This document shows, one piece after another, positions 1 to 64,000 of a stretch of 64,000 bases of DNA (position 1 is the first letter of the stretch; each line of letters begins with the position of its first letter). The position numbers were made by a program, and so were the translations under genes. Source of the stretch: a virus. Under the pieces are notes generated by a model. That model had not been told where the DNA came from and searched no databases. It was given only the letters and a program-made list of their open reading frames with translations. The stretch spans positions 192,001 to 256,000 of IMG/VR virus record IMGVR_UViG_3300045988_179014, one strand, 5' to 3'.

Positions 1-213
1 CTGCTACAATCACTTTTTCTTTGAGTGATTCCGAAAGCGATAGTGGATTATGCTGGGAATCAATGGTCATTATGGGTTCCTATCTTCAACGATGCTTAAA
101 CACCAAAACCTGCGTATTCAGTTTTTGGATGAAAAAGAGAGGGCAGGATTTTCTAACACCCATCCCTCTCTTCACGATTTCATATTACCAAATTTAGTTC
201 ATCACATTTGCAT

Positions 214-816
214 TTACTTCAAGTCGCTATTGCTTCCGAATGCTACAGCACTAACACTGGATTTATGGGTTTGACAAGCAGGAAGACCAAAAACGCCAAA
301 AAAGTTTGTTGATGTGGTGTAAACATCTGCTGAAATTACTCTATAAACATTACCGTTCAAAGAATGTTGAGGAATCGCCCCATTTCCTTCAATTGTCCAT
401 GTACTGGTAACTTGTTTCTTGGCTCCACGTTCCGTTCCTAAAGTCACCACAATATATGGCATTTTTCGTTTCACACCATTGACGACAGCAGTGGAACACG
501 CTTCCGAATTGTACACTTGAGTTTCCGCTGTGCTACCATCAGGTTTCAGTCCATACTGAGTGCGATACTCTCGTACAAAAGCTGATACGGCCTGATTTCC
601 CAAACTACCAGTTGAATTCACTGATTTCACACCAGTTTCAACAGCTGTTTGTGCCATGGAAGCATAAGCACGGTCTGCATTCACTGATTTAGCGGTATCA
701 ACAACAAAACCCATGGTAAGAACAAACAACGGAATAGCCAACAAGAACACCACTAAAACACTGTCACCACGGTCAGAGCGTAATCTAGCTTTCAAACGGT
801 TCATCATTGTTCTCAC
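214..816 (-). CDS. TadE/TadG-like pseudopilin (Flp-pilus assembly family) protein
   Basis: N-terminus R-S-D-R-G-D-S-V-L-V-V-F-L-L-A-I-P-L-F-V-L fits the TadE-like motif (RG..vEfAl..P + hydrophobic helix). Translationally coupled to the upstream paralog (ATGA overlap). Confidence 0.6.
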   Translation of the reverse strand: MRTMMNRLKARLRSDRGDSVLVVFLLAIPLFVLTMGFVVDTAKSVNADRAYASMAQTAVETGVKSVNSTGSLGNQAVSAFVREYRTQYGLKPDGSTAETQVYNSEACSTAVVNGVKRKMPYIVVTLGTERGAKKQVTSTWTIEGNGAIPQHSLNGNVYRVISADVYTTSTNFFGVFGLPACQTHKSSVSAVAFGSNSDLK

Positions 817-1370
817 CTTTTGACAAGACTTGACTGGTCTAATTTTACTTCAGATTCAGCAGAACCCGCTGTGACACTCACATTGTCTTTGCGTACAATG
901 GAGAAAAATGAACCGGCAATACCACCATATTCCCACTGCACTTCACAAGTGACTCGTTGTCCAATGAATGTTGTGACATTAGGAGTGCAATTAACACTTT
1001 TAACAGTTGCATTAACAATCCCATTGGACTCATTCAACCCACGAATAATGTTGCATTCAATAGGGGTGGAATTATTGGTGAAAGCATTACTGGCTATACC
1101 ACCACTCAATCCCGTACAGGCAGTTGCTCTACTTTGTCCATATTTTGCTTCGATTGGTGTTCCCATAGTAGCAGTACCATCCCCACCCATGATTGCAACA
1201 GTACGAGCCCCATCACGAGCAACAGATTGAATTTGTGAACGATTGGTGAGATACAAACTAAAATCAACTGCTGTCACAATAAGCATGAACATTATGGGAA
1301 TTACAAAAACAGCTGACACCAACGAATCACCACGGTCAGACTTCAACCGTTTATAGAGTTTTTTAAACAT
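813..1370 (-). CDS. TadE-like pseudopilin paralog
   Basis: N-terminus K-S-D-R-G-D-S-L-V-S-A-V-F-V-I-P-I-M-F-M-L-I-V-T-A-V-D-F then ...I-Q-S-V-A-R-D-G-A-R: classic TadE signature. Confidence 0.6.
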   Translation of the reverse strand: MFKKLYKRLKSDRGDSLVSAVFVIPIMFMLIVTAVDFSLYLTNRSQIQSVARDGARTVAIMGGDGTATMGTPIEAKYGQSRATACTGLSGGIASNAFTNNSTPIECNIIRGLNESNGIVNATVKSVNCTPNVTTFIGQRVTCEVQWEYGGIAGSFFSIVRKDNVSVTAGSAESEVKLDQSSLVKR

Positions 1371-1430
1371 GAAACACGTCCCTGAAGAATAATCGAATCT
1401 AAAGCAGCAATATCAAGGCACAATAAACAT

Positions 1431-2291
1431 TTATGCAAACTGCCTCAATTGTTCATTCTCGGCACGTAATTTACGAATTTCATCCATATAGTTGACACAT
1501 TGTGAGCATTCATAAATAGCGGGCGGAGTACCCCAACCATTGTTTGCCACTTCAATAATTGACACATAGAATCGACGTTTGGCATCAAGACTCATATGTG
1601 CATCAGCTGTGGAGTTGGGCTCTAAACCAAAAATCATCATACGAAGATAGTCGCTGGATGAAATACACAAACGCTGTGCTCGCCATTTGACGGTTTCTGC
1701 TTCAGGCATTGACATACGTCCTGATAACCGGTTGTTTCGTTTCTCATTCTGAGCTACTAAACGATTGAGTTGAGCATTGATTTCAGCAATACGATTAGCA
1801 TATAGAGCCACCTCGTCTGCATCGTCCTCTTCATCCATCAACACCGCTAATTCCAATTTCGATTGACGTAAGAAAGACTGATTCTTTACAGTATCCTCTA
1901 TCTCTTTCAAAGTTTTTTCAGCAATTTCGCGCCAACCGTTGATGTCTACAGTTCCCAAAGCGCGATTACGGATGAATTGTGACATTGTAATTTTCTCACC
2001 AGCTGCTTTCACCGCTTTTAGTTCTTGGTCCAATGACACACGTTCCTGAGTGGTGACTGTGATGGACACGCGCTGGTCTAAAGGGGCACCACGTCGTTTC
2101 CGGTTGGAGACTCGCGGTTTCCAGTCTTTGAATAAATCAATCATCTCATTGTAGCCCAGTTCCTCCAAAACCTTGAGTTTGTCGTCAACTGACATAACTT
2201 CTGTTGCTACTGTATAACGGTTGTTGGCATTTTGGGCTTGATGCTCTTTGAAACGTTTGGCAACATTGATACGATGACTGTTAGAACTCAT
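1431..2291 (-). CDS. MobC-like ribbon-helix-helix relaxosome accessory protein (N-terminal RHH, coiled-coil middle, C-terminal CxxC)
   Basis: Segment RVSITVTTQERVSLDQELKAVKAAGEKITMSQFIRNRALG matches the MobC/RHH consensus (R..v.ft.eE...l...A...g.s.s.fiR..alg). Confidence 0.45.
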   Translation of the reverse strand: MSSNSHRINVAKRFKEHQAQNANNRYTVATEVMSVDDKLKVLEELGYNEMIDLFKDWKPRVSNRKRRGAPLDQRVSITVTTQERVSLDQELKAVKAAGEKITMSQFIRNRALGTVDINGWREIAEKTLKEIEDTVKNQSFLRQSKLELAVLMDEEDDADEVALYANRIAEINAQLNRLVAQNEKRNNRLSGRMSMPEAETVKWRAQRLCISSSDYLRMMIFGLEPNSTADAHMSLDAKRRFYVSIIEVANNGWGTPPAIYECSQCVNYMDEIRKLRAENEQLRQFA

Positions 2292-2331
2292 ATTGCCTCT
2301 CCATTGGGTTTGATGCTAGGGAATGTGTGTT

Positions 2332-3150
2332 TTATGAACTGCATTGTTGCAACCCTTTTTCCAGAGCATTTTTATCATTGTTACTGATTGATACGCCATA
2401 TTTACTGGCGGTATTTACCCACATTTTAGAATACGTACACTGAAAATTCTGATTGGGTGGCATATATTCGCCAGGCCCTTTATCTGATTTGGAACGGTTT
2501 TCAGATGCGGAAACTGCCAATAGCTGAGAAGTATCATTGGCGAACTCTTGTTTCTTCTCCACGGACCAGCTTTGACCCCCATGGGAAGCAGCGTAACCCA
2601 ATGGAATCACATGGTCAATGTCCAAAGAACCAGGTTTATCTATGGTTTTGCCACTGTATGGGTCTATCCATGTTCCTGATAAAGGTTTACATGTGGTTGG
2701 GTCTGTTTTTACATCTTGACCTTGATTCTGTAGCACAGTTTCCCGAGTATTACAGGGGGAACCTATCCAATGTTTCCATTCAGAACGTTTGTACTCAACT
2801 TTCTGAGCGTCTGCAACTGGTAGAGCCTCCAATGCCGCCAAGTTCGCATCTTTACTCCCTTCCTGTGACGATGTGCTAGTTGGATTGCTTCCTGTCCCAG
2901 TGTTAGTGGAATTGTCATCATCCTTCATATTTGAGTCAGGTATCGAAGGTTTTGTTTGACAGTTCCATTCCAGACTGCCAGCACCACAACCCCAAACATT
3001 GTCAGACCAACCACGGAAGAAATCATATAGCCCACGAATTGAATTGATGTTGTTGGCTTTGGCAATACCAAACAACGCACCCACCAAAATGACCAATACA
3101 ATTCCACTGACTATAGCGCCTTTGAATCCTCCACTGTTCTTTTTCGCCAT
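2332..3150 (-). CDS. Membrane-anchored extracellular DUF1524 (His-Me finger/HNH-like) nuclease
   Basis: N-terminal TM helix, Ser/Thr/Asn-rich linker, then DIDHVIPLGYAASHGG...SASENRSKSDKGP, characteristic of the DUF1524 nuclease domain. Confidence 0.55.
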   Translation of the reverse strand: MAKKNSGGFKGAIVSGIVLVILVGALFGIAKANNINSIRGLYDFFRGWSDNVWGCGAGSLEWNCQTKPSIPDSNMKDDDNSTNTGTGSNPTSTSSQEGSKDANLAALEALPVADAQKVEYKRSEWKHWIGSPCNTRETVLQNQGQDVKTDPTTCKPLSGTWIDPYSGKTIDKPGSLDIDHVIPLGYAASHGGQSWSVEKKQEFANDTSQLLAVSASENRSKSDKGPGEYMPPNQNFQCTYSKMWVNTASKYGVSISNNDKNALEKGLQQCSS

Positions 3151-3161
3151 TTCAAGACCTC

Positions 3162-4559
3162 TCAGTCAGTTCCAAAAACTAGGTCACCAACATCTGATGA
3201 AAAATTCATGCCAGATGTGGAAAGTACATCCAAGTTGGTAATTTGACTAAACGCTTGAACACGATGAGTATCTCCAGGCATTTGCTCCAAAAACAGTTGA
3301 GCTTGGTCTCCAGCAGTCCATTGAAGCAGAATCCCTAAATCATCATAACTTTGCTTCAATTTGGAACAGTATTCTCGCAGTGTTTCTTCTGTAGGGGCTT
3401 CAACAACGATTCGGTAAGAACCTTCCACCCATGGGGTTTTATCAGCTGCAAGCATCTCCGACAGCCTGTGAATGTCATCCAACGCTTGGGCCACATCAGC
3501 TGGGAAACTATCAACGGCAGAATCCAAAGAGTTCTGTGCTGCTGAAATGTTTTCCAATTCGTCTTTCTGCTCTTTCTTCTTCTTTTCCAATTCCAGTTTC
3601 ATTTTCTGGTTTGGATGTAATGTGAATCGGGAGTAACAGGTAAATGGAGCGCCTAAACGCGAAGGAAAATACAGGAAGGGAATACCCGCAGGATAATAAA
3701 TGTCTTTGGGGAATTTGGCGAAACTCAAAGTAGCACGATAACCTGACACTTCAACATCATCAAACATCTGAGTAATTTTCAACCAACGGTACTTGTTCTC
3801 AATGGCCGAACCCACTTCAAGGTCAATATCTCCAGGGCCAATCCGGTTTTCGTGGTCAACATCAAGATATGGTGCAGGCATGGCAGGGTAGAATTGCCGT
3901 TTTATTAACAGTAGAATTTCTTCGGATGTGACTCGTTGTGCTTTGAGATGACCAATTGACAAAATACGGAAAAGCTCTTCTTCCTTTTTCCGTGCATCAT
4001 TTTCTTCTTGTGCTGACACTGCTTCAGTAGGTGTCTGAATTATTGTGTCCATCCATGTTTTGAGGGTTTCCATAGCGCCCTTGAAGCCGCTTTCGAAAAC
4101 ATTCAATCCAGCCATGTTCAAAGCGCCACGTTTACCTAAATTAACGCCCAGGAAAGTCATTTTCTTCATATATTGACGGTTTTTCAGATACATGATTTGC
4201 TCTTCAACGTATCGTTCAAAACCAGGACCTGTTTTCCAATCTTTTGAAACTTCTTTTATCTGTTCAGCCCAGGCGTCAACATCTACTGGTGCTGATGTGA
4301 TAATGAGCTGGCATTCGATTGGTTCTTGTTTTTCTGTCATGAGGTTGTTGAAAGCATTGGAAATTCTCATGGCCAAAGCAACTTTTTGCTCAGATGACAG
4401 AAAATCATAAACATTGTTGCTCAACTGGTAATAAGCATAACTATCAGTTTGACTGAATACAATATTGTCAATTACTGCAACAGCTGAAATACCTAACCTT
4501 TTACGATTGTTGGACGACTTGTTCTTTTTGTTTTTCTCGGTCGTCTTTGTGGTTGCCAT
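3162..4559 (-). CDS. Hypothetical protein, 465 aa (basic N-terminus; no HUH/relaxase or Walker motifs seen)
   Basis: Long ORF, same strand as its neighbours, good coding texture. Confidence 0.4.
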   Translation of the reverse strand: MATTKTTEKNKKNKSSNNRKRLGISAVAVIDNIVFSQTDSYAYYQLSNNVYDFLSSEQKVALAMRISNAFNNLMTEKQEPIECQLIITSAPVDVDAWAEQIKEVSKDWKTGPGFERYVEEQIMYLKNRQYMKKMTFLGVNLGKRGALNMAGLNVFESGFKGAMETLKTWMDTIIQTPTEAVSAQEENDARKKEEELFRILSIGHLKAQRVTSEEILLLIKRQFYPAMPAPYLDVDHENRIGPGDIDLEVGSAIENKYRWLKITQMFDDVEVSGYRATLSFAKFPKDIYYPAGIPFLYFPSRLGAPFTCYSRFTLHPNQKMKLELEKKKKEQKDELENISAAQNSLDSAVDSFPADVAQALDDIHRLSEMLAADKTPWVEGSYRIVVEAPTEETLREYCSKLKQSYDDLGILLQWTAGDQAQLFLEQMPGDTHRVQAFSQITNLDVLSTSGMNFSSDVGDLVFGTD

Positions 4560-4651
4560 TAATTCTCCTTGCAGAATTGCGCGAACATATGCTGTACTCT
4601 ATACGGGTCAATATCAACTTAAGCGCACACCTATAAACATTTGTATACAAC

Positions 4652-4682
4652 AAAAGAGGCAGGTTTAACACCTGCCTCTTTT
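4652..4682. terminator. Rho-independent terminator hairpin (13 bp perfect stem aaaagaggcaggt / acctgcctctttt, 5-nt loop), bidirectional
   Basis: Perfect inverted repeat followed by a T-run on both strands; sits just downstream of the minus-strand gene 4711-5070. Confidence 0.6.
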
Positions 4683-4710
4683 GCCCTTCTCCAGTGGTCA
4701 GTAGGAAAAA

Positions 4711-5070
4711 TCAATCGGAGAAGTTGTTAGGTAGTTCTGCAAAAGATACTCCAGGTACAGTAACAAGATTTGCACTATTCACCATGTTGATGTCTTTAGC
4801 AGCATTCTTAGCAACGCCAGTCAAACCAGAATCCTTGTTACCAAAGATTTCAGAACCAGCGAAGATTAGAACACCAACCACAGCCGCAATACCAACGAAT
4901 GCCAACAATTTCATCCAAGCACGGTCTTTAAGGAAAAAAATAGCAAAGATAGCAACTGCTGCCAAATAGATAGGGGTGAGCCAGCCTTTAAGGACATTGT
5001 TCCACAAGTCAACAAGACCCGCAGCTGGAATCTCAATTGTCATTTGTTGTAAAGTGTTGAAAATTTCCAT
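4711..5070 (-). CDS. Small two-TM membrane protein (possible pilin/VirB2-like)
   Basis: Two hydrophobic helices (IYLAAVAIFAIFFL and LLAFVGIAAVVGVLIFAG); the pilin assignment is speculative. Confidence 0.35.
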   Translation of the reverse strand: MEIFNTLQQMTIEIPAAGLVDLWNNVLKGWLTPIYLAAVAIFAIFFLKDRAWMKLLAFVGIAAVVGVLIFAGSEIFGNKDSGLTGVAKNAAKDINMVNSANLVTVPGVSFAELPNNFSD

Positions 5071-5183
5071 TGTTCCTGCTCCATGTAGAAGGTTTATTTA
5101 AATCAGATGCAACATCTTTTCTAATTGTTGTAAACTCAATTCTGTTTGCAATATCGAAATGATTGCTGTTTAAACAAAACAAT

Positions 5184-6923
5184 TTATCGTGGCGAACTTG
5201 ATGAACTGGGTTTGCTTTCAGATGATGGTTCTGATGATGTTGCTTCCCCTTCTTTGGCTACATAAAATTGTGGAGAGAATTTGGATACCAAGTATTTTCC
5301 ATTTGCTTGTTTAACCAGTGTCATCACATATGTGGATGTGTATTCCAAACGTGCTGCGGAATCTGCTGTTCCCAATGAAGTACGCCAATTTACACGTACA
5401 CTAACTTTGACCATACTTGGGTCATTAGTTGGATATGCTTCATATTTGACTGCATCATTCATGTCCCCAGCAAATGTGTACGTACCATTTAAACCTTTGA
5501 GCAGTTCAACTGGTGGATTAGTGACAACATATTGGTCTAAAGTCGTATGATTAGATGGAGAGGATTTGGCATAACCCTCCAAGAATCCATAAACCACGGA
5601 TTGCAATGATTTGGCCAATGCTTGGTCAGATTCTCCCGTCCCTAATGGAGCTGAAGAGGGAATTTCAGAACTTTGACCCACTTCTGCTGCTGGAACCACT
5701 GTTGGGGAATCCTTGGTGATGGAGAAATTCCCGGACCCAGCATTGTAGTAAACATTCACATTGAAGAATTGCCAACGAGGTTGTGTACCCGCAGGAGTGT
5801 CGCCAGCCGCCAAAGCAGGCTGTACAAGAGCCCCAATGGTGTACCGAGCTGAATAATCAGTCAATGCTTTAGACTCGTACACTGTAGGGCCGTATAGAAT
5901 AGTTTGTTGGAAACCTTTTGCAGCAGTTCTGTTCTCATTGTCCCCGTTACCCATGGTGCCACTGTAGTAATACCCCAATACCTGTTGAGACACAGAATCC
6001 GAATTAACCGTGAGATAAGCCTTCATGAAATCGGTTGCAAATCCACGACCTGACTCCAAAGGAAAGTTAGTCAAACCAGTGGTATCTTTCACTATTTCCT
6101 GTATTTCAGCTGGAGTAACGGAATCTGCTGGGAAGAATGTTTTATAACCACCAAAACCAACAACAAGAAGAATCGCCCCAACAAAAATCGACTGCATTAT
6201 TTTACGGTTTTTCTGAAGATTCTTTCTGGGGTCCAAGTCGTGTTCTTTAATTTTTCGACCACCAAAAGGTTTCAGTTGTTTCTTCTTCTTGTCAATGAAA
6301 ACATTTTGACTATTATCGTCTTTTTCATTCTCATTGGTTGTTTTATTGGAAGCAGTTTTAGATGCACGTTTACCAAACAATTTCTTTTTAGTTGGTTGGG
6401 GTTCTTCCTCTGACAGGTCATCATCCAATGATTCAGATTCCAACATGTCATCATCTTCTGGCAGAACCGTTGAAACTGTGATAGGTTTTTGAGCTTCCCG
6501 AGCACGTCTTTGTTGTCTAGCGAATCGGCTTTGACGTGCTTGTTCAGCAGCTTCCTCTTCTTCCCATTCCAATTGCTCCTCAACAGACATGTCAACAAAA
6601 GTATCGTCTTCAGGCCCATCATAAGAATTAGCAACTGGAGGGCGTTGTGAGGACCATTTCAATCGTTCATATGCCATTCCGCGTTCATCAAAATCATACT
6701 GGTCAACATGAGTAGGGCGCCCTAATGCGATGTCAGGATTTTGTGTATTATTGGATTTATTGTTTGTGGGCATTCCCTGAATAGGAGGTAAACTCGCCTC
6801 ATCATCCATGGACGTTCTTGAGGATGGTTGTACAGGCATTCTGTTACCAGTAGCACGACTCATTGGACTGGTTCGCTGGTTTCTCCCTGGTACATTGTTT
6901 GGAAGTGGCATCAATAGCTCCAA
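5184..6923 (-). CDS. Membrane protein with charged low-complexity N-terminal region, single TM and a large extracytoplasmic domain (TcpC-like conjugation protein?)
   Basis: ~230 aa D/E/K-rich N-terminus, TM IFVGAILLVVGFGGY, C-terminal globular domain. The TcpC-like call rests only on architecture and position next to the ATPase. Confidence 0.35.
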   Translation of the reverse strand: MELLMPLPNNVPGRNQRTSPMSRATGNRMPVQPSSRTSMDDEASLPPIQGMPTNNKSNNTQNPDIALGRPTHVDQYDFDERGMAYERLKWSSQRPPVANSYDGPEDDTFVDMSVEEQLEWEEEEAAEQARQSRFARQQRRAREAQKPITVSTVLPEDDDMLESESLDDDLSEEEPQPTKKKLFGKRASKTASNKTTNENEKDDNSQNVFIDKKKKQLKPFGGRKIKEHDLDPRKNLQKNRKIMQSIFVGAILLVVGFGGYKTFFPADSVTPAEIQEIVKDTTGLTNFPLESGRGFATDFMKAYLTVNSDSVSQQVLGYYYSGTMGNGDNENRTAAKGFQQTILYGPTVYESKALTDYSARYTIGALVQPALAAGDTPAGTQPRWQFFNVNVYYNAGSGNFSITKDSPTVVPAAEVGQSSEIPSSAPLGTGESDQALAKSLQSVVYGFLEGYAKSSPSNHTTLDQYVVTNPPVELLKGLNGTYTFAGDMNDAVKYEAYPTNDPSMVKVSVRVNWRTSLGTADSAARLEYTSTYVMTLVKQANGKYLVSKFSPQFYVAKEGEATSSEPSSESKPSSSSSPR

Positions 6924-6976
6924 TTGCTTGGTTTATTAGGCTAATGGCAATATCAATACCTAATACCAGCAAAACA

Positions 6977-9391
6977 TCACATCAAATCATGCAAATCGGG
7001 CAATGCCTCTTCCTCATCTTCCTGCACTGGAATTGATTTAACAGAATGCGAATCAGGTCGCGTCTGACGTATTTCAGGTTTGTAGTTCGAATCATTGAAC
7101 AATGCTTTAAAACTACTTGTTTCCAATGCTGACCTAGATGTACGTGATGAAGCATTGGTCATATTCTTTGCGGTTTGAGAAGAACGAACAACAGGTAATG
7201 GTTTGTCAACAGGTATTGAAAGAACGTCCCGCATATCCGGGTCTAGCTCATCATCCAACGATTCAAAACCAAACCCGCCATCTTCATCTTCTTCTGACAT
7301 CTGGATTGTGTCATATTCATTCATTGAACTGTTACCAGTATATAATGCCGCCAGAGGATGTTCGCTTTCTTCAGAAGATAACATATTCTGTTGTTCCGGA
7401 CCTGGCAACGTGTTCAATGCTGAATCTGTTTTCTCCAATGAAACAGAAACGGTATCTGACTCATCATGACCAATGGAATCAAATTTTGGTTCATAATAGT
7501 TCGCAATGACTTTATCATCCGGAATCATCCAAACTTTCCGTACCAATGCCCCACCTTCATGATTCCGATATCGTGGGTCATCTGGTGATTTGTTGATGAC
7601 AATAGCTGTAGCGCGATAATTGTTTGTTGAGGTTGGAGCACTCAAATTCATGAAAGCCTGAGTGGGCACAATCCAACGTTCCTCTTCACGTGATTGAACA
7701 GTTTGGTTACGACGATTACGCCAATTGCTTGAAAAGAGGAATGTACGATTGTTGTTGGCTTGACTGTAAACAGTGACCATATGTTTCCCAGAAATTTTGG
7801 ACAGTCTGGTAGCCGAATCCTCTGTCGCTCCGCTGTGAACGATAAAGTTGGAACATGTATCCATGATTCCCAACAAATATGCTTCCCCATTGTGTTCAGC
7901 AGCCGCAATTATTTGTTCAAAAGATTGTGAAGACAAAGTCATGGCAATTTTTGATTCACGAGACTTTTCCAACAATGAGGTAACTGCTGTTGGTGGTACT
8001 GCTTGAAACTCATCAATATATACGTTTACTTGGTTTCTGTCTCCAGCATTTCTTCTTCGTGCGGATACAGCATTGAGGTCAGCGAGGATGAGCGACCCCA
8101 TGTAACGCGAGAAGTCTTTTTCCGAGTCAGCATTCAAGGAGAACAGAATCACATTACCCGGCTCTTTCGTCAATTGGTACAAATCAATGGTTCGCGACCC
8201 TTTGGCAGGACGTAACCAACGACCATATTCAGAAGCCATCAATGTGCGCATCTGTCCTTGTAGCGCCCCAAGCTGGCGAGTCAAATCATCAGTACGGTTA
8301 CGAGTTTTCAAAGCAAGATATTCAGCATCTTCTTGAATGTCCGTCCCCTCACATGCTCCTGCCAATTCATCCAAGTTCCCATTGACAGCAGAAGCAATTT
8401 GACAGATGTGTCCATGGTTCCAGTCAATTGATTTGGTTTTGGAACGGTCAGCCAGTCTTAACATGGAAAAAAGAATCTGAAGAATCTGTCTCATATAGCT
8501 TTTGTAGACAGCTGCGGCATTGTCATATTCACGCATGCCCAAAACCATGTCAGCTTTACCAGCACCCCCACTAATCAAAGGGTCATATGTTGCTTGACCT
8601 GGCGATTTAGGAACATCATAACTACCAGGTTCACCATTGACGAAATGATAAAAATTGCATCCATACTCATGAGCCCAAGCAGCAGTTTTGGAAGCCAACT
8701 CAGGAGACCGTTTGAAATCCACAATCACCACTGGCATTTGATTTTTGATGTCATTCAAAATCATTGACAACATGGTAATTGTTTTTCCTGAACCAGCTGA
8801 CCCACTGATAAGAGTTTGTTTCACTGCTTCGGACATATAACGGTAAACGACAGTATCGTTGTCTTCATTCAGTCCTAATGGAGCTTTCTCCTCACTGGCA
8901 AAACTGCCATCCTTCAATTTTTGAATATTCTTGTTACGTTTGAACAATTCAAAAGGTGTTCTGCGATACCGGAAATTATACAACCAACTTCCCTGCAATT
9001 TGAGTTTGTGAGGATTGTTTTTTATCTGTTGAACTTGTACAAAACTGAGAACAAAACCAAATGGACCTGCCAACATGAGATTCACAAGCAACATGGCTGG
9101 AATCATTTCTGTCCAAGTTTCCATAATAGTGGATAGATTATTGAATACTGACAGAAAACGATTCAAGGCATTGGTAGAGGCCCAGACAATCGCCAATACA
9201 ATTTCATATATGAGGATGATTGTAGTGATAACTGATAACTTTTGACGCCCCCACCGTAGCAACAAATAAAAACTGTAACCTACTACAACAGCTGGTAAAA
9301 AAATGATACCAAGCAGGACTAGCAAACCCCATTCGTTGCCGTCCCCGTCCTTGTCATCTTTTTTCTCTTGCTCTGGCCCCAAAAGTAACAC
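6977..9391 (-). CDS. Membrane-anchored P-loop ATPase, FtsK/TcpA or VirD4/TraG-like type IV coupling protein
   Basis: Three N-terminal TM helices, Walker A SGSAGSGKT, Walker B VYIDEFQ, acidic low-complexity C-terminal tail. Confidence 0.55.
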   Translation of the reverse strand: MLLLGPEQEKKDDKDGDGNEWGLLVLLGIIFLPAVVVGYSFYLLLRWGRQKLSVITTIILIYEIVLAIVWASTNALNRFLSVFNNLSTIMETWTEMIPAMLLVNLMLAGPFGFVLSFVQVQQIKNNPHKLKLQGSWLYNFRYRRTPFELFKRNKNIQKLKDGSFASEEKAPLGLNEDNDTVVYRYMSEAVKQTLISGSAGSGKTITMLSMILNDIKNQMPVVIVDFKRSPELASKTAAWAHEYGCNFYHFVNGEPGSYDVPKSPGQATYDPLISGGAGKADMVLGMREYDNAAAVYKSYMRQILQILFSMLRLADRSKTKSIDWNHGHICQIASAVNGNLDELAGACEGTDIQEDAEYLALKTRNRTDDLTRQLGALQGQMRTLMASEYGRWLRPAKGSRTIDLYQLTKEPGNVILFSLNADSEKDFSRYMGSLILADLNAVSARRRNAGDRNQVNVYIDEFQAVPPTAVTSLLEKSRESKIAMTLSSQSFEQIIAAAEHNGEAYLLGIMDTCSNFIVHSGATEDSATRLSKISGKHMVTVYSQANNNRTFLFSSNWRNRRNQTVQSREEERWIVPTQAFMNLSAPTSTNNYRATAIVINKSPDDPRYRNHEGGALVRKVWMIPDDKVIANYYEPKFDSIGHDESDTVSVSLEKTDSALNTLPGPEQQNMLSSEESEHPLAALYTGNSSMNEYDTIQMSEEDEDGGFGFESLDDELDPDMRDVLSIPVDKPLPVVRSSQTAKNMTNASSRTSRSALETSSFKALFNDSNYKPEIRQTRPDSHSVKSIPVQEDEEEALPDLHDLM

Positions 9392-9410
9392 TATCGTTTC
9401 CTCCGTTGTT

Positions 9411-11027
9411 TCATTCCTGGTCAGTTTCCATTACACCAAGAGGGTCAAAATTAAACTTCTCAACCAGTGCAGCATACAAAGGGGTTTCTTGAACAGGAAT
9501 GATGGATGGTACCAAGAATGCTTTGTCCACCTCGATTTTCTCGTCTTCACGTGGGTCATGGAAAGCTTGATTCACCACATCATTGATACCAGCCAGCTTG
9601 TATTCAACACGCTGCACCAATTCCTGTACGTGGTCTCCTGGCATGGGAGCAATGGCATGATTCAATTCTGTAAGAACGGTTCGACGTTTTTCATTGAGTA
9701 TGTAACGTTCCTTTTCCAAAGACTCCAAATCAAAGAAACAATCCGTTGAATCATCACGAGTAGCATCCAATTCAGTACTCACTGTGATTGGTTGACCTTC
9801 AATGGTTTGGATACCTTGTTCCAATGCCAAATACTGATAATCGCCCAAAGCTTTGTTGTAACACGACTGAGACGCTGAAACTGCACGTTCCACTGCTTTA
9901 ACTTGAAGTTCCAAATCATCATTTTGTCTCGATATGTCAACAATATTAGTAATTCGTTCATTGGGTACATTCGCTGTTGACAATTGTTTTTCCAAATCAT
10001 GTGTCAAAGTGGTGTCATCCAATGCTCCAGTCATTCCCTCATGTGGATTGGACATGACTTCGTAATCAAATCCACCATCGTCTGAAATGTTGAATCCAGA
10101 CTCATCAGCTTTCTTGGATGGGCAAGAATAGTCCCAGTCATCATCATTTGGAAGGATTGAACTGTTGTTGGTTTTAAGAAGTCTCATATCCAATGCCTCA
10201 ACATTTTCAGGTTTGACTGCATTTTCCGAAATTGCTGGCAACGCTTCTTCATCGTGCTCTGGTAATCCTTCAATATGGACATACCCCATAGTTACCAAAT
10301 GTTTCAATGAACGAAGAACATCCACCCACAAGAAACCATATGCACAAGATTTCTTCCGTAATGTTTTCAATGTTTCTTCATGTTGTGACACATTCAAAAT
10401 CAAAGATTCTGCGCCATTTTGGGGTTTGGTTTCGACCAGTTGTGATAATTTGGCCTCATCCGCAATTCCATCAATGATTTCACTAGCTACTTTCTCATCT
10501 TTGGGGAGTTGCTCAATCAAGCGAAACAAGTTTAAAGGAGACTCTTCCAGAAAATCCATACTGAAGATTATTCTCTTATCCATGCCTCGTAGGAGTAACG
10601 TCTGAACCTGTTTTATATTGTATTGATTAGCTTTTTTGAATGACTGAACTGTATGGTCTCTCAAAACCGAATCTACTACAGGTATGGCAACTGGTATTTG
10701 ATGTAGAATGTTGTTGTATGATGTTAGCGGTTTGTCGGGATTGTAAAGTTGTTTCACTTTGACTGGGGTGTCTTCAGGAAGTGATGACTCTAAGCTTATA
10801 CGTTCATTCAAAGGGGGAGTGGTTTCGGACAAGGATGCGAACATGATGTTTCCATTACTGGCCCAGATTTTCAGTGTTGAGCCATTGTCCAAAGAAACTT
10901 CCAACAAACATTCGTTTTGATGGATGTCACTCAATGAATTCAGAATAACAGATTGCAAATTGAGATTATGAACATCTTTGTTGTTTTTTACGCGCTTACG
11001 TCTAAAAAATCCCATAAAATGGTCCAT
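9411..11027 (-). CDS. Hypothetical protein, 538 aa
   Basis: Long ORF directly upstream of the ATPase gene; no motif recognised. Confidence 0.4.
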   Translation of the reverse strand: MDHFMGFFRRKRVKNNKDVHNLNLQSVILNSLSDIHQNECLLEVSLDNGSTLKIWASNGNIMFASLSETTPPLNERISLESSLPEDTPVKVKQLYNPDKPLTSYNNILHQIPVAIPVVDSVLRDHTVQSFKKANQYNIKQVQTLLLRGMDKRIIFSMDFLEESPLNLFRLIEQLPKDEKVASEIIDGIADEAKLSQLVETKPQNGAESLILNVSQHEETLKTLRKKSCAYGFLWVDVLRSLKHLVTMGYVHIEGLPEHDEEALPAISENAVKPENVEALDMRLLKTNNSSILPNDDDWDYSCPSKKADESGFNISDDGGFDYEVMSNPHEGMTGALDDTTLTHDLEKQLSTANVPNERITNIVDISRQNDDLELQVKAVERAVSASQSCYNKALGDYQYLALEQGIQTIEGQPITVSTELDATRDDSTDCFFDLESLEKERYILNEKRRTVLTELNHAIAPMPGDHVQELVQRVEYKLAGINDVVNQAFHDPREDEKIEVDKAFLVPSIIPVQETPLYAALVEKFNFDPLGVMETDQE

Positions 11028-11102
11028 TCTCTTGGTTAGTTGCCCGGGTAGCTTCTCACTAACCCATTGGTTTCAATATCGCATATGCGCACACCAACGT
11101 CA

Positions 11103-11612
11103 TCAACGATTCATCGCATATTGATACATTTGTTCAAGTAGTGAAACTGTAATTGAATCCTTCAGCTTAGCCATATTCAATAATTCGTTGGCAACCATGT
11201 TACGTTCTCCTATTGACCAGGATTCCAGTACAGCAAAATCCCCTGATAAAGAATAAAACAACCGCGTATCATGTAATGCAACTTCAATTAACGTAATCAC
11301 TCTTTTAGGGTTCTCATACATCAAACGTTCATAATATTCTTTGTAACTAATTGCATGTGGACCATGAACCAACTGAAAATACGGCTTTGTACGAAAAACA
11401 GCTTTGAAAGCAAATTGTTTACTATCTTCTGCTCCTTGAATGATGGGCGCGACGCTATTGAAAACGACTACTTCCTGTACTGGGCCATAACACTCAATAA
11501 ATGTTTTGACATGTGCCCGTTTCTCATATGATGAGTTGATGATGTACTCATTGAATTTTGTGGAATCTGTTATCTCTATTAAATGGATAGCAGAATCAAT
11601 CATAAACTTCAC
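11103..11612 (-). CDS. Hypothetical protein, 169 aa
   Basis: ORF track; an alternative GTG start gives tight spacing to the primase gene. Confidence 0.35.
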   Translation of the reverse strand: MKFMIDSAIHLIEITDSTKFNEYIINSSYEKRAHVKTFIECYGPVQEVVVFNSVAPIIQGAEDSKQFAFKAVFRTKPYFQLVHGPHAISYKEYYERLMYENPKRVITLIEVALHDTRLFYSLSGDFAVLESWSIGERNMVANELLNMAKLKDSITVSLLEQMYQYAMNR

Positions 11613-11616
11613 TTAG

Positions 11617-13449
11617 CTAAATCATGTTGACATGGGACAATTCTTTCTTCTCTTTAGCCAATGCTTGTTCCAGGAAATCAACAGAAGCATTCGGAGACTT
11701 CGCCAAAATATCAAAAACCTGATTACGAACCTCATCCTCCACCCGTTTCCTGTCTTGTTGACGCAAATAATGTCGAACATATTTGAACTGTGTTTTCAAT
11801 GTTGATTCGGTCATGATTTGCGCCAATGGAAACAAATTACCGCCTACCAAAAAATCCATCACCTTGGTAAGCATGAACTGTTCGGGCACGACCACTTGGT
11901 GTTCTGCCATTAAATGCTCCATCTCGTCAACTATAGAACGCAATTCTGACACCAACAATGTTTTTGCTTTAATCAGACTGGGTAGAAAACGCGGTTCCAT
12001 CAATGTCAAAACAATAAGCCGAGCTGAAGCCGAATATATGTTGTTGGTTTTAATATGATGGATAAGTGTTTCCTCATCAACATCTGTAGAGTCGAATTCC
12101 GGGCGTGTTTCTTTCGCCACGTCAGCAGATGGCACATAATGTTTAATTACGGGGGTGGCCTTGTTTACCGCTTCCTGAACTGTGTCGATAGAAGTCAATG
12201 AGTTCAGCGAAACCTGGCGCACAAACTGCTCACGAAGAGGAATGTTAGCAACAGCACGTAGAATCGATGCAGCAGACTCAACATAAGATGACCGTCCTAA
12301 CGGTGTTGACAAATCAAAATTGGCAGCAGTCATGGACAGCACAAACTCCACCAGAGGCACTGCGGAATTTTCAACATATTGTTTCAATTTCTCCGACCCG
12401 TGTGCCATATAGTAATCACAGGGGTCACTGTTGTTCGGGAAAGAAACCACATATGCTTGGTCATGAATGTTGGGAACTGCCTGAAACACTTTGTAAGCTG
12501 CTTCCCGTCCAGCAGCATCCCCATCAAAGCAGAACACTATCCGCCCTTGATTAGTAACTAATCTACGACACAACGCTCCTTGACCTTCTGTGAATGCCGT
12601 GCCTAGAGATGCTACAACATTTGGGATGCCCGATTCCACCAAAGCGACAACATCAAATTGTCCTTCAGCAACATACAAAATTTTGGTTTCATGTGCTGAT
12701 GTTTTAGCTTTGGAGACATTAAACAATGATGAACTTTTATTGTATAAAGGAGTTTCAGGAGAATTTACATATTTCCCCATGCGGTCTGTCTCTTGAAGTT
12801 TACGACCAGAGAATCCGATAGGTTTTCCAGTAATGTCTGTAACAAAGAACATCAATCGTCCCTGCCACAAATCATAGAAAACCCCTTTCTCAGATTTACC
12901 ACACACGCCAGCTTTCAAAATGGTTCCATCACTGTAACCCAATGATTTCAGCTTACGATACAAGGTTTGACGACCTTCAGGTGCATAACCATACAAAAAA
13001 GCGTTTTCATTCAATCCACGACTGCGTATTTCTTCACGAGCAATATGATTGTTAGGAAGTTTACGAAATTCTTTGTAGAAGAAATTGGCTGCATCACGTA
13101 CACAAGAACGAAGTGATTTGTAATCTATATTGTTTTTGTTGTTGCCAATTTCAAGAACTATACCTTTGTCTTCTGCTAGCTTACGTAAAGCTTCAAAAAA
13201 GTCCAGATGCTCATATTTCTCCACAAAAGACAGAATGTCTCCATGCACTCCACAACCGAAACAACGATAATTCTGAAAATGTTCATCCACAGTGAATGAT
13301 GGTGTTTTTTCAGTGTGGAAGGGACACAATCCTTTCCATTTCATACCATGTTGTTTCAGTGAAATACCCGACTGTTGCACATAGTCCACCAAGTTGTATT
13401 GAAGTTTAACTTGGGCCACAACAGCTTTGAAGTTTGTAGTGTTGTTCAT
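11617..13449 (-). CDS. dnaG: DnaG-type DNA primase (CHC2 zinc finger + TOPRIM)
   Basis: CPFHTEKTPSF...YRCFGCGVHGD (CHC2 Zn finger); VAEGQFDVVAL and FDGDAAG (TOPRIM acidic residues). The stop codon is TAG. Confidence 0.8.
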   Translation of the reverse strand: MNNTTNFKAVVAQVKLQYNLVDYVQQSGISLKQHGMKWKGLCPFHTEKTPSFTVDEHFQNYRCFGCGVHGDILSFVEKYEHLDFFEALRKLAEDKGIVLEIGNNKNNIDYKSLRSCVRDAANFFYKEFRKLPNNHIAREEIRSRGLNENAFLYGYAPEGRQTLYRKLKSLGYSDGTILKAGVCGKSEKGVFYDLWQGRLMFFVTDITGKPIGFSGRKLQETDRMGKYVNSPETPLYNKSSSLFNVSKAKTSAHETKILYVAEGQFDVVALVESGIPNVVASLGTAFTEGQGALCRRLVTNQGRIVFCFDGDAAGREAAYKVFQAVPNIHDQAYVVSFPNNSDPCDYYMAHGSEKLKQYVENSAVPLVEFVLSMTAANFDLSTPLGRSSYVESAASILRAVANIPLREQFVRQVSLNSLTSIDTVQEAVNKATPVIKHYVPSADVAKETRPEFDSTDVDEETLIHHIKTNNIYSASARLIVLTLMEPRFLPSLIKAKTLLVSELRSIVDEMEHLMAEHQVVVPEQFMLTKVMDFLVGGNLFPLAQIMTESTLKTQFKYVRHYLRQQDRKRVEDEVRNQVFDILAKSPNASVDFLEQALAKEKKELSHVNMI

Positions 13450-13498
13450 GTATCCATTCTAACGAGATGAGTCGCTTCCACAGAGGGATATATGAACG

Positions 13499-13768
13499 TC
13501 AGAAGTCCCAGTCGTTATCAGTTGTAACTGTTGTATTATTGATATCTGGCCAGTGCATATTGATTTTGTCCATGTTGTGACCACTCCAGGCATCGTTGTC
13601 AATCACAACAACAGGAGCTTCACGAAATTTCATGGCTTTTACTTTCAACAAAGCGTCCCGATTGGTGCTCATGTTGACTTCAGTAAAATTGACTCCGCGT
13701 TTCTCCAACTCATTTTTTGTAGCAGTACAGTTAATACAGTTGTTTTTGCTGTACACAATGACGCTCAT
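13499..13768 (-). CDS. nrdH: NrdH-like glutaredoxin
   Basis: VIVYSKNNCINC active-site CxxC in a ~89 aa thioredoxin-fold ORF. Confidence 0.6.
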   Translation of the reverse strand: MSVIVYSKNNCINCTATKNELEKRGVNFTEVNMSTNRDALLKVKAMKFREAPVVVIDNDAWSGHNMDKINMHWPDINNTTVTTDNDWDF

Positions 13769-13870
13769 TATAGAATCCTGTTCTGTTGAAGGGCTTTACC
13801 AACTCCATACATGATACCTGCACTACGCTGAAACCAGTATGAACCTCTTTTGTTGCGTATCTTGAATCAA

Positions 13871-14470
13871 CTACATATTGGAAACATTCTGAAGCCAATG
13901 ACAATAGTATTTGTATTCACACAACGAATCCTGTGCATCCATGAGAGCCCGATGCTTCTTCCCTTTCTCATACCCAAGAACACCTGCATTGGATTGAATA
14001 GCCAATGAAAGACTGGTAACATCAATAGAGCGATGTGATAAGTGTTGATAGAATCGTGGTAAATGAAACGACAGGAAGTTACGGTCCAAAACAATGGTGT
14101 TTCCCCCAAAATATACTGTGGCTTTTTCGTCAACCAAATTCTGTAGCCATCTTGTGAATAAAACATCTGCTTTGTGGTTTTTGATTGATGGTTTATGCCA
14201 CAAATCATGCCATAAACCGGATTGATTGTGCATCACCTGTATCATGGGGTCAGCTGTTGCAATGACATGAGATAAATTACTGACCTGTATCAATGTTTCA
14301 CATGGTTGACCAACAACAGTCCCATCCATATTGGTCAGGATAGCCGCTACCTCCAGCAGTTCATTTAACTCAACAGATGTGCCTGAAGTTTCTACATCTA
14401 TCCATGCAATATATTGGTTTTTGTGGATGGAATGAATTTCCCATGGTGATAAAGTGTCATGTGTACCCAT
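13871..14470 (-). CDS. orn: Oligoribonuclease (Orn-like DEDDh 3'-5' exonuclease)
   Basis: IAWIDVETSGT, GNTIVLDRNFL, HRSIDVTSL and HRALMDAQDSLCEYKYY line up with Orn motifs (WIDLEMTGL, GNSIGQDRRFL, HYRYLDVSTL, HQAMDDI..AELAYY). Ends with TAG. Confidence 0.75.
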   Translation of the reverse strand: MGTHDTLSPWEIHSIHKNQYIAWIDVETSGTSVELNELLEVAAILTNMDGTVVGQPCETLIQVSNLSHVIATADPMIQVMHNQSGLWHDLWHKPSIKNHKADVLFTRWLQNLVDEKATVYFGGNTIVLDRNFLSFHLPRFYQHLSHRSIDVTSLSLAIQSNAGVLGYEKGKKHRALMDAQDSLCEYKYYCHWLQNVSNM

Positions 14471-14512
14471 GGGAACCTTTCTGCCGTATTAAATGATGAA
14501 ACAAATATCTGG

Positions 14513-14794
14513 TCATTCTGATTCCAGTTCATCATTTTCAGATTTCAATTGTTCAATGAAGTCTTTGATTTCAGAAACCTTGTATCCTTCTTTGGCTCCT
14601 AAAATAATGAGATTGACTATAACCAAATCAGCAAAATCATCTGACTCGGCTCCACGATGAATCTCCATCATGGTTTGTCGAATAGCACGAAGAAACAACG
14701 CTCCCAACTCGATGCGACCATCTGATTCCGTAGCAATCAAAACAGACTTGGAGCGAATCGTTTTTAACAATTCATCAAAACTAGACATGAACAT
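14513..14794 (-). CDS. Hypothetical protein, 93 aa
   Basis: ORF track; same strand as the operon. Confidence 0.3.
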   Translation of the reverse strand: MFMSSFDELLKTIRSKSVLIATESDGRIELGALFLRAIRQTMMEIHRGAESDDFADLVIVNLIILGAKEGYKVSEIKDFIEQLKSENDELESE

Positions 14795-14905
14795 TCCTTC
14801 ACAAAAGATAAAACCCTATGCAATGAAACTCATGACAAATACTATATGGTCAGCAAATGTCAAAGATTAATTGCAGAACATTAACATAAATTCAATATCA
14901 CGGGT

Positions 14906-16135
14906 TTATCGTTGTGATTTCAAATTTTCAAACCATGGTAGAACACGCTGTTTGATGTATCTTTCTATGTTTCCATGCCCTGGATAAATTTCATAGTTCC
15001 AGCGCAAATAATACCTTTTCACCAATGAATCCTGTATTGACACATTGATGTGCAACTCATCCAAATTTGTAACATATAAATAATACAACCCACGTATACG
15101 ATACGCAGTCGGTATCGAAGAAGCCCATTCCAATGAAGAAGCAACTTTTGTCTCTAGAAGACCAACAGGGGTGTTTGAATCCCTATCACACACTACATTG
15201 TTCAAATCAATCACTTGCCATGGATGTTCGGGATTTACATATTGCTGGTTTACTTTGACCACACGATTTTTCCCTTGTTGGAATTTTGCATAATCATTCA
15301 GAAGTCGCGGTCCCCAAACTGCTTCTTGATATCTGCGAGCTTTTCGTCGCCAATCTACCTCCCCAGCTTCATCATTGTTGAACCTTTTGGGAATACCCTG
15401 AACTTTGATTTGTTCAATTCTATTGAACAGCTGTTTGATACGTTGATTTTTCGGGTAGGCTGTAAAATCGTGTAACGCGAATAGTCCCACGTCAGATGCA
15501 GTAATTGTGTCACAATAAGGGACGAAATTTGTGTCACCGTCCTCCAGTTGTGTTATTGGAACGGTATCCCCAATAGGACCGAAATTAGCATCAATGTCAT
15601 ATTTTTGCTTGAAATGCGGACTTTCTGTCAACGCTTCCACCAACATGGTCGTGGTTCTTCGATATGATTCATGATTACGAACCAAACTGGCATATGTTTC
15701 CTCATCATATGGACACATAGGTTTTCTGTTCAATGGAGACCGTGCCCATAGTAACTCCCAATTGGCCATAGTGCGTTTACCACGTTCCACGACAAGAGAA
15801 TCAGCGACCTTCCATGATTTGCGCGACTCATCCACTAACTCTTGTAAACGTTCAGCATCAGCGCCATCCATACAATCAATCAAATTGTTCTCAAGGATTC
15901 GCTTCTCAATTTTCTTGGAATGGTTCTGGGTAGACTTATCTTCCTTGTGATGCGATTGAATGGTCTTAAAACGATTAGCCATCATAGTCAAAGATGCTTC
16001 TTGGGCTTCAGCTTTCGTATCATAATGGTTTTCTTCAACACCTTGACCATAACGACATTTTTCTGGGGAGGTTGAACAACGGTTCACTTTACCAGTTTCA
16101 GGGTTAACATGAAATTTCTTTGAAGCCATTACCAT
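14906..16135 (-). CDS. Protein with N-terminal HCCH-like module (FHVNPETGKVNRC..EKCRYG..HYDTKAEAQEA); C-terminal domain unknown
   Basis: Shares an N-terminal ~45 aa motif with at least eight other ORFs in this window. Confidence 0.5.
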   Translation of the reverse strand: MVMASKKFHVNPETGKVNRCSTSPEKCRYGQGVEENHYDTKAEAQEASLTMMANRFKTIQSHHKEDKSTQNHSKKIEKRILENNLIDCMDGADAERLQELVDESRKSWKVADSLVVERGKRTMANWELLWARSPLNRKPMCPYDEETYASLVRNHESYRRTTTMLVEALTESPHFKQKYDIDANFGPIGDTVPITQLEDGDTNFVPYCDTITASDVGLFALHDFTAYPKNQRIKQLFNRIEQIKVQGIPKRFNNDEAGEVDWRRKARRYQEAVWGPRLLNDYAKFQQGKNRVVKVNQQYVNPEHPWQVIDLNNVVCDRDSNTPVGLLETKVASSLEWASSIPTAYRIRGLYYLYVTNLDELHINVSIQDSLVKRYYLRWNYEIYPGHGNIERYIKQRVLPWFENLKSQR

Positions 16136-16294
16136 TCTCCATCCTCAAAACGCATGATGGACACTTTTTCTAAAACCCTATAGAACATGGCATCATTATT
16201 TGTTGAACAATTACAACAAAAAACAATGCACCAAGAAGAATTTTTACATCCTGGTGCATTGTTTAGGTTATAGTCCTTTATTGACCATCAATCT

Positions 16295-17398
16295 TTATGC
16301 AGAATTTTCAATTTGGCGAGTTTCCTGTTCCAAAATATGGCGCAATTGAACCCAATCAGGGCCGAAATTACTGTGCGCCAGTTCTTTGGCATTCAAACCA
16401 ATGTCATTAGCGCCAGTCACGCTGAAAGCCACATGTTCAAATGGACTGAAGTGCTTGTTATCAAACAGCCGTTCCCCAAGACGGATTGTAGCAGTTGATT
16501 TAGATGCACGAGATTTATCGTTATAGGAGATTTGGGCAGACTCGGTGGCAGACAACATGGCCACATTCCTCAAATCCGCAAAACAGGATACATTGGTTGG
16601 TACTTCATCATGGTCAATAAAAGGCAGATGAAGCCAAGAAACCCGTGGAACTGAAACATTCAATGCTTTTTCAACCAATTTGGCCAATGCAACAATAGCA
16701 GGTTGAGCAGTGTTCAAATCCGTGCGCAATTTGAGGAAATTTTCCCAATATGTAGCTGTGATGATAACTTCGTGCATCATAACAGGTTCCAGAATTCGGT
16801 TCACATCCTGTTTATGAATGGACAATGCTAATGGATTTGGATTTTTTGCATTGTAAACTTCTTCATAGTACAAATCTAGTAGTTCAGAATAACGTGAAGC
16901 CAGTGAACCCAACCCAGTGGATTCCTCCCATGGCATCATTCCATCAAGTAGGAAGTCCAGTACTTGTTCCACACACACATCACGCCATACAAGCCACTTT
17001 TTAACTGCCCGTTTTCTTTCCTCAGCAGACAGGAACACTCCACTCATACCTTTCTGATTACGAGTGAAAAGAGGAATGTGAGGTCTTTGCATGACGTCGC
17101 CAATTGTGGTTTTCACCGAACGCGCACGGGATGAAGCCGAGTTACGAGAGAAGGTTCGATGTGTGTTCACTTCTGGAAGAATAGGGCGGGGGAACCGAAC
17201 GATGACGGTAAACACTCGTTGCCCTTCCCCATTCCTGTCAATGTTCGCAATTGTGTCCTCTACCACAGTTGCTTCAAACCCCTCCAACATGGGGTCATGA
17301 TATGTGAAACGCAAATACGGGGATTGACGGTATGGAAGTTGCACCTCCTGAACCAAAATGTCATCAAAATCAGGAACCAAAGGAGAAGCAATAACCAT
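16295..17398 (-). CDS. Hypothetical protein, 367 aa
   Basis: ORF track only. Confidence 0.4.
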   Translation of the reverse strand: MVIASPLVPDFDDILVQEVQLPYRQSPYLRFTYHDPMLEGFEATVVEDTIANIDRNGEGQRVFTVIVRFPRPILPEVNTHRTFSRNSASSRARSVKTTIGDVMQRPHIPLFTRNQKGMSGVFLSAEERKRAVKKWLVWRDVCVEQVLDFLLDGMMPWEESTGLGSLASRYSELLDLYYEEVYNAKNPNPLALSIHKQDVNRILEPVMMHEVIITATYWENFLKLRTDLNTAQPAIVALAKLVEKALNVSVPRVSWLHLPFIDHDEVPTNVSCFADLRNVAMLSATESAQISYNDKSRASKSTATIRLGERLFDNKHFSPFEHVAFSVTGANDIGLNAKELAHSNFGPDWVQLRHILEQETRQIENSA

Positions 17399-17666
17399 AA
17401 TAAACCTTTCATGGTTGAATCAATAGACAACTTCCGCCATTCTACCGAAACAACCATTATGGGAATGCCACTGCATATGTCTTCATATCCAATAATCATG
17501 TCAAAATCTAAGCATGTTTAACCTATCTGACATGAAACCATTATGAAAACGATAGAATTCTTAGGCCAAAATGATAACGAAAGTTAAGCGACTTTATAAA
17601 TAGCAATAACTTTCGGCAGCTAACGAGAACATGCCGAAAGTTATTGCATTACATGACAATACAGGT

Positions 17667-20165
17667 TTACAGTGATTCCATCCAATCAGCAATCACTGTA
17701 ATAGCTTCATCCAGAAACTTTGGTGTTGTCTGGAAAGCTTCTGCTTGGGCCAACATGGAACATGCTATCTGGTGAGGCTCATTTGTTTTCCAGTATTTTG
17801 CATCTTCCAAAGAACAACGCTCCAGAAAAAGCTGATTTAGTTCGCGTCGTTCCTCATTAACATGCTTGTTGTAATACTCAGTGTCAACACATGGCAGACC
17901 AGATGTCGTGTAAAAAATGTCACGTATATTCTTCAACCAATCATAAGTTGCCTGGATTACTGGATGCTTCACGCTACCATAATCCAATGCATTCTGCATC
18001 CATTTAATGGAAGCGTTATATGACGGCAATTTACTAATCAAATAAATTGCCTCAATTTTCTCTTCTGTAACATGAGACAGCTTGTATTCCGTTATTGACA
18101 AGTGGAAACTTCTGTTCTTGATGAGATTTTTACCCACCCCACTTGTATGAGTAAAATCCACATCAACTAAAACTTCCACACCAGCGGCAATAAGCTGTTC
18201 CAAGTCTGTTTTCAGCAGCATACAACCCATGTAGACAGGTCGGTTGAACGCGGCATCGCCATATTTCTGATGATACCCCAACAAAGTTCTTTGGTAAGCA
18301 CTCTTATTCGGGTATTTTGTCAAAATGACTATAGCGTTTTTCTCAACCAGGTCTGAAACATTGACTGGTTTCTTATTACGATGGCACCTACCAGAGAATT
18401 CCAGCAACTCATCGATGGTCTTATCACTTTCACCATAAGAATACAGTGAAACCTGGTTGTCTTCTGGAACAATGTTTTCACTATTAGCAGCACGATTGGA
18501 TTTAACCAATTTGACAATATGTTCCACGTCTGAAAATACGACTTTTTCAGACGAATCGAACTGTTGATTGAAAACACCTTGTTCCTCAACAGGAATTGAA
18601 TCTGATGCCAGAATGAATGAGAACTTGGAATGCATTCGAGTAAGTGTTTTTCGACACCTGACGACTCGTGACAAATCTTTCTCCGTTTTGATGTTTTGAA
18701 CAACGTAAATTGTTTTAACACCATCCCTTGCAGAGGAAGAGACCTTCAGCGCTTCAGTGGAATCCAGCAAACTGTATCTTTTGGCTGGAGACACAAATCG
18801 GTTACGTATTGCTTCAGTCAAATCACATACATTATTGTATGGAATCAATGATGCCACAGCTGAGAACAAAGCATTTGACGCGGTATTGGAAACATTCATG
18901 AGTAGATGAATTGAGTTCCGTTCGTCAAATGTCAAAGTTGCAAAGACTGACGGATTGTTGAAACGAACGATGTCACGCAGGATATTACGACCGTTGTCAT
19001 CATCGAACTGTGACAGCTCAACTTCCGTCTGTGAGCCATGCACGGTTGTGAACACAATATTATCACAATTCCACTGCGGATTCATACTCCGAAGAATTTC
19101 CAACCGGGCAGAGTCATTCTTCAATTGATAGAATTTTTTGATGACAGCATCGGCCAAAAAGGTGTCGTAACCTTGGAGGGATTTCTTTACTAGCGCGTCC
19201 AATGTAGTCGAAGCTGCATTGTTGGTGATATGGTCACGTGAAGATGTAAATTCCACTACCTTGGGTTTCAGCTCAATGATGACATCAGCATATTTCTCCT
19301 TATCGAGCCCATACCCGCTCTTTGGAAGCTCAAAACGGCTATTGGCGACCGAAGGAGAAGTATACAAAAACCCTGACAACAAGTATGCAAACGTCCATGA
19401 ACTAGACTTGGTCTCCAGAAACGCACTCTTAACTAATTTGGACAACGCATCATGTCGTGCCCAAACGCGGCCTGTAATCCCTCGGGACTGTTCAATTACA
19501 ATAGACCCTAGTTCAATGTAATCATCATTCCCATAATAGGTTTCACCATTGATTACGATTGGAATGTCAAAGGACAAATAACGGTATGAATTCAGAGCTT
19601 GATTAAACTGCTCGATTTCATACATATTATCCTTTACAGGAATGGTGATAGTTGTGCCATTACACGTATTCTCAGATGCAAATGTTTCCATCTGAAAATC
19701 CACCCCATTTGCGTTACGGCTCATCGTCGCTTTGGTGGTTACCCCAGAACAAGTAGTCTCAATGTAGAAAGTATCACTATACGCCAAAGGCGCTTTTGCT
19801 CCCAGCCCAAACGAACCGATTTGTGAAGCATCAGACCCTTTGGTCGTACCACCATACTGTGCAAACACAGTACGGACAGTTTCAGGAGACATCCCCGTTC
19901 CGAAGTCTTTCACCACAAACTTGAGGTGATATGGGTTTGGAGTAGTCACCTCTATGGGATTAGTTTTGGCACCATTGCGAACAGCAGCTTTTGTCGCGTC
20001 AATCGCATTTGATAGCGTCTCCCTTACTGCTGCTTCTATGGGAAATGGATACAAGTCTGTCAATCGCTCAATGATATGAGCGATTGCTGACGGGTTGATG
20101 CCAACCATCACAGACTCACGTGGGTCCTGAAACAGAGACAAGGTTCCTCCTATGTTAAAGTACAA
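17667..20165 (-). CDS. Large GHKL-family (Hsp90/MutL/HATPase_c_3-like) ATPase-domain protein, 832 aa
   Basis: N-terminal VRETLSNAIDAT (Bergerat N-box like) and DFGTGMS...IGSFGLGAKAPLAYSD (G-boxes). Confidence 0.5.
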   Translation of the reverse strand: MYFNIGGTLSLFQDPRESVMVGINPSAIAHIIERLTDLYPFPIEAAVRETLSNAIDATKAAVRNGAKTNPIEVTTPNPYHLKFVVKDFGTGMSPETVRTVFAQYGGTTKGSDASQIGSFGLGAKAPLAYSDTFYIETTCSGVTTKATMSRNANGVDFQMETFASENTCNGTTITIPVKDNMYEIEQFNQALNSYRYLSFDIPIVINGETYYGNDDYIELGSIVIEQSRGITGRVWARHDALSKLVKSAFLETKSSSWTFAYLLSGFLYTSPSVANSRFELPKSGYGLDKEKYADVIIELKPKVVEFTSSRDHITNNAASTTLDALVKKSLQGYDTFLADAVIKKFYQLKNDSARLEILRSMNPQWNCDNIVFTTVHGSQTEVELSQFDDDNGRNILRDIVRFNNPSVFATLTFDERNSIHLLMNVSNTASNALFSAVASLIPYNNVCDLTEAIRNRFVSPAKRYSLLDSTEALKVSSSARDGVKTIYVVQNIKTEKDLSRVVRCRKTLTRMHSKFSFILASDSIPVEEQGVFNQQFDSSEKVVFSDVEHIVKLVKSNRAANSENIVPEDNQVSLYSYGESDKTIDELLEFSGRCHRNKKPVNVSDLVEKNAIVILTKYPNKSAYQRTLLGYHQKYGDAAFNRPVYMGCMLLKTDLEQLIAAGVEVLVDVDFTHTSGVGKNLIKNRSFHLSITEYKLSHVTEEKIEAIYLISKLPSYNASIKWMQNALDYGSVKHPVIQATYDWLKNIRDIFYTTSGLPCVDTEYYNKHVNEERRELNQLFLERCSLEDAKYWKTNEPHQIACSMLAQAEAFQTTPKFLDEAITVIADWMESL

Positions 20166-20317
20166 TCAGAGTACCATAGAACATATGTGTGGTCAAACCA
20201 AAAGACGAATACTTACCACAACACAAATAATCCATATTTCGCCAGAAAGCTTGTTAAACCCCACAAAACAGGAATTTCAATCACCAAGAAGTCTTCTATA
20301 ATTTGAATATTATTGGT

Positions 20318-22120
20318 TTACTCTGATGCTTCAATCGTTTCATTCAGGAATTCACCAGTGTTTGAATTCATTACAGTAATACGCTCAGTGGTACTGTCAA
20401 CGATTAGATTCTGCTCTTCAGCTTCTTCCCGTAAATAAGCCACTGCCGCTCCAGCTCCCCAAGGATTGAAAACAGAGGGCCAACTTTCTATCATAGTACG
20501 AATATTCTCTTCACGAATCAAATATGGTGGAATGACACTTTCCCCAAAAATTTGTCGGAATTGTCCTTCTGTACGCTCAAAGTAAATAGATGGGTGCGCA
20601 ATGGTATCTGACAAGGATTCTGATGTTGACCAAGTACGACGAAGAATACGTGTCAACTTCTGATGAGTGTAATCCTCTGGAACGGAATATGTTGGCGCCA
20701 ATCCAGTTCGTTGTTTCTGTTCCAATCGAATAATACCTGTTTGACGCAATACCCGCATAGCTTGGGTTATCTGTGATGGTGTCAATTTAAGCCAACGCGC
20801 CATTGGTTTACGTGCCATCAAAATACGAGTTGCACCAACATTTGACAATGGTTGCAGAAAATAATCCACAATTGACAAGCAGTGGAAATACTGTTGTGGG
20901 ATAGTATGTCGTTCCTTTTTTCCCAGCAAAGCCGAAGAAATTTTCCCCACATCCAATACACGCGGGTTGATGAGACGTGTTTCCCGAGTGGTTCTTGCCA
21001 TACCACCAGGTTGTGATAGTTTTCTCTCAACCCGCTTCAGATGCTCATTCAAATCAAATTCTGCATCTGTATCAAATTTTCGGTGTTGGAACAGTGTTTT
21101 CCATCCTTTGTAACAGTAGATGCCATGATACCGGGAACGTGGATGAAATCTACTTAAATCTGCTATCAAAGCACGGAATCCAATAGAAGACCCAGTATAA
21201 GAATCCTTGTCAATCCCCAACTCGATACACGCTATTGCCATGGAGTAATCATCATGACAACAATGAAGAGCAGATTTGAGGAAGGCGCGGCGTGCATGGT
21301 AGGAAGTCTCAGAACGTTGCGTGAGAGCTTTTCTGAGCAACGCTAAGACCTCGGGAGAGGGCTTCGCGTGGGAAAGGTCACCGGCACTCTCTGAGGCGCT
21401 TAGAAAGCCTTCTGGAGCTTCTTCCTGAGAACGGATGATTCTACGTCGTTCAATCCGCCTTTTCTTGGCTGTTTCCAGCTCCTCGCGCAACTGCACGACT
21501 TGAGACAGTCTTGCCATCGAATCATCAGAAATTGTAAGAACTGAGATTTTACGGACATTCTGAGAAAAACCAAACGACTCATCCGCCAATGAATAAGTTG
21601 GATGAACTGATTCTTGGTCTTTCAAAAGAATCTGACTACCAGGACCAACTACATAACCGTTGACAATTCCGCTTCGAATGTCAGCATCCAATTGTATGTT
21701 GGTTCCAGTCAATTGTGAGAAAGCTTCGGAGTATGGACGTAAAGAAGCTTTTGGTAATCCTTCATCCAATAGAGCAACTGGACGTGGGAACCTTAGATAA
21801 ACATGTAATCCGCCTGATTGGGTCATCACCGCCAAGGATTGTCGCAAATCCACTTCCAGAAACGAGCTGAAAAAATCTACTTGGTTGTGGACACTGTTCG
21901 TTCCCTTGTGATGGTCGAAATCCAGAATGAACAATTGATGTTGGGGAATGATGCCATAGTTCCCCTGCCGTGGAATGTGGAGCAGACGGTTGCGTCGTCC
22001 TGGTAAATAACTTCCCACAGGATGTTTGCTATCTGGTTGAATGCGCAAGTAACATGCATCATCCCCTAGACACTTTTCAAGAGCACGACGTAACCCATGT
22101 GGTGTGTTGAGTTCTTGCAT
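20318..22120 (-). CDS. Bifunctional primase-polymerase (PrimPol) domain replication protein
   Basis: LFILDFDHHKG ... TQSGGLHVYLRFPRP matches the Prim-Pol N-terminal domain pattern (hhDhD ... GGhHhyh). Confidence 0.55.
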   Translation of the reverse strand: MQELNTPHGLRRALEKCLGDDACYLRIQPDSKHPVGSYLPGRRNRLLHIPRQGNYGIIPQHQLFILDFDHHKGTNSVHNQVDFFSSFLEVDLRQSLAVMTQSGGLHVYLRFPRPVALLDEGLPKASLRPYSEAFSQLTGTNIQLDADIRSGIVNGYVVGPGSQILLKDQESVHPTYSLADESFGFSQNVRKISVLTISDDSMARLSQVVQLREELETAKKRRIERRRIIRSQEEAPEGFLSASESAGDLSHAKPSPEVLALLRKALTQRSETSYHARRAFLKSALHCCHDDYSMAIACIELGIDKDSYTGSSIGFRALIADLSRFHPRSRYHGIYCYKGWKTLFQHRKFDTDAEFDLNEHLKRVERKLSQPGGMARTTRETRLINPRVLDVGKISSALLGKKERHTIPQQYFHCLSIVDYFLQPLSNVGATRILMARKPMARWLKLTPSQITQAMRVLRQTGIIRLEQKQRTGLAPTYSVPEDYTHQKLTRILRRTWSTSESLSDTIAHPSIYFERTEGQFRQIFGESVIPPYLIREENIRTMIESWPSVFNPWGAGAAVAYLREEAEEQNLIVDSTTERITVMNSNTGEFLNETIEASE

Positions 22121-22242
22121 GGGTCACCTCCTGGATTCCATCGTAGCATTGGTCCCAGGGTTGTGTCTCACCTGTACACAAGTTTACTTTCCATGCGGTG
22201 TAAGATTTTTTAGAGTACAGTCATCGAATGAAATTTGGTGCC

Positions 22243-23055
22243 TCAAGATTTTTCTATATACAATGCTTGAGGTCTTGGGACAGTGGATATCATTTTACCC
22301 GGAAGCTCAAGATGGATGGACAGGAACCTGGCATCCTTGATGGTCGCAATTGAACCATACGACCTGAAATTGACTTGGGATACATAGTGCAACGGGGACG
22401 TGATGGTGTTGGTCATTTCGCGTCCTTCAGGAGAGTTCAACGTTCCACTAGTGTGCACTTGGTCAAATGGAGCAGAAACAGGTGCAGTAATCCATGACGG
22501 GTACAACTCCATCAAAGGGTCAGCCCAAATGGGGTTGGCAGCGTACTGAGGACCATCACCAAGCCGGAACGCAGGCCCTTGGTACAAAGTTCTTGCATAC
22601 CGTCTGTTCAACGCGTCAGCGGCCTCCTCAGCGGTTTTAGGGGAGCCAATGTCAAGCCATTCCCCATATGTCAATCCTCCATGAGTGACAAGTCTTTGTT
22701 TATCCACTGTGGCAACTGTCATCATTGGGTCAGGGGCGAACCAAGCATTCCGCAAAAACTGCCGACTGTGAGCGTTCGTCCATTCCTCTGGAGCATTCAA
22801 CGCTGCTATCTCATTTGGTCCAACCAACTGATGCCAATTATCATATGTGGAACGATAAAGATACATGAACTTCAACAAAGTCTCATTAGCACCGTATTTT
22901 GGTCCATCCTGAGCAATTTCATTACAACCAATAACATTCCCCATCTGAATGATTTTGTCCACTTGGTTGCAGTTCTTGAGTATTTCTCCACGCCACAGTT
23001 TGTATTGACCATGAAGACCAGGAATGAAAAAAGTCTTGTAATTCTTGAGGGCCAC
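22243..23055 (-). CDS. Calcineurin-like metallophosphoesterase (divergent PrpE/ApaH-like)
   Basis: FIPGLHGQY, QMGNVIGCNE, LVGPNE and VTHGGL resemble degenerate GDxHG / GDxxDRG / GNHE motifs. Confidence 0.4.
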   Translation of the reverse strand: MALKNYKTFFIPGLHGQYKLWRGEILKNCNQVDKIIQMGNVIGCNEIAQDGPKYGANETLLKFMYLYRSTYDNWHQLVGPNEIAALNAPEEWTNAHSRQFLRNAWFAPDPMMTVATVDKQRLVTHGGLTYGEWLDIGSPKTAEEAADALNRRYARTLYQGPAFRLGDGPQYAANPIWADPLMELYPSWITAPVSAPFDQVHTSGTLNSPEGREMTNTITSPLHYVSQVNFRSYGSIATIKDARFLSIHLELPGKMISTVPRPQALYIEKS

Positions 23056-23067
23056 AATACTCCTGAC

Positions 23068-24321
23068 TCAGCTGAACATATCAAGGATTGTACCCATGGT
23101 GGAATTCTTGTTAGAAGTATGAGCAAACAATGATTTGTGCCGCATTTTGGCCATGTGAGCTTCTTCCAATTCCCGCTCTTTATCACGTTGCTGTTGGAAA
23201 CGACGTTCTGCTCGTGCTACCACGCCTTCAACTTGCACCATGTAATCTTCCAGCCAAACCAAACGTGCATTGTCTCGTTTCTCTTTTACTTTTTCATAAC
23301 CGGGTTTTTCCAACATGTTCTCATTCAGAAACTCCCGTAATTTGGTCACAGCCTCTTCAGGACTGTGAACTTGATAACTCACGCCTTCAGGATATTCAGC
23401 GTTCAAGAAATCCATACGCCATTCCCCATTGGTGTATCGAACAGCCCACCACTCTTTGGATTTACCCTGAGAATTGTCCAATACACGTAACTCCATTTCT
23501 GGCATTTGATTCAAATAAAATGGATTGTCTTTTATGAATCTTTCCAATGAGTGTGCACGAAAAGTGGTACTGTTCCATTCCTCACTGACACGAACAGTTA
23601 CCGAATCGCTGGCACGAAAACTTCCTTTTCCCTCTTTCCATCCAAACTCTTCAAATACTTGGTAGGGGCCTTGTGCTTCCTCTTCAACCACTACATGTCC
23701 GGCTTTCAACTGACTCAACAGATAGTCAGTTTGTTTCTCCACTTCGGTATCGTAAAGCGATGTTGAGTTGATGATGACAGTTTCACGCAGAAAGTTGCGA
23801 GCTTGTGCCAATGCGTTTTCCCTATCCCCGTTCAAGTCAATCTCAAGGGTTTCTTTCGGAAAAACACCACTGTTATAGGTCATCTCAAGTTCCCAAATGC
23901 CTCCAATTACTCCTCGGTCATAATCCGCACGTGGTCGACGAAAAGCAGAAACTCGCACACGTGGCACTTCACCAACATTTGTTTGCAGCAATGGAATCTG
24001 TGCTCTTTGAATGGCTGGGTCTTCACCATATTGCAGGAAAGCTTCATCCATCATGTTGGCATAATCTCGTGGAGTTTTACCGGAATTCAAATTGCCGTTA
24101 TATTTTATTATTCCGAATGTTTTTGGAGTGTTGGGGTCTTTTAAAACTGCGTCAACTTGCTCCCGCGCAGCTTCTAACTGTGACCGTTCATTACGTAGAG
24201 CAAGAGCAGTTTCGGCGCCCTGAATTGTGTCATAATCCCGAAATGGGCAGGGTTTAAAAGTAGCGGTGCACTCAGCTACCACGTTATCAGCATTAATGTG
24301 GTAACGTTTTGTTTTGGCCAT
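23068..24321 (-). CDS. Protein with N-terminal HCCH-like module (KRYHINADNVVAEC..FKPCPF); remainder unknown
   Basis: Shared N-terminal motif; strong AGGAGG Shine-Dalgarno upstream. Confidence 0.5.
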   Translation of the reverse strand: MAKTKRYHINADNVVAECTATFKPCPFRDYDTIQGAETALALRNERSQLEAAREQVDAVLKDPNTPKTFGIIKYNGNLNSGKTPRDYANMMDEAFLQYGEDPAIQRAQIPLLQTNVGEVPRVRVSAFRRPRADYDRGVIGGIWELEMTYNSGVFPKETLEIDLNGDRENALAQARNFLRETVIINSTSLYDTEVEKQTDYLLSQLKAGHVVVEEEAQGPYQVFEEFGWKEGKGSFRASDSVTVRVSEEWNSTTFRAHSLERFIKDNPFYLNQMPEMELRVLDNSQGKSKEWWAVRYTNGEWRMDFLNAEYPEGVSYQVHSPEEAVTKLREFLNENMLEKPGYEKVKEKRDNARLVWLEDYMVQVEGVVARAERRFQQQRDKERELEEAHMAKMRHKSLFAHTSNKNSTMGTILDMFS

Positions 24322-24809
24322 AATGACCTCCTATGCTCCGTTTCTTCCCTAGAATGATGGGCGCACACTTTTGTATACACATATATATTATCAAACACAA
24401 CCATTTTAAACAATTTCTCTAACATAAGTTGCCATATTGTATAACCTTCAGATGAATATATGGCCGGAGAAAACAAAGTGATTGATTCCATTCATTCATC
24501 AAATTCACACAACCACTCAATACCGTGATACATTCAACACTTCCACTGATTCATCGTTTTCGCTCAATTGAAACTCATAAAATCTTGTGAAAAATGACAA
24601 GAATAAATCCAGCTTTATCAATTATGAACACAAAAACTGAAACATAGGTATGACATTGATTATTGTGGATTTTGAAAGCAATACAACAAAAACACTAACT
24701 GTTTGCATGCACTGTATTCAGTTCATTTGCGCACTACTTCAACAGTTGTATGAATTGGATACATTTTTGCATAACATGATTGGAAGGACTTCTCGCAATG
24801 CATGAAAAA

Positions 24810-24849
24810 CCTCCCAGAACTGGTTGCATCAAACCATAGTTCTGGGAGG
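24810..24849 (-). terminator. Rho-independent terminator for the topoisomerase gene (12 bp stem cctcccagaact / agttctgggagg, followed by a T-run on the minus strand)
   Basis: Perfect inverted repeat immediately 3' of the minus-strand ORF 24876-27008; tttttc follows in the transcript sense. Confidence 0.6.
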
Positions 24850-24875
24850 TTCCAGGAAAAAATACTTACTTCATT

Positions 24876-27008
24876 TTACCTTAATTCTTCTTCATCCACC
24901 TCATAGGATTCAATCCAGCGTTTTCGTTCATCAGTATCATCACCAAACGCCAATTCCATAGCATCCATGGCTTTTTCAATGTCTTGAGTGAGAACTTGTG
25001 TGATAACTCGTGTTTCAGGGTTGATGGCAGTCACTTGAAGGTCTGGTGCATTCATTTCGCCCAAACCTTTCAATCTTGTTACTGTGTGTTTGATGTTTGA
25101 CTGTTTCAGTTCAGCCAACAAATCGTCACGTTCCCTATCATCACGAGCGTATAATTTACGAGAATTACGGCCTTCTTTGGTGGAAATCACGAATAGTGGG
25201 GTTTCCATCTTGTACAAACGGCCTGCTTCCAGAATGGGCCGGAACAGATGCCAGAACAATGCATAAATCAAACATGCAATGGCGTTACCATCAGGGTCGG
25301 CATCAACGGCAATGAATACACGACCGTAACGCATCTTGTCCAAATCAAAATCACTACCTGCACCAGCACCAAGTGTTTTCACAATATCTTGTACTTCAGC
25401 GTTGTCAAGCACTTTCTTGATTGATTGTTTGTGTGCATTGATGATTTTTCCGCGAATAGGTAGTAGGGCGTTGATTCGACCATCCCGAGCGGCTTTCATA
25501 GAACTGACAGCAGAATCACCCTCACAAATGTACAATTCCGCTTCATCTGTTCCAGCTAGTTCACAATCCATCAGTTTTTCTGGTAATGCCTCAGACTTCA
25601 ACGTGTTCTTTTTACGGTTCAAATCACGTTGTTCTCTTGCAGCTTGCCGATTCTTAGCTGCTGTTGTCACTTTAACAGCAATTGTTTGCAAAGTATCCGC
25701 ATTTTTACGGTCAGCAATCCATGTTTCAAACAGTTTGGTCAATGCGTCCCGAATAGCACGTTGCACATCCGAACCTGACAGAGCTTCTTTTGATTGTGAT
25801 GTGAAATTAGGTTCAGAAATCTGTACTGAAAGAACTACTGTCAATCCTTCTTTGAAATCATCATCAATTGGAAGGATGTCTTTTTTGGACAATAATCCAC
25901 GCATAGTTTTGAAACGTTCATTGAAAGCCGACACCATGGCGCGTTCAAAAGCGGTTTCATGTACTCCCCCCAGTTTCGTATGAATAGTGTTCACAAAACT
26001 GGACATCGTGTAATCAAAACCAGACCCATAACGAAAAGCCAATTCTATGGGTACTTCACGTTCCACATCTTTGGTAACCACAGTATGTCCATCAGACATC
26101 AGAACAGGAACATTCTTTTCCGTATATTTACCTGTGGTCGTCAACAGAACCGTGTCCATGATTTTTTCATCAGGTTGGTTGATGGCAACCAATGCAGACG
26201 GTCCATCAGGGAAGTGGAAAAACTCTTGTTGAGGTTCACTGACTCCTGTTTGAGGGTTTTCAATCTCCAGAAGCTCATTGTAAACTTCTGCTTCCAAATC
26301 TGGAACCAAGAATGCGGTACCTTTTAGGCGATTGATGATATCTTGGTCATCATATGGGTATTTGGAGGAGAAAACCTCATCTCGTAGCCAACATTTGACA
26401 ATGGTACCAGTGGGGTATCGTTTCTTTTCAGCAGGAGTACGTTTGTCTGCTGACACCTCCAAGTATGTCAAATCATCCAGTGGCGTGAAATCAGCATCAG
26501 GGTTGTCATCTTCAGCAAAAAACCCTGGAGTGCCATCTTTGAATGAGAGCTTGTATTGTTTCTTGTTTCTGTATACAGTGATGTCAGCTCGACGGGAAAC
26601 ATGAACAGTGGAGCTGGCACCAACACCATTCAATCCTGAAGAGAATCGTTTCGAGTCGGTTTCAAATTTACCACCTGATTGAATAACTCCAAGTGCCAGA
26701 TAAATACCAGAACAGGGGCGACCTTCAGAATCTACTCCAACATCAACTGGAATGCCCCGACCTGCGTCCTGAACTGAGAATGAACGGTCCTTGTAGAAAT
26801 GAAGTCTTACATTAGTTCCATGTCCTGACCTTACTTCGTCCAAAGCATTGTCCAGAATTTCTCGGACTGCAACGCCTTTTTGTTTTGAGTATGTTTCCCC
26901 TGAACCTTCCAATGGCCCAAAAGTAAGACTCATACGTTTCAACAGGTGAGTGTGTGCTGACACTGCCTTAATAGAACTGGCGTTGTACTCATCCTTCTTC
27001 AATGCCAC
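24876..27008 (-). CDS. Type IIA DNA topoisomerase ATPase+TOPRIM subunit (GyrB/ParE or T4 gp39/gp60-like)
   Basis: GHKL motifs (EILDNALDE, GLNGVGAS) and TOPRIM (ELYICEGDSA ... IAVDADPDGNAI). No GyrA-like partner is seen in the window. Confidence 0.75.
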   Translation of the reverse strand: MALKKDEYNASSIKAVSAHTHLLKRMSLTFGPLEGSGETYSKQKGVAVREILDNALDEVRSGHGTNVRLHFYKDRSFSVQDAGRGIPVDVGVDSEGRPCSGIYLALGVIQSGGKFETDSKRFSSGLNGVGASSTVHVSRRADITVYRNKKQYKLSFKDGTPGFFAEDDNPDADFTPLDDLTYLEVSADKRTPAEKKRYPTGTIVKCWLRDEVFSSKYPYDDQDIINRLKGTAFLVPDLEAEVYNELLEIENPQTGVSEPQQEFFHFPDGPSALVAINQPDEKIMDTVLLTTTGKYTEKNVPVLMSDGHTVVTKDVEREVPIELAFRYGSGFDYTMSSFVNTIHTKLGGVHETAFERAMVSAFNERFKTMRGLLSKKDILPIDDDFKEGLTVVLSVQISEPNFTSQSKEALSGSDVQRAIRDALTKLFETWIADRKNADTLQTIAVKVTTAAKNRQAAREQRDLNRKKNTLKSEALPEKLMDCELAGTDEAELYICEGDSAVSSMKAARDGRINALLPIRGKIINAHKQSIKKVLDNAEVQDIVKTLGAGAGSDFDLDKMRYGRVFIAVDADPDGNAIACLIYALFWHLFRPILEAGRLYKMETPLFVISTKEGRNSRKLYARDDRERDDLLAELKQSNIKHTVTRLKGLGEMNAPDLQVTAINPETRVITQVLTQDIEKAMDAMELAFGDDTDERKRWIESYEVDEEELR

Positions 27009-27164
27009 TGTATCTCCTTAATCTAAATTTTCGCAACGCCATTTTACCGAATCAGAGTATTGGCAATTTTGCGTTTAAATTTAAAACATTGACATTAATA
27101 AACATGAATATACGATTATTGAATGAATTGAAACAGGGTTTTTGCATTACCATTTATTGTTTAG

Positions 27165-27938
27165 TCAATCCCCTGTGCGGTCATCCCATTCCATTCGCCA
27201 ATGTCGTGGGTCTGAAGGAAGAACAGTTAACACCAACATTGCCAAACCCCCAAACGGTACTAGAAATAGTAACATGAACCACGCTGAGAAGCCTGCATCA
27301 TGTAATCTTCGAGCTGTAAGCGCCAAGAATGGAATAAATGTAACACATATAAACACCAGTAGACAGAAACCGGCTACCAAAGCCAATGAACGTCCTACAC
27401 TTGCGCTGAAGAAATCATCAGTGGAGTACAATGAACGACCCCATCCAAACATTATGAGCATTATTACACCAATGGTATACAACACGCTGAAAAATGCTGA
27501 AATCAATGCAAGCCATAATGTTGCAAACCAATATTCACTTCGAGAAGCATAACCAGAAAATCGTGTATATTTTTTGAAGAAACGAATTACTGCTTGTCGA
27601 AATGTGGCTCCATACAAAGGTTGACTCAATGGAAAATCAGCGGTGGAAGCATTGTTGTAATTGTTCATTGGATGCATGTATGGATAAGCCATATGACTAG
27701 GAGCAGCATAATTGTTTGAACTATTATTTTGAGTGAAAAATGGCGGCATGTTTGAATCCTGAAAACCATGATTTGACGTAACCCCCTGATTCACGAAATC
27801 TGGCTGTCCATTTGTAGGAGCGTGTTCAGGATTGGTTGATGGTTCTGTAGTGTTGTGTATGGAATAGGGTTCATGTGACATGTTGTCTCCTATGAGAAAA
27901 GATTCATGCACAATATCCACCCCATTCCACCTCAACAT
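27165..27938 (-). CDS. DUF805-family membrane protein with N/P/Y-rich N-terminal region
   Basis: RRLHDAGFSAWFMLLFLVPFGGLAMLVL matches the DUF805 (YhaH-like) signature; multiple TM helices. Confidence 0.45.
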   Translation of the reverse strand: MLRWNGVDIVHESFLIGDNMSHEPYSIHNTTEPSTNPEHAPTNGQPDFVNQGVTSNHGFQDSNMPPFFTQNNSSNNYAAPSHMAYPYMHPMNNYNNASTADFPLSQPLYGATFRQAVIRFFKKYTRFSGYASRSEYWFATLWLALISAFFSVLYTIGVIMLIMFGWGRSLYSTDDFFSASVGRSLALVAGFCLLVFICVTFIPFLALTARRLHDAGFSAWFMLLFLVPFGGLAMLVLTVLPSDPRHWRMEWDDRTGD

Positions 27939-28036
27939 AATAAATCGAACCAGTTGATTGCATCAAACAACACAATACTTGGGCGTTTATAGTATTGCTT
28001 ATTTTGTGTTATTCTCGGAATACTGTTGGGTTGTGA

Positions 28037-28831
28037 TTAATGAATGTATTTACGATAGGTTTCATCAATCAAAAATCCAGGTTTCTGTAACAGGACCTCG
28101 ACTTTTTGAAGAACTGGTTTTGGTGTTTTCTGTACCAGTTTCACAGTCTGTTTTCTAGTGTTTGGGTTTTTGAATAGTTTGGTGAATTCTTGTGCTGTTT
28201 CGTGGGCTCGTTCCTCTATGGTGGTCACTTGTACATTACTGTTCCGGCCAGAAGCTTTCAATGTTTGTTCATAGTCAAAATCCAGCTCATGCCCTGCATC
28301 CACGAGTGCTTGTTGTACAGGATACAGATTCCACATGGTGATGTTTCTGGTCTTCTTCACCCCAGCATTCATTGTGGTGACAGTACACAACCCTTGCTCG
28401 GATGCTGCTGAGTTCCCCATACCATTGTCATCCCTCAACCCCAACTCGTCCAACCACTTACCAATTGTGTTGGCTGTGACATTGAAATAGGTGGCAATAG
28501 TTCCCAGATTCACCCATTTAGGTTCATCACTATTGTTTGCGACTTCTTGGTTCACAATTTGCCGTTCCAGAGTTAAACCAAATTCTTCCAGTTTGGTTTG
28601 TACATGATTCAAATTCCAAATGAGTTTGTTCTCACACACATCAACAAGACCATCAATAAGTGCTTGTTTGGTGGGTTTATGGTCCACAGACAAGTAACCA
28701 GTGGTGTTGAGTACATGAAACAATGTATCTGTTTGTAGCGATTTGAAATTATCAGCTAGTTTTTGTGTACTGGAATGAGATGGCAGTTTTCCCATGAGAT
28801 AACGCTTTACAGGAGGAGCAAGTTTTTCCAT
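28037..28831 (-). CDS. Hypothetical protein, possible DNA-binding (HTH-like ANTIGKWLDELGL segment)
   Basis: ORF track; weak helix-turn-helix-like segment only. Confidence 0.3.
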   Translation of the reverse strand: MEKLAPPVKRYLMGKLPSHSSTQKLADNFKSLQTDTLFHVLNTTGYLSVDHKPTKQALIDGLVDVCENKLIWNLNHVQTKLEEFGLTLERQIVNQEVANNSDEPKWVNLGTIATYFNVTANTIGKWLDELGLRDDNGMGNSAASEQGLCTVTTMNAGVKKTRNITMWNLYPVQQALVDAGHELDFDYEQTLKASGRNSNVQVTTIEERAHETAQEFTKLFKNPNTRKQTVKLVQKTPKPVLQKVEVLLQKPGFLIDETYRKYIH

Positions 28832-29038
28832 TGTACATTTTCCAATCTGTCTACTGGAAAGAATATAGTTGATTTAGGTTGCTTTTGGATTCCATGACAA
28901 TTTCCAAAATATCTTGTCAAAATATTGGTGTATTCTCAATACAAAAAATAGAGTTTAACTCATTGAGGTTCATATTCATGATAGATGTAATCCGTTGGTT
29001 GTGAATGGTTTTTCAGTGACATGCATGTAGTTGTTGAG

Positions 29039-29680
29039 TCAGAAAAACCCATGAACCATATGATGTTCCAAATGTCCCCAAATGTTTTCCGCCAATGCTA
29101 ACACTTGCTCAGATTCTACAGATTGACGATAATCCAGTTGCAGAAGATTGGGATGACTGATTTTGAGCGGGCACAATCCATCTTCGCGGACACGAATCAA
29201 CAAATTACCATTGTTGAGCAACGCATTGGTTTTACGATAGTCACGAGCACGACGGTCAGAGCCACGATGCCAACGATACCCGTCATATTCCACCATAAAA
29301 GTTCGTCCCATGAAAGTGCCAACAATGTCCACTACAACAATTTTTCCACACGGTAATGTCAATTGCTGTTCCGTGGGTGCTGTAAAACATGCATTGTGTA
29401 TATTGAGATGTTTACGTAACTTGGACTCAATTATGGAACCCTCGTTTTGTCCTCTGCATACTCTGCATTGTGCTGTTCGTTTGTTGCGAGTACGGGTGAA
29501 AACTCTTGCTTCCCAAACATGCCCTTCTTGACAACGCCACCAAACTTTAATGCCTGAATTCGGAACAACAGAATGTGGTGTTAAGTTGAGATGATGATTC
29601 TTGTCATAGAACCATTCCCTAGCAACATGAGGGAACAGGTCCGCCAACGACCCGCCGGTTTCCGGTATGGCCCGTCTCAT
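29039..29680 (-). CDS. Zinc-ribbon + DUF559/Vsr-like PD-(D/E)xK endonuclease (possible homing-type endonuclease)
   Basis: WWRCQEGHVWEA...CRVCRG (zinc ribbon) then VEYDGYRWHRG...RDYRKTNALLNNGNLLIRV (DUF559-like E.DG..H...D..K...G..hhR). Confidence 0.45.
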   Translation of the reverse strand: MRRAIPETGGSLADLFPHVAREWFYDKNHHLNLTPHSVVPNSGIKVWWRCQEGHVWEARVFTRTRNKRTAQCRVCRGQNEGSIIESKLRKHLNIHNACFTAPTEQQLTLPCGKIVVVDIVGTFMGRTFMVEYDGYRWHRGSDRRARDYRKTNALLNNGNLLIRVREDGLCPLKISHPNLLQLDYRQSVESEQVLALAENIWGHLEHHMVHGFF

Positions 29681-29715
29681 TGTTCATGTCCAATACTCAT
29701 GATGAAAACAGAATA

Positions 29716-30321
29716 TCAACGACCATAACGTTCACGCAACATCAAATCAATCTCATTCCAGTTTTTGGCATGTTCCACATTCGGAATGGTTTGATTGTAG
29801 GCTTGTTCATAAGCAATAACATGACGATTAGCATTCCTTAAAGCAATAATATTATGTGGTGCATCATCTATGTATGTATCTGCACTGAATCTCCATTTTT
29901 GATGCAGAAACAAAATGTTGTCATATGGTATACCTGATGAATCCAATGCTTTTGCCGTCTGTTGCAACACCATGTCATGTTGACTAGGGCTCCAAAGACG
30001 AGATGTCACAATATTGATTTCATAACCACGATTCGACAAGTCCTGAAGAACCTTGACCGCTCCAGGTAATGGTTTCAAATTTTGGAATAATCCATTATCC
30101 ACAGCTTTACGATGAAGATACTCAAAACTTCCTAAAGGAATCACACCAGTAGTTTCCATGTTGAATTCATGCATGATGACATTGGGAGGAATCTTGTATC
30201 CCAATGTTTGTATGTAATCACAGAATCCTTGGAAATAGTTGAAACAAGTATCATCCAAATCTATCGCAAGAGCTGGTTCATGGTAGTCGTTCACGTGCTT
30301 TTGTCTCCAAACAATTGGCAA
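29716..30321 (-). CDS. 5'(3')-deoxyribonucleotidase, NT5C/HAD family
   Basis: LAIDLDDTC (HAD motif I DxDxT) near the N-terminus; ~200 aa, typical for the family. Confidence 0.55.
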   Translation of the reverse strand: MPIVWRQKHVNDYHEPALAIDLDDTCFNYFQGFCDYIQTLGYKIPPNVIMHEFNMETTGVIPLGSFEYLHRKAVDNGLFQNLKPLPGAVKVLQDLSNRGYEINIVTSRLWSPSQHDMVLQQTAKALDSSGIPYDNILFLHQKWRFSADTYIDDAPHNIIALRNANRHVIAYEQAYNQTIPNVEHAKNWNEIDLMLRERYGR

Positions 30322-31180
30322 TGATTTCAGCTAACTCTTCAGGGGTTTTGTCATCAGTGTTCAAATAGACATCGAAGAATTCGTAATTGTCCATGGCGGT
30401 TTCTGAATCATGATTACGGGCTTCTTGGGTTACTTCCACTCCATCACGAGCCATTATCCTTTTGGCCTGCACTTCTGGTGACACTTCCAGTCGTACTGCA
30501 TATGCCCCTGCGCCTAAAGCAGCATCAAGTTCGTTTGGGAACCGGTTGTCCGTTATCTGTACTGATTTGTTCTTTGCTAGTTGATGCAATGTGCTGGCCA
30601 ATGTTTTCTTCACCCAATAATTGTTATCTTGTGCTCGACGAACATCAGTCCCCCAATATTGCAAAACCAGCCGAACTGCTTGAGTTTTGATGTATGGGGT
30701 CAAATCCAAGTTTTTTCGCACTTCATCGTACAAATAACCAACTGATACTGTAGCCATCTCCTCTGTCACGCCCATTTGAGCCATGACGGCAGCAACAGCA
30801 TCTTTTTGAGATTCTGCCGCTCGTATAATAGAAAACACTTCACTTATTTCATCTTTGAGAGCTTTGGCATAAAACTCATGTACTCTGTTTTCTTTTGGTA
30901 CATGCAATTTGTCCCATACCAGTGGAGCAACGGTATCCTTTCCCGCCCCAATCTTTCCTGAAAACACCAATAGGACAGCACTACGTCGATGTAAATTATC
31001 CCATGCTGCTTGTGCTACATCTAATGGAACATCATAATCAGCAGCCAACTCAGCTGGGGTGCGTGGAGGAACTTTCACAATAACTCTCATACCATTCATT
31101 TTAACTATTACATTTTGAAAACATTCACCCATAAACCAAAAGATTATCGCAATAGTATTAGTTCTGTAGAAACAAGCCAA
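30278..31180 (-). CDS. P-loop deoxynucleoside monophosphate kinase (T4 gp1-like)
   Basis: VLLVFSGKIGAGKDT resembles T4 gp1 IFLSGVKRSGKDT. The true start is probably an internal Met (MNGMRV...). The 3' end overlaps the next gene by 44 nt. Confidence 0.45.
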   Translation of the reverse strand: MACFYRTNTIAIIFWFMGECFQNVIVKMNGMRVIVKVPPRTPAELAADYDVPLDVAQAAWDNLHRRSAVLLVFSGKIGAGKDTVAPLVWDKLHVPKENRVHEFYAKALKDEISEVFSIIRAAESQKDAVAAVMAQMGVTEEMATVSVGYLYDEVRKNLDLTPYIKTQAVRLVLQYWGTDVRRAQDNNYWVKKTLASTLHQLAKNKSVQITDNRFPNELDAALGAGAYAVRLEVSPEVQAKRIMARDGVEVTQEARNHDSETAMDNYEFFDVYLNTDDKTPEELAEIIANCLETKARERLP

Positions 31181-31477
31181 TAATTTCTATCATCGTATGA
31201 TAATCTGTAATAATCGTTTAGTTTTGGAGTTATATAATGTAGCCTTATATGGTATTATCATTCGAAACTTAGCAGAGACGAATATTTAATCACACACGGA
31301 GGCCGACATATACAATTCTACCGTTTCAGTTGCTTATTGAATATGGTGTTTCCAGATGCAATCAACACTTCTCCTAATCAGATGAGCAACCACCTTGGAC
31401 GTACCCCCCCAAACTTGGATATTACTCGATTGAAGCATAAACGTTGACCCATGGCTGCTGGATGGTAGCATGGATAC

Positions 31478-31831
31478 ATGATTGTTCTGATTGATGATGA
31501 GCGCAGCTTCCGTTCCCATGTTGCTGTGGATGATTTATTGGTGTTTCGTCATTCTGGTGAAGCATTGAATTGGCTTACACAGGCTCAGAACATTGAAGTT
31601 GACCAATTGTGGTTGGACCATGATTTGGGCAGTATGAATGAAACAACCGATAGCGTGATGCCAGTTGTGAAAGAACTGGTCAACATGGTGAGAAACCACA
31701 CTGCTCCGAAAATCCATCAGGTGGTGGTTCATACAGCCAACCCAATAGGAGCACAGAACATTGTTGGATATCTGTCTCCATATTTTCCTGTTGTACGTGT
31801 CAGAGCCAATGACTACCTCACAGTTACATGA
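31478..31831 (+). CDS. Stand-alone receiver(REC)-like domain protein
   Basis: MIVLIDDE ... LDHDLG ... SVMP resembles a CheY-like fold with degenerate acidic pocket residues; one of few plus-strand genes. Confidence 0.35.
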   Translation: MIVLIDDERSFRSHVAVDDLLVFRHSGEALNWLTQAQNIEVDQLWLDHDLGSMNETTDSVMPVVKELVNMVRNHTAPKIHQVVVHTANPIGAQNIVGYLSPYFPVVRVRANDYLTVT

Positions 31832-31965
31832 TTTCATGGATGGAAACCGTTTGAAGGGTTTGTTCTAATTCGCGTTTCAAATTAGTTGATGTACTTCTGA
31901 GCCAAGATGTCCACTTATGTAATTAGAAACAATCGCAAGTTGTTCAAGCGTTTCTATGGAGAAAA

Positions 31966-33111
31966 ATGATGTATCACACAACCCCGGAAGGTCGTACACT
32001 TCCTTGCAGAAATCCAGACAAATGCCCTTATGGAGCATATGCCACACAAGAAGCATCCCAGAAAGCGTATGAAGCGTCCATGGCTTCCAAAACCACTATG
32101 GGAATGTCGCGAACCAATAGCAAAGGTAGGACTCAAAAGGAACTCAACGAATGGGCCAAGAACTCTACAAATGTGGATGAGTTGCAACAAGTGGCCGAAC
32201 AAGGAAAAGAACGTGCACTGAGAAACTTGGCAGCAAATGAACATGCCACCAGCGAACAGTTGCTTTTAGGCCGTAATAGAACCAACAATCCAGAAACCAA
32301 GGAAAAGTTTGAACGGGCTGATAATTTCCCAGTTGAACACATGAGTGAGGAATTGTTGCAACATTTATTCCAACACAACTATGGCAACAAGTTGGAACAA
32401 CGTAATGGTTTGAATGATGCTGGTGTTGACCGTATCATGGCTATGGGGGCTCGTGCGCTTCCGATTGCTGCCAACAGATACAATAAAGTTTCAGCTGCCA
32501 AATTGCAAGAACTCACATCAGGTATGTCCAGTACTGACATTGGCTATGTTATGAGATGTAATCCACGTTATGTTCCCAAGAACATTGAGTCAATGAACAC
32601 AAATGAATTAATCGCCATTGGGAGAGAATCCAATGATGCAGAGACTCTTCACCGAATAGCAACAGTTTTAACAAATAAAACTGACCGTGAACTTGAAACG
32701 GCAGCTGAACAAATACTGATGAATCGAAACACATCAGATAAAACATTGAATATGCTGGTGCAACATCCAGGTATTCGTAACGAAAACAATTTTGTCAACA
32801 TTTTCGCTCATCCAAATGCTTCAAATGCCACCAAACAAATAGCTGCCAAGAGGGACCGTCGTGTTGCCAGTATAGTGAAAATAAAAGATTTGGTTGCGGA
32901 TAAACCCGAAACTATCAAACGTATTCAGGATACTACGCACTATGAATCTGATTACAGGAAATGTCGTTACCGCTTTGACCCTGATGTTTTGAAAGAAGCA
33001 GGATGGGATGACTATGATGTGGATACATATGTTCGTTACGAATTAAGAAACTATCTTTGGGGGCCACAATACAATTCAGCCACAGGAGAATATATCGGAT
33101 ATACGGATTAA
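31966..33111 (+). CDS. Protein with N-terminal HCCH-like module (MYHTTPEGRTLPCRNPDKCPYG...QKAYEASM); remainder unknown
   Basis: Shared N-terminal motif. Confidence 0.5.
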   Translation: MMYHTTPEGRTLPCRNPDKCPYGAYATQEASQKAYEASMASKTTMGMSRTNSKGRTQKELNEWAKNSTNVDELQQVAEQGKERALRNLAANEHATSEQLLLGRNRTNNPETKEKFERADNFPVEHMSEELLQHLFQHNYGNKLEQRNGLNDAGVDRIMAMGARALPIAANRYNKVSAAKLQELTSGMSSTDIGYVMRCNPRYVPKNIESMNTNELIAIGRESNDAETLHRIATVLTNKTDRELETAAEQILMNRNTSDKTLNMLVQHPGIRNENNFVNIFAHPNASNATKQIAAKRDRRVASIVKIKDLVADKPETIKRIQDTTHYESDYRKCRYRFDPDVLKEAGWDDYDVDTYVRYELRNYLWGPQYNSATGEYIGYTD

Positions 33112-33128
33112 AGTCGATTCATCAATAC

Positions 33129-33163
33129 AAGAAGGTCAGAGTGTTTTATATTCTGACCTTCTT
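33129..33163. terminator. Hairpin (aagaaggtcaga / tctgaccttctt) between convergent genes; probable bidirectional terminator
   Basis: 12 bp perfect inverted repeat right after the plus-strand stop at 33111 and before the minus-strand gene end at 33177. Confidence 0.45.
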
Positions 33164-33176
33164 TATATACGTAAAA

Positions 33177-33656
33177 CTATTTGTTTCTGACATTTTTCCA
33201 CGAATAATTTTCGATTCGAGCCTTTTCCAATAGTTCTACCAGTTGTTCGCGTTTCTGCTCACAATCAGCAATCTGCTGGTCCAATCGTTTAATTTGCCCC
33301 AAAACACCAAGCCTTTCTGTTTCCGCCAAGTATTTCTTGTGTTGACGAATACGGGAACGAATCATTGAAGCAAAACCACGGTCTGTCATCTGAATAATAT
33401 GTCGTTCCAATTTGATGTCTTGACGACCTTGAAAGCGGTCCTTCACTGTTATTACAATGTATTCATTTGTTAAATCTTTAATGGCAATGTTCTTAACGAC
33501 CCAAAACAAGTCACCTAGGTATTCCTCGTTCTTTTTATGGTAGGCGGAACACCCAAGGCTTTTCTCAACCACAGAGCGTCCCACTGCTTGTAAAGCTTGC
33601 AGTTTCAGAAAAACAAACTGACGAAACAATTTGGCATAGAACCGTTTACTGGTCAT
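33177..33656 (-). CDS. Hypothetical protein, paralog A of a tandem pair
   Basis: Collinear similarity with 33660-34241 (e.g. ...EYLGDLFWV... vs ...EFLGDLSWV...; FASMIRSRIRQHKKYL vs FASMVRSRIHQHKSHL). Confidence 0.45.
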   Translation of the reverse strand: MTSKRFYAKLFRQFVFLKLQALQAVGRSVVEKSLGCSAYHKKNEEYLGDLFWVVKNIAIKDLTNEYIVITVKDRFQGRQDIKLERHIIQMTDRGFASMIRSRIRQHKKYLAETERLGVLGQIKRLDQQIADCEQKREQLVELLEKARIENYSWKNVRNK

Positions 33657-33659
33657 TTC

Positions 33660-34241
33660 TTAGCTCCTTCTGTCAGGCTTTGGACTGCTTTCGCTCTTGA
33701 GTTTCTTGTGTGTACGTTGATTGGTGTAGTTAACTAAATCATTCACAGTTTTCTTGTACTGTTCCTGCAATGTTGTCAACTGGTCACGCTTTTTGAAACA
33801 ATCATGAATTATTCGCTCCAACTCTCGTATCTCAGTTCGTGCTTCAATCAACTGTTGTCTGGCAAGATGACTTTTATGTTGATGGATACGAGAACGAACC
33901 ATTGAAGCAAAATCACGGTCGCTTTTATGTATGATGTTGCGTTCTAAGCTGATTTCTTCATAATGTTGGTTATTGCTACAAACCACTGCAATATGTTCTG
34001 GCGTTAGTTCTAAAATGTCAATTTTGCCAAGAACCCATGAAAGGTCACCCAAAAACTCTCCATTGACTGTAGTCCAATGCTGTCCCAACGATTTTTGAAC
34101 CACCAATCTGCCTACCATTTGCAAATTTCGTAACTTGGTAAGAACGAAAGAGTTGATTTCTTCCTTCAAGTTGCCCCATTGGTTCTGCAACTGGTCTTGT
34201 CGAGTTAAAAGTTGCATATACTGTGATTTATTACTCATCAA
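33660..34241 (-). CDS. Hypothetical protein, paralog B of a tandem pair
   Basis: See paralog A. Confidence 0.45.
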   Translation of the reverse strand: MMSNKSQYMQLLTRQDQLQNQWGNLKEEINSFVLTKLRNLQMVGRLVVQKSLGQHWTTVNGEFLGDLSWVLGKIDILELTPEHIAVVCSNNQHYEEISLERNIIHKSDRDFASMVRSRIHQHKSHLARQQLIEARTEIRELERIIHDCFKKRDQLTTLQEQYKKTVNDLVNYTNQRTHKKLKSESSPKPDRRS

Positions 34242-34576
34242 TATTTCCCATCATAAAGACATCAATAATAATCCAGTTGTTGATTGGTTCATTATAGGCA
34301 TCAAATGTTAACCAAGTTTGGGTTATGTGTCCTGTTTTAATGAGTCCCGTAGCACCACATGGTATAGGGGGACAGCAATTCAGCAACATGGCTATTTTGG
34401 TGTTAATATAGAAAAATTCAGGTTGCTGGGATGCAAAATCAATTATTGCATGAGCGACCTGATGCGTATGGGGCGAGGTTGTGTACGAAGTAACCTACAG
34501 CACAATGTTTCCTTTCATCTAATTAAAGTCAATGATAACTTTATCACTGACGTCTTCTAGTGATAACTTTATCATG

Positions 34577-34649
34577 GGTGCTTCTGGCGGGAATCGAACC
34601 CACTTACGCGGTTTTAGGGACCACTGCTTGACCATTAAGCTTCAGAAGC
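34577..34649 (-). tRNA. tRNA with anticodon CUA (amber-suppressor-like), 71 nt + CC, atypical C33
   Basis: Minus-strand cloverleaf folded by hand: acceptor GCUUCUG/CAGAAGC, D arm GCUU-AAUGGUC-AAGC, anticodon arm GUGGU-CCCUAAA-ACCGC, 4-nt variable loop, T arm GUGGG-UUCGAUU-CCCGC, discriminator A. The loop reads C-C-[CUA]-A-A. Confidence 0.6.
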
Positions 34650-34702
34650 CTCCGTGAGAAGTCAAATCAAAACTCCTCACTATTCACTAGAATACCACAA
34701 TT

Positions 34703-35482
34703 TCAACTGTTTGTAAAATCAGTTTCGGCTGTCAAAGCGGTTTTTGCCAGTCCTGGACGACGTAGTGGAGGATAGATTTCTGATGCGTCCCCTGCCCGAT
34801 ATAAGTCTGATGAACGTCCACCAACAATACTTGACGTGCGTTTTGTCCCCACCTCATACAGTAATCCTGGTACTGATTGAAGTTTACGACGAAAATTGCT
34901 TGGAATGATGGAAACTCCCCACACTATTTCATAGACTCGACGTAATTCTGACATGGTGAATGTTTCATCTTCCAAAAAATGATGAGCAATGGGGCTGTAC
35001 TTAATTTTGGCTCGAACCCGCTCCAGCCCATCATGAACAATGACATCATGGTCAAATGCCAACTCAAAATCATCACTGAGAACGTCTGCAACAGGGAAGA
35101 AATGAGCTTCTGCGGCATCATCTCCGGCTTTTGGCCGTTCTACTTGTGGAGCCAATGCCACATATGCTGTAGATACCACAAAACCTCGTGGGTCTCTACC
35201 AGGATTGCCGTAGGTTTTCAACTGTTCCAAGTAGCCATCTTCAATGGTTAAATTAGTTTCTTCCTTCAACTCGCGGGCAGCTGCATCATCCAACGATTCA
35301 TTGGTGTTAACAAAGCCCCCGGGAAGCGCCCATTTTCCTTTATTCGGATGGTCACCACGTTTTATCAACAAAATACATAGTTGCCCATTCCGGATTGTGA
35401 AAATTATCAAGTCAACTGTCACACCAACAGATGGATAGTCTGACATGTTATAACCAGCCAGAAAATCTTCTTCATCAATCAT
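34703..35482 (-). CDS. NrtR-like Nudix protein (Nudix ADP-ribose pyrophosphatase domain + C-terminal winged-helix)
   Basis: Nudix box GGFVNTNESLDDAAARELKEETNL (Gx5Ex7REUxEE). The C-terminal region, including NFRRK, resembles the NrtR DNA-binding domain. Confidence 0.55.
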   Translation of the reverse strand: MIDEEDFLAGYNMSDYPSVGVTVDLIIFTIRNGQLCILLIKRGDHPNKGKWALPGGFVNTNESLDDAAARELKEETNLTIEDGYLEQLKTYGNPGRDPRGFVVSTAYVALAPQVERPKAGDDAAEAHFFPVADVLSDDFELAFDHDVIVHDGLERVRAKIKYSPIAHHFLEDETFTMSELRRVYEIVWGVSIIPSNFRRKLQSVPGLLYEVGTKRTSSIVGGRSSDLYRAGDASEIYPPLRRPGLAKTALTAETDFTNS

Positions 35483-35551
35483 TGGTACTCCTTGTTCAAT
35501 AATGCCACTACTACTATTATATCGATAAGAATCAATATGATTATTAAGGTA

Positions 35552-35758
35552 CTACCATTGCTCTGATTGAGTGATTTTATGATTGAGTCGATGATGCCAT
35601 GTTATGTGAACAGTTCTATTGGCAACCAAAGAACCACATAGAACACAGATTGATAGCACAGGTGATTCTCCGGTTTTAGGATTCAATACTGGTAGCCTCA
35701 CAAATTCTGGAACTGGGAATGATTTGAGACCCCAAGGAGATTGGCTATCTTCATTCAT
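35552..35758 (-). CDS. Small hypothetical protein (68 aa, Cys/His-containing), translationally coupled to pncA
   Basis: 4-nt overlap with the upstream pncA ORF; CVLCGS...HITWHH could bind metal. Confidence 0.3.
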   Translation of the reverse strand: MNEDSQSPWGLKSFPVPEFVRLPVLNPKTGESPVLSICVLCGSLVANRTVHITWHHRLNHKITQSEQW

Positions 35759-36345
35759 AGTATCTCAACGCCTGCTTTAAGAAAATCGTTAGTCAACAAT
35801 TTACGAACCTGTTCATTGTTAATTCCTACACAGAATCTTGACAAAATAGTAGTATGTAACCCTTCACGTACTGCATCCAAAGCCGTTTCTCGGACACAAT
35901 AATCAGTTGCAATACCCACGATAGCCACATTGTTTACGCCGAGTTCACGAAGCGCAGCAGCCAATGTTGTTCCATCTTCGGTCATTCCTTCAAAACCTGA
36001 ATAAGCTGCTGCAAACATACCTTTATGTACAGCAATAGAAACTCCACGTCCTCGCTCAGCATCTTTTCGTAATGCATTTGCTAAAGTTGGTACAAGACCT
36101 GCTCCTTCAGTATCAGCTACACAATGAACCGGCCAAGAATCAACAAAATCAGGGTTACTGGAAAAATGCGAACCTGGTTCAATATGCCAATCCTGAGTAG
36201 TGACCAGATAGTCATATTCATTCAAAGTCCCGTCATTAATCGCATCAGCCAAATCATGTGCAAGTTGAGACCCACCAGTAACGGCTAATGCTCCACCCTC
36301 TACGAAATCGTTCTGCACGTCCACAATAATCAATGCTGTGTTCAT
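35755..36345 (-). CDS. pncA: Nicotinamidase / isochorismatase-family hydrolase (PncA-like)
   Basis: ALIIVDVQNDF, catalytic-type residues (D..K..C in ...VHCVADTEG...), ~196 aa. Confidence 0.65.
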   Translation of the reverse strand: MNTALIIVDVQNDFVEGGALAVTGGSQLAHDLADAINDGTLNEYDYLVTTQDWHIEPGSHFSSNPDFVDSWPVHCVADTEGAGLVPTLANALRKDAERGRGVSIAVHKGMFAAAYSGFEGMTEDGTTLAAALRELGVNNVAIVGIATDYCVRETALDAVREGLHTTILSRFCVGINNEQVRKLLTNDFLKAGVEIL

Positions 36346-36346
36346 A

Positions 36347-36895
36347 TCATATTCCTGATTTTCTGCTTGTCCAGTTTAAATGTTCTTTCGCCCAGTCCAA
36401 TATACGAATGATATGTTTCAACTCAAGTCCATTGTGACTATTTGGTTGAATAACCAATGATGGCGCCAAGGTATTACCACGTACATGGTCTTCCCAAAAC
36501 TGTGGCGCTTTGTCATCTATCCAAACAAAAGGTCGTGGATTGTGTTGTTGGTGGTCTATGATGTAGTCTGCTTTCCACCGTGTCCAAGCTTTATAACCTT
36601 TTGTTTGAACATCAAAATTGGCAGGACTGTGTTGTGACAAATCTGCAAGACCCATTATTTCCGCTACTTTGCAAATATTGGCACCATCATTCCAAGTTGT
36701 GTGCCAAATGGAATCAAAACATCCAGTTGACAAAAGCTGCGATATCAATTGGACCGATTCCGGATTCCAATTGATTTGCGTTTTATGTGACAAAATTTCG
36801 CTATTATGTGTAGCGATACGTGCCCTAGTCGTGTTTGACGATGGCGTAATATTGTACACACCGTTGAAATCTGAGTATATTACAAAATTCATCAC
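36347..36895 (-). CDS. Hypothetical protein inside the NAD-salvage operon (possible HAD-like phosphatase)
   Basis: VIYSDFNGV weakly resembles HAD motif I; FVWIDDKAP resembles motif IV. Tightly packed between pncA and pncB. Confidence 0.3.
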   Translation of the reverse strand: MMNFVIYSDFNGVYNITPSSNTTRARIATHNSEILSHKTQINWNPESVQLISQLLSTGCFDSIWHTTWNDGANICKVAEIMGLADLSQHSPANFDVQTKGYKAWTRWKADYIIDHQQHNPRPFVWIDDKAPQFWEDHVRGNTLAPSLVIQPNSHNGLELKHIIRILDWAKEHLNWTSRKSGI

Positions 36896-37211
36896 AGGTT
36901 CCTTAAATCAGTATCCATAATGTTTCCATTTTATCCCAGACCAGAGACAACAACAAAACCTGTGCATACTGTTCTTCAAGTTTCAAGTTTTCATGGTTCT
37001 AAGCGTCAAGGAAACATTTAGACACCTTGAAACCAGCATTACAACAATTTGTACAAACTGGAGTAAATCAGTCAACATCGTTTCCAATCACGACCACAAT
37101 GAATCACGCTACATTCGTTACTCGTTTCCAACATTGTCTCGACTGGAGAAATTAAATAATCTGTTGACAGCAATCATCTCTGAAATGTTTCATTGGTTGT
37201 TGTAATATGGG

Positions 37212-38507
37212 TTATTTTTCAACAACTTCAAACATGGGTTTTCCCGCAGAAGTCAACAATGCCTCTTTGGGCAGAGTACTCAGAGTGTACGCATGAAAAG
37301 CACGAGATTCCTCTATTGTTGGAATATGGTAGTTTCCTTCATTGACATACATTATTTGTACAGGATGAATTGAACCAGATGCGATATCGTCATGCTTCAA
37401 CGACCCAATTCGATAGTATTCACCAGTCATGATTCCATGGTCATAGGTGCGATAAGCTATTTTCAGCCCGCCAGTGGTTTTCTTCCCAGATGCATTTTTC
37501 GCTACTGGAACCATCTCTCCATTACTGTTTTCCCGTTCTACCAATTTGAACACCATTGAAGCAGTTGGATGACCTGAACCAGTTACCACACGAGTTCCGA
37601 CACCAATCCCATCAACTGGTGTTCCTTGGTCAACAAGTTCCGCAATAGTGTATTCATCAATGTCCGAGGAAAGAATAATTTTAGTGTTCACAGCTCCAAG
37701 TTCATCCAACAGGTTACGAGCTTTGACGGTTTCTTCATGCAAATCCCCAGAATCTATACGAATACCACCCAAACTAGGCCCAGCAACTTCTATTGCATTA
37801 CGAATACCTTGTTCAATGTTATATGTATCCACCAGTAATGTAGTTTCAACACCCAATGCATCAATTTGTGCTTGGAAAGCAGATTTTTCATCCTCAAAAT
37901 CTAATGTGAACGCATGGGCTGAAGTGCCAGTGGTAGGAATACCATAACACAATCCAGCTTCCAAATTTGATGTGGCACTGAAACCAGCAATATATGCAGC
38001 ACGAGCAGAATCAATAGCTGCCTTCTCATGAGTACGTCGTGAACCCATCTCAATCAGTGGCAGTCCTTGAGCGGCCACAACCATTCGTGAAGCAGCTGAC
38101 ATTACAGCAGAATCGTGGTTCAGGATGGACAATAGTATGGTTTCCAACAAAACAGCATCACCAAAGAACCCTTCAACTGTCAGAATTGGACTGTTGGGGA
38201 AATAGACGTCCCCTTCACGATATCCTCTGATACGTCCACTGAATGTATAATCACGAAGATAATCAATCGTATCAGAATGAATCATTGGGTCATTTTTCAA
38301 CAAATCAAGCTGTTCTTCTGTGAACCTGAAATCCTTCACTGCTTTAACCGCCCTGTTGACACCTCCCACAACCCCATAACGGCGACCTTTGGGAAGTGTA
38401 CGAGCAAACAAATCAAATGTGGCTTTATCAAATGCATGACCTGATTCCAAAGCCGCTTGCAGCATTGTGATTTCATACTTGTCTGTTTGAAAGGCTGTAC
38501 TTGCCAT
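37212..38507 (-). CDS. pncB: Nicotinate phosphoribosyltransferase (PncB)
   Basis: N-terminal DKYEITMLQAALESGH...ATFDLFAR and 431 aa length are typical of bacterial NAPRTase. Confidence 0.7.
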   Translation of the reverse strand: MASTAFQTDKYEITMLQAALESGHAFDKATFDLFARTLPKGRRYGVVGGVNRAVKAVKDFRFTEEQLDLLKNDPMIHSDTIDYLRDYTFSGRIRGYREGDVYFPNSPILTVEGFFGDAVLLETILLSILNHDSAVMSAASRMVVAAQGLPLIEMGSRRTHEKAAIDSARAAYIAGFSATSNLEAGLCYGIPTTGTSAHAFTLDFEDEKSAFQAQIDALGVETTLLVDTYNIEQGIRNAIEVAGPSLGGIRIDSGDLHEETVKARNLLDELGAVNTKIILSSDIDEYTIAELVDQGTPVDGIGVGTRVVTGSGHPTASMVFKLVERENSNGEMVPVAKNASGKKTTGGLKIAYRTYDHGIMTGEYYRIGSLKHDDIASGSIHPVQIMYVNEGNYHIPTIEESRAFHAYTLSTLPKEALLTSAGKPMFEVVEK

Positions 38508-38848
38508 CTTCGTCTCCTTGTTGTTTGTCCGGCGTTGGAGTTACCCGGTATTTTTATGACAATAATTGGTTGTCCCCGTATCCAGTGTACCATCAACTGA
38601 AAAACTACTCACCAATCAGGGTCAAGTCAATGTTTCGCAGCAAACGACGAATCTAACGTTACAAAACCAGTTTGATTACAAATAATCATATTCTGGCGGA
38701 ACAGTTAGCAATTTGAAACAATTAACATGTTGAAGTTATTCACAGATAACACTTTGACTAACGAAAACACCCGTCTGACAACACTTGATGAAGATGGCGA
38801 TGAATAAACCATGTTGATTTTTGACAAACCGGTGAATAGCCATTCTGT

Positions 38849-39352
38849 TTATTCAAGGTCTTCTGATTCCTGGGCGGAGTGTTTATCAAAATCTGGAACC
38901 TGCAATGATTTGTTAGCTTTGTCAATCATTGCTTCCAAAGATTTACGATACTTGGATTCAAACATGCGTAATTTTTCCACACGTTCCAACAATTCAGTTT
39001 CTTCCAGTTTCAAATCCTCTAATCTATCTTCTACTTCCTGCTCAGTGGTTTCGCGCCATTCTTTGATGTCATGATTTGCGGTCTCAATCATTTCGGCAGC
39101 TTTGGTTTCAGCCTCCAACACCAAATAGTCATGACGCTCCCGACCTTCGGAAACCAATCGGTCACGAGTTTCTTCGGCTTCTGTAATCAAAATTACGGCT
39201 TCTTCTTTGGCCTCATCAATCAATTGGTCATATATTTTCTGCACTGTATCCAACACCGTCACACTTTTATGGAAATCATTTTGGGTTGATTCTGTTGCAA
39301 TTTCAGACATAACCTGTTCAGAATTGGTTTCATTTTCTTCTTGGTTTGACAT
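38849..39352 (-). CDS. Acidic coiled-coil protein
   Basis: E/K/L-rich heptad-like sequence throughout. Confidence 0.35.
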   Translation of the reverse strand: MSNQEENETNSEQVMSEIATESTQNDFHKSVTVLDTVQKIYDQLIDEAKEEAVILITEAEETRDRLVSEGRERHDYLVLEAETKAAEMIETANHDIKEWRETTEQEVEDRLEDLKLEETELLERVEKLRMFESKYRKSLEAMIDKANKSLQVPDFDKHSAQESEDLE

Positions 39353-39439
39353 GGCGTTTCCTTTCAGAATGCAAACAGGTCATCATGCAACACAATTGTT
39401 GTGACCATACTGTGTGCGAATATCACTCACATCTCACAA

Positions 39440-40642
39440 TCAATCCACGTTTTTCAGTTTCAACAATGCTGTCAAAGTCATTTCCGCATCTGCTAAAGCT
39501 CTATGCGCTCCTGTATAGGACTGTCCTGATGCTTCCACCAATGATTTGTTGGTGTTGTCAGGTGTTTCGGGCAGGAAGAATGTACTGACCATGCGAGTGT
39601 CCAATACTTCCAGCCCATTCGCTTGTAATGCATTGAAACCGAAAAGATTGTGCTGCAACTGTCCAATTTCAAATTTGGCATTATGCGCCACCATGACAGA
39701 ATCACTCAACATGGACAACACCTTGGTTTGCTTTTCTGGGTCATTCACGAAAACTTCTTTGTCTTTAATCTCATCCCATGAAATATGATGAACATGCTCA
39801 GCACCAGTACCATGAACTTTGGCGAAGTCTTGAGGAACTCCACTCATGAATGACATGGTTTCAACACGACCATCTGGATAACGTTTGACAATACCTACTT
39901 CAATGATGTTTGAATATGGACCTTTGTCAACATATCCACTCTCTTGAGAAGCGGCAACCTCCAAATCAATTGATACCAAAGGTTTATCTGTTCTCAAAGA
40001 CATATTGGCCCACATATGACGGTATGCCTCAGTGCGGGTCATTCCAGTTGCCATCAAATCATCAACTTGTTTCTTCACGTCTTCAGTTGACATGCCTGAA
40101 TACGAGGAAATCACTTGATTCGCGTCGGCCTCGTTTTCAGATGTGATATCAGGGTGGAAATTGTAAGGACCGTTCTTCTTCTTTTGTTGCCGTTTCCAAT
40201 CCTCAAATTTTGCTTGATTCAATGCTTTCTGGTCATCTCTTCGTTGTTGCAATTGGGCTCGTTCTTCAGAAGACATGTATCTTTCAGCTTCACGTTCTTT
40301 AGCTGTAGCCAAGAAATTCAATTGTTTGGCTTTTTGCACCGTCTGGAACCAACGAACACTGGCCAGAGCTTCTGGATTACCTTCAGCGGTTTTCAGTTCG
40401 TTGGCCAGTTTCCACATATTCCTTTTTGCAGCCCGAGATTTCAGAAACAACTCCTCTATTCGTTCAGCATTTGATGTTGAGGACTTGGACATTGTGTTCA
40501 CTACTTGATTGGACATTCTACGTTCATATGCGTCACGTGCTTCAGCTATAGAGTTGTAGTGGAACTCATCAGAATATGGGCATTGTCGTTTAGCAGAGCA
40601 ACGATTTACAACACCATTTTGAGGGTTTAAATGAAATAACAT
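39440..40642 (-). CDS. HCCH-like N-terminal module fused to a DnaQ/epsilon-like DEDDh 3'-5' exonuclease
   Basis: N-terminus LFHLNPQNGVVNRCSAKRQCPYSDEFHY..EARDAYE. C-terminus VSIDLEVAAS (Exo I), HNAKFEIGQL (Exo II), HRALADAEM (Exo III). Confidence 0.6.
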   Translation of the reverse strand: MLFHLNPQNGVVNRCSAKRQCPYSDEFHYNSIAEARDAYERRMSNQVVNTMSKSSTSNAERIEELFLKSRAAKRNMWKLANELKTAEGNPEALASVRWFQTVQKAKQLNFLATAKEREAERYMSSEERAQLQQRRDDQKALNQAKFEDWKRQQKKKNGPYNFHPDITSENEADANQVISSYSGMSTEDVKKQVDDLMATGMTRTEAYRHMWANMSLRTDKPLVSIDLEVAASQESGYVDKGPYSNIIEVGIVKRYPDGRVETMSFMSGVPQDFAKVHGTGAEHVHHISWDEIKDKEVFVNDPEKQTKVLSMLSDSVMVAHNAKFEIGQLQHNLFGFNALQANGLEVLDTRMVSTFFLPETPDNTNKSLVEASGQSYTGAHRALADAEMTLTALLKLKNVD

Positions 40643-41051
40643 GCCATCCTCCTATTTCAATCTTACATAGTTTGTATCTAACGATTCAACTACTCATGAT
40701 TCTTTCAAGAAGTACAGTTAACCGTGATTCTGACTGATAGTGAAATCGTAGCACGCAAACGAGCAATGTTGACTACAAAATAATATTGCGTTTCCTATTA
40801 TGCCCAAACCATCCTGAAATGACTCCAATGAATGCGTGAATATGCAATTATATTTCGAATTATGGAAAGCACAAACCAAGCTCCTAGAAGTGTTTTGAGC
40901 GTGATTTTGAAGGTATCACGAAGAAGCATTTCACGTAAAACTTCTTGAAAACACGAAAAACGCCCCCGAATAGGCTTGGTAGAATCTGGGCTATTCAAGG
41001 GGCGCTACAGAAAGCGATTTTATGGTTTTCTCATACACTCATTTTATGGTT

Positions 41052-42095
41052 TCATTCCTCCATACCTTGAACATAATCGTAATAAGTCTCTGCGGCTACT
41101 GACAGCTCAGCTTGATAACGATTTTCCAGATTTGATTTGACATCGTACTGTAAAGCTTCATATCCCTTGAATGCTCCAAGAAAAGCTCCGCCAACAGCTG
41201 CTAAACTATCAGAATCACCATTGGTCCACACCAACCGTTGAATCCCTTTGTAGATGCTTCTAGAGCTGTATGCTGCAACAGCAATAATGGCGTTGTACAA
41301 TGTCTCATCCGCTACCCAACCTTCCCCAAAGAAAGAGGTCATGTCGGCTTGTGTGGGAGCATCCAGAAAATCATCCCATTTGAGGCCAAGTTGAGACAGC
41401 CCATCTCTTAGATGCTGAACACCATCTTGAGCATCCTGAACCAAATTACTAGGCATCTTGGCAATTTCGCTCAACACCAACTTGGCATAATGAATGAACT
41501 TTGGCCCAAGAACGTTTTCACTGTCCATATTGAGCAGGTCTCTGGTGAGAAGTGCTGCAAGAGCAGACGCAATCCAACCCACATGACTTCCATGAGTTGT
41601 CTGGGCTTGGATGATAGCAAGGTATACGACTGTTTCGCGGTTATACGGCAATGCTCCAAACCAAGGAGCCCGCATTACTGTTCCACAACCATTGCTATTG
41701 TTGGTTGCTCCCTCCATACCAGTAGATACATTACGAGTATTAAGATATGTTCCCAATGCTCGCATGCATGTCATACCAGGAGCGCGGTTATTCTCAAGGT
41801 CATAGTAGAAATCCACATGATGTGACGCAAAAATCATACGAATCTGGTTTTGCAAGTCCACATTCTGACCTAGTTCTTTCAAATCATCTGATGAATACCG
41901 TTTCATCATGTCTTTGATTGCGGCCAGATTGTATAGACTCATCTGTGTGTCATCAGAAACACGAAGAACATGTGGAGGTTTCACCTTGTTGCGTACAATT
42001 TGTGGATATTGCATGAACTCAGTAACATATCCCCATGCATCACCAAATGCAAACCCATATATCATACCGTCAATTTTGTTCTGGGAAATAACCAT
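41052..42095 (-). CDS. ADP-ribosylglycohydrolase (ARH/DraG/Tri1 family)
   Basis: GMIYGFAFGDAWGY and VSDDTQMS motifs; ~347 aa. Confidence 0.7.
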   Translation of the reverse strand: MVISQNKIDGMIYGFAFGDAWGYVTEFMQYPQIVRNKVKPPHVLRVSDDTQMSLYNLAAIKDMMKRYSSDDLKELGQNVDLQNQIRMIFASHHVDFYYDLENNRAPGMTCMRALGTYLNTRNVSTGMEGATNNSNGCGTVMRAPWFGALPYNRETVVYLAIIQAQTTHGSHVGWIASALAALLTRDLLNMDSENVLGPKFIHYAKLVLSEIAKMPSNLVQDAQDGVQHLRDGLSQLGLKWDDFLDAPTQADMTSFFGEGWVADETLYNAIIAVAAYSSRSIYKGIQRLVWTNGDSDSLAAVGGAFLGAFKGYEALQYDVKSNLENRYQAELSVAAETYYDYVQGMEE

Positions 42096-42226
42096 ATATT
42101 CTCGCTTTCTGTAGACTCCTCATCTGTTCAAATACTAAAACACGATTTTTGAGAGATTGGGTTCTTGTCTCTTGTTGCTGTGTATAGTATTGTCAATTAT
42201 GAGACTTGTACACCATTCATCAATGT

Positions 42227-42406
42227 TCAAGAAACCACTTTACCATCATCATCGAACTGAACCGCATGTTCTACTGGACGGGGAAGGTCTGCATGACGTT
42301 CAGGTCGTAACGCCATAGTCTCCAAATTGGCGTCAGTTGTGTCCTTGCTTCCACTTGTGTTAGGATGTTCCACGTTGAGGATGTTGTCAATCGGATTATT
42401 AGTCAT
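42227..42406 (-). CDS. Small ORF (59 aa) between the ART triplet and the ARH, with strong Shine-Dalgarno
   Basis: Read directly from the DNA: AAAGGAG, 7 nt, then ATG ACT AAT AAT CCG ... TGA. Just below the 60-aa threshold of the ORF track. Confidence 0.35.
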   Translation of the reverse strand: MTNNPIDNILNVEHPNTSGSKDTTDANLETMALRPERHADLPRPVEHAVQFDDDGKVVS

Positions 42407-42465
42407 TGAATACTCCTTTAGTTATTTATTGGCTTTTCAACTTTACCATGTTGTTTAATCTTGTG

Positions 42466-43707
42466 TCAAGCTTGTTCATCATTATCCGAAATAGACTTAC
42501 TTGGTATAGGGTCGGTTTGGGTGAAGGAATTAGTCCCATCCAAGATTTCGCCTTTGTCATTAATAGCGACCAACTGAACTATTGTTGTTGTGCCTTTGTC
42601 ATCTTCTGAACATTTGACATTTTTGTGCACACCAACAACCACGTAACGTGCTCGTCTTGGGAGAACCACTTCACGTTCACGTTCATATAGACTGACGTCA
42701 GTAACATTTACTCCTTCAGGTGTTAAAATCTCGTAAATCAAACCATCTTCGTACTCTGAATATTTATGTGCAACATCAAAAGATAAACTAGCGGATTGGT
42801 ACCCATCAAACACAACCTCTTTCCCCAAAGGCATGTTCTGGTCTACCCAATTACTGACACTACCTGCTTCATCGAATACAGAAGAATCCGCCTTCTTTCC
42901 GCGATAAAGAATTCGTTGTCTTTTAGGACCACGACTTAACGCATCATCCAAGACGCTACATATTTTGTCTATTGTTTCTTTGGTGCGAAACTTGGGCGAA
43001 ACACTAAACCCTGACAGATGAATGTTTTGTTGGTTATCTTCGTCGAATATTCCATACCCTTCTTCAGCAAATTTCTTATACGACTCATCCGGTTCTGGCA
43101 ATTCAGTATTTCTGCCATATAGAATGTTGTTGAACCACTCATAACTGTTAGAAGTGAAAAATCTGGCGGCTAATTTCTCATTCACACTTAATTTACGTAA
43201 TTCAATCTCTGATAACTTGCGTATAGTGCGAACTGGTAGCCCAATTGGTTGGTATTCATTTGGATTCTCATGCGGATTTTGAAAACCAAAAACTGAATAA
43301 GACTCTTCATTCAAATTATTGTAATTGATGATACCTCTCACATAATGAGGTGCCAAATATCCTGCTTTCACCAAATTACCACTCTGTTTTTGATAAGTAA
43401 TATTGAGCGATTCGTCTGTATAGACTTTTTTGTATAGTCTCACACGAGCCTTCCCAGCCAACTCGGCCAGTCTCTTATCATCGTAGTTATCAAAGTTGAA
43501 CTCGACAGCAGAGTATATATTTTTCATCTTTGGTGTAGATGTATTATCAGGAGCAGAAACACTACTCCTTGTTGAAGCAAGGATTGTTTCCGAAACTGAT
43601 GCAGCTTTTTTAGCGGCATAAGCTGCTCTCCGGCGAGCGTTCCGAGCTGCAATAGCTACTGGGTCTCTATGTGATGGACAACGACGTATTGAAGCTAAAC
43701 GACACAT
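42466..43707 (-). CDS. Mono-ADP-ribosyltransferase (C2/C3/iota/VIP2-like R-S-E class), paralog 3
   Basis: ILYRGK (Arg motif), GYQSAS (STS-like), EREVVLPRRARY (ExE + EVLLPR-like ARTT region). Shares the N-terminal leader MCRLASIRRCPSH.DPVAIAARNARRRAAYAAKKA. Confidence 0.65.
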   Translation of the reverse strand: MCRLASIRRCPSHRDPVAIAARNARRRAAYAAKKAASVSETILASTRSSVSAPDNTSTPKMKNIYSAVEFNFDNYDDKRLAELAGKARVRLYKKVYTDESLNITYQKQSGNLVKAGYLAPHYVRGIINYNNLNEESYSVFGFQNPHENPNEYQPIGLPVRTIRKLSEIELRKLSVNEKLAARFFTSNSYEWFNNILYGRNTELPEPDESYKKFAEEGYGIFDEDNQQNIHLSGFSVSPKFRTKETIDKICSVLDDALSRGPKRQRILYRGKKADSSVFDEAGSVSNWVDQNMPLGKEVVFDGYQSASLSFDVAHKYSEYEDGLIYEILTPEGVNVTDVSLYEREREVVLPRRARYVVVGVHKNVKCSEDDKGTTTIVQLVAINDKGEILDGTNSFTQTDPIPSKSISDNDEQA

Positions 43708-43713
43708 GTAACA

Positions 43714-44940
43714 TTACTCCCTGTTCTCAAACGGGTCGGTTTTTGGAGAGGCATTTGTTCCATCCAAGATTTCACCTTTCTCATTAATGGCCACCAACTG
43801 AACTATGGTTGTCATACCTTCGTAATCTCCTGGACATTTGACATTTTTGTGTACACCAACAACCACATAACGTGCTTGTCTTGGAAGAACTACTTCACGC
43901 TCGTTTTCATATTTACTAACGTTGGTAACATTTATTCCTTCAGGCGTTAAAATCTCATAAATCAAACCAGAACTACCTGAATATTCACATGCAACATCAA
44001 AAGATTGACTAGCAGATTGGTAGCCATCAAATACAACCTCTTTCCCCAAAGGCATATTCTGGTCCACCCAGTTACTAACGCCACCAGCCTTATTAAAGAT
44101 TGAGGAAAAACCTGGCTTTCCACGATAAAGAATTCGTTGTCTTTTAGGACCACGACTTAACGCATCATCCAAGACACTACATATTTTCTGCACTGTCTCT
44201 TCTGTACGGTATTCAGGCGGAATACTAAAATTTGATGCATAAGCGTCTTCTTGGTTGTCTTCGTCGAATATTCCATACCCTTCTTCAGCAAATTTCTTAT
44301 ACGATTTATCGGGTTTTGGCAATTTAGTATTTTTCCCATATAGAATACTGTTGAACCAATCATAATTGGTAGAAGTGAAAAATCTAGCAGCCAATAATTC
44401 ACTCACATTTAATGCATCCAACTCAACTGCTGACAAATCACACACAGTATGAACTGGTAACTCAATTGGTTGGTACCCATCTGGATTCTCATGCGGATTT
44501 TGAAAACCAAAAATTGAGTAAGACTCTTCATCCAAATTATTGTAATTGATAACGCCTCTCACATAACGAGGAGCCAAATATCCTGCATTCACCAAGTTGC
44601 CGCTCTGCTTCTGATAAGTAATATTGAGCGACTCATCTGTATCGACTTTTTTGTATAGTCTCACACGAGCTTTACCCTCCAATCCAGCCAGTCTCCCATC
44701 ATCATATTCATCAAAATCAAACTTGACAGCAGAGTATATATTTTTCATCTTTGGAGCAGGTGTATTATCAGGAACAGAAACATTGCCACTTGTTGGGGCA
44801 ACATTTGTTTCCGAAACTGATGCGGCTTTTAGCGCAGCCTTTTTCGCAGCATAAGCGGCTCTTCTCCGGGCGTTACGCGCCGCAATAGCCACTGGGTCAC
44901 TATGAGATGGACAACGGCGAATAGAAGCTAAACGACACAT
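43714..44940 (-). CDS. Mono-ADP-ribosyltransferase, paralog 2
   Basis: RILYRGK, GYQSASQSF, ENEREVVLPRQARY; N-terminal leader nearly identical to paralog 3. Confidence 0.65.
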   Translation of the reverse strand: MCRLASIRRCPSHSDPVAIAARNARRRAAYAAKKAALKAASVSETNVAPTSGNVSVPDNTPAPKMKNIYSAVKFDFDEYDDGRLAGLEGKARVRLYKKVDTDESLNITYQKQSGNLVNAGYLAPRYVRGVINYNNLDEESYSIFGFQNPHENPDGYQPIELPVHTVCDLSAVELDALNVSELLAARFFTSTNYDWFNSILYGKNTKLPKPDKSYKKFAEEGYGIFDEDNQEDAYASNFSIPPEYRTEETVQKICSVLDDALSRGPKRQRILYRGKPGFSSIFNKAGGVSNWVDQNMPLGKEVVFDGYQSASQSFDVACEYSGSSGLIYEILTPEGINVTNVSKYENEREVVLPRQARYVVVGVHKNVKCPGDYEGMTTIVQLVAINEKGEILDGTNASPKTDPFENRE

Positions 44941-44942
44941 GT

Positions 44943-46064
44943 TTACTCCTTGTTCTCAAACGGGTCAGTTTTCGGAGAGGCATTCGTTCCATCAAGAATC
45001 TCTCCTTTATCATTGATGGCAACCAATTGAACTACGCTTATTGGCCCGCTACCGGATGAAGCCATTCGTAAATCATTGTGCACCCCAACCACCAAATAAC
45101 GAGATTGTCTTGGTAACAGAACTTCTTTCTCATCCAAGAAGTCGCTGATAGATGAAATGTTAACACCTTCAGGAGTCATGATTTCAAAAACAAGACCACC
45201 ATTAGAACCAACATATGTTTTGGCAACTTCTAAATCAACACTGGATGATTGGTACCCATCGAATTTAAGCTCTTTACCCAAAGCAATGTTTTCGCTCATC
45301 CACTTTTCTAGGCCTCCAGCTTGTCTGATGAATTTGCTTTCAGCATCTACACAGCGATAAACAATTCGATTAATTTTAGGACCTTTTTCAAGTGCGCTGT
45401 CCAAAACTTTACATGTGTTACGAACTGTTTCTTTTGTACGCATTTCAAGAGGAATGTTAAAACTCATGATATAGTGCACATCTGAATAATCATTAACGAA
45501 TTCAGTTTTGGCATTACCTTCCACAACCTCGACCAAACAAGTCTCATTACCATGAAGAGCCCCATTGAACCATTCGTATTCATTGGTTGTAAAAAACCGA
45601 GTCGCTACTTGTTCTGGTAGCGACAACTTAGTCACTTCCTGCTTAGACAACTCAATTACTCGATTTGCCGGAATTGTCCTTCGTGAAAAACATTGCCTTT
45701 TGAACGGCATCTTGCCAAATCCAAATTCCATGTAACTGTTTTCATCAATGTTTTTGTGATTGATAACACCATGAAAAGTTTTCTCAGCAAAATACCCCAA
45801 CTGCACTAATGCCCCATTGTATTTATCTAAAGTTAAGTTTAGTTTCTGGTTGTTTTCAGTTGATACAGACTTGAACAAGATGTCCCCAGATTCTCCTTGA
45901 AATTCACCATCGAATGTACGAGAAGCGACAATTCCTGAAGTATTTGACTCTTGTGAAGCTTTTTCTAGTTTTCTGGCATGATAACGTTCTCGTCTCCGGG
46001 CGTTCCGGGCTGCAATAGCTACTGGGTCACTATATGATGGGCAACGTCGATTTTTTCTACACAT
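44943..46064 (-). CDS. Mono-ADP-ribosyltransferase, paralog 1 (more diverged)
   Basis: RIVYRC, GYQSSS, DEKEVLLPRQSRY; N-terminus MCRKNRRCPSYSDPVAIAARNARRR. Confidence 0.6.
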   Translation of the reverse strand: MCRKNRRCPSYSDPVAIAARNARRRERYHARKLEKASQESNTSGIVASRTFDGEFQGESGDILFKSVSTENNQKLNLTLDKYNGALVQLGYFAEKTFHGVINHKNIDENSYMEFGFGKMPFKRQCFSRRTIPANRVIELSKQEVTKLSLPEQVATRFFTTNEYEWFNGALHGNETCLVEVVEGNAKTEFVNDYSDVHYIMSFNIPLEMRTKETVRNTCKVLDSALEKGPKINRIVYRCVDAESKFIRQAGGLEKWMSENIALGKELKFDGYQSSSVDLEVAKTYVGSNGGLVFEIMTPEGVNISSISDFLDEKEVLLPRQSRYLVVGVHNDLRMASSGSGPISVVQLVAINDKGEILDGTNASPKTDPFENKE

Positions 46065-46178
46065 ATGTTATATTCCTTGACTATCTGACTCGTCGTCCCC
46101 TATATATCGTTTTATCAGATAACCATAATCATGTCCACTAAAAACAATCAACTTGTCAACAAAACTTCATCAAACGAG

Positions 46179-46811
46179 TCAAATAATACGTTTTGTACTG
46201 TCATTCTTGTCAACAGTGTGCACATCCCCGCCAATGAATCCAATAGTGATGTGAAAATCCTTGGGCGGCAACCCTGCATTTCGTCGCCAAGCATTCATGA
46301 CAGGCGATTTGACCAATATGTACCAAGCTTCTTTTTCCCCATCTCTTACACTGCCAACCCCATCCAATGTGAAAGACATGGAAGTATCAACAGGCAATGA
46401 AACACCAGATTTACGAAGCTGTCTGGTTTCTTTGGGAGTTAACAAAGTCACGTGAAAATAATAACCACCATCGCGTTGTATTTTTGCTGTCTCCATGGCC
46501 TCTGCTGTTTCAGCTCCTACATGTTGCCGCCATGCTTGCAAATGCTCTTGTAAAAGAGTCTCAGAAACCTTGACACCAACATATGAGTTATATTTCAAAC
46601 CTTGTGCCACGTTTTTGAACTCAGTTTGTGGCAATCCAACCCGAACCGACTGTTTCCGTAAACGTTTCAACGGCTCTTGGCTATTGTGGTAGGCTTTTTC
46701 GGCATCTGACAAACTGTTGAAATGTTCACCCTTCTTGCGACAATTCCCTGGTTTGGCTATACATGGTTTAGGCCCGTCATCCGTCATATGGTACATGGTC
46801 CTATTCCTCAC
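46179..46811 (-). CDS. HCCH-like N-terminal module fused to a 2H phosphoesterase (LigT/CPDase-like)
   Basis: N-terminus MYHMTDDGPKPCIAKPGNC...HF. Two H-x-T-x motifs: FHVTL and FHITIG. Confidence 0.6.
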   Translation of the reverse strand: MRNRTMYHMTDDGPKPCIAKPGNCRKKGEHFNSLSDAEKAYHNSQEPLKRLRKQSVRVGLPQTEFKNVAQGLKYNSYVGVKVSETLLQEHLQAWRQHVGAETAEAMETAKIQRDGGYYFHVTLLTPKETRQLRKSGVSLPVDTSMSFTLDGVGSVRDGEKEAWYILVKSPVMNAWRRNAGLPPKDFHITIGFIGGDVHTVDKNDSTKRII

Positions 46812-47966
46812 TCAAATTTTTGTTCTACACACGGGTCCGATGTTTCCGTGTTTAAGAGGCTGTCCACAACGTATACAACAACCTGAATTCCAAACAGTGG
46901 TTACCGCAGGTTCAGGATATGAAGACACTGTGGAAGGGTCCTGTGGCTCAGTGTGTTCAACTGTTGAAACCAATAATCCTTCCCGTTGGAACATTTGTAT
47001 CACACGAGGACGGTCATCAATAGCACCAACTACAGCAAAACCTTCAGCTCGCAGTTTTTTCAACTGTTCTAGCTTGTATTCTGTATCAGTACGATAATCA
47101 TTCAACCGTTTCAGCAACAATTTACTAACCGGGGCATCAACACGTTCCAGAAAATTAATGGTCTCTTGTGCATAGTTATCCGTTCTTCCAGACAATGCAA
47201 CAATGTTTATACCTTCAGCTCGCATTTCACGAATCAGATTCAATACTTGTGTGTTAACTGGAGCATATTCAGCCGCTTTGTGGAACTTGTGAAAATTCTT
47301 CTTCTGCCCAGGAACACCAAAAGCCTCATTCATATCTTTTTGGTTGTGAGCCAATGTCCCATCCAAATCCACCAACATAATAGCATTCCCTATCATTGGA
47401 TAACGTTGAGACATTTCCTCATCAAATTTCGCTATCCGGTCCATGCCATCAGTGTGAAACGGAACCACTGACACTTTTCCAGATGTTTTGGAGACAATGT
47501 ATTCTTTCAAATGCCCCTTGTCATCATAAGCTTTCTGGGCCATAGCATCAATAACATGTTCTGGAACGCAACGCCCACCTTGTTGACCACGAACAATATT
47601 TCGCTGTTTACACACATCAACAGGAACATCAAAATACAACTGTTCAATCTCAGCATTGTAGATTGAGGCCAAATTGTGCAAATGTTCCACCACGTTACGA
47701 TTCAAATTGGTATCATCTGAGATAACATGTTTTCCAGCAGCCAATCCTTGACGAATCAACTCATCCTGCACTGCTGTTACCTGTTCTTCACATTTCTTGC
47801 GAGGCGATTGGTTATGATACTCGCTACCGAACAACGCAGTACGAATGTCATCACGATTCACACGAACAGTGTTTTCAGGGTCAGACGCAACCATTTGTTC
47901 TGCCTGAGTGCTTTTACCCGACCCTGGAAGCCCGTGCGTCATGGTGAAACGCGGATTACCGCTCAT
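46812..47966 (-). CDS. Polynucleotide 5'-kinase/3'-phosphatase (T4 Pnk-like) with C-terminal zinc-ribbon tail
   Basis: GLPGSGKST, VNRDDIR, ISDDTNLN (kinase); MLVDLDGTLA, ALSGR, AIDDRPRVIQMFQREG (HAD phosphatase). Collinear with T4 Pnk motifs. C-terminal CCIRCGQP...CRTK. Confidence 0.85.
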   Translation of the reverse strand: MSGNPRFTMTHGLPGSGKSTQAEQMVASDPENTVRVNRDDIRTALFGSEYHNQSPRKKCEEQVTAVQDELIRQGLAAGKHVISDDTNLNRNVVEHLHNLASIYNAEIEQLYFDVPVDVCKQRNIVRGQQGGRCVPEHVIDAMAQKAYDDKGHLKEYIVSKTSGKVSVVPFHTDGMDRIAKFDEEMSQRYPMIGNAIMLVDLDGTLAHNQKDMNEAFGVPGQKKNFHKFHKAAEYAPVNTQVLNLIREMRAEGINIVALSGRTDNYAQETINFLERVDAPVSKLLLKRLNDYRTDTEYKLEQLKKLRAEGFAVVGAIDDRPRVIQMFQREGLLVSTVEHTEPQDPSTVSSYPEPAVTTVWNSGCCIRCGQPLKHGNIGPVCRTKI

Positions 47967-48029
47967 ATTTATATCTCCTGGTTGTCTACAATTAGTAACA
48001 TATCAGGGTATCTTCCACACCATAGATTG

Positions 48030-48563
48030 TCAAGATTTAACAATCATTGGACGCCCATCAATACCTGTCCTAATACCTTGATGCTCATAATATTTGGCCC
48101 GTAACATTTCTGAAACAATCCGAGTGTTACGTACAGTAGCTTTTACCAGTTCTTTACTCTTGGTTCGCAGGAAAATCTTGCTTCGTTTCAACATTTTTCG
48201 ACGATATGCTTTCAAAGCCGCTATACGGTCACGTCTACGTTGCTGACGCACAATATTGCGAACATTGGGTGTGTAACGTTTTATGGCACGATAATTCATA
48301 ACAAAACGCACAGCAGCATTGTCCTCACCCAATTTCTCCATTTTTCTGTAATAACGTTGGATAGGTGATTGACCAATGTTACGTGCTACAACTTTTCCAA
48401 CCAGTTCGCCATATTCTTGGGTCATTTTGGCTTCATAAACCGCTTGGGCTTCTTGTTGATTGTCAAAATGCTTTCCACCTTGGGCAGCATATGGACATGT
48501 TCCTGCTACCACTTTGCACAGACGTGGTCCATCATTGGTTATATGATAAAGCCTCATACTCAT
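48030..48563 (-). CDS. HCCH-like N-terminal module fused to a basic Arg/Lys-rich C-terminus (possible nucleic-acid binding)
   Basis: N-terminus LYHITNDGPRLCKVVAGTCPYAAQGGKHF..EAQAVYE; C-terminus highly basic. Confidence 0.5.
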   Translation of the reverse strand: MSMRLYHITNDGPRLCKVVAGTCPYAAQGGKHFDNQQEAQAVYEAKMTQEYGELVGKVVARNIGQSPIQRYYRKMEKLGEDNAAVRFVMNYRAIKRYTPNVRNIVRQQRRRDRIAALKAYRRKMLKRSKIFLRTKSKELVKATVRNTRIVSEMLRAKYYEHQGIRTGIDGRPMIVKS

Positions 48564-48614
48564 AGCGGTTCTCCTCAGAATAGCCTGTTACCATTTCTAA
48601 CCGCTACCATCTAA

Positions 48615-48950
48615 TCAAATATGCAGTTTCTCCAACACTGAAACCCTCCATTGAAGAAAACTGAACACAGCTTTGTCCAAGTTCCCATCAGTTAAAGCAT
48701 ATACACTGTCTTGACCCATTTCCTCGTCTGTAACAGAAATGCTACCATCTGGCATTAAAAAGAACTCATTACCAAACAGTTCAAAAGTAATGCCATCTGG
48801 CTCCCATGTATTATTCATCTGTTTGGAGACAAGAGTTAATTCACTCAATAAATACAGTCTGAAAACACCATCAGAAGTCGTATTTTCAATAATGTCGCCT
48901 AAGTCTTGTAGCGCTGATACCAAATGTTCAAAAATCTTTGTTTTCATCAT
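48615..48950 (-). CDS. Hypothetical protein, 111 aa
   Basis: ORF track. Confidence 0.35.
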   Translation of the reverse strand: MMKTKIFEHLVSALQDLGDIIENTTSDGVFRLYLLSELTLVSKQMNNTWEPDGITFELFGNEFFLMPDGSISVTDEEMGQDSVYALTDGNLDKAVFSFLQWRVSVLEKLHI

Positions 48951-49025
48951 GCTCCTAATATCTAAAACAATCGGTTACACCAAGGTTTTCGTTCCTATCT
49001 CAATGTTAATAGGATAGTATTATGG

Positions 49026-49670
49026 TTATGAAGTTTGCATTGCAAGAATCCTTGGAATCACTGTTGCAGCAAACATTTCATCCTGATTCGGCAAGTAACC
49101 AGCAAACTCCTGTTTCAATGTTGTAACATCACCTTGAACCAGATTTCTGCTGGCATTATTCATCATGTTTTGTTGAGTTTTATGGTCAACCAGCCCATCG
49201 ACGTCCCACAAATTTTCGTCCATGTCAATAGCATAAGCATGGAATAAGATTTTCTCCATTTCTGGTATGGGGTCTCCATGTTCATCTAATACCAGCTGTT
49301 GTGTTTCTGCATCAAACAGTAGCACCTCAGATTCGGTTTCAACATACTCAACAGCTATCTGATTGGTCCCAAAATATTCAGACAATACTGTAGCCAATCC
49401 CAAACATTGTCCTTGTAGAAAAACCCGTCGAGCCTCATCGTTCAACTCCCCTGCCTTCAACTCAACTGTATCACCCCAATTGTCTTCTACAGTAAACATT
49501 TCAGTGTCATCAACAATTGTGGAGACAATATGGGAAGTAAAACAAGCATTGGAAGGATTAGTAGTACAATGATTACATGTTTCAGCTGTGGTAACAAAAT
49601 GCTCACTTGTTATAGAACAGCAAGATTGTGAATCGTATAGTTCCATGAGATTATGATTATTACCAGTCAC
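49026..49670 (-). CDS. Hypothetical acidic protein, 214 aa
   Basis: ORF track. Confidence 0.35.
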   Translation of the reverse strand: MTGNNHNLMELYDSQSCCSITSEHFVTTAETCNHCTTNPSNACFTSHIVSTIVDDTEMFTVEDNWGDTVELKAGELNDEARRVFLQGQCLGLATVLSEYFGTNQIAVEYVETESEVLLFDAETQQLVLDEHGDPIPEMEKILFHAYAIDMDENLWDVDGLVDHKTQQNMMNNASRNLVQGDVTTLKQEFAGYLPNQDEMFAATVIPRILAMQTS

Positions 49671-49801
49671 TAAATTGTCCTAATCAATTTTTAAATGTTA
49701 ACTATACAATCATGAGCTTGGATTTACTGTTTCCATACACGGAGTGGTTAATAATCAACCAGTAACTCGGATGGTTTCCACAGTTGCAATCTAGCAGATG
49801 A

Positions 49802-50263
49802 TTACAAGTCTACCACGATTTTGGCATTTTGAGGAATCGAGTGTCCATCCGCTCTTGAAATGGTTTGTTCAAAAGCACGTAAATCCATTGTGCAAGCTTG
49901 ATTGATGGGGACCCGTTTCAACTGCAAATGATAGACACCTTCAGAATCTTTGTTGGCAGAAACGACCTCTGGCAGACATGAACTGCTACCTTTGGAGTAA
50001 TATGTGATGACTCCATTTTTCACAACTGTTTTTCCATCGGTTTCATCATATATCCCTACTGTATATGATGGTTCTGAAATGATGTAATCAGGAGTATTGG
50101 TAGGAATTGGATGGGGTAGCGGTTCAGCAGATGGATTCATGCTGGCCACTTCTTCTGGTTTGTTAAACAATAATTGACCATACATATTAAATGCAACAAT
50201 AATCAGAATTACAGCCACCATGCTGGACAATACAATACCAATAATATGCTTCTGAGGAATCAT
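49802..50263 (-). CDS. Membrane-anchored (N-terminal TM) protein, 153 aa
   Basis: IIGIVLSSMVAVILIIVAF hydrophobic helix. Confidence 0.4.
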   Translation of the reverse strand: MIPQKHIIGIVLSSMVAVILIIVAFNMYGQLLFNKPEEVASMNPSAEPLPHPIPTNTPDYIISEPSYTVGIYDETDGKTVVKNGVITYYSKGSSSCLPEVVSANKDSEGVYHLQLKRVPINQACTMDLRAFEQTISRADGHSIPQNAKIVVDL

Positions 50264-50320
50264 GAATCTCTACCCAATTGTATAAGAATATTTGTATAAT
50301 AATTTTACCAATTGTATAAA

Positions 50321-51325
50321 TCATCGAGGTTTTACTATCAATGCCTCATCACTGAGATGTATGCTTGTTTCATATGACAATGGCTGATTGGAACTTATGA
50401 TTACTTCATCCCAGAAACGGTCACTTCCAGTACATCCACCATATGGTTCTCCCACATTGACAATAGTGACATGTGGGTAATCATCTTTTACCATTTGAAC
50501 TAATTTTGCATCAATGGTATTATCATAGGGCGCCCACACAATAGCCAAGTGTGTAATTGAGTCCCCGTATTTTCTCAATGCATCCTGAGCATCCATCTGT
50601 TCCAACCCTTGAGACAACTGCCAGGAATTATCATCCGTTCCAATGGTTTTAACCCCTTCATCTCGTAAGGCCTTCACCAGATATCCTTTACCTGCCATGG
50701 GGTCCAACAAAGTGCCATTTCCCACCACTCTGGCCAAAGATTTCGCAAACTTTCGTGTAACTTTGGCATAGTATCCTGTCTCACACAACAATGAATGAGC
50801 CATCGTACTTACTGCATAATTTTCCTGCATTTGTTTCGGCAGTTCATTTGGGATTTCACCGTTGATGATTTTTACGCAATATTCTTCAGATTCAACATCT
50901 AGAGACTCCCCCAATGATTCCAATGTTGATTTGATGTCATTCAAATACTCCAGTTTGTCTGAAGCTGGCGTTATGATGACTGGTTCAATCCAATCATTAT
51001 TTTTCTGGCGGGACATGGTTTTACAAGAAGTTCCTCCACATTGAGATTTCATACGTTTCTCAAATGCGACTTGTGCCGCTTGGAGTGTTTGGTAATGAGA
51101 ATCATCCGTATTTCGTGTTATGGGACAATTACCAGGTTGCGCATAACACCTTTTGGGACCAATGGCTGTAAGGTGATAAATGGCAGTGGTCATGGTTTCT
51201 CCTATTACTGTTAAGCATGCAGCAATGTCACACATAATACGAATTACAAACAACATATAGTTTCTAAGGCGATGCATAGTTGTATCCAATACTGGTACAA
51301 CATGCTGAGGTTTCACAACATCCAT
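50321..51325 (-). CDS. HCCH-like module fused to a Rossmann-fold SAM-dependent methyltransferase (possible DNA/RNA MTase)
   Basis: YHLTAIGPKRCYAQPGNCP...HY motif. The real start is probably the internal Met of MTTAIYH. Motif I LLDPMAGKG, acidic TIGTDD, WAPY (degenerate (D/N)PPY?). Confidence 0.45.
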   Translation of the reverse strand: MDVVKPQHVVPVLDTTMHRLRNYMLFVIRIMCDIAACLTVIGETMTTAIYHLTAIGPKRCYAQPGNCPITRNTDDSHYQTLQAAQVAFEKRMKSQCGGTSCKTMSRQKNNDWIEPVIITPASDKLEYLNDIKSTLESLGESLDVESEEYCVKIINGEIPNELPKQMQENYAVSTMAHSLLCETGYYAKVTRKFAKSLARVVGNGTLLDPMAGKGYLVKALRDEGVKTIGTDDNSWQLSQGLEQMDAQDALRKYGDSITHLAIVWAPYDNTIDAKLVQMVKDDYPHVTIVNVGEPYGGCTGSDRFWDEVIISSNQPLSYETSIHLSDEALIVKPR

Positions 51326-51476
51326 ATTCCCTTAGAACCTAGCAAAGTTATGTTACCAGTTATCGTACAAAGACTCAACACATGGAACTGTCAACATTGT
51401 TACAGTTACTTGGTTGTCAGTGTAATGTTTTGAGGCTTCTGAACCTCTACGTATCCCTCTATATGTTCAGATTCTT

Positions 51477-51821
51477 TCAGCAGCTTCCGCCACCAGCTGA
51501 ATTGCAATACTTTCCGTCAAATGCTGATTCTGGGATAGCGTTTCTTTCAAAAAAATACAACTCACGATAAAAATTCTCTCGTTCTGCATTTGTGAACAGT
51601 GTTCGTGGTAGGGAATGGTGCTCGTTCCGGTATCGATGACTCATTACAAAACTTCGTAATGCTGTTTTCAAGCTTTTAGCAACGCGGTCAGAAGATTTCT
51701 TGTTGCTAAAAGCTTTACTGACATCTGAACGAGCATGACGATATATTCGGTCCAAATAACGCCATTGATTGAAGCGTATGGCATTGTAATAAGATTTGTA
51801 CGGATTCCTGATAGTCACCAA
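51477..51821 (-). CDS. Hypothetical basic protein, 114 aa
   Basis: ORF track. Confidence 0.3.
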   Translation of the reverse strand: MVTIRNPYKSYYNAIRFNQWRYLDRIYRHARSDVSKAFSNKKSSDRVAKSLKTALRSFVMSHRYRNEHHSLPRTLFTNAERENFYRELYFFERNAIPESAFDGKYCNSAGGGSC

Positions 51822-51904
51822 ACCTGAAGCATGAAGGCCAACTTCGGAGGGAATGCCTTTAAGTAATTAATGAGCTAGGTTGAATATTGAGGTAATACGA
51901 ACAT

Positions 51905-52219
51905 CTACACCCTCGTTACTGAACACATGGTTAAAATCACGGTTTTGGATGTCGCTGTGATAATCAAAACATCTCGGTCACTGTCAGAATGATGCAGTCC
52001 GTAAACGCTCGAACCCAACAATCCATACCCCACAATATTGCCTTCCATTACCGGCAAAAGGCTTTTGTGGTGTTTCTGATAGTATCTTCTGCTGAGTTCC
52101 AACACCCATTCTGCTTCTGTCATTGTTGGTATTTTCAGAATCGGTTTCATAGGAGCATAAACTGTATTAGATTGATTGGGAATATCGTGCATAAAGGCCT
52201 CATAAATGATAAACAGCAA
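51905..52219 (-). CDS. Minimal nucleotidyltransferase (Pol-beta superfamily, MNT-like)
   Basis: GLLGSSVYGLHHSDSDRDVLI = GS..x..DxD nucleotidyltransferase motif. Confidence 0.5.
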   Translation of the reverse strand: MLFIIYEAFMHDIPNQSNTVYAPMKPILKIPTMTEAEWVLELSRRYYQKHHKSLLPVMEGNIVGYGLLGSSVYGLHHSDSDRDVLIITATSKTVILTMCSVTRV

Positions 52220-52297
52220 AATACTTGATTAAGGAGCTTATTAGAGATACAGTCCCACCATTGAAAGGAAACGTTTCAACAGTTGTTCAAACATAGG

Positions 52298-52346
52298 ATA
52301 TACCCCTGAATAAGCGAGAATATAGCGAGCTTATTCAGGGGTATAT
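52298..52346. promoter_or_regulatory. 18-bp perfect inverted repeat (atatacccctgaataagc ... gcttattcaggggtatat) with 13-nt spacer; no T-tract after it
   Basis: Seen directly. Lies between the two minus-strand genes 52372-52797 and 51905-52219. Confidence 0.5.
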
Positions 52347-52371
52347 ATGTATGACTAGCCAATAGTTGCGT

Positions 52372-52797
52372 TCACATGTTGAAGCACATAAGTAGATGAC
52401 CCTTACGAGCCTCCATGAACTCACGGAGTACTTCTGGGAGAATCAGATTATCATAGTAGGAGTCATTTGGGACATCATAAGCATTCAGAGCCGATTCAAT
52501 CAGCTCGTCAGTAATTACATGGTATGACATCCCGTCACCCAGTACTTCAGTTAGTTTTTCGATTGGGTCAGGGATGTAGCCACCATCACCTGAAAGAGCC
52601 GCCTTTAGAGTGGATAATGAACCAACCTCCATATATCCAGAAGACTGGGCGCAAAACTCATGCAGAAGTTCGCTATAATTGGAACCATGGCTGAACAGTC
52701 CAGGCAGAATTTCTTCCACACCTTCAACCATAGTGTCTAGAAGACGACGGTTGCCAGGAGTATCAAGATTTGTAACCATTGTGTAATCTGCTGACAT
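52372..52797 (-). CDS. Hypothetical acidic protein, 141 aa (candidate partner of the MNT-like gene)
   Basis: ORF track; adjacency only. Confidence 0.3.
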   Translation of the reverse strand: MSADYTMVTNLDTPGNRRLLDTMVEGVEEILPGLFSHGSNYSELLHEFCAQSSGYMEVGSLSTLKAALSGDGGYIPDPIEKLTEVLGDGMSYHVITDELIESALNAYDVPNDSYYDNLILPEVLREFMEARKGHLLMCFNM

Positions 52798-52872
52798 TCT
52801 GCCTAACCTCCAAACTTATGTGTTCTGTACATTTAGCTTAGAGAAGAAAACTACAGATGTCAAATTTGTTTC

Positions 52873-54063
52873 TTGGAGGCCCATCCTATGTATCACATCA
52901 ACGATAAAGACGAATCGAAACGCTGTTATGCCAAAAGCATGGAAAGGTGTCGATTCTACCGTGCTGATGACCCTCGACACTATGAAACCGCAGAAGAAGC
53001 CCAACAAGCAGCAGAGGAAAGGATAAGAAAGAAAGCGTTGAAAGAAGGGCATGGAACCACCAATTCCTTGAGTAAACGCACCATGAATGAACATGATGAC
53101 AAAGACATTAATTTTGCTGGAATGGAACGTGATGAACGTACTCGCCAAATGCAGGAAACTCTTGACCGTGAGGTTGAACAACTAATCAAAGATGGACGAT
53201 TGGCAAAATTCTTGGATGCGATGTCCAAAAATGGGGTACAGAGATGGAGCGCCAACAACATTCTGTTAGCAGCTCTGCAATTGCGCTCATATCGGAAACG
53301 AAACGGATTACCAGTTACCAACAATCTATTTGACACCATAAATGAACTTGATGCTTGTGGAGCCAAACAATGGAATGAACGAGGACGTAAAGTCATCTCT
53401 GGAAAAGGTTCAGCTCTTTACATTCTGGCACCATTACAACGCAAATATCCTGTTAAAGACGCTCAAGGTAATCAATTAGTGGATGAAAACGGCCAACCAG
53501 TCATGCAACGTTACACATATGGTTGGCGTTCTGTAGCTGTTTTTGATGTCAGTCAAACAGAAGGTGAACCAGTTCCTCAGAATCCACTACAAATGAAACC
53601 CGTCACTACAAAAATCAAATCGCAATATGTGGATGACATGAAGAATGTGGTTCAATCATATGGATACAAAGTCGTTCATGCGGAAACAGCGTCAGACCCA
53701 GAAAGATTGAAAGGAACTTTGGGCGCGACCAATCCCACCACAAAAGAAGTGACAATAGACCCTCGTTTATCAGAAGCGCAACAAGCGGCTGTTCTAGCAC
53801 ACGAATTAGGCCATATTGCAATGGGGCATTTGGATGAGGATATGCAGGAATATGTAAAACATAGAGGAATTAAGGAAACTGAAGCTGAGGCGCTTGGTTA
53901 CATGTTGCTGCAAAGAGCTGGACTTGGACCAAAGGAAGGCGCCGCATTCTCAGCTCCTTATGTTGCAGGTTGGTCTAAAGGTGATATGAGTATGGTGCGT
54001 ACAGCTTTGAATAAAGTCACTAGTCGTTTCGGTAAACTGATGGATATATTGAAATGGGATTGA
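52873..54063 (+). CDS. HCCH-like module fused to an ArdC-like antirestriction protein (ssDNA-binding N-domain + HExxH metallopeptidase)
   Basis: N-terminus MYHINDKDESKRCYAKSMERCRFY..HYETAEEAQ; C-terminal AVLAHELGHIAMGH zinc-metallopeptidase motif, as in ArdC. Confidence 0.55.
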   Translation: MEAHPMYHINDKDESKRCYAKSMERCRFYRADDPRHYETAEEAQQAAEERIRKKALKEGHGTTNSLSKRTMNEHDDKDINFAGMERDERTRQMQETLDREVEQLIKDGRLAKFLDAMSKNGVQRWSANNILLAALQLRSYRKRNGLPVTNNLFDTINELDACGAKQWNERGRKVISGKGSALYILAPLQRKYPVKDAQGNQLVDENGQPVMQRYTYGWRSVAVFDVSQTEGEPVPQNPLQMKPVTTKIKSQYVDDMKNVVQSYGYKVVHAETASDPERLKGTLGATNPTTKEVTIDPRLSEAQQAAVLAHELGHIAMGHLDEDMQEYVKHRGIKETEAEALGYMLLQRAGLGPKEGAAFSAPYVAGWSKGDMSMVRTALNKVTSRFGKLMDILKWD

Positions 54064-54076
54064 GATAGGAAAGATT

Positions 54077-54223
54077 ATGGCAATTAGTGTAACAATTGAA
54101 CTACCTGATGGGGAAGAGAAAACATTCACAGGAGAAACTCAAGAAGATGTTGAGAATGAGATTGATTTATTCTTTTCACAAGAGTACCCTGAACCGGAAT
54201 CTGAAGAAGAATACCCCATTTGA
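54077..54223 (+). CDS. Small acidic ORF (48 aa) after the ArdC-like gene
   Basis: AGGAAAG SD then ATG; D/E-rich product; below the ORF-track threshold. Confidence 0.3.
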   Translation: MAISVTIELPDGEEKTFTGETQEDVENEIDLFFSQEYPEPESEEEYPI

Positions 54224-54242
54224 GTAGATAACTTAAAACAAT

Positions 54243-54277
54243 AAGAACCCACTGATGAAAAATTCAGTGGGTTCTTT
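54243..54277 (+). terminator. Rho-independent terminator (13 bp stem aagaacccactga / tcagtgggttctt, then T-run)
   Basis: Perfect hairpin directly after the plus-strand genes and before the convergent gene 54317-54928. Confidence 0.6.
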
Positions 54278-54316
54278 ATGTCCCTAGTTGAGTGATACCT
54301 CATATCTTGGGAGAAA

Positions 54317-54928
54317 TTAACACATTCTAGCCCAGTTGTTTGGACGTTTGTCTTTTGTTACGTCCCATTCCGTCAACTCAGGGCAATCATCCAATACATC
54401 AAAGTCCATACTGTTGTTGTAAACTTGTGCCAAATTTTTGAGCGCAACTCGACGACGCTCGCGTGATGTTGGTGCTGGATGTCCACATGAAGGATATGAA
54501 CAATGATGACGCTGACGTTGTGAAACAACAGGTCGACATTCAGCACGTAATCCAGTACGAGTATCCTTTCCAGTTCTTGCATCATAATGAGCGATATCCG
54601 TACAATACGGGTTCACTTCTTGCGTGCGTTCACGATATACAGCGAACGCAATTGATTTAGGTCTGATTACGTCATTGTCAGCATAAATATTGTAATCAAT
54701 GCGTGCTGGTAGCTCCTTTTCCTCGTAGAAATATTCAGAACCTAGGTTATGTAAAAATTCGCGATATTGCGCCAAGGTTTTGGCATCAGCTTTTGGAATG
54801 ACAATAGATAGTTCGTTCATTTTTACAATGGAACGGTATGTATGACCTAAACATGAGTGGTCATGATGAATATGTCCTGACTTCATTGTACGTACATGGT
54901 AAGGAATATCTTTCTCTGTTCGAGACAT
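54317..54928 (-). CDS. Hypothetical protein, 203 aa
   Basis: ORF track. Confidence 0.35.
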   Translation of the reverse strand: MSRTEKDIPYHVRTMKSGHIHHDHSCLGHTYRSIVKMNELSIVIPKADAKTLAQYREFLHNLGSEYFYEEKELPARIDYNIYADNDVIRPKSIAFAVYRERTQEVNPYCTDIAHYDARTGKDTRTGLRAECRPVVSQRQRHHCSYPSCGHPAPTSRERRRVALKNLAQVYNNSMDFDVLDDCPELTEWDVTKDKRPNNWARMC

Positions 54929-55119
54929 TGGAACTCCTCTCAGTCCTATTTATCAATGAAACTCTGGGGCTAGAATTGATGTCCAACAGCGAAACATCAT
55001 GAATCCAGTCTTTAGTTTCTAATCGACCAATGAGTCAACCTACAAAAACGTATGGGATTATTCTAACACACTCTCACGATTAACAAAAAATCTGACACAC
55101 TATTACAATAGTTCAACAA

Positions 55120-57084
55120 CTACCGCCTAACCATCGTATTGGATACATCATGGATTTCTTCATGGTCAACTGGGGTAGGGACGAACACCCCATTACGATG
55201 CAAAGAACTCTGAAAATTATACAACGCTTTCATCATCATTACCGTATCAGCTTCAGCAGCGTGTGCATCCACATATGGTACTCCATTGTCTTCTGAAAAC
55301 GACTGCAATGAGTTGTCAATAGATGTAACCATAAGATGAGATGCAATTTGTTTAGTATCCAAAATCAACAAACTACCATCATCCAACGCTTCAGCAAACC
55401 CTGGAAGATTCACTGCCAGAAACTCTTTTTCAAATGTGGCATTATGAGCTACAAGCACTGCACCATGAAGAGCGTCCCAAATAGCTGTCACATTGGCTTC
55501 ATCCTCAAATTCCGGCTTGTTTGCCACCATATCAGGAGTAATACGATGCAAAGACTCCAGTCCCACACCTACTCCATCAATCACGTCAGCACTTATCCCG
55601 TGAAGAGTAGACAGCAATGTTTCCACATTACCATCTGGAGACAAACGGACAATGGCGGTTTCCAAAATACGCCCTTTAGCAGGAGACGCTGCACTCGTTT
55701 CCAAATCAATACCAACTATAGGCTGGGTGCGGATTGACGGATTGTGCGCAGCGTACACAGATGTCAAAACTGATTGAATCTGTGTGGGGGAATAACTAGT
55801 GCCGTCTTTCTTGACTTTGGTGAAAGCATCGCGTACAACTTGATAACAATGCTCCACCGTATCCCCAGAGTATGCTGCTACTTTGTACGCCCAGTCTTTC
55901 ATATTGACACTCTTTGGGAACCCTTTATGAATCTTCTTTGCAAAACGATTCACCCCAGCCGCCAATTCCTCTTTGATGGTCTCTACTTCATGCCAGAATT
56001 CGGCTGCTGCGGTTTTCATGTGTTCCCACTCTTCAACAGCTCGTGGGTCATCCATGTTGAAGTGGTACTCGCGATAGTCATAATCATCCAAAACAGCTAC
56101 CAAAGTAACCGTTTTCAAACCAGCCAATCCCGCATACCAAATGGCTTGCTGTCGATACCCAACTGGCATTCCTGCAAAGCCATCTTCAGTGTCTCCCCAT
56201 TTAGAGCTATTGTGAACGCCTGTTTTGATTTCTACGATACCAACGGGAGTATTGGTATCATCAAGCTCTAAACCGTCAAAATTTGCATGACAGTGGGAAA
56301 ACTCGCCAGTCCCGGCCCATGAGGTTTTACAGAAAGCGATGCGTTTCCCAGAGTTCTTCATGTACATATGTCGGATAGCTTCTTCCCAAGCATTTCCCCG
56401 CCCTACAGCTGTTCGTTTGTCAAGACGGGAGTCATCATCAACAGGAAGAATGGACAATCCAACTTTCTGAAGAAGCAATGAATGATAATCTCGTGCTCCA
56501 TATTCTGGGTTGGATTTCAGGATTTTGTGGATATCTGAGCCACCAATGCCATTGTTACGCGCATGATGCCACTCAGCGCTACCAGAGACATAATCCCCTA
56601 CTGCTACCAAAGACCCAATGGTATCTTTGGTGTATGCCAGGAATGTCCCCTCCTCACGTTGTTGCTGTTCACGAATACGCGAAAAAGCTTCAGCCGCCAT
56701 AGCATTGAACGCTTTGTACTCATCAATATTTGTGTTCAGCAGCGATAACCGCTCAAACACTGAACGGTAGGGTAGCGTTGCTTCACGAATAGCAACATAT
56801 GACTTTCTTTTAGTTCCATCCTCATATGGAAGATACCCTTTTGCTCGTTTGATGTTAATGAGCAGATGTCGAAGTACTTTGTAAAAATTGCCCCTAACAT
56901 CAAGGGCGGCCTGGAATTCTGGAGTGTTACTACGTTGGAACACCCACCTCATGAGTACATCTGGGTCCTGTTTTTCCAGTAATTGGTCCAGTTCTGAAGC
57001 CGTACCCTCAGAATTGAACTCTGCTATTGACACTGGCCAATCCAAAACCTCAGAAAGGCTGTACTCAATGTCGTTGTCTGTCAT
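55120..57084 (-). CDS. Fusion protein: YqaJ/lambda-Exo-like PD-(D/E)xK exonuclease domain + C-terminal DnaQ-like DEDDh 3'-5' exonuclease
   Basis: GSAEWHHARNNGIGGSDIHKIL (YqaJ signature); IVGIDLETSA, HNATFEKEFL, HAAEADTVM (epsilon-like Exo I/II/III). Confidence 0.55.
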   Translation of the reverse strand: MTDNDIEYSLSEVLDWPVSIAEFNSEGTASELDQLLEKQDPDVLMRWVFQRSNTPEFQAALDVRGNFYKVLRHLLINIKRAKGYLPYEDGTKRKSYVAIREATLPYRSVFERLSLLNTNIDEYKAFNAMAAEAFSRIREQQQREEGTFLAYTKDTIGSLVAVGDYVSGSAEWHHARNNGIGGSDIHKILKSNPEYGARDYHSLLLQKVGLSILPVDDDSRLDKRTAVGRGNAWEEAIRHMYMKNSGKRIAFCKTSWAGTGEFSHCHANFDGLELDDTNTPVGIVEIKTGVHNSSKWGDTEDGFAGMPVGYRQQAIWYAGLAGLKTVTLVAVLDDYDYREYHFNMDDPRAVEEWEHMKTAAAEFWHEVETIKEELAAGVNRFAKKIHKGFPKSVNMKDWAYKVAAYSGDTVEHCYQVVRDAFTKVKKDGTSYSPTQIQSVLTSVYAAHNPSIRTQPIVGIDLETSAASPAKGRILETAIVRLSPDGNVETLLSTLHGISADVIDGVGVGLESLHRITPDMVANKPEFEDEANVTAIWDALHGAVLVAHNATFEKEFLAVNLPGFAEALDDGSLLILDTKQIASHLMVTSIDNSLQSFSEDNGVPYVDAHAAEADTVMMMKALYNFQSSLHRNGVFVPTPVDHEEIHDVSNTMVRR

Positions 57085-57227
57085 GGAACCTCCAAATCTA
57101 CCTCATACCATTACACCATTCAAACACTGTGGTGTCAAATTGACTGATTCAACTTTGAATCATATGGAACCATGATTTGGTATTCTGAAATCAACATGAA
57201 TACAATACAAGGAATAATGGCAATACG

Positions 57228-57710
57228 ATGATTGAAGCGGTTATTGGACTTGGAATAGTCACTTTGGTGATGATACTAGTATTGTTGCTTTCTCTCTGGT
57301 CAGAACAGCCAGCAGAAGAAACAGGAGTAACTCCAACACAAACTCTATCAACCTCAAACAGTAAGTCATTATCTGACCAACTAAGTGTTTCTGTTTCATC
57401 AGTTCAGGAAGAGAATGAACTGAAAATTATCTCATTAAGCCTTGAAAATTTAGGTACTACCAGTTTGCATGTTGGTGTCACCAGAGTTGTTGGTATTATT
57501 GGCAGTCATCAGAAACAATTTGGTGAAAATGGCGTTCCTGACCGGTTAACAATTGTTTTGGCTCCTTCAAGCATTGAGGTGTTGAATGTGGGATTGGATG
57601 ATTACCCACAAACCACAGTTGCCATGTTGATAGAATTTGTGAACTTGAATACAATAAAACATGGGAAACTGTCATCGCGTGATTATTTGACCAAAACATT
57701 CACATTTTGA
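57228..57710 (+). CDS. Secreted/membrane-anchored protein, 160 aa
   Basis: N-terminal hydrophobic segment VIGLGIVTLVMILVLLLSLW. Confidence 0.4.
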   Translation: MIEAVIGLGIVTLVMILVLLLSLWSEQPAEETGVTPTQTLSTSNSKSLSDQLSVSVSSVQEENELKIISLSLENLGTTSLHVGVTRVVGIIGSHQKQFGENGVPDRLTIVLAPSSIEVLNVGLDDYPQTTVAMLIEFVNLNTIKHGKLSSRDYLTKTFTF

Positions 57711-57814
57711 TGCCATTACGAGGTGAACGATTTCCACATCTATACTAATATGCAGTAGTTTTCAACATACTAAAAACTTATTGGAGGCAAAACAACTACA
57801 ATGTTGGAAACACT

Positions 57815-58792
57815 TCAATTTGAGTATTTGTTGATAATGTTTTGTAACCTGCTGGTAGTGTTGCACAATTGTTTCCATATCACAGCTTTACCACGTTCTG
57901 AAATTGGCAGATTCAGCTTCATCATGGAATGTTTGAAAACCTCTACTACTGGAAGATACTTGATAGCTTGTTTTTTCGTTTTGTGTCTTCGTTCAGGAAT
58001 GTCATTGTTGTAAAGCCCTGTTGCGTTGTCAATGAAATCGCTTACTTTTACTAAAAATACTCCAGGATGATTTTCAATTGCTTTGGCCACGTGGTCGTGA
58101 TAACGCTTGTTCTTGACTTCTGTTGACATGCGTGATTTGTCCTGGTCTGCAATGTAATCATTTGTCACTGCATCCACCAAATGAAGAACACGAGGACCAT
58201 AAGCGTCATTGATGTGTTGACGTAATGTGTTTCGTGCTGTCAATTCATCACAATCAGTTACCCCGTGAAATTTGTCCATGAAAACTCTTGCCCCATCTTC
58301 AATTGTGTCATGAAGAACAGCAGCAACAATTACATCTTGGTCCTGTGCACCCAAACGTATCAAACGTACCGCATTACGTAGAGGATGTTCAATATAAGGC
58401 GTGGTCGCAAAGTTACCTCGATTGCCTCTGATTTGATGTGCATGCAGGATAGTAGCCAAATCTACTGACGAATCGACAATTTCAGCATTCAAGCCCAACA
58501 ATGCTGCTTCATGCCGTAATGTTTGAGCCAGTTGTGCCGCATCCAGTTTTTTCAAAGGTGTTTCACGTAACACTTGCGCTGAACGAGCACATAATTCTTC
58601 TGCACTTACACTAATTGAGGAATGGGGATGGTTTCGGGGCTTTTTTAATGTTGGAATCATTGAGTGGGCCATCATGGATTCATGGTTTTGTTTTGCAGCA
58701 TCAGCAGAATCACCATGAACCAGAGGACAATGACCTTCGCGAGCATCACAGCGAACAGATTTTCCCAATGTCTCGCTGAAATGGTACCTCAT
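57815..58792 (-). CDS. HCCH-like module fused to a RelA/SpoT-type HD domain ((p)ppGpp hydrolase-like small alarmone hydrolase)
   Basis: ILHAHQIRGNRGNFATTPYIEHPLRNAVRLI...VAAVLHDTIEDG...VLHLVDAVTND...LVKVSDFIDN follows SpoT hydrolase motifs (HPL..A, LHDxxEDT, GVTK, KLADRLHN). Confidence 0.65.
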   Translation of the reverse strand: MRYHFSETLGKSVRCDAREGHCPLVHGDSADAAKQNHESMMAHSMIPTLKKPRNHPHSSISVSAEELCARSAQVLRETPLKKLDAAQLAQTLRHEAALLGLNAEIVDSSVDLATILHAHQIRGNRGNFATTPYIEHPLRNAVRLIRLGAQDQDVIVAAVLHDTIEDGARVFMDKFHGVTDCDELTARNTLRQHINDAYGPRVLHLVDAVTNDYIADQDKSRMSTEVKNKRYHDHVAKAIENHPGVFLVKVSDFIDNATGLYNNDIPERRHKTKKQAIKYLPVVEVFKHSMMKLNLPISERGKAVIWKQLCNTTSRLQNIINKYSN

Positions 58793-58875
58793 GATACATC
58801 CCTTCCATTATCCCCATTGTTAGCTTTTGAATGGTTCTCTAACAGAAGATTATCATACTAAGACTATTTAAAAGT

Positions 58876-59352
58876 TCACCGAATGTTTTTAAGAGAGAAT
58901 ACACACCCATTCTCTTCACGTTTACCAACTAAAATCCCTACATTGGATGCATCCCCAGTACGCCATGTTGCTGCTTGCACAGACCCTTGAAAATCTCGCG
59001 TACAAATTGGAGCCTTTCCTTCCAAAAGCTTCAGATTCGTTACATTTGTTGCAGTTTCTATTGTGGCAATAATATTCTCGTGATTATTGGTTCTGTTGTA
59101 GTGTGTGGCCAGTATGTAACATAATATTGTAGCCATCAAAACTGGAACCACTACAAGAGCTTTGGCAAGCGAATCAGTTTTCTGGGTTGCTGAAAAACTC
59201 AAATTGAAATAATGCGCGGTTATTACCATGCCAACAACAAGCACTATGATTGTTAATCCAAACGGCCATAATGACAGATGGTTAAAAGGTACTGTGGTCA
59301 TCGTGGCATCACCATGATAGATAGATTCTTCACACTTGGTTGTCTCACACAA
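58876..59352 (-). CDS. Membrane protein, 158 aa (two TM)
   Basis: LTIIVLVVGMVITA and LVVVPVLMATILCYIL helices. Confidence 0.4.
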   Translation of the reverse strand: MCETTKCEESIYHGDATMTTVPFNHLSLWPFGLTIIVLVVGMVITAHYFNLSFSATQKTDSLAKALVVVPVLMATILCYILATHYNRTNNHENIIATIETATNVTNLKLLEGKAPICTRDFQGSVQAATWRTGDASNVGILVGKREENGCVFSLKNIR

Positions 59353-59516
59353 CGTCCATACTCAGTCAAATATGTGTTAAACAATGTAGTCAGGAAATCA
59401 ACTGCCTGTTCTGGTCTCATTCTTTGTCGTCCCTTTAGAATAACAACGACTCGGACCTGCTCCTTGGCTTTCAAAAATTTCTGGGCCTGTGCCATTTTTC
59501 TATGTAAATCGTTCAA
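59298..59516 (-). CDS. Translation initiation factor IF3 C-terminal-domain-like protein (72 aa)
   Basis: VRVVVILKGRQRMRPEQAVDFL...SIMVMPR parallels IF3-C ([20 protein letters not shown]...MIMVLAP). Overlaps the 3' end of the upstream gene by ~55 nt. Confidence 0.4.
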   Translation of the reverse strand: MNDLHRKMAQAQKFLKAKEQVRVVVILKGRQRMRPEQAVDFLTTLFNTYLTEYGRCVRQPSVKNLSIMVMPR

Positions 59517-59705
59517 CCCTATTTGAAGCGTGCATTGGATTGTTTTAATGATTTTCTCCTCTACTTGTGCTACTATAATATTGTTTCTACAGTTGTAATG
59601 TTATCATTATGCACATCTTGACAGAAACATGTCCCATACATGAATCATTCACAATAATAATTCAATACCATCTTTTATCTAGCAGTTTTCTTCTCATGTC
59701 TTACT

Positions 59706-60500
59706 TCAGTTTTCTATCACAGGTATTGGAGTAGTTGCATTAGGTGTTGGTGATGGGCTGGAAACAGGTGTAGGTGTTGCGGACGGAGACGGAACAGGTG
59801 TCAATTCTGTCTCGTCTGCTCGTTTCTTCGCTGTTTCTTCTGCTTGACGTTGCCGTTCCCTTGCCAAAGCTTCTTGACGTTCCCGCCTCGCTCTGTCCGC
59901 TTCACGTTGCGCATCTTTTCTTCTCTGTGCTGCAACAGAATCTTTAAGTTCTTCTGCCAAGTCGTCTTGTTTGGCTTTTTCAGTACTGTGAAGCGTTTTT
60001 TGCTGCTCATCCTGCGCAGCTTCATTGGTCTTGGTCTCATTCCATGTATCCAATGAATGCTTCAAATCCTCAAATTTAGGCTGAATGTCTGATATGGCTT
60101 GCAAAAACTTGTTTCTATTTGTAACCAATTCATCCATATTCGCTTCTGTAGACAATTCTGTATCCAAAAGGGAACGAAACACGCTAAGAGAGGTATGAAG
60201 GTTTGCTCGATTGGGAGTAATAATCTTACTGTCAGTATCTTTCAACAATTGGTCAGATTGTTCCACTAATTCTTGAAACATGTGACGAGTTTGTTGTTCT
60301 AATCGTTTAGCAGTGGCATGAATTGATTGAAGCGCATAAACGTAAGCTTGTTGTGATTCATGGTTGTGTTTTACCATCCCAGCTCCCACTATTCCGCTAA
60401 CGATGAAACCACACACAGCCATGAAAGCACTAGTTCCAACAACTGCCGTTTTCTTCTTTTTAGAAACTGATTGCCACCACCGTTTCATGTTCGTCCTCAC
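59706..60500 (-). CDS. Membrane-anchored coiled-coil protein with Pro/Thr/Ser-rich C-terminus
   Basis: TM AFMAVCGFIVSGIVGAGMV, coiled-coil middle, C-terminal PVPSPSATPTPVSSPSPTP. Confidence 0.4.
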   Translation of the reverse strand: MRTNMKRWWQSVSKKKKTAVVGTSAFMAVCGFIVSGIVGAGMVKHNHESQQAYVYALQSIHATAKRLEQQTRHMFQELVEQSDQLLKDTDSKIITPNRANLHTSLSVFRSLLDTELSTEANMDELVTNRNKFLQAISDIQPKFEDLKHSLDTWNETKTNEAAQDEQQKTLHSTEKAKQDDLAEELKDSVAAQRRKDAQREADRARRERQEALARERQRQAEETAKKRADETELTPVPSPSATPTPVSSPSPTPNATTPIPVIEN

Positions 60501-60749
60501 ATTTTCTCATGAATGAAACACTGTACTCTGCTATCATATTAGATTACCACAACAGTATCATTCAGCTTAGTTGTCGAGTTACTACCAAAACCAATATTTT
60601 CGCACTCATATCAGTATTCAAACCATAAATCAACAATGAACACACTTTAAAGAGATAGCGCCTAATATTATATTATGTGTTATGGAATGTTTGTTTGCAT
60701 TGGATTCAAAATTCACAGGTTGGTTGACAACAAATGATAGGATGATGAC

Positions 60750-61397
60750 ATGACTGGATTCAACGAGATATACATTTCTGTGGACATTGAAGCAACGGGG
60801 CCGATTCCTGGTCTTTACTCCATGTCATCTATTGGTGCCTTTACAGCCGGCGCAAGAACCTGTGATGGAACATTTGTACATTTCGACCATACAGAGACCA
60901 ATAATGTTTTCTATGCTGAGTTACAGCCAATCTCTGAGCATTATATTCCTGATGCTATAAATGTGGGTATTTTGGACGGATTTGACAATAGTAGACCAGA
61001 TATGGACGGTTCACGACATTTTCAGTGGATGAAAGAACATGGAGACGACCCAGCTGATGTTATGTCTGGTTTTGTCACATGGGTGATTGAACAAGAAAAA
61101 CACTACAAAGCTCCATCTGTTTTCATGGCTTATCCAGCATCATTTGACTGGACTTTCGTGTATTGGTACATGATTCGATTTGGAGTCGAATCGCCTTTCG
61201 GTTTTTCCCGAGTACTGGATTTGAAAACATTGTTCGCAGCCAAGTCGCACAAACCAATCAGAAAGAGTATAAAACGGTACATGCCAAAAAGTTTGTTCCC
61301 AAAGCTGCTGCATACTCACAGAGCTGACGATGACGCCATTGAGCAAGGTGTGTTAGGCATCAATCTGCTTCAGTGGGACGGGAAACAGCCATCATGA
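60750..61397 (+). CDS. DEDD-family 3'-5' exonuclease (Rv2179c/KapD-like)
   Basis: ISVDIEATGPIPG (Exo I); acidic/His residues near the C-terminus (HRADDDA). Confidence 0.45.
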   Translation: MTGFNEIYISVDIEATGPIPGLYSMSSIGAFTAGARTCDGTFVHFDHTETNNVFYAELQPISEHYIPDAINVGILDGFDNSRPDMDGSRHFQWMKEHGDDPADVMSGFVTWVIEQEKHYKAPSVFMAYPASFDWTFVYWYMIRFGVESPFGFSRVLDLKTLFAAKSHKPIRKSIKRYMPKSLFPKLLHTHRADDDAIEQGVLGINLLQWDGKQPS

Positions 61398-61452
61398 CCA
61401 TAAACGACGACAAAAGCCAATAACCTTGAATGTATCAGTGTGTAATGTTTCA

Positions 61453-62016
61453 TTATGGATACACAATGACAGAGGTGACAAAGCTCCAAGGAACATACTG
61501 GGTTAGAATCACATCATTCAAGGTTTTGTAAAACTTCAATCCTGCTGCTTGCATTGCATTACCATCAATGCTCAGTACAACAGGTATGCTCTTATGTTGA
61601 CGGGCAGCAGATAATGCTATTTTCTCATCTGATGACAAATGCACAAACAGTCGTGAACCAGGAACAATACCCCATTCACGGATAGTGCCTACTTTTGATG
61701 CTGTGGTGCCATGATAAATAGTTCCAGGATTGTCAACTGAATCTAATTCTATGGTTATTGGAATAGAATGTCCTTCAGTAGCCCAAACACGACCATTAAC
61801 AACAGCATAATGACCACTGCTATCTTCATCAACAATTTTATGAATCATGCTTTCAGAAGTGTTCAATGCTTTGGCTAAATCTGTAACTTCAACTGAACCA
61901 TCCTGGTGCATATCAACTTGATACTGTTCAGGAGCATGACATAGGGCCTGATTCATTTGTTGGGACAATTCAGTCAATTCCATGTCTCTCCTCAATTCCT
62001 CGATATCATTGTTCAA
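61453..62016 (-). CDS. kptA: RNA 2'-phosphotransferase Tpt1/KptA
   Basis: IYHGTTASKVGTIREWGIVPGSRLFVHLSSDEKIALSAARQHKSIPVVLSIDGNAMQAAGLKFYKTLNDVILT is collinear with E. coli KptA (LYHGT ... HYVHLSADE..A..VG.RHG.PVIL.V ... GV.LT). Confidence 0.8.
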   Translation of the reverse strand: MNNDIEELRRDMELTELSQQMNQALCHAPEQYQVDMHQDGSVEVTDLAKALNTSESMIHKIVDEDSSGHYAVVNGRVWATEGHSIPITIELDSVDNPGTIYHGTTASKVGTIREWGIVPGSRLFVHLSSDEKIALSAARQHKSIPVVLSIDGNAMQAAGLKFYKTLNDVILTQYVPWSFVTSVIVYP

Positions 62017-62141
62017 TATCCTATTCTGAACACTTGACTTGTTCGTATGGAATTGCCCCCATAGTCCAATTCAGTGATGAAGAGCCATTGTGTTTTTCGT
62101 ATTTGTGTATCTATGAACTCATCACAATAGAACAGGAATTT

Positions 62142-63467
62142 TCACGTTTTCAAGACTTCTCGAAGTGCCTTCAACATTGCAGGGGCTTTCCTCGGTTTTG
62201 TGCGTTGTTCTGGCGCATCAACCAGACTAATCAACAATGAGGGAGGCAAAGTGAAATCCATTTTTTCTTGTACAGCTTTCTGCCAATCAGTAAGTGTAGG
62301 AAGAGCATCATCATATTCCATTGCTATATCACCCAAACAGTGAATCAAATCAATGAAATCATTGGTTCCCAAATGTTGAACAGCTTCTTCAAAGAAACTA
62401 ATGGTTGCATGATAATTTCCTGTATTGGAGAAAGCGCTTCTATTTGCTAATACATAGATGAAAAGCATTACGTCTTGTGCTTTTAGTTCTAGTTCGGCTA
62501 CATGACGAATAATGGATTGTATGCGTGCTGTGCTTACTTGGTTGATTGTGACACGATTTATTTCATCAGTCATTTGTTTTGAACACATGTTTCGAATACA
62601 AGCTTCCATTATTGACGTTGCTTCCAACTTCGGAATTTGTACTATTGGGGTACGTGCAACAGCATCACGATACAAAAGTCTAAGTTCTTCCATCACTGTT
62701 GCAGAAGATGGCATCTTTTCTTCAACGCCGTCATGCAACCAAGCAATCATCATTTCCAGTTTATGGCTGAATGAGGATTTGACTGTACCTTGATACCAAG
62801 ATTTAGGCCCTTCAAACAGGGTTTTCATATCTTGGCGAGTCAAACTCTCAATGTTTGTATGGTCTTTCTTTTTGAGCCACCCATGATGAATTATTTGTGG
62901 ATATATGGGACTATAATAACTATTCCTACTGAAATTGAATGATTTAGCTAATTGTTCAGTATGTGGAAACAATTGAATATTGAACGATTGAAAATCCTCG
63001 TATATTCGGTCCCAATGCTCATCCAAATAATCCTTGTATGTTCGCTCCATCACGGTGGTAGACAAAAACTCATTCAAAGCAATAAACGAGAAAATCGGAA
63101 ATTCGTCGTAGTCGCTGCTGGCGTATTTGTTGAAGAAATACATTCCCACATCATGATTTTTTACACGTTCTATCACAAATTTTCTAATTGTTTCAGCAAA
63201 AGTCTGTTCAGATGCCCAAGTATTATTGAATTTGCCTGTTTTCCACATTCTCTTCAAAAACGAGAATGTGATAGGTCCCATTGTGTGGTAGGAATAAGGG
63301 ACTCCCACTTGTGCTAACTTCAAAGTTTCTGGTACCAGTACAATAGAATCGTAACGCTCTATGTTTTGACCCATTGCTCTCAAAGTCAAATAATACTTGT
63401 CTCGTTCATCTTCGGAAAGGTATTGAACCTCTTTCGAAGGCATGAACTTCAGGGATTTAGTTCTCAT
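62142..63467 (-). CDS. Hypothetical protein, 441 aa; C-terminal region paralogous to the next gene
   Basis: MEYDDALPTLTDWQKAVQEKMDFTLPPSLLISLVD vs MTYDGPLCTIEDWKNYVNIEGADFSLEPSLLFQIMT in 63601-63957. Confidence 0.4.
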   Translation of the reverse strand: MRTKSLKFMPSKEVQYLSEDERDKYYLTLRAMGQNIERYDSIVLVPETLKLAQVGVPYSYHTMGPITFSFLKRMWKTGKFNNTWASEQTFAETIRKFVIERVKNHDVGMYFFNKYASSDYDEFPIFSFIALNEFLSTTVMERTYKDYLDEHWDRIYEDFQSFNIQLFPHTEQLAKSFNFSRNSYYSPIYPQIIHHGWLKKKDHTNIESLTRQDMKTLFEGPKSWYQGTVKSSFSHKLEMMIAWLHDGVEEKMPSSATVMEELRLLYRDAVARTPIVQIPKLEATSIMEACIRNMCSKQMTDEINRVTINQVSTARIQSIIRHVAELELKAQDVMLFIYVLANRSAFSNTGNYHATISFFEEAVQHLGTNDFIDLIHCLGDIAMEYDDALPTLTDWQKAVQEKMDFTLPPSLLISLVDAPEQRTKPRKAPAMLKALREVLKT

Positions 63468-63600
63468 ACCTACATGCTTTCATTTAATAGCGACCAAAAC
63501 ACAAGTGTTAAAACTTTGGATTAATTATACAATAAAACCTAAACAGGGGACAACTATGAATAAATCTACTGTTGTAATTGTTATTACATTGCGTAATCTG

Positions 63601-63957
63601 TTAAAATGTCTGATACAAACGCCTGTATTCTGTTAGAACACTACAATTTGCCCTACGTTTGTCTGTTTCATCAATTGTTTCAGATGTCATAATCTGAAAC
63701 AATAGTGATGGCTCCAATGAAAAATCTGCGCCCTCTATGTTGACATAATTCTTCCAATCCTCAATTGTACAAAGAGGTCCATCATATGTCATGTAAACAC
63801 GGTGAATGAATCGAACCAACTCCACTTGATGCGGGTCTTTCTCAAGCAGAGTATGAAACAAATCCAATACGTCTTGTAAGCTAGCCATCTCACCATCAAC
63901 CAGAAGGCTTGGGTGAAGAACTGTAATCAGAAAAGACAACATTTCTGGTGGAGTCAA
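63601..63957 (-). CDS. Hypothetical protein, 118 aa, paralogous to the C-terminus of 62142-63467 (near the window edge)
   Basis: See above. Confidence 0.35.
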   Translation of the reverse strand: MTPPEMLSFLITVLHPSLLVDGEMASLQDVLDLFHTLLEKDPHQVELVRFIHRVYMTYDGPLCTIEDWKNYVNIEGADFSLEPSLLFQIMTSETIDETDKRRANCSVLTEYRRLYQTF

Positions 63958-64000
63958 TGATGTTTTTTCACGCCATAAAAACTCTGCTATTGCTTTGAAT

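Follow-up and report, generated by a model that had tools for sequence, protein, structure and literature searches.

The DNA analysed here, a 64-kb window that forms part of a 337-kb contig, carries on its minus strand a cassette of five ORFs at positions 34703-38507, each lying where the first-pass annotation had placed it. In the direction of transcription these are pncB, a gene for a HAD-superfamily phosphatase, pncA, a gene for a small conserved protein (s68), and nrtR. Their description as tightly spaced holds for HAD-pncA-s68, where a single nucleotide separates the first two genes and the latter two overlap by 4 nt, but not for the flanks, where a 316-bp gap follows pncB and a 69-bp regulatory gap precedes nrtR. 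The larger, non-coding gap (36896..37211, minus strand) occupies the place where relatives have an ORF of ~66 aa and NadE, the order in the related locus L178 being PncB-66aa-NadE-HAD-PncA. It contains stop codons in all three frames, and tblastn detected no remnant of NadE or of the ~66-aa ORF in it. Since neither NadD nor NadE was found in the 64-kb window, the pathway ends at NaMN. All five genes are under purifying selection (dN/dS 0.07-0.33 against L179).

The first gene, pncB (37212..38507, minus strand), encodes a nicotinate phosphoribosyltransferase of 431 aa. This identity, already proposed in the first-pass annotation, is borne out by a full-length match to the NCBIfam equivalog NF006698 (577 bits, cut-off 531); the best PDB match is the E. 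faecalis NAPRTase 2F7F (3.8e-60), a GTSAH motif with the conserved histidine starts at residue 194, and dN/dS is 0.13 versus L179. A conserved leader element, CCGGGTnnCTnnnACGCCGGnnAAAnAACAAGGAG (38514..38548, minus strand), ends 6 nt before the pncB ATG. It occurs once in the window, with no occurrence expected by chance, and the leaders of the pncB operons in L010 and L174 contain it too; an Rfam search returned no significant match. The nicotinamidase gene, pncA (35755..36345, minus strand), encodes 196 aa of the Isochorismatase family (76 bits). Its top NCBIfam match is nicotinamidase, the score of 104 lying under the equivalog cut-off of 174 of an E. coli-type model, and M. tuberculosis PncA (3PL1, 5e-48) is its best solved-structure relative. 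By alignment, D9, K108, and C151 correspond to the triad D8/K96/C138 of the mycobacterial enzyme and D52, H54, H60, and H74 to its metal ligands D49/H51/H57/H71, so that the full set of seven catalytic and metal residues is present and the earlier assignment as PncA stands; dN/dS versus L179 is 0.07. Judged from their sequences, both copies look functional and are predicted to be vitamin-B3 recycling enzymes.

The 182-aa ORF between them (36347..36895, minus strand), previously listed as unknown, can be assigned to a family: it is a HAD_SAK_2-like HAD-superfamily phosphatase (PF18143, 31.4 bits, cut-off 27.5; dN/dS 0.24). Motifs I-IV were located by alignment. Motif I reads DxN rather than DxD—a form found in three of 154 family representatives, compared with 132 having DxD—and an asparagine occupies the general acid/base position. 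In fold, its AF2 model (pLDDT 83.7) comes nearest to capless HAD phosphatases, MDP-1 (TM 0.51) among them. The s68 gene (35552..35758, minus strand), which begins within the 4-nt overlap at the pncA stop, specifies a probably zinc-binding protein of 68 aa with the signature NPxT...C-x2-C-G-x8-H-x3-H (CxxC...HxxxH). Homologues occupy the same position in L002-7, L010, L174, L176, and L178; a database search retrieved only two relatives, Pfam, NCBIfam, and PHROG searches gave no family, and dN/dS is 0.33. Neither the HAD protein nor s68 fits a defined pathway step.

The last gene, nrtR (34703..35482, minus strand), encodes an NrtR-family Nudix and winged-helix protein of 259 aa. Both parts of the architecture originally described are confirmed by profile scores (NUDIX, 70.2 bits; NrtR_WHD, 44.6 bits, cut-off 27), and the Nudix box GGFVNTNESLDDAAARELKEETNL is intact at residues 55-78. 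The best solved-structure relative is Shewanella oneidensis NrtR (3GZ5/3GZ6), with a match to 3GZ5 at 5e-36 over the full length of both domains; the NCBIfam equivalog score, 158, is under the cut-off of 400. Residues E62, R70, E71, E74, E75, and NFRRK(196-200) are invariant among 32 relatives, and dN/dS is 0.13. Auto-repression by NrtR and its release by ADP-ribose have been established experimentally for other family members (PMC2330246, PMC6800001), and an intact Nudix signature correlates with ADP-ribose pyrophosphatase activity (PMC2330246). The effector specificity of the present regulator is extrapolated, since its closest cellular homologues adjoin an SPFH/Band-7 gene and not NAD genes.

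A DNA-binding role for this protein, suggested from the start, gains support from the finding of its likely operator, the 21-bp palindrome TAAGAATCAATATGATTATTA (35526..35546, strand-neutral). Within the 64 kb, TAAnnATCAnnnTGATnnTTA is matched perfectly at this candidate site only. It scores 23.9 bits with a matrix trained without it, the runner-up in the window reaching 12.2 bits; no site of 22 bits or more arose in 2.56 Mb of simulated sequence, and six sites scored at least 21.5 bits in leave-one-out matrix tests. Across 243 kb of element loci, every match with at most one mismatch lies upstream of a cassette gene, and 1.45 Mb of other loci gave none. Equivalent operators precede pncB, HAD, pncA, or nrtR in L002, L010, L092, L174, L175, and L176, recurring in related elements of 340-730 kb, and a variant with the same core lies upstream of both pncB and nrtR in L178. 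Just upstream of cellular nrtR homologues, a GC-rich form of the operator, TTnTCGTCA-N3-TGACGAnAA, is enriched 5.7-fold. As read from the sequence, a -10 hexamer (TATAAT, 35516..35521, minus strand) lies 4 bp downstream of the operator and a ribosome-binding site (AGGAG, 35488-35492, minus strand) in front of nrtR; in relatives, seven of nine operator sites are followed by a -10-like hexamer at a distance of 4-14 bp. The proposal of a single operon under NrtR finds no support: in the window the operator precedes nrtR only, the best score upstream of pncB is 4.5 bits, and the 316-bp gap upstream of HAD holds a half-site-like remnant (37000-37020, 8.2 bits). Without an operator at pncB or HAD, ADP-ribose-dependent induction of the salvage enzymes is unsupported for this copy.

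The suppressor-like tRNA reported immediately downstream is recovered by both ARAGORN and Rfam (54.4 bits). It starts 53 nt beyond the nrtR stop (34577..34649, minus strand), bears the amber-suppressor anticodon CUA, and is also found downstream of nrtR in L179, L178, L010, and L174, with compensatory changes in 11 of 21 pairs and an invariant anticodon. Directly after it, two copies of TGATAAAGTTATCA form an inverted repeat (34528..34575, minus strand), a terminator-like hairpin with a T-rich tail. The NAD+-linked neighbours noted at the outset are likewise all present by Pfam scores: three ADP-ribosyltransferases (ARTs; ADPrib_exo_Tox, 39.9, 24.6, and 28.6 bits, cut-off 23.4) at 44943-46064, 43714-44940, and 42466-43707, an ADP-ribosylglycohydrolase (ARH, 128 bits) at 41052-42095, and a Tpt1/KptA RNA 2′-phosphotransferase (PF01885, 88.1 bits) at 61453..62016, all on the minus strand.

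We favour, with moderate confidence, the reading that the cassette recycles NAD+ for a giant phage-like element and is equipped with an NrtR-family repressor. PncA would deamidate nicotinamide freed when NAD+ is cleaved, be it by NADase defences of the host or by the three ARTs and Tpt1 of the element, and PncB would convert nicotinate and PRPP to NaMN. The NadD and NadE steps must be supplied by the host or by another part of the element, as the NadE retained between pncB and HAD in relatives has been lost from this copy. The first-pass notion of a self-contained circuit thus fails, since a window without NadD and NadE, with the 316-bp gap at the NadE spot, cannot rebuild NAD+ from cassette genes alone. 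A dimer of the Nudix-winged-helix protein may repress by binding the palindrome, which overlaps its own promoter, and ADP-ribose would release it by analogy with characterized NrtRs. As the Nudix box is intact, the regulator probably also hydrolyzes ADP-ribose to AMP and ribose-5-phosphate, thereby feeding PRPP. In relatives, where the operator also precedes pncB, pncA, or HAD, the whole cassette would be ADP-ribose-inducible; in this window, the operator may control only nrtR and possibly tRNA(CUA), with pncB and HAD-pncA-s68 read from other promoters. Linked function is supported by 445-aa isochorismatase-NrtR fusion proteins and by the PncB...PncA...NrtR order, conserved across elements whose regulators are 53-97% identical.

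The same genes might instead serve the element's own ADP-ribosylation, sustaining ART activity and detoxification with no restoration of the NAD+ pool and no role in counter-defence. Nicotinamide is a product inhibitor of ARTs and sirtuins; PncA would clear it, PncB would prevent nicotinate build-up, and the Nudix protein would remove free ADP-ribose arising from ARH and Tpt1-derived products. The three ARTs, ARH, and Tpt1 share the strand of the cassette and are found within 4-27 kb of it, cassettes of relatives neighbour Macro and ART (L092) or NADAR (L175) genes, KptA adjoins the related cluster of phage G, and the lack of NadD/NadE here fits clearing better than rebuilding. However, L002-L007 keep PncB-NadE-PncA-NrtR without the ART/ARH block (41052..46064), which is absent from the same position there, NadE in relatives and NadD plus NadE in phage G indicate that NAD+ synthesis was the original function, and PncB, which consumes ATP and PRPP, is costly for mere removal; we regard this alternative as unlikely. 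Decay is less probable again: the cassette would be the remnant of a pncB-nadE-HAD-pncA-s68-nrtR module whose pathway is dead while single activities (Nudix, PncA) remain useful. Several features suit such a history: NadE and the short ORF that followed pncB have been lost, with 316 non-coding bp in their place; the operator upstream of pncB has been lost as well, and HAD retains just a half-site upstream; the DxN substitution in HAD is rare; and pncB is broken in three relatives, being frameshifted at a T run (L179), interrupted by an inserted TnpB (L007), or split (L093). Against it, the five genes are intact and under the purifying selection described, PncA, PncB, and the Nudix box retain every catalytic residue, and the L179 frameshift may be an error, as it is a homopolymer indel in an assembly of short reads.

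The element, whose relatives span 180-730 kb and probably have Actinomycetota as their inferred hosts, is likely of phage nature. That it is a giant conjugative plasmid, its cassette an accessory metabolism for host nicotinamide or niacin use, appears more improbable still. In its favour, the region 5184-9391 encodes a TcpC-like protein and domains of TraG/TraD-type coupling proteins, relatives have PcfJ and ArdC-N domains, and the 64-kb window shows neither a capsid nor a terminase gene; but the window also encodes an RIIA-like protein (phrog_612, 6e-40), IMG/VR lists the relatives as viral genomes, jumbo phages typically have the combination of PNKP, 2H, Tpt1, ART, and RNase T (PMC7824862), the nearest plasmid match of the TraG-like protein reaches just 28% identity over half its length, and a parallel cluster exists in Bacillus phage G. 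The GC content led to the rejection of an Inocle identity.

The claim of a distinct solution is anticipated by three precedents. Bacterial nrtR-pncA-pncB regulons and their ADP-ribose to ribose phosphate to PRPP logic were described by Rodionov et al. in 2008 (PMC2330246), with the same three families clustered, a 21-bp palindromic promoter operator, nrtR auto-regulation, ADP-ribose as proposed inducer, and intact-Nudix NrtRs proposed to hydrolyze it, feeding PRPP. The present cassette differs in residing on a giant phage-like element, in its conserved HAD and s68 genes, in an operator (TAAnnATCA-N3-TGATnnTTA) without the common GT-N7-AC core and, in this copy, at nrtR only, and in that the closest cellular relatives of its regulator (Actinomycetota, 45-55% identity) are unlinked to NAD genes. 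In the NrtRs of Shewanella and Mycobacterium, the Nudix box is degenerate and hydrolase activity is low or absent (PMC2330246, PMC6800001), while the canonical box is kept here. Bacillus phage G (NC_023719), a cultured 497-kb jumbo phage, carries in gp273-gp283 a Nudix and NrtR_WHD protein (gp273, 44% identity), an isochorismatase (gp275), a NAPRTase (gp277), and KptA (gp280) within 6 kb; NadD (gp281) and NadE (gp283) make its Preiss-Handler pathway complete, the order is reversed with the regulator first, identities are 28-44%, and HAD and s68 homologues are absent. No discussion of its NrtR-like regulator was found in the literature. The ‘NAD-jumbo phages’ (Microbiome 2024, PMC11662467) similarly cluster auxiliary pncB, nadD, nadE, and pncA for a proposed independent NAD+ supply; that annotation-based study contains no occurrence of NrtR and no mention of operators, HAD, or s68, and its main metagenomic jumbo-phage clades are predicted to infect Bacteroidota. 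As first claimed, the known phage reconstitution pathways NARP1 (Adps and Namat), NARP2 (NAMPT and NMNAT), and NARP3 (PnuC and NadR) address the same NAD+-pool conflict by rebuilding NAD+ precursors from cleavage products with entirely different enzyme families; they end in NAD+, and experiments have demonstrated that they overcome NADase defences, whereas the predicted route of the cassette runs via nicotinate and stops at NaMN, and the cassette includes a transcription factor. Among the ways in which phages are known to maintain the NAD+ supply of the cell, it is a genuine but incremental addition.

The five minus-strand genes of the NAD+ salvage cassette lie exactly where the first-pass annotation had placed them: pncB (37212-38507), a 182-aa ORF (36347-36895), pncA (35755-36345), a 68-aa ORF termed s68 (35552-35758), and nrtR (34703-35482). 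Judged by its profile and motif matches, the 431-aa product of pncB is a nicotinate phosphoribosyltransferase (NAPRTase), as had been proposed, predicted to convert nicotinate and PRPP into NaMN. It scores 577.2 bits against the NF006698 equivalog model (cut-off 531), with residues 2-428 aligned to positions 13-434 of the 440-position profile, and 400 bits against TIGR01513 (cut-off 297); its best solved relative is E. faecalis NAPRTase 2F7F (3.8e-60). A GTSAH motif beginning at residue 194 aligns with GTHAH of 2F7F and retains the motif histidine, which is the autophosphorylated residue of characterised NAPRTases. The 196-aa PncA has an isochorismatase fold and matches M. tuberculosis PncA (3PL1, 5e-48) best among solved structures. 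Both its catalytic triad (D9, K108, and C151, aligned to D8, K96, and C138 of 3PL1) and its metal ligands (D52, H54, H60, and H74, aligned to D49, H51, H57, and H71) are kept, and an Asp/His/His(/His) metal site is the criterion that parts nicotinamidases from other isochorismatase-like hydrolases. Placement in a non-nicotinamidase isochorismatase subfamily, the outcome named beforehand as fatal to the PncA assignment, does not apply, because triad and metal residues match those of the mycobacterial enzyme. The best NCBIfam match, nicotinamidase PRK11609, is an E. coli-type model against which PncA scores 103.9 bits (cut-off 174). Five database proteins of 445-447 aa (P0065, P0067, P0072, P0075, and P0077) consist of a PncA-like isochorismatase fused to a Nudix and NrtR_WHD regulator; these fusions constitute a Rosetta-stone link and speak for PncA and the regulator acting in concert.

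The two remaining ORFs are less conventional. The 182-aa protein, previously listed without a function, matches PF18143, a small family of stand-alone HAD phosphatases with 657 cluster representatives. Its structure model (pLDDT 84) finds generic capless HAD phosphatases as nearest folds, with weak matches (TM about 0.5). The nucleophile D8, motif II (T65 T66), motif III (K107), and motif IV (D126 D127) are present. The second aspartate of motif I—the general acid/base—is replaced by asparagine (SDFNGV) in the window and in its 92% relative, which leaves the four-motif set, with DxD as motif I, incomplete. The family keeps all four HAD motifs, and the asparagine state is rare within it (3 of 154 members, versus 132 with DxD); because of this substitution, normal phosphatase turnover by the window protein appears doubtful. 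Five cassette variants carry the s68 ORF at an equivalent position, and its NPxT...CxxCG-x8-H-x3-H signature is invariant among them, a pattern suggesting a small zinc-type protein; the ORF matches no known family, and a homology search turned up only two relatives and no fusion that would be informative. On the minus strand, the first start codon of the pncB operon is immediately preceded by a conserved leader, CCGGGTnnCTnnnACGCCGGnnAAAnAACAAGGAG (38514-38548). It occurs once within the 64-kb window, and its counterparts were found in the related elements L010 (6098-6117) and L174 (3847-3866 and 4209-4228); across the four copies, the loop differs but the CCGG/CCGG stem does not. An Rfam search of this leader returned sub-threshold matches only, the best of which, cow-rumen-1, fell far below threshold.

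The tight spacing attributed to the five genes holds for the HAD gene, pncA, and s68, which are translationally coupled through a 1-nt gap and a 4-nt overlap, but not for the non-coding 316 bp after pncB or the 69-bp regulatory gap before nrtR. Across the element family, the order PncB ... PncA ... NrtR is constant and the genes in between vary. The fullest form, in L178, reads PncB - 66 aa - NadE - HAD - PncA - 67 aa - NrtR; elements L002-L007 carry PncB - NadE - PncA - s68 - NrtR, the window resembles L010 and L174 in having PncB - HAD - PncA - ... - NrtR, and L176 and L092 are reduced to PncB - PncA - NrtR. In view of the gene order of these related cassettes, the 316-bp gap is best read as the scar of a lost small ORF and NadE, and neither tblastn nor six-frame reading detected a relic of either within it. 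NadE loss occurred independently in another lineage, L175, where a C-terminal fragment persists as a 92-aa ORF (8056-8334) upstream of pncA. Neither NadD nor NadE was found in the 64-kb window by tblastn with phage G NadD, phage G NadE, and L002 NadE (E <= 0.01). The self-contained circuit envisaged in the first-pass annotation is thus not supported, since this copy cannot rebuild NAD+ alone. All five genes are under purifying selection when compared with L179, a 95.5% identical relative (dN/dS 0.07-0.33). In L179, one extra T in a T-run near position 2840 frameshifts pncB at about codon 119 of the window gene; with purifying selection acting on the remainder of the gene, the extra T may stem from an error of assembly or have arisen very recently. 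Elsewhere, pncB is split in L093 as compared with L092, and in L007 (3399-5044), a 398-kb IMG/VR relative, a TnpB/Cas12f-like gene of 509 aa (PF07282, 54.9 bits) has inserted into pncB and divides it.

The 259-aa product of nrtR contains, as had been claimed, an intact Nudix box and an NrtR-like winged helix: it matches PF00293 with 70.2 bits and PF21906, the NrtR winged helix, with 44.6 bits (cut-off 27), and its alignment to the S. oneidensis NrtR structure spans the full length (5e-36). Within the Nudix consensus G-x5-E-x7-REUxEExGU, the residues G56-x5-E62-x7-R70 E71 L72 K73 E74 E75 are present and only the final glycine is changed, to asparagine; E62, R70, E71, E74, and E75 are invariant among 32 relatives. 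Against NF050029, the NCBIfam NtrR equivalog model, the protein aligns over its full length (residues 3-230 on positions 4-225 of 245) with 158.5 bits, under the cut-off of 400, and it is therefore filed, on Pfam architecture and operator evidence, as a member of the NrtR family rather than as an equivalog of the curated protein. Its closest cellular relatives all come from Actinomycetota (45-55% identity). In none of 80 cellular actinomycetotal loci was the regulator linked to pncA, pncB, or nadE; its homologues there neighbour SPFH/Band-7 genes and unrelated enzymes. The cellular homologues of this clade are unlinked to NAD genes; the elements themselves seem to be where the clade became coupled to pncA and pncB. 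A metagenome scan with the regulator alignment gave, among the matches listed, mainly distant cellular relatives. In Lentzea and Nocardioides (cellular loci L018, 5016-6137, and L038, 4851-5942, both minus strand), the closest cellular homologue divergently adjoins an SPFH/Band-7 gene, with a GC-rich palindrome, TTnTCGTCA-N3-TGACGAnAA, between the two; this arrangement may correspond to the uncharacterised nrtR2<#>nrtX-nrtY group of Rodionov.

A scan for 21-bp palindromes across seven divergent cassettes returned one recurrent motif, TAAnnATCAnnnTGATnnTTA. Within the window, this motif has a single zero-mismatch occurrence, 35526-35546, in the interval that separates the end of s68 from the beginning of nrtR. 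With a weight matrix built from the sites of other elements only, this position scores 23.9 bits, as compared with 12.2 bits for the next best in the 64 kb, and 2.56 Mb of composition-matched simulated sequence contained nothing at or above 22 bits. In leave-one-out scoring, six of nine sites reached at least 21.5 bits; the other three, at 11.7-15.0 bits, rest mainly on position. Matches with no or one mismatch in 243 kb of element loci all lie upstream of pncB, HAD, pncA, or nrtR, and 1.45 Mb of other loci contained none. Equivalent sites occur in seven further element lineages, and in L178 pncB and nrtR are each preceded by a variant that keeps the TCA-N3-TGA core. In the window, TATAAT lies 4 bp past the palindrome, and AGGAG precedes the nrtR ATG; the operator-then-(-10) arrangement recurs at seven of nine sites. 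Within 200 nt upstream of the cellular homologues, the GC-rich version shows 5.7-fold enrichment. The window's site lacks the GT-N7-AC core typical of many NrtR sites, the one instance of which was an unrelated palindrome in L175. NrtR operators described in the literature are palindromes of 21-23 bp that are specific to lineages, and auto-repression by NrtR and its release by ADP-ribose have been demonstrated experimentally (PMC2330246, PMC6800001). These sequence data lead to the conclusion that the 259-aa protein is probably a DNA-binding NrtR with the palindrome at 35526-35546 as its candidate operator; by analogy with the characterised proteins, we infer that ADP-ribose would relieve its binding. 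The pncB upstream region of the window has no operator (best matrix score 4.5 bits) and that of HAD has a half-site only (37000-37020, 8.2 bits), so that in this copy the regulator would control itself, and control of the salvage enzymes is not detectable. The second-best matrix match (TAGGTATGACATTGATTATTG, 24645-24665; 12-14 bits), which is intergenic and downstream of gyrB, is probably noise because chance alone yields such a score about every 19 kb.

The CUA-anticodon tRNA reported downstream of the cassette is real. This amber suppressor occupies 34577-34649 on the minus strand, 53 nt downstream of nrtR with no terminator between, and is directly followed by a hairpin formed by two copies of the palindrome TGATAAAGTTATCA (34528-34575; 17-bp arms and a T-rich tail), probably the terminator of an nrtR-tRNA unit. 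Five elements with regulators of 71-97% identity keep the tRNA at this position (L179, 6346-6418; L178, 7140-7214; L010, 10855-10930; L174, 10764-10836; and the window), with compensatory changes at 11 of 21 stem pairs. Global recoding of TAG in the window was considered and found unsupported: the standard code gives a coding density of 88%, and, s68-nrtR excepted, read-through would extend genes by short tails only. As no such recoding is visible here, the tRNA presumably has its targets elsewhere on the element. The TAG stop of s68 (35552-35554) is in frame with nrtR (start 35482), with 23 stop-free codons between, and its suppression by the adjacent tRNA would yield a 351-aa s68-NrtR fusion. 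This in-frame relation is not conserved in L002 or L010, and its probability by coincidence is estimated at roughly one in ten. A bolder interpretation makes the NrtR-like protein a phage-borne sensor of NAD+ cleavage, in which ADP-ribose, from a firing host NADase defence or from the phage's own ADP-ribosyltransferases (ARTs), derepresses the palindrome. In the window, this would switch on nrtR and tRNA(CUA) and couple NAD+ status to TAG read-through, the fusion being one possible product and TAG-containing late genes elsewhere being possibly affected as well; in relatives, it would switch on the whole salvage cassette. We regard this interpretation as quite improbable.

The window belongs to a 337,400-bp metagenomic contig that is present in several assemblies and has relatives of 180-730 kb in IMG/VR and metagenome assemblies; among GenBank phages, no near-identical DNA was found. 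Almost every gene is on the same strand, and DnaG, GyrB, ThyX, PNKP, a 2H-SAK phosphoesterase, Tpt1, and RNase T-like exonucleases are encoded. An 832-aa RIIA-like protein (17667-20165; phrog_612, 6e-40) is also present, and a 600-aa ORF just downstream of it (20318-22120), without a family match, could be a divergent RIIB. An identity with the giant oral element Inocle was rejected, as Inocle GC content is 24-32% versus 41% here. Adjoining DnaG, a 579-aa TcpC-like protein and an 804-aa TraG/TraD-type coupling ATPase (5184-9391) occur in what is otherwise a jumbo-phage-like element, and PcfJ and ArdC-N domains occur in relatives. These two proteins speak for a conjugative plasmid, a reading that we consider highly improbable; the balance favours a giant phage. 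Its host is likely actinobacterial, given that the regulator's nearest relatives are from Actinomycetota, that PncA is nearest to the mycobacterial enzyme, and that one relative element carries LGFP and Rv3811-like cell-wall domains.

NAD+ depletion is among the commonest outcomes of bacterial anti-phage defence. On a giant phage, nicotinamide from any NAD+ cleavage would be converted to nicotinate by PncA and to NaMN by PncB with PRPP and ATP, and synthesis would be completed by NadD and NadE of the host or encoded distally. NrtR would repress its own promoter until ADP-ribose builds up, and its intact Nudix site probably converts ADP-ribose to AMP and ribose-5-phosphate. The NAD+ cleavage that matters might be caused by NADase defences of the host or by the ARTs and Tpt1 that the element itself encodes. 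The three ARTs, the ADP-ribosylglycohydrolase (ARH), and Tpt1 noted earlier all score above Pfam thresholds in the window; that the cassette serves mainly to support the ARTs is rather unlikely. The RNase T - ARH - three-ART block (39440-48000), situated between the 2H-SAK gene and the p167 gene and missing there in L002-L007, behaves as an insertion/deletion module adjoining the NAD cassette. That the cassette is a decaying remnant is a still less probable reading, and the absence of NadE and of a pncB operator has to be set beside the purifying selection on all five genes. The cassette is filed as a Preiss-Handler salvage cluster associated with NrtR and carried by a giant phage-like element. 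Its value is tempered by a canonical gene set with precedents in Bacillus phage G and metagenomic jumbo phages, and by a copy lacking NadE and the pncB operator; beyond the enzymes, it offers a concrete operator that can be tested, a HAD phosphatase and a leader that are both conserved, a small zinc-type protein, and a suppressor tRNA alongside. The predictions are sharp and concern the sequence of the operator, a -10 element at a distance of 4 bp, activity of the Nudix box, and reliance on NadD and NadE from the host.

Since 2024, experiments have established three phage pathways for NAD+ reconstitution: NARP1 (Adps and Namat), NARP2 (NAMPT and NMN adenylyltransferase), and NARP3 (PnuC and NadR). 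They employ unrelated enzymes and end in NAD+, whereas of the Preiss-Handler pathway (PncA, PncB, NadD, and NadE) the window has only PncA and PncB. The earlier statement that the enzyme set differs from these pathways stands: all five ORFs fall outside the NARP1/2/3 families, and no NARP domain appears among the Pfam annotations obtained for the window's other genes. The claim of a distinct solution for phages does not, since the gene set is already present in Bacillus phage G, where Nudix plus NrtR_WHD (gp273), isochorismatase (gp275), NAPRTase (gp277), KptA, NadD, and NadE share one 7-kb cluster, and in a 2024 survey of gut jumbo phages, which lists pncB-nadD-nadE clusters and pncA (PMC11662467). 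NrtR is mentioned neither in that survey nor in that of Iyer et al., and we found no description in the literature of this regulator and its operators on a phage. A PncA/PncB route that brings an ADP-ribose-type regulator of its own would be a fourth strategy, and an inducible one; it would also be the first case we could find of a phage equipped with both a host metabolic regulon's transcription factor and the operators that match it. In essence, the proposed mechanism carries the bacterial model of Rodionov et al. (2008) over to a giant phage.

Follow-up and report, generated by a model that had tools for sequence, protein, structure and literature searches.

A candidate host-conditioning effector island with a shared N-terminal leader on a ~337-kb conjugative, plasmid-like element

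Gene content of the 39.4-62.0 kb interval

The window analysed here, a stretch of 64,000 nucleotides, carries between positions 39,440 and 62,016 genes for NAD- and ADP-ribose-linked enzymes, RNA-repair enzymes, exonucleases, an alarmone hydrolase, and an ArdC-family antirestriction protein (Table 1). Sequence searches against Pfam, NCBIfam, PADLOC, and PDB confirmed these gene families, and their catalytic motifs are readable, including the P-loop and DxDxT motifs of Pnkp, the paired HxT motifs of the 2H esterase, HD..ED of the alarmone hydrolase, R/SxS/ExE of the ADP-ribosyltransferases (ARTs), and HExxH of ArdC. These assignments agree in the main with a sequence-only reading that had described the region as a dedicated counter-defence arsenal.

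Table 1. Features of the window; "outside" marks genes beyond the 39.4-62.0 kb interval.
Feature	Coordinates	Strand	Evidence
Conjugation genes: TadE-like, NikA-like, membrane GmrSD_C nuclease, TcpC, TraG/TrwB-type coupling protein (T4CP)	214..11027	-	
Oligoribonuclease, bona fide (outside)	13871-14470		PDB Orn E 5e-18
HCCH leader + YqaJ/RecE-like nuclease (outside)	14906..16135	-	leader E 2e-17; YqaJ E 2e-4; phrog_434 RecE-like E 2e-9
HCCH leader + further domain (outside)	23068..24321	-	leader E 1e-10; no Pfam/PHROGs match
HCCH leader + further domain (outside)	31966..33111	+	leader E 1e-10; no Pfam/PHROGs match
NAD module: NUDIX-NrtR, isochorismatase-type nicotinamidase, HAD_SAK_2, NAPRT (adjacent, outside)	34703..38507	-	
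HCCH leader + DEDDh 3'-5' exonuclease	39440..40642	-	RNase_T E 1.3e-12, residues 223-392; PADLOC DEDDh; leader E 2e-17
ARH1-like ADP-ribosyl(arginine) hydrolase (ARH)	41052..42095	-	ADP_ribosyl_GH E 7e-37
Three tandem paralogous ARTs	42466-43707, 43714-44940, 44943-46064	-	
HCCH leader + 2H phosphoesterase, 2H-SAK family	46179..46811	-	PF22547 E 1e-19; leader HMM E 1e-11
Pnkp, T4 type (polynucleotide kinase-phosphatase)	46812..47966	-	AAA_33 E 2e-28; HAD_PNKP E 2e-17
HCCH leader + highly basic tail	48030..48563	-	leader HMM E 7e-18
HCCH leader + further domain	50321..51325 (likely start near 51190)	-	leader HMM E 1e-17; phrog_19090, unknown function
Nucleotidyltransferase-like remnant, weak	51477..52219	-	NTP_transf_2 E 0.002, below cutoff
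HCCH leader + ArdC-family antirestriction protein (ssDNA-binding N domain + HExxH metallopeptidase)	52873..54063	+	Peptidase_M78 E 1e-8
YqaJ-type + DEDDh exonuclease fusion	55120..57084	-	YqaJ E 7e-14; RNase_T E 1e-7; PADLOC PDC-S48, DEDDh
HCCH leader + SpoT/Mesh1-type HD (p)ppGpp hydrolase	57815..58792	-	HD_4 E 1e-7; leader HMM E 9e-8
Cap18-like DEDDh exonuclease	60750..61397	+	PDB 7T2S E 7e-19; PADLOC PDLC00753 "Effector/Exonuclease" E 9e-33
Tpt1/KptA, RNA 2'-phosphotransferase	61453..62016	-	PTS_2-RNA E 1e-24, 88 bits vs cutoff 26

The three ARTs and the ARH that the sequence-only reading had named are both present, with the ARH immediately downstream of the ARTs and its closest solved relatives being ARH1 ADP-ribosylarginine hydrolases (E 1e-7 in the PDB sequence search). 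Successive ART genes are separated by gaps of 2-6 nt, and the second and third products share 78% and 46% identity with the first. ART genes 1 and 3 match the Pfam families ADPrib_exo_Tox and ART, the match for gene 2 comes from precomputed annotation, and the alignment of the three shows motifs R (ILYRG), S-x-S (YQSAS), and E-x-E (EREV). The NAD salvage genes that had been assigned to the same arsenal were found, although they lie at 34.7-38.5 kb and thus outside the interval; within this module NUDIX and NrtR_WHD were matched, and Isochorismatase, HAD_SAK_2, and NAPRTase_N were taken from precomputed Pfam annotation.

Pnkp, the 2H esterase, and the ART triplet are packed in an operon-like manner, joined by gaps of 0-6 nt, with the 2H gene adjoining the upstream Pnkp gene at a 0-nt gap by ORF coordinates. 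The T4-like Pnkp, which carries a P-loop (GLPGSGKST), a DLDGT motif, and a Cys-rich C-terminal tail, and the predicted Tpt1/KptA were each recovered as expected. The 2H esterase, with its HVT and HIT motifs, also proved to be correctly assigned to family, but the cleavage of CBASS signals proposed for it is disfavoured: as the gene abuts Pnkp and its product belongs to the RNA-repair family 2H-SAK, processing of RNA ends or of Appr>p is favoured instead. A repair logic linking 2H, KptA, and NAD, as well as a conflict role of ARTs, has been set out previously (PMC9503650). An RNA ligase to partner them was recognised neither in the window ORFs scanned nor in the flanking genes with precomputed Pfam annotation.

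Both the ArdC-like protein and the SpoT-type hydrolase were likewise confirmed. In tblastn searches the ArdC-family gene matched "ArdC-like" genes of actinobacterial plasmids at 28-33% identity, and its homologues bear the PF08401 ArdcN domain and are named ArdC. Among the families of the island, only ArdC is experimentally established as anti-defence. The HD hydrolase matches TIGR00691 (E 4e-12) over hydrolase positions 4-135 and, in the PDB, Rel, Mesh1, and HDDC3, and contains an LHDTIED motif. Multiple DEDD exonucleases had also been claimed, and three DEDDh genes are present, one of which is a homologue of the CBASS-associated exonuclease Cap18, PDB entry 7T2S being Cap18 of E. coli (PMC12345164). 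No CD-NTase was recognised near this gene, and PADLOC returned for the island only generic DEDDh matches and the Cap18-like match. The oligoribonuclease of the earlier claim was mislocated; the true one is encoded at 13.9 kb of the window, outside the interval.

The remaining genes are less readily named. The supposed MNT-like nucleotidyltransferase gave only a weak match, and its two parts lie in different reading frames (51477-51821 and 51905-52219, by frame arithmetic on ORF coordinates), and a DUF559 endonuclease could not be confirmed, the gene at 29039-29680 matching only DUF4379 in Pfam. The leader-bearing protein with the highly basic tail contains no other known domain in Pfam, NCBIfam, or PHROGs. 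The leader protein matching phrog_19090 has no Pfam or PDB match, and its LDPMAGKG motif hints at a Rossmann-fold or methyltransferase-like domain.

A shared N-terminal HCCH leader

The shared leader described from sequence is real: a local HMM detects exactly nine copies of this ~50-aa N-terminal module in the window (domain E 9e-8 to 7e-18), six of them within the interval, a clustering far beyond chance. This zinc-finger-like His-Cys-Cys-His module combines a beta-hairpin with a Cys knuckle and a helix, and no model covers it in Pfam or PHROGs, nor in NCBIfam for the three proteins tested. In metagenomes the leader occurs in at least 4,790 cluster representatives at E<=1e-3. It lies within the first 12 residues in 179 of 186 leader-bearing proteins; the H, C, and C residues are invariant and the second H is kept in more than 90% of sequences. 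Ten cluster representatives of ArdC homologues, 44-53% identical plus one at 98%, retain the leader, and a Herbiconiux homologue does not have it. At the start of each island ART stand a Cys-x4-6-Cys-Pro-Ser-His/Tyr motif and, after it, an arginine-rich helix, and P0111, a related ART encoded by another element, carries the canonical HCCH leader.

Fusion partners of the leader elsewhere include ART, ART-PolyVal, polyvalent-protein domains, LPD18, and Rnl1 ligase, together with zeta/AAA_33 kinases, NUDIX, M78, and NTase domains. On an unrelated 828-kb contig, ten leader genes within 20 kb lie beside an Rnl1 ligase, an NMN transporter, and a NadR-like kinase, and the association of the leader with RNA repair and NAD is thus repeated. 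We infer that the leader serves as a common zinc-binding adaptor or address domain, by which different enzymes would be directed to a single partner, for example a nucleic acid, a host hub, or the transfer machinery. The module ties many of the island genes into one functional set.

The element carrying the island

The element is a ~337-kb conjugative, plasmid-like, extrachromosomal element from human oral metagenomes. It was recovered in two independent metagenome assemblies (337,400 bp and 337,015 bp), at least one of which is human oral, and a 98%-identical ArdC is located on a further contig of 347 kb. Near relatives were absent from 50,697 phage records and 72,556 plasmid records. The T4-like phage framing of the sequence-only reading is wrong, as a coupling protein, TcpC, and NikA-like and TadE-like proteins are encoded, and no phage structural gene (capsid, portal, terminase, or tail families) was recognised in the ~84 kb examined of the 337 kb. 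A T4SS-type Phage_lysozyme2 hydrolase is encoded just beyond the window edge, and no oriT or relaxase was identified. Replication and nucleotide-metabolism genes occupy 11-31 kb of the window, and the element itself encodes GyrB-like, DnaG, ThyX, dNMP kinase, and NrdH proteins. The transfer gene nearest to the island is ~28 kb from its start, with the replication genes in between.

A proposed counter-defence role and its alternatives

The island repertoire of ArdC, ARTs, 2H, KptA, Pnkp, alarmone hydrolase, and NAD salvage overlaps the conflict genes of phages and conjugative elements, and anti-defence islands have been described on the latter (PMC11541004). In those leading-region islands the anti-defence genes lie uniformly on the T-strand (PMC11541004), whereas here the ArdC-like and Cap18-like genes are on the strand opposite to the rest, and a search for Frpo-like or shared intergenic elements found none. 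We lean, by a modest margin over even chances, towards an accessory effector island with a host-conditioning role and the leader as shared adaptor. The counter-defence region first proposed thus gains from the family calls, the overlap in repertoire, and the shared leader; it loses its phage setting, and its role, though coherent and reasonable, is one that we infer.

The NAD and RNA-repair genes, with the alarmone hydrolase and the exonucleases, could also be plain self-maintenance for a giant replicon. On this account, which we judge unlikely though the strongest of the alternatives, the island would be stress-tolerance cargo that keeps the element and its host viable under oral stresses rather than a counter to immunity. 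The neighbouring replication and nucleotide-metabolism genes are consistent with it, similar sets (gyrase, exonucleases, NrdH) are read as stress tolerance in the Inocle paper (PMC12340149), and Orn, NAPRT, and nicotinamidase belong to common housekeeping families. ArdC, the Cap18-like nuclease, and three rapidly diverging tandem ARTs are not housekeeping, however, and the domains to which the leader is fused elsewhere (zeta toxin-like kinases, ART-PolyVal, LPD18) are of the conflict type; the DNA pattern for the leader, with a match in only 2 of 185,579 species genomes, further argues against a core cellular role.

That the genes instead serve defence or addiction seems improbable to us. The position of the ARH, resembling that of an immunity gene, would fit a toxin-antitoxin or abortive-infection pair with the ARTs, the Cap18-like and DEDDh proteins match PADLOC models and could be effectors against phages or rival plasmids, and large plasmids commonly bear toxin-antitoxin genes (PMC11541004). 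Yet the PADLOC DEDDh matches are generic fold matches, beside these genes no CD-NTase, sensor, or further component that would complete a defence system was recognised, and Pnkp, 2H, Tpt1, the HD hydrolase, and ArdC mend or undo damage rather than inflict it. Least credible, and in our view very doubtful, is a set of jumbo-phage early genes or internal-protein-type effectors, which the leader would target to the capsid as the CTS of T4 does for Alt and the internal proteins. Pnkp, ARTs, 2H, and KptA form a repertoire characteristic of T4-like and jumbo phages (PMC9503650), the leader's best structural matches in BFVD, though weak, fall on five proteins from a single metagenomic contig labelled "Siphoviridae sp. 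ctHip2", the only three tblastn matches of the 2H domain in the phage collection are 630-640-kb "uncultured phage" records, and the inspection for virion genes spans only the part of the element given above. That part nevertheless yielded no such gene and the conjugation gene set is full and of Gram-positive type; megablast against phage records gave no match to the element, the consensus and one window leader gave no credible tblastn match in the 50,697 phage records, and no PHROG covers the leader.

For the element, the most likely role of the island would be to condition the host cell. The three arginine-type ARTs would modify host proteins, a modification that the ARH1-like hydrolase could reverse, Tpt1 also consumes NAD, and the NAPRT, nicotinamidase, NrtR-NUDIX, and HAD_SAK_2 salvage block is located directly upstream. 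In RNA-end healing, the opening of 2',3'-cyclic phosphates or Appr>p would fall to the 2H esterase, the repair of 5'-OH and 3'-P ends to Pnkp, and the removal of the 2'-phosphate to Tpt1; the alarmone hydrolase, the DNA/RNA exonucleases, one of them Cap18-like, and the ArdC antirestriction protein are further modules. Restriction would thereby be blunted, RNA cleavage by anticodon- or HEPN-type nucleases undone, NAD+ kept available, toxic alarmones removed, and host proteins reversibly ADP-ribosylated. Taken together, the counter-defence reading is best supported at its core, an NAD/ADP-ribose and RNA-repair theme, the leader is possibly a new targeting module, and the island, judged from its gene content, probably helps the element to survive host immunity.

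Gene content of the island and its element

Six-frame ORFs of the window were scanned against Pfam, NCBIfam, PADLOC, PHROGs and PDB sequences, and almost all of the families that a sequence-only reading had named in window 39440-62016, which it described as a dense anti-defence and host-takeover arsenal, were recovered in that interval. A few of its assignments had to be revised: the genuine oligoribonuclease lies outside the interval, within which the DEDD genes are Cap18-like or of the generic RNase_T-fold; the supposed DUF559 endonuclease matched only DUF4379; the MNT-like nucleotidyltransferase was a weak match to a frame-split remnant; and the NAD salvage genes, although present, are also located outside the interval.

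Features of the window discussed in the text
Feature	Window coordinates	Strand	Supporting matches and remarks
GmrSD_C/HNH-type nuclease domain protein	2332-3150	-	membrane-anchored
Oligoribonuclease (Orn)	13871-14470		PDB Orn, E 5e-18
GyrB-like protein	17667-20165	-	full GyrB domains
GHKL-ATPase protein	24876-27008	-	832 aa, separate gene
tRNA, anticodon CUA	34577-34649	-	amber suppressor; ARAGORN label tRNA-Pyl; Rfam tRNA 54 bits
NAD salvage block	34.7-38.5 kb		NAPRT, isochorismatase-type nicotinamidase, NUDIX-NrtR, HAD_SAK_2
DivIVA/Wag31-like coiled-coil protein	38849-39352	-	NCBIfam NF050102, E 1e-11, well below cutoff
DEDDh exonuclease	39440-40642		RNase_T-fold
ADP-ribosylglycohydrolase (ARH)	41052-42095		E 7e-37; closest solved relatives ARH1 ADP-ribosylarginine hydrolases
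Three tandem ART paralogues	42466-46064	-	Pfam ADPrib_exo_Tox and ART; spacers 2-6 nt
2H-SAK phosphoesterase	46179-46811		no gap to Pnkp
Pnkp, T4-type	46812-47966	-	AAA_33 and HAD_PNKP; P-loop and DxDxT motifs
Small basic protein	48030-48563		HCCH leader
Rossmann-like protein	50321-51325		HCCH leader
ArdC-family protein	52873-54063	+	M78-type peptidase, HELGH motif
YqaJ and DEDDh fusion	55120-57084		ordinary two-domain enzyme
SpoT/Mesh1-type HD hydrolase	57815-58792		HD_4, 31.9 bits (cutoff 27.2); LHDTIED motif
IF3_C-matching ORF	59298-59516	-	72 aa
Cap18-like DEDDh exonuclease	60750-61397	+	PDB 7T2S, E 7e-19; PADLOC PDLC00753, E 9e-33
Tpt1/KptA	61453-62016		PTS_2-RNA, E 1e-24; 88 bits (Pfam gathering cutoff 26)

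The best-supported core of this effector gene cluster, hereafter the island, is a predicted NAD+/ADP-ribose and RNA-end-healing network. The domains and motifs of Pnkp are those of the bifunctional 5'-kinase/3'-phosphatase of T4-type RNA repair, and a query with this protein found no relative in GTDB species genomes. At its C-terminus is a Cys-rich tail (…SGCCIRCGQPLKHGNIGPVCRTKI) reminiscent of a small zinc knuckle, a feature that to our knowledge T4 Pnkp lacks. The 2H protein was confirmed as a member of its family, but the role against CBASS signals suggested for it is disfavoured because the gene is linked to Pnkp with zero gap and belongs to the RNA-repair 2H-SAK family; its single-sequence AF2 model was poor (pLDDT 40), with a leader region folded similarly to the model of the leader described below. 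No RNA ligase family (Rnl1, Rnl2 or RtcB) was recognised among the scanned window ORFs or the annotated flank genes (~84 kb); in other elements, leader proteins have Rnl1 as a neighbour or fusion partner. Alignment of the three ARTs revealed that the R, S-x-S and E-x-E catalytic motifs (ILYRG, YQSAS and EREV) are intact in all three, suggesting arginine-specific enzymes of the R-S-E type (C3/VIP2/Alt-like).

The 2H enzyme, which abuts Pnkp and falls in the RNA-repair 'SAK' clade, and Tpt1/KptA would match the 2H to KptA pathway of large phages, in which opening of a 2',3'-cyclic phosphate precedes NAD+-dependent removal of the 2'-phosphate, and 2H acts on the resulting Appr>p by-product (PMC9503650). 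The predicted arginine-type ARTs are followed by an ARH1-like eraser, and the salvage block upstream would replenish NAD+. We infer, with somewhat more confidence than doubt, that this core forms a counter-defence or host-conditioning island together with ArdC, the alarmone hydrolase and the exonucleases.

Among these additional genes, ArdC represents the sole experimentally proven anti-defence family in the island. Its direct Pfam match is to the M78-type peptidase only, with no direct match to ArdcN; homologues at E 1e-30 to 1e-8 carry PF08401 (ArdcN) with or without PF06114 and are named 'antirestriction protein ArdC', and tblastn with the protein matched annotated ArdC-like genes on actinobacterial plasmids. 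Membership of the ArdC family (ArdC-N plus a C-terminal HExxH metallopeptidase) holds transitively. The HD protein matched TIGR00691 over positions 4-135 only, with Rel and Mesh1 as its PDB matches, and its HD..ED motif and lack of a synthetase domain fit a small alarmone hydrolase, as a predicted activity. The Cap18-like protein is a full-length homologue of E. coli Cap18 (PDB 7T2S; PMC12345164) but is encoded by a stand-alone gene between a coiled-coil membrane protein and Tpt1, with no CD-NTase family or other CBASS gene recognised nearby; the element may have co-opted it. A precomputed Pfam match to IF3_C, the C-terminal domain of translation initiation factor 3, was also present in a short ORF of the island.

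By exact-protein look-ups the window belongs to two contigs, one of 337,400 bp (k119_28504 of ENA ERZ27262748) and one of 337,015 bp (k127_102411 of ERZ988510) from a 'human oral metagenome' assembly of PRJEB6997, and an ArdC 98% identical to the window copy lies on a 347-kb contig. The analysis covered ~84 kb of this 337-kb element, whose GC content is ~41%. In its first 11 kb the window has genes for a TadE protein, a NikA-like accessory protein of the relaxosome, a membrane nuclease of GmrSD_C type, TcpC and, at 6977-9391, a coupling protein of TraG/TrwB type, and immediately outside the window are genes for a T4SS-type lysozyme and a protein of 1,227 aa; the stretch between this conjugation block and the island includes genes for DnaG, NrdH, Orn, ThyX, a prim-pol-like protein, a GyrB-like protein and a dNMP kinase. 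Neither an oriT nor a relaxase was identified in the window, and megablast searches for near-identical DNA found no match to the interval in 50,697 phage or 72,556 plasmid records. No gene of a PLSDB plasmid exceeds 28% identity to the coupling protein, and its relatives and those of ArdC hint weakly at Actinomycetota-type plasmids. At the edge of the island, the DivIVA/Wag31-like protein is a similarly weak hint of an actinobacterial-type host.

Several other genes of the element were recorded. The membrane-anchored GmrSD_C/HNH-type protein inside the conjugation block may be an entry or exclusion nuclease, and no GyrA-like partner for the GyrB-like protein was recognised in the window. The CUA-anticodon tRNA has the NAD block on one side and leader genes on the other; of the three stop codons, TAG is used least in the window, closing 5 of the 59 ORFs of at least 100 aa, and none of these five extends by readthrough for more than 22 codons. 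Roughly 6-10 kb past the 64-kb end of the window, the flank of the same element (L018) carries an adenylosuccinate-synthetase-family gene (PurA/PurZ-like; L018 16844-17944) and an R2K ATP-grasp gene (L018 19870-20648). A PurZ-type identity, if true, would imply modified-base (2-aminoadenine) DNA.

The HCCH leader

The shared N-terminal His-Cys-Cys-His module noted in the sequence-only reading was borne out by a leader HMM, which detected it at the N-terminus of nine window proteins with the ~50-aa pattern [YF]-H-x(6-10)-C-x-A-x2-G-x-C-P-x(4-9)-H-[YF]-x-[ST]-x2-E-A-x2-A-Y-E. Six of these proteins are encoded inside the interval: the DEDDh exonuclease, the 2H protein, the small basic protein, the putative Rossmann-like protein, ArdC and the HD hydrolase. 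The leader is retained in ten representative ArdC homologues (44-53% identity, plus the variant at 98%) and is missing from the classical ArdC homologues retrieved alongside them. At the very start of all three ARTs stands M-C-R-x(2-4)-R-R-C-P-S-H/Y-x-D-P-V-A-I-A-A-R-N-A-R-R-R, in which a Cys-Cys-His/Tyr motif precedes an arginine-rich helix similar to the arginine-rich motifs that bind RNA. This ART motif was not detected by the leader HMM, and no in-frame extension upstream of the ARTs could supply the leader's first His. The motif may have arisen from the leader by truncation or be a separate targeting peptide. A relative of the window ARTs from another element (P0111) carries the canonical leader.

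Among 1.84 billion cluster representatives, a profile search that used no index identified 4,790 leader proteins at E<=1e-3 and 180 at E<=1e-10. The leader lies within the first 12 residues in 179 of 186 leader-bearing proteins, 19 of which carry two or three tandem copies; the first H and both C residues are invariant, and the second H is conserved in more than 90% of sequences. The top 149 leader-bearing representatives matched 17 Pfam families, mostly in one protein each, and fusion partners include Zeta_toxin/AAA_33 kinases, ADPrib_exo_Tox, ART-PolyVal, LPD18, T4 Rnl1 ligase, NUDIX, M78 and NTP_transf_2. Most of the partner families have known links with biological conflict systems. The genomic surroundings of leader genes vary from 26% to 64% GC, and hardly any of their genes could be annotated.

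No Pfam model covers the leader, no NCBIfam match was obtained for the three leader proteins scanned, and PHROGs gave no match. In tblastn searches, the consensus leader and one window leader had no credible match in phages, and the consensus also found nothing in plasmids. The fold of the leader was modelled with a pLDDT of 80, and a BFVD search with this model gave weak matches only. The top five of the six matches are uncharacterised proteins of one metagenomic contig, 'Siphoviridae sp. ctHip2' (22-35% identity over 48-63 aligned columns, probabilities 0.80-1.00), and some leader-rich elements may therefore sit catalogued as viruses.

Among 185,579 GTDB species genomes, a degenerate leader DNA pattern that covers ~31% of family members matched two: Nesterenkonia alba DSM 19423, the only cultured isolate with a match, and one Clostridiales MAG. 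N. alba has three leader genes of 339-456 aa (NZ_ATXP01000020 and NZ_ATXP01000018; loci L008 and L014), which, like their neighbours, had no Pfam match at all. The MAG, 'Clostridiales bacterium AS08sgBPME_396' (L009-L017; DUQJ01 contigs, 29-34% GC), has at least 14 leader genes on six contigs, and its bin probably holds a leader-rich giant element. On an 828,236-bp contig of 56% GC (L003; JGI 3300062451, Ga0540622_0000002), ten leader genes occur within 20 kb (3.4-18.9 kb of the locus), none of their products having a Pfam-annotated C-terminal domain, and adjoin genes for a T4 Rnl1-type RNA ligase, an NMN transporter and a NadR-like AAA_28 protein. This unrelated contig repeats the association of RNA-repair and NAD genes.

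Taken together, the strict N-terminal position, the diversity of the cargo and the many copies per element suggest that the leader is a shared address or adaptor domain. We propose tentatively, as an idea rather unlikely to hold in full, that it is an address domain not described before and widespread at the N-termini of proteins of giant mobile elements, where it would mark stand-alone effector enzymes for a common fate. We are equally hesitant about its putative recognition by the transfer (T4SS) or packaging machinery, through which the enzymes would enter a new host with the DNA. If true, such delivery would be a split-gene counterpart of polyvalent proteins, with the window island as the best-annotated tagged effector set. 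The HCCH module is the part of the system that could be new in kind.

Comparison with known systems and alternative readings

Bacteriophage T4 uses the Alt, ModA and ModB ARTs in host takeover, and Pnkp and Rnl1 in RNA repair against PrrC. The island shares with this set its predicted arginine-type ARTs, the kinase and HAD phosphatase architecture of Pnkp and the logic of repairing anticodon-nuclease damage. In contrast to T4, it resides on a conjugative plasmid-like element, has no recognised RNA ligase, adds 2H, Tpt1, ARH and NAD salvage, and encodes ARTs with no detectable similarity to solved structures. The KptA-2H and viral NAD+-ADPr network (PMC9503650) and the SAK domains are similarly represented by 2H-SAK, HAD_SAK_2, cREC, KptA, NUDIX, ART and ARH within ~30 kb, although here as single-domain genes, several with the leader, on a plasmid-like giant element and not in a phage or cellular operon.

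Leading-region islands (Samuel et al. 2024, PMC11541004) likewise cluster accessory genes, including an antirestriction protein, on conjugative elements, as which the present one is marked by its TraG/TrwB-type T4CP, TcpC, NikA-like and TadE proteins; a mix of nucleases, a possible methyltransferase-like gene and a possible toxin/antidote pair are further likenesses. Leading-region islands adjoin oriT on the side that is transferred first; at least 28 kb separate the window island from the transfer genes, the nearest being ~28 kb away, and while leading-region anti-defence genes are uniformly in T-strand orientation (PMC11541004), the ArdC-like and Cap18-like genes are on the plus strand and the rest of the island on the minus strand. 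NAD/ADP-ribose and RNA-repair enzymes dominate here, without Acr, Psi, SSB or KlcA, and a shared N-terminal module on many genes is not reported there (PMC11541004). Repeat, hairpin and promoter scans, run without an Frpo model, found no shared promoters, Frpo-like hairpins or repeated leader DNA, the ART paralogues being the only sizeable repeats. Polyvalent proteins, for which a conflict role early in entry has been proposed (Iyer et al. 2017, PMC5512222), have an overlapping repertoire of ART, ArdC/M78 peptidase, nucleases and kinases, and elsewhere the leader occurs on one ART-PolyVal protein and one LPD18 protein. There, 2-15 domains are joined in one giant polypeptide, whereas here separate genes, with or without the common leader, mostly encode one recognised effector domain each, Pnkp and YqaJ-DEDDh being ordinary two-domain enzymes.

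The element itself resembles Inocles of oral Streptococcus (PMC12340149): both come from the human mouth, measure hundreds of kb, encode VirD4-type transfer proteins, gyrase, exonuclease and NrdH, and are nearly missing from the genomes of isolates. Inocles have a GC content of 24-32% (PMC12340149), on which basis Inocle identity was rejected; the T4CP and ArdC relatives of the present element are weakly actinomycetotal, and neither the leader nor the island is described for Inocles (PMC12340149). As habitat, size class and gene style are Inocle-like but GC differs, we treat it as a distinct giant conjugative, plasmid-like element. In function the island resembles conjugative-plasmid anti-defence islands, the polyvalent repertoire and the NAD-ADPr and RNA-repair toolkits of T4 and jumbo phages, and lacks defining features of each.

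Three other readings were weighed against a counter-defence or host-conditioning role. Against that role stand ArdC as the one family of proven anti-defence function, the failure to recognise an RNA ligase in ~84 kb and a layout unlike that of leading regions. The genes might instead be self-maintenance or stress cargo of a giant replicon; we consider this improbable but the most credible of the three. We give less credence to defence or toxin-antitoxin cargo, in which ART and ARH would act as a toxin-antitoxin pair or the Cap18-like gene as an effector. A phage origin was rejected as the primary reading: the ~84 kb examined yielded no recognisable phage structural family, and PHROGs has no match to the leader. 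Descent from a jumbo phage is kept alive, as a very improbable explanation, only because 253 kb of the element was unseen and because the best, weak BFVD matches of the leader all come from the one contig labelled as a siphovirus.

Implications for giant oral elements

If the counter-defence or host-conditioning reading is right, the giant plasmid-like elements often met in the human mouth yet absent from culture collections are equipped with a host-manipulation and counter-immunity toolkit of their own, centred on NAD/ADP-ribose chemistry and RNA repair that have so far been studied mainly in large phages. The leader would then provide a sequence handle on at least 4,790 protein clusters, mostly with C-terminal domains of no known family, that could be mined for new anti-defence or host-modifying enzymes. 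As the one cultured strain found with leader genes, N. alba DSM 19423 offers an experimental entry point, and the leader may point to a targeting or delivery signal that is new for conjugation of the Gram-positive type.

Follow-up and report, generated by a model that had tools for sequence, protein, structure and literature searches.

In the window (the whole 64-kb stretch of DNA that was analysed), three tandem genes for mono-ADP-ribosyltransferases (ARTs) are followed on the same strand by a gene for a small acidic protein and one for an ADP-ribosylglycohydrolase (ARH). We tentatively favour, at somewhat less than even probability, the reading that this cassette encodes a battery of diversifying, arginine-specific, host-directed effectors, partnered by the ARH and the small protein. 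The ARTs would use NAD+ to ADP-ribosylate arginines of host-cell proteins, the diverged paralogs hitting different targets in an arms race, for example in host takeover or anti-defence. The DraG/ARH1-type hydrolase would strip ADP-ribose from arginine, limiting or reversing the modification either for self-protection of the carrier cell or for timing control, and the small protein, bound to a basic leader shared by the ARTs, would serve as inhibitor or chaperone. The pairing of an ART writer with an ARH eraser is itself already known, and the earlier note's writer-eraser reading of this DNA is reasonable given three ARTs, a real small gene and an intact ARH.

All five ORFs lie on the minus strand, in the order ART1 (44943..46064, 373 aa), ART2 (43714..44940, 408 aa), ART3 (42466..43707, 413 aa), the small acidic protein (42227..42406, 59 aa, pI 4.6, charge -6) and the ARH (41052..42095, 347 aa), with intergenic gaps of 2, 6, 59 and 131 nt. 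The ART2 start comes 2 nt after the stop of ART1, and AAGGAG, the Shine-Dalgarno sequence of ART2, falls within the final ART1 codons; each following ART likewise has its Shine-Dalgarno sequence embedded in the final codons of the preceding gene. A terminator-like hairpin with a U-run (40950..41006, minus strand), 46 nt past the ARH stop, folds at -20.2 kcal/mol (z = -2.05 against shuffles) and is followed by UUUUUCGUGUUUU; it suggests that the transcription unit probably ends here. In its gap sizes, overlapping Shine-Dalgarno sites and terminal hairpin the layout is operon-like, and the architecture is common to 69 aligned relatives, far above chance.

The ARTs are R-S-ExE ADP-ribosyltransferases with the C3/VIP2/iota fold; the description of them as three tandem paralogs of the C2/C3/VIP2 structural class is borne out by Pfam, Foldseek and profile alignment. 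All three exceed the gathering score of PF03496 (ADPrib_exo_Tox, 23.4 bits), at 39.9, 24.5 and 28.6 bits. ART1 matches PF03496 at 3.6e-10 and PF01129 at 9.7e-8, and Pfam returned nothing on the ARTs beyond these two families, hence no DraT-family match. The catalytic residues are R237 (in VYRC), S273 (in GYQSSS) and F309-x-x-E312-x-E314 (FLDEKE) in ART1, R273, S309 and Y344-x-x-E347-x-E349 in ART2, and R269, S305 and Y341-x-x-E344-x-E346 (YERERE) in ART3, such that the R-S-E triad reported earlier is present throughout, but the accompanying (L/V)YRG motif does not extend to ART1. Each protein consists of a 33-35 aa leader, a variable linker, a small beta-rich N-domain and a catalytic domain of C3/VIP2 fold bearing Arg, Ser-x-Ser and [Y/F]-x-x-E-x-E. 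The AF2 model of ART3 (pLDDT 84.8, pTM 0.83) finds its best Foldseek matches in Certhrax, Vis, Plx2A, C3, VIP2 and iota Ia; E values lie near 1e-8 for Certhrax, Vis, C3, VIP2, iota and CDTa. In the profile alignment, YRG, GYQSxS and ExE map onto the Arg, STS and (E/Q)xE of Certhrax, VIP2 and ExoT. An ExE motif marks the ARTs that modify arginine (PMC8120803).

With the C2/C3/VIP2-type enzymes (Certhrax, Vis, Plx2A, C3bot, VIP2, iota Ia, CDTa) the array ARTs share the catalytic fold (TM reaches 0.67 when normalised to C3; profile-to-PDB match to Certhrax at 1.1e-8), the Arg on beta-1, Ser-x-Ser and the ARTT loop. Their identity to these toxins is only 14-19%, and unlike them they have neither signal peptide nor second ART-like adaptor domain nor binary B component, carry a Cys-x-Cys/Arg-rich leader and the small beta-rich N-domain, read ExE where C3 and Certhrax have QxE, and stand in tandem on a conjugative-type giant element. 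Among the paralogs ART1 is the most divergent (45-49% identity to ART2/3), whereas ART2 and ART3 are 78% identical and therefore recent duplicates. Their divergence is greatest outside the leader and catalytic core, which, together with rapid change in copy number, would fit different targets.

The leader (type 1) follows the pattern Met-Cys, 5-9 residues, Cys-Pro and an Arg-rich helix. On the minus strand it spans 45963..46064 in ART1 (34 aa, M-C-x5-C-P and then the helix), 44836..44940 in ART2 (35 aa, charge about +8, pI about 11.8) and 43603..43707 in ART3 (35 aa, coil over residues 1-15 and helix over 16-40 in the model). Its near-identity across the three, as first described, holds for ART2 and ART3, which differ at one residue in the first 33 aa, and is slightly overstated for ART1, whose leader is the shorter variant MCRKNRRCPSYSDPVAIAARNARRRERYHARK. 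The coding sequences nevertheless show many synonymous differences (dN 0.014 and dS 1.12 for ART2 against ART3), with dN/dS about 0.013 against 0.21-0.31 across the remainder, and alignment columns of the leader have the same entropy as those of the catalytic core; on these values the leader is evidently selected at the protein level and as conserved as the active site. After leader trimming, 52 of the 58 leader-bearing ORFs (only those with at least 60 residues remaining were taken in) match the ART profile. The leader is a family-wide module, borne almost only by ART-type domains, a tie that the earlier note overlooked. It had also passed over an unrelated second module (type 2, N-terminal His-Cys-Cys-His) on at least seven other enzymes of the window; its carriers are nucleases, 2H, zeta toxin, GNAT and peptidases, typical injected ‘conflict’ enzymes. 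In the array of one relative (L005) an ART bears the His-Cys-Cys-His module instead of the type-1 leader, and the two N-terminal modules therefore look functionally interchangeable.

The 59-aa ORF, with AAAGGAG 5′ of its ATG and conservation in relatives, is a real gene, as had been proposed. Its product has an invariant core P-R-x-V-x-H-A (LPRPVEHAVQFDDDG), forms just 10 clusters among 5.8 billion proteins, every one of them on a contig with an ART array, and always comes after the last ART of an array. By this distribution the PRPVEHA protein is evidently a dedicated companion of ART arrays, a role that the earlier note missed. It most likely binds the shared, strongly basic leader, as judged from co-occurrence and from opposite charges (about +8 for the leader, -4 to -10 for the small proteins).

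The ARH matches PF03747 with 128 bits (7.3e-37) and keeps GDAWG(18)..E26, S47-D-D-T50, TTHG(166) and G293-D-S-D-S. The motifs for metal and catalysis are intact, as the original ARH assignment implied, and the protein has no N-terminal extension. Its best solved relative is the arginine-specific human ARH1 (1.4e-7), with ARH3 behind at 3.7e-4. Orthologs adjoin arrays in L007, L005, L010 and L023, and in the window, as in L007 and L010, the ART genes, the small gene and the ARH gene stand side by side in one orientation. No ARH was seen within ~7.5 kb downstream of the L003 array, and on the 885-kb contig (L023) a single array has one within the short stretches examined around arrays; the eraser is therefore not obligatory.

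Copy number, whose variation the earlier note missed, ranges from 2 ARTs per array (L010, L031) through 3 (the window, L005), 5 (L007) and at least 11 (L003) to about 47 on the 885-kb contig. The close relatives L010 and L031 have one gene where the window has ART2 and ART3, and in some strains ART1 is split into two ORFs while the remainder of the cassette is kept. Such fast copy-number change and a split ART1 would fit an arms-race signature.

The window is part of a recurring metagenomic replicon of ~337-347 kb and encodes conjugation proteins that are TcpF/VirB4-like (1.1e-17), TraD/VirD4-like (5.7e-21), TcpC and NikA-like. Judged by its genes, the carrier is a giant extrachromosomal plasmid-like element with Gram-positive (Tcp-type) conjugation genes. 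Housekeeping-type genes (class II aaRS, NadD-like, ICDH) occur on two related contigs of very large size (725-885 kb), and the range of the family therefore extends beyond plasmid-like elements; this occurrence, like the non-obligatory ARH, counts against the effector reading. Around the cassette lie genes for NAD salvage (NAPRT, PncA-like, NUDIX-NrtR) and RNA repair (PNKP, 2H (2H-SAK), Tpt1/KptA); PMC9503650 discusses counter-defence functions of this kind.

This carrier argues against the T4-like host-takeover frame of the earlier note and against its view of the leader as a signal for virion packaging or a propeptide, on the model of Alt. A phage set like T4 Alt/ModA/ModB, its ARTs packaged in virions by a capsid-targeting leader or propeptide, is highly improbable and for this window largely refuted: 50,697 phage records gave no DNA or protein match, conjugation genes are present, and neither structural nor packaging genes turned up in the 64 kb. 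Like T4, the element encodes multiple putatively Arg-specific ARTs in one mobile genome, with generic structural similarity; the ART model matches MuF/portal-fused and T4-type ‘RNA polymerase ADP-ribosylase’ phage ARTs (E 1e-6 to 1e-9) and phrog_595, and about 44% of surveyed phage ARTs stand in contexts suggesting head packaging (PMC9503650). Yet the ARTs resemble bacterial toxins at least as well as they do Alt/Mod, and the one distant relative on an IMG/VR contig lies in a region with a sortase and a 2,623-aa SpaA/LRR surface adhesin, with no virion genes seen among eight ORFs scanned. Further differences from T4 are the conjugative-type rather than recognisably phage element, the tandem, leader-sharing paralogs of highly variable number, and the lack of any head-packaging context in the 64-kb window. 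Modification of RNA or DNA rather than protein arginine, with the Arg-rich leader as a nucleic-acid-binding arm, is compatible with the other readings and also quite improbable. The leader's pI and arginine-rich helix, the RNA-repair genes on either side of the cassette and proposals of RNA-directed phage ARTs (PMC9503650) speak for it, and the fit of leader and neighbours to such targets counts against the effector reading; however, protein-arginine ARTs typically have this C3/VIP2 fold and an ExE ARTT motif, and characterised members of the DraG/ARH type act on protein-linked ADP-ribose.

ART-ARH adjacency also counts against the effector reading, since toxin-antitoxin and toxin-immunity pairs show it just as typically. 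In an addiction module, the ARTs would arrest the carrier cell's growth with the ARH and/or small acidic protein as antitoxin, and element loss or infection stress would free them, giving plasmid maintenance or abortive infection. We consider this unlikely, although a small acidic protein beside a toxin is the classic antitoxin layout, the three components neighbour each other on one strand, here and in two relatives, and comparable pairs exist in DraT/DraG and the toxin-antitoxin-like ART-ARG pairs of Aeromonas phages (PMC9503650; PMC8120803). Three to about 47 toxins per antidote, or with no antidote seen nearby, is an atypical architecture, PADLOC defence models match no cassette protein, ART1 is pseudogenised in some strains with the remainder retained, and in L005 the ARH lies 2.2 kb upstream of the array with two genes between. 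A similarly low probability attaches to exported interbacterial or host-directed toxins, routed by the leader to the type IV secretion/conjugation machinery for delivery into recipient or neighbouring cells, with the small protein as secretion chaperone (these are typically small and acidic) and the ARH as the producer's broad enzymatic immunity protein, as Tri1 is for Tre1. A Tcp-type T4SS is encoded in the same window, the multi-copy arrays, in which a constant N-terminal module precedes a C-terminal toxin domain, recall polymorphic toxins, and the module swapped in on one L005 ART is that of the injected ‘conflict’ enzymes. Known T4SS signals are C-terminal, however, and the leader is N-terminal and nearly confined to ART domains rather than generic cargo; neither a recognised trafficking domain nor a signal peptide or transmembrane segment was seen, and the window lacks interleaved immunity genes. 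One hydrolase could counter many Arg-ARTs, with Tri1 as precedent, and in both Tre1-Tri1 (Serratia T6SS) and DraT-DraG a DraG-like hydrolase able to reverse the modification accompanies an Arg-ART (PMC8120803). The cassette shares with these pairs the adjacency of R-S-E arginine ART and DraG/ARH-family hydrolase, including the catalytic Glu, Asp-Asp and metal motifs. It differs from both in its ratio of ARTs to hydrolase and in the extra dedicated protein between writer and eraser, from DraT in the absent family match, and from Tre1-Tri1 in lacking T6SS context and the N-terminal occluding extension of Tri1, whose equivalog model the ARH fails (18.7 bits against a cut-off of 490).

Polyvalent proteins of phages and conjugative elements fuse injected ‘conflict’ domains into one giant polypeptide. 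The window resembles them in its enzyme repertoire (ART, zeta toxin, nucleases, peptidases, 2H) and in carriage by a mobile element needing establishment in a new host, but here each domain has a protein of its own, headed by a short N-terminal module, type 1 on ARTs and type 2 on the others.

Five open reading frames on the minus strand make up the cassette, and all of them were found at exactly the coordinates that the earlier note had assigned: three tandem ADP-ribosyltransferases (ARTs), ART1 (44943-46064), ART2 (43714-44940) and ART3 (42466-43707), a small ORF of 59 aa (42227-42406) and an ADP-ribosylglycohydrolase (ARH) of 347 aa (41052-42095). The intergenic gaps are, in order, 2, 6, 59 and 131 nt, with no gene interleaved between the ARTs (gaps of 2-6 nt). 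The last codons of ART1 (44943-44960, minus strand) and ART2 (43714-43731, minus strand) hold the Shine-Dalgarno sequence of the next ART (AAGGAG and AGGGAG, respectively), which implies translational coupling; the C-terminal tails of the two proteins (...FENKE and ...FENRE) are near-identical because their codons encode this signal of the following gene. A promoter and terminator scan returned signals no higher than in shuffles.

All three ARTs pass the gathering threshold of PF03496 (ADPrib_exo_Tox; 23.4 bits), with 39.9 bits for ART1, 28.6 bits for ART3 and, by a narrow margin, 24.5 bits for ART2; PF01129 is a secondary Pfam match of each. They can be aligned end to end, ART2 and ART3 at 78% identity and ART1 with either at 45-49%. 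The earlier note had described a triad of (L/V)YRG, GYQS(A/S)S and ExE. The triad is present, as R237, GYQSSS and F-L-D-E312-K-E314 (FLDEKE) in ART1, R273, GYQSAS and E347/E349 (YENERE) in ART2, and R269, GYQSAS and E344/E346 (YERERE) in ART3, but its first motif has to be amended for ART1, which carries VYRC and not YRG. The Ser-Thr-Ser-type motif takes the form S-x-S, the middle Thr being replaced by Ser or Ala in GYQS(S/A)S. Across 69 sequences Y303, S305, E344 and E346 (ART3 numbering) are invariant and R269 is retained in at least 90%; ExE is present without exception, in the three ARTs as in the 69 relatives. ExE is a hallmark of arginine-modifying ARTs (PMC8120803) and suggests that arginine is the acceptor residue; judged by their motifs, the three proteins are active-looking enzymes of the Arg type.

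An AlphaFold2 model of ART3 built from 69 relatives (pLDDT 84.8, pTM 0.83) places YRG in a strand at 265-271, QSAS in a strand at 304-307 and ExE just before or in a strand at 346-349, matching the expected beta-1, beta-2 and ARTT loop/beta-5. The motif residues, whose mapping to the NAD-binding cleft had been proposed as a test, thus fall on the expected strands of the model, and from this predicted topology we infer the geometry of the cleft. Compared with the PDB, the model gave 122 matches at E<=1e-3; among the matches listed, all 50 are ART toxins, with Certhrax, Vis, Plx2A, C3bot, VIP2, iota Ia, C2-I and CDTa as neighbours (E ~1e-8) and TM up to 0.67 when normalised to single-domain C3. 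The family profile also finds Certhrax in the PDB (E 1.1e-8) and sets YRG, GYQSxS and ExE against the Arg, STS and (Q/E)xE motifs in Certhrax (YRR/NYMSTS/QYE), VIP2 (GYMSTS/EKE) and ExoT (GYLSTS/EQE). A profile search was needed here, since the single ART3 sequence matched only poly-ubiquitin repeats in the PDB, spuriously.

The catalytic domains therefore belong to the R-S-E/PF03496 class, but are distinct from the A components of binary toxins, from C3 exoenzymes and from the T4 Alt/Mod proteins. Binary toxins (iota Ia, C2-I, VIP2, CDTa) combine two tandem ART-fold domains with secretion and a PA-like B component, none of which was seen here: the structural alignments span only ~240 columns, enough for one domain (TM ~0.33-0.36 when normalised to the two-domain toxins), N-terminal to residue 150 the ART3 model consists of just three strands and some short helices, the window ARTs have no hydrophobic signal sequence, and no PA-like family occurs among the neighbouring genes scanned. 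C3 exoenzymes are single secreted domains of ~25 kDa with an Asn-specific QxE motif, whereas the window ARTs carry ExE, are 373-413 aa long and have extra N-terminal parts. In short-form relatives (280-330 aa) there is a leader and the catalytic core, and nothing else.

That leader is an Arg-rich module at the N-terminus. Its consensus across 69 relatives is M-C-(R)-x-(G-G-R-R)-C-P-x-x-x-D-P-x-x-x-A-x-R-N-A-R-R-R-A-x-Y-A, with C2 and C10 invariant in all 69, and N23, A24, R27 and Y30 also invariant in a 19-sequence leader alignment. All three window ARTs have it, as the earlier note had said, but the claim of near-identity does not extend to ART1, whose leader is a shorter variant and no near-copy. 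The leader is constrained: column entropy is 1.1-1.9 bits over residues 1-30, on a par with 0.9-1.5 in the catalytic core and unlike the ~3 of the linker. Many synonymous differences separate the leader DNA of ART2 from that of ART3, with dN 0.014 and dS 1.12, compared with 0.098 and 0.39 in the N-domain, 0.21 and 0.67 in the helical lobe and 0.113 and 0.53 in the core; purifying selection, not recent gene conversion, therefore keeps the peptide. The DNA pattern ATGTGYMGN N{12,24} TGYCC N34 AAYGCNMRNMRNMGN N6 TAY occurs at 32 loci in metagenomes, with 0 matches in IMG/VR. Among the leader-pattern ORFs with >=60 residues remaining after leader trimming, 52 of 58 match the ART profile, and the clear exception type (P0071, locus L018) bears a DUF3990/ART-PolyVal-like domain (PF13151/PF18760) still within the ART superfamily; the leader thus goes with ADP-ribosyltransferases. 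A leader-only profile of 44 aa retrieved one 54-aa protein from 5.8 billion, at a threshold too stringent for a profile of that length.

The arrays have a dedicated small acidic partner. The small ORF always lies directly 3' of the last ART in related arrays and encodes a protein (the PRPVEHA protein) whose core, P-R-x-V-x-H-A, is invariant and whose tail is acidic. Its family comprises 10 clusters in 5.8 billion proteins, every one on ART-array contigs, and its charge of -4 to -10 is opposite to that of the strongly basic leader (~ +8).

ART copy number turns over fast. There are two copies in the related loci L010 and L031, three in the window and L005, five in L007, at least 11 in L003 and ~47 leader-bearing ORFs, across many arrays, on an 885-kb contig. 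L010, L031, L013, L020 and L037 are close relatives of the window element, some with two ARTs and without the ART2/ART3 duplication. ART1 is broken in two in several relatives, giving ORFs of 237 and 118 aa, or of 199 aa with one of 193 or 209 aa; the majority of the fragments recur on 2-3 contigs. The ~47 genes on the 885-kb contig (Ga0308158_10000009; loci L011, L014-L016, L023, L024, L027, L029, L030, L032, L034, L036 and L038-L040) are of the short form and stand in many tandem arrays, 13 of them in L016; another family, of ~230-aa proteins, is tandemly repeated on this contig (8 copies at L040 1209-7010), and its members are possible partners or immunity proteins. It shares with a 725-kb contig genes for a class II aminoacyl-tRNA synthetase, a NadD-like protein, ICDH and pilin-like proteins, and because of the pilin-like, synthetase and NadD-like genes it, like the 725-kb contig, may be a small cellular genome rather than an extrachromosomal element. 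The sole "viral" contig with an ART family member is a 209.7-kb IMG/VR record (UViG 3300008408_000061; L008 483-9289), where the ART is adjoined by a sortase and a 2,623-aa surface adhesin of SpaA/LRR type, with TnpB/Cas12f-like and DUF805 genes a few kb further downstream; the classification of this contig as viral seems doubtful.

The window element itself is of conjugative type. A conjugation module (1431-11027, minus strand) encodes, all on that strand, a NikA-like protein (1431-2291), a GmrSD_C/HNH nuclease (2332-3150), a TcpF/VirB4-like ATPase (3162-4559; 1.1e-17), TcpC (5184-6923) and a TraD/VirD4-like coupling protein (6977-9391; 5.7e-21), so the element is not a recognisable phage; DnaG, GyrB, ThyX and a dNMP kinase are also encoded in the window. 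Window proteins recur on 337-347 kb contigs from several samples, a scan for an ART-family pattern turned up no relative in GTDB species genomes, and family members come from metagenomic assemblies only. Given also a G+C content of 41%, a coding density of 86% and 54 of 59 long ORFs on one strand, we treat the element as a giant, conjugative-type, extrachromosomal one of an uncultivated, probably Gram-positive host. Two other assignments were tried and rejected. Searches by megablast and tblastn with the cassette and the TraD-like protein as queries returned nothing from 50,697 phage records, where large proteins encoded near the cassette likewise have no match, and the oral Inocles (~245-370 kb, G+C 24-32%) fit in size but not in G+C, the rejection resting on G+C.

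Pairing of an ART with an ARH is already known (DraT/DraG, Tre1/Tri1, phage ART-ARG), and the reversible arginine ADP-ribosylation pairs that we know of have one writer and one eraser only. The novel features are the leader, the tandem and highly expandable arrays, a small protein (PRPVEHA) dedicated to them, and the giant conjugative-type carrier; in the literature searched we found no description of such leader-tagged arrays. The whole ART family is unannotated and, unlike the one-writer/one-eraser pairs, is tagged, occurs in 2 to ~47 copies and has its own acidic partner.

The putative eraser scores 128 bits against ADP_ribosyl_GH (PF03747; gathering threshold 26.2 bits). Its motifs are GDAWG...E26, S47-D48-D49-T50, T-H 167-168 and G293-D-S-D-S, the last aligned to GGDSDS of ARH1, and all are kept in the L005 and L007 orthologs. 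The Asp and Thr residues predicted to coordinate the two metals, which the earlier note had singled out, are accordingly in place in the sequence: the conserved Glu, the Asp-Asp-Thr and the C-terminal Asp-x-Asp. The two refuting conditions that the earlier note had set, on the ART motifs and on the ARH residues, thus both turn out to speak for active enzymes. The nearest solved relative is human ARH1 (1.4e-7), with ARH3 behind at 3.7e-4. ARH1 is Arg-specific (an ADP-ribosylarginine hydrolase), and ARH3 is Ser/PAR-specific; for the window enzyme, sequence is suggestive only of a specificity for Arg-linked ADP-ribose.

The window also has a second N-terminal module. This type-2 module of ~50 aa has the pattern YH...C.A....C[P/R]......H[F/Y]....EA..AYE with invariant His/Cys/Cys/His, and heads at least seven ORFs, otherwise unrelated to one another, in the window, at 14906-16135, 39440-40642, 46179-46811, 48030-48563, 50321-51193 and 57815-58792 (minus strand) and 52873-54063 (plus strand). 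Its partners there are an RNase T-type exonuclease, a 2H phosphoesterase, an HD hydrolase, a RecE-like nuclease, a metalloprotease/ArdC-like protein and proteins of unknown function. In the third ART of L005 it replaces the type-1 leader, so that the two are positional alternatives; homology between them is not supported by hhalign (probability 0.8%, E 0.07), and neither matches a Pfam family. It occurs in 3,838 representative protein clusters, nearly always at residues 1-50, fused to enzymes typical of biological conflict such as ARTs, zeta toxins, GNATs, nucleotidyltransferases, an RNA ligase, helicases and peptidases, the majority of partners being without Pfam annotation. Its model (beta-hairpin/helix/strand/helix, pLDDT 77.8) has no match in a PDB fold search, and PF24331, a mycobacteriophage zinc-binding domain, was matched anywhere in the protein in 1 of the 142 top type-2 matches. 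The module has no known function and merits study on its own account. Interleaved or flanking genes in L003 (4071-4934, plus strand) and L005 (8161-9856, plus strand) have Cys/His-rich N-terminal segments resembling it, clearly in a 167-aa L005 protein and more loosely in the other two, so that in these loci as well the arrays sit amid further tagged proteins.

We tentatively favour, at somewhat short of an even chance, the reading that the ARTs act on the host as effectors whose targets have diversified, that the ARH reverses or limits their action and that the small protein binds the shared leader. If the paralogs do have different host targets, they would form a ready-made toolbox of arginine-modifying enzymes and would reveal the means by which giant plasmid-like elements bring their hosts under control or reprogram them. 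A toxin-antitoxin or addiction module is an unlikely alternative to host-directed effectors. ARH orthologs adjoin the arrays of L007, L010 and L023, as the ARH does in the window; the ortholog of L005 lies 2.2 kb upstream, and none was seen within ~7.5 kb downstream of the array in L003. No protein of the cassette, from the three ARTs and the small ORF to the ARH, matched a defence-system model in PADLOC-DB. The ARH flanks show no synteny between the window and L005/L007 except for shared N-terminal modules. We are similarly doubtful that the ARTs are toxins for secretion, in which the leader would serve for trafficking and the ARH would confer immunity in the manner of Tri1: polymorphic toxins have a known trafficking domain and an immunity gene after each toxin, and the window ARTs show neither; T6SS markers of a Tre1-Tri1-type context are absent; and Tri1 has an N-terminal extension occluding its active site, whereas the window ARH has none (GDAWG begins at residue 18) and scores 18.7 bits against the NCBIfam Tri1 equivalog, whose cut-off is 490. 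The ARH is a DraG/ARH-family member, not a Tri1 equivalog.

Other readings concern targets and routes. Nucleic-acid targets, though compatible with the other readings, seem improbable. The comparison with phage T4 (Alt, ModA and ModB) made in the earlier note did not hold up: the phage collection gave no match, the window has conjugation genes, the structural likeness is generic, and of the phage context, capsid targeting and head packaging that mark T4 Alt no sign was found for the window ARTs; T4-like, virion-packaged ARTs are very unlikely. It is rather unlikely that the leader and the type-2 module are delivery or hand-off tags, by which a large repertoire of stand-alone effector enzymes would reach another cell through a Gram-positive-type T4SS with the PRPVEHA protein as chaperone. 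The carriers would then be giant conjugative-type replicons, possibly also ultra-small episymbiotic bacteria, and the ARTs a hyper-expanded effector family of up to ~47 copies. Were this true, it would amount to an effector-translocation system that relies on N-terminal signals and has so far gone unrecognised, and a leader acting as targeting or translocation tag would mean a new kind of effector addressing in Gram-positive-type conjugation systems.

Around the cassette lie genes of NAD salvage, NUDIX-NrtR (34703-35482), a PncA-like isochorismatase (35755-36345) and NAPRT (37212-38507), and of RNA repair, HAD_SAK_2 (36347-36895), the type-2-headed 2H phosphoesterase 2H-SAK (46179-46811, minus strand), PNKP (46812-47966) and Tpt1/KptA (61453-62016); a cREC gene at 31478-31831 (plus strand) is counted to this island as well. 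A counter-defence repertoire of this kind, joining NAD+/ADP-ribose and RNA repair, has been catalogued for viruses (PMC9503650). The island could recycle nicotinamide and ADP-ribose released by the ARTs and ARH, and heal cleaved tRNA. The window also has a tRNA gene with anticodon CTA (34577-34649, minus strand), an amber suppressor that ARAGORN labels tRNA-Pyl, and among its 59 long ORFs TAG is the rarest stop codon (5, with 21 TAA and 33 TGA), which hints that amber read-through is tolerated or programmed.
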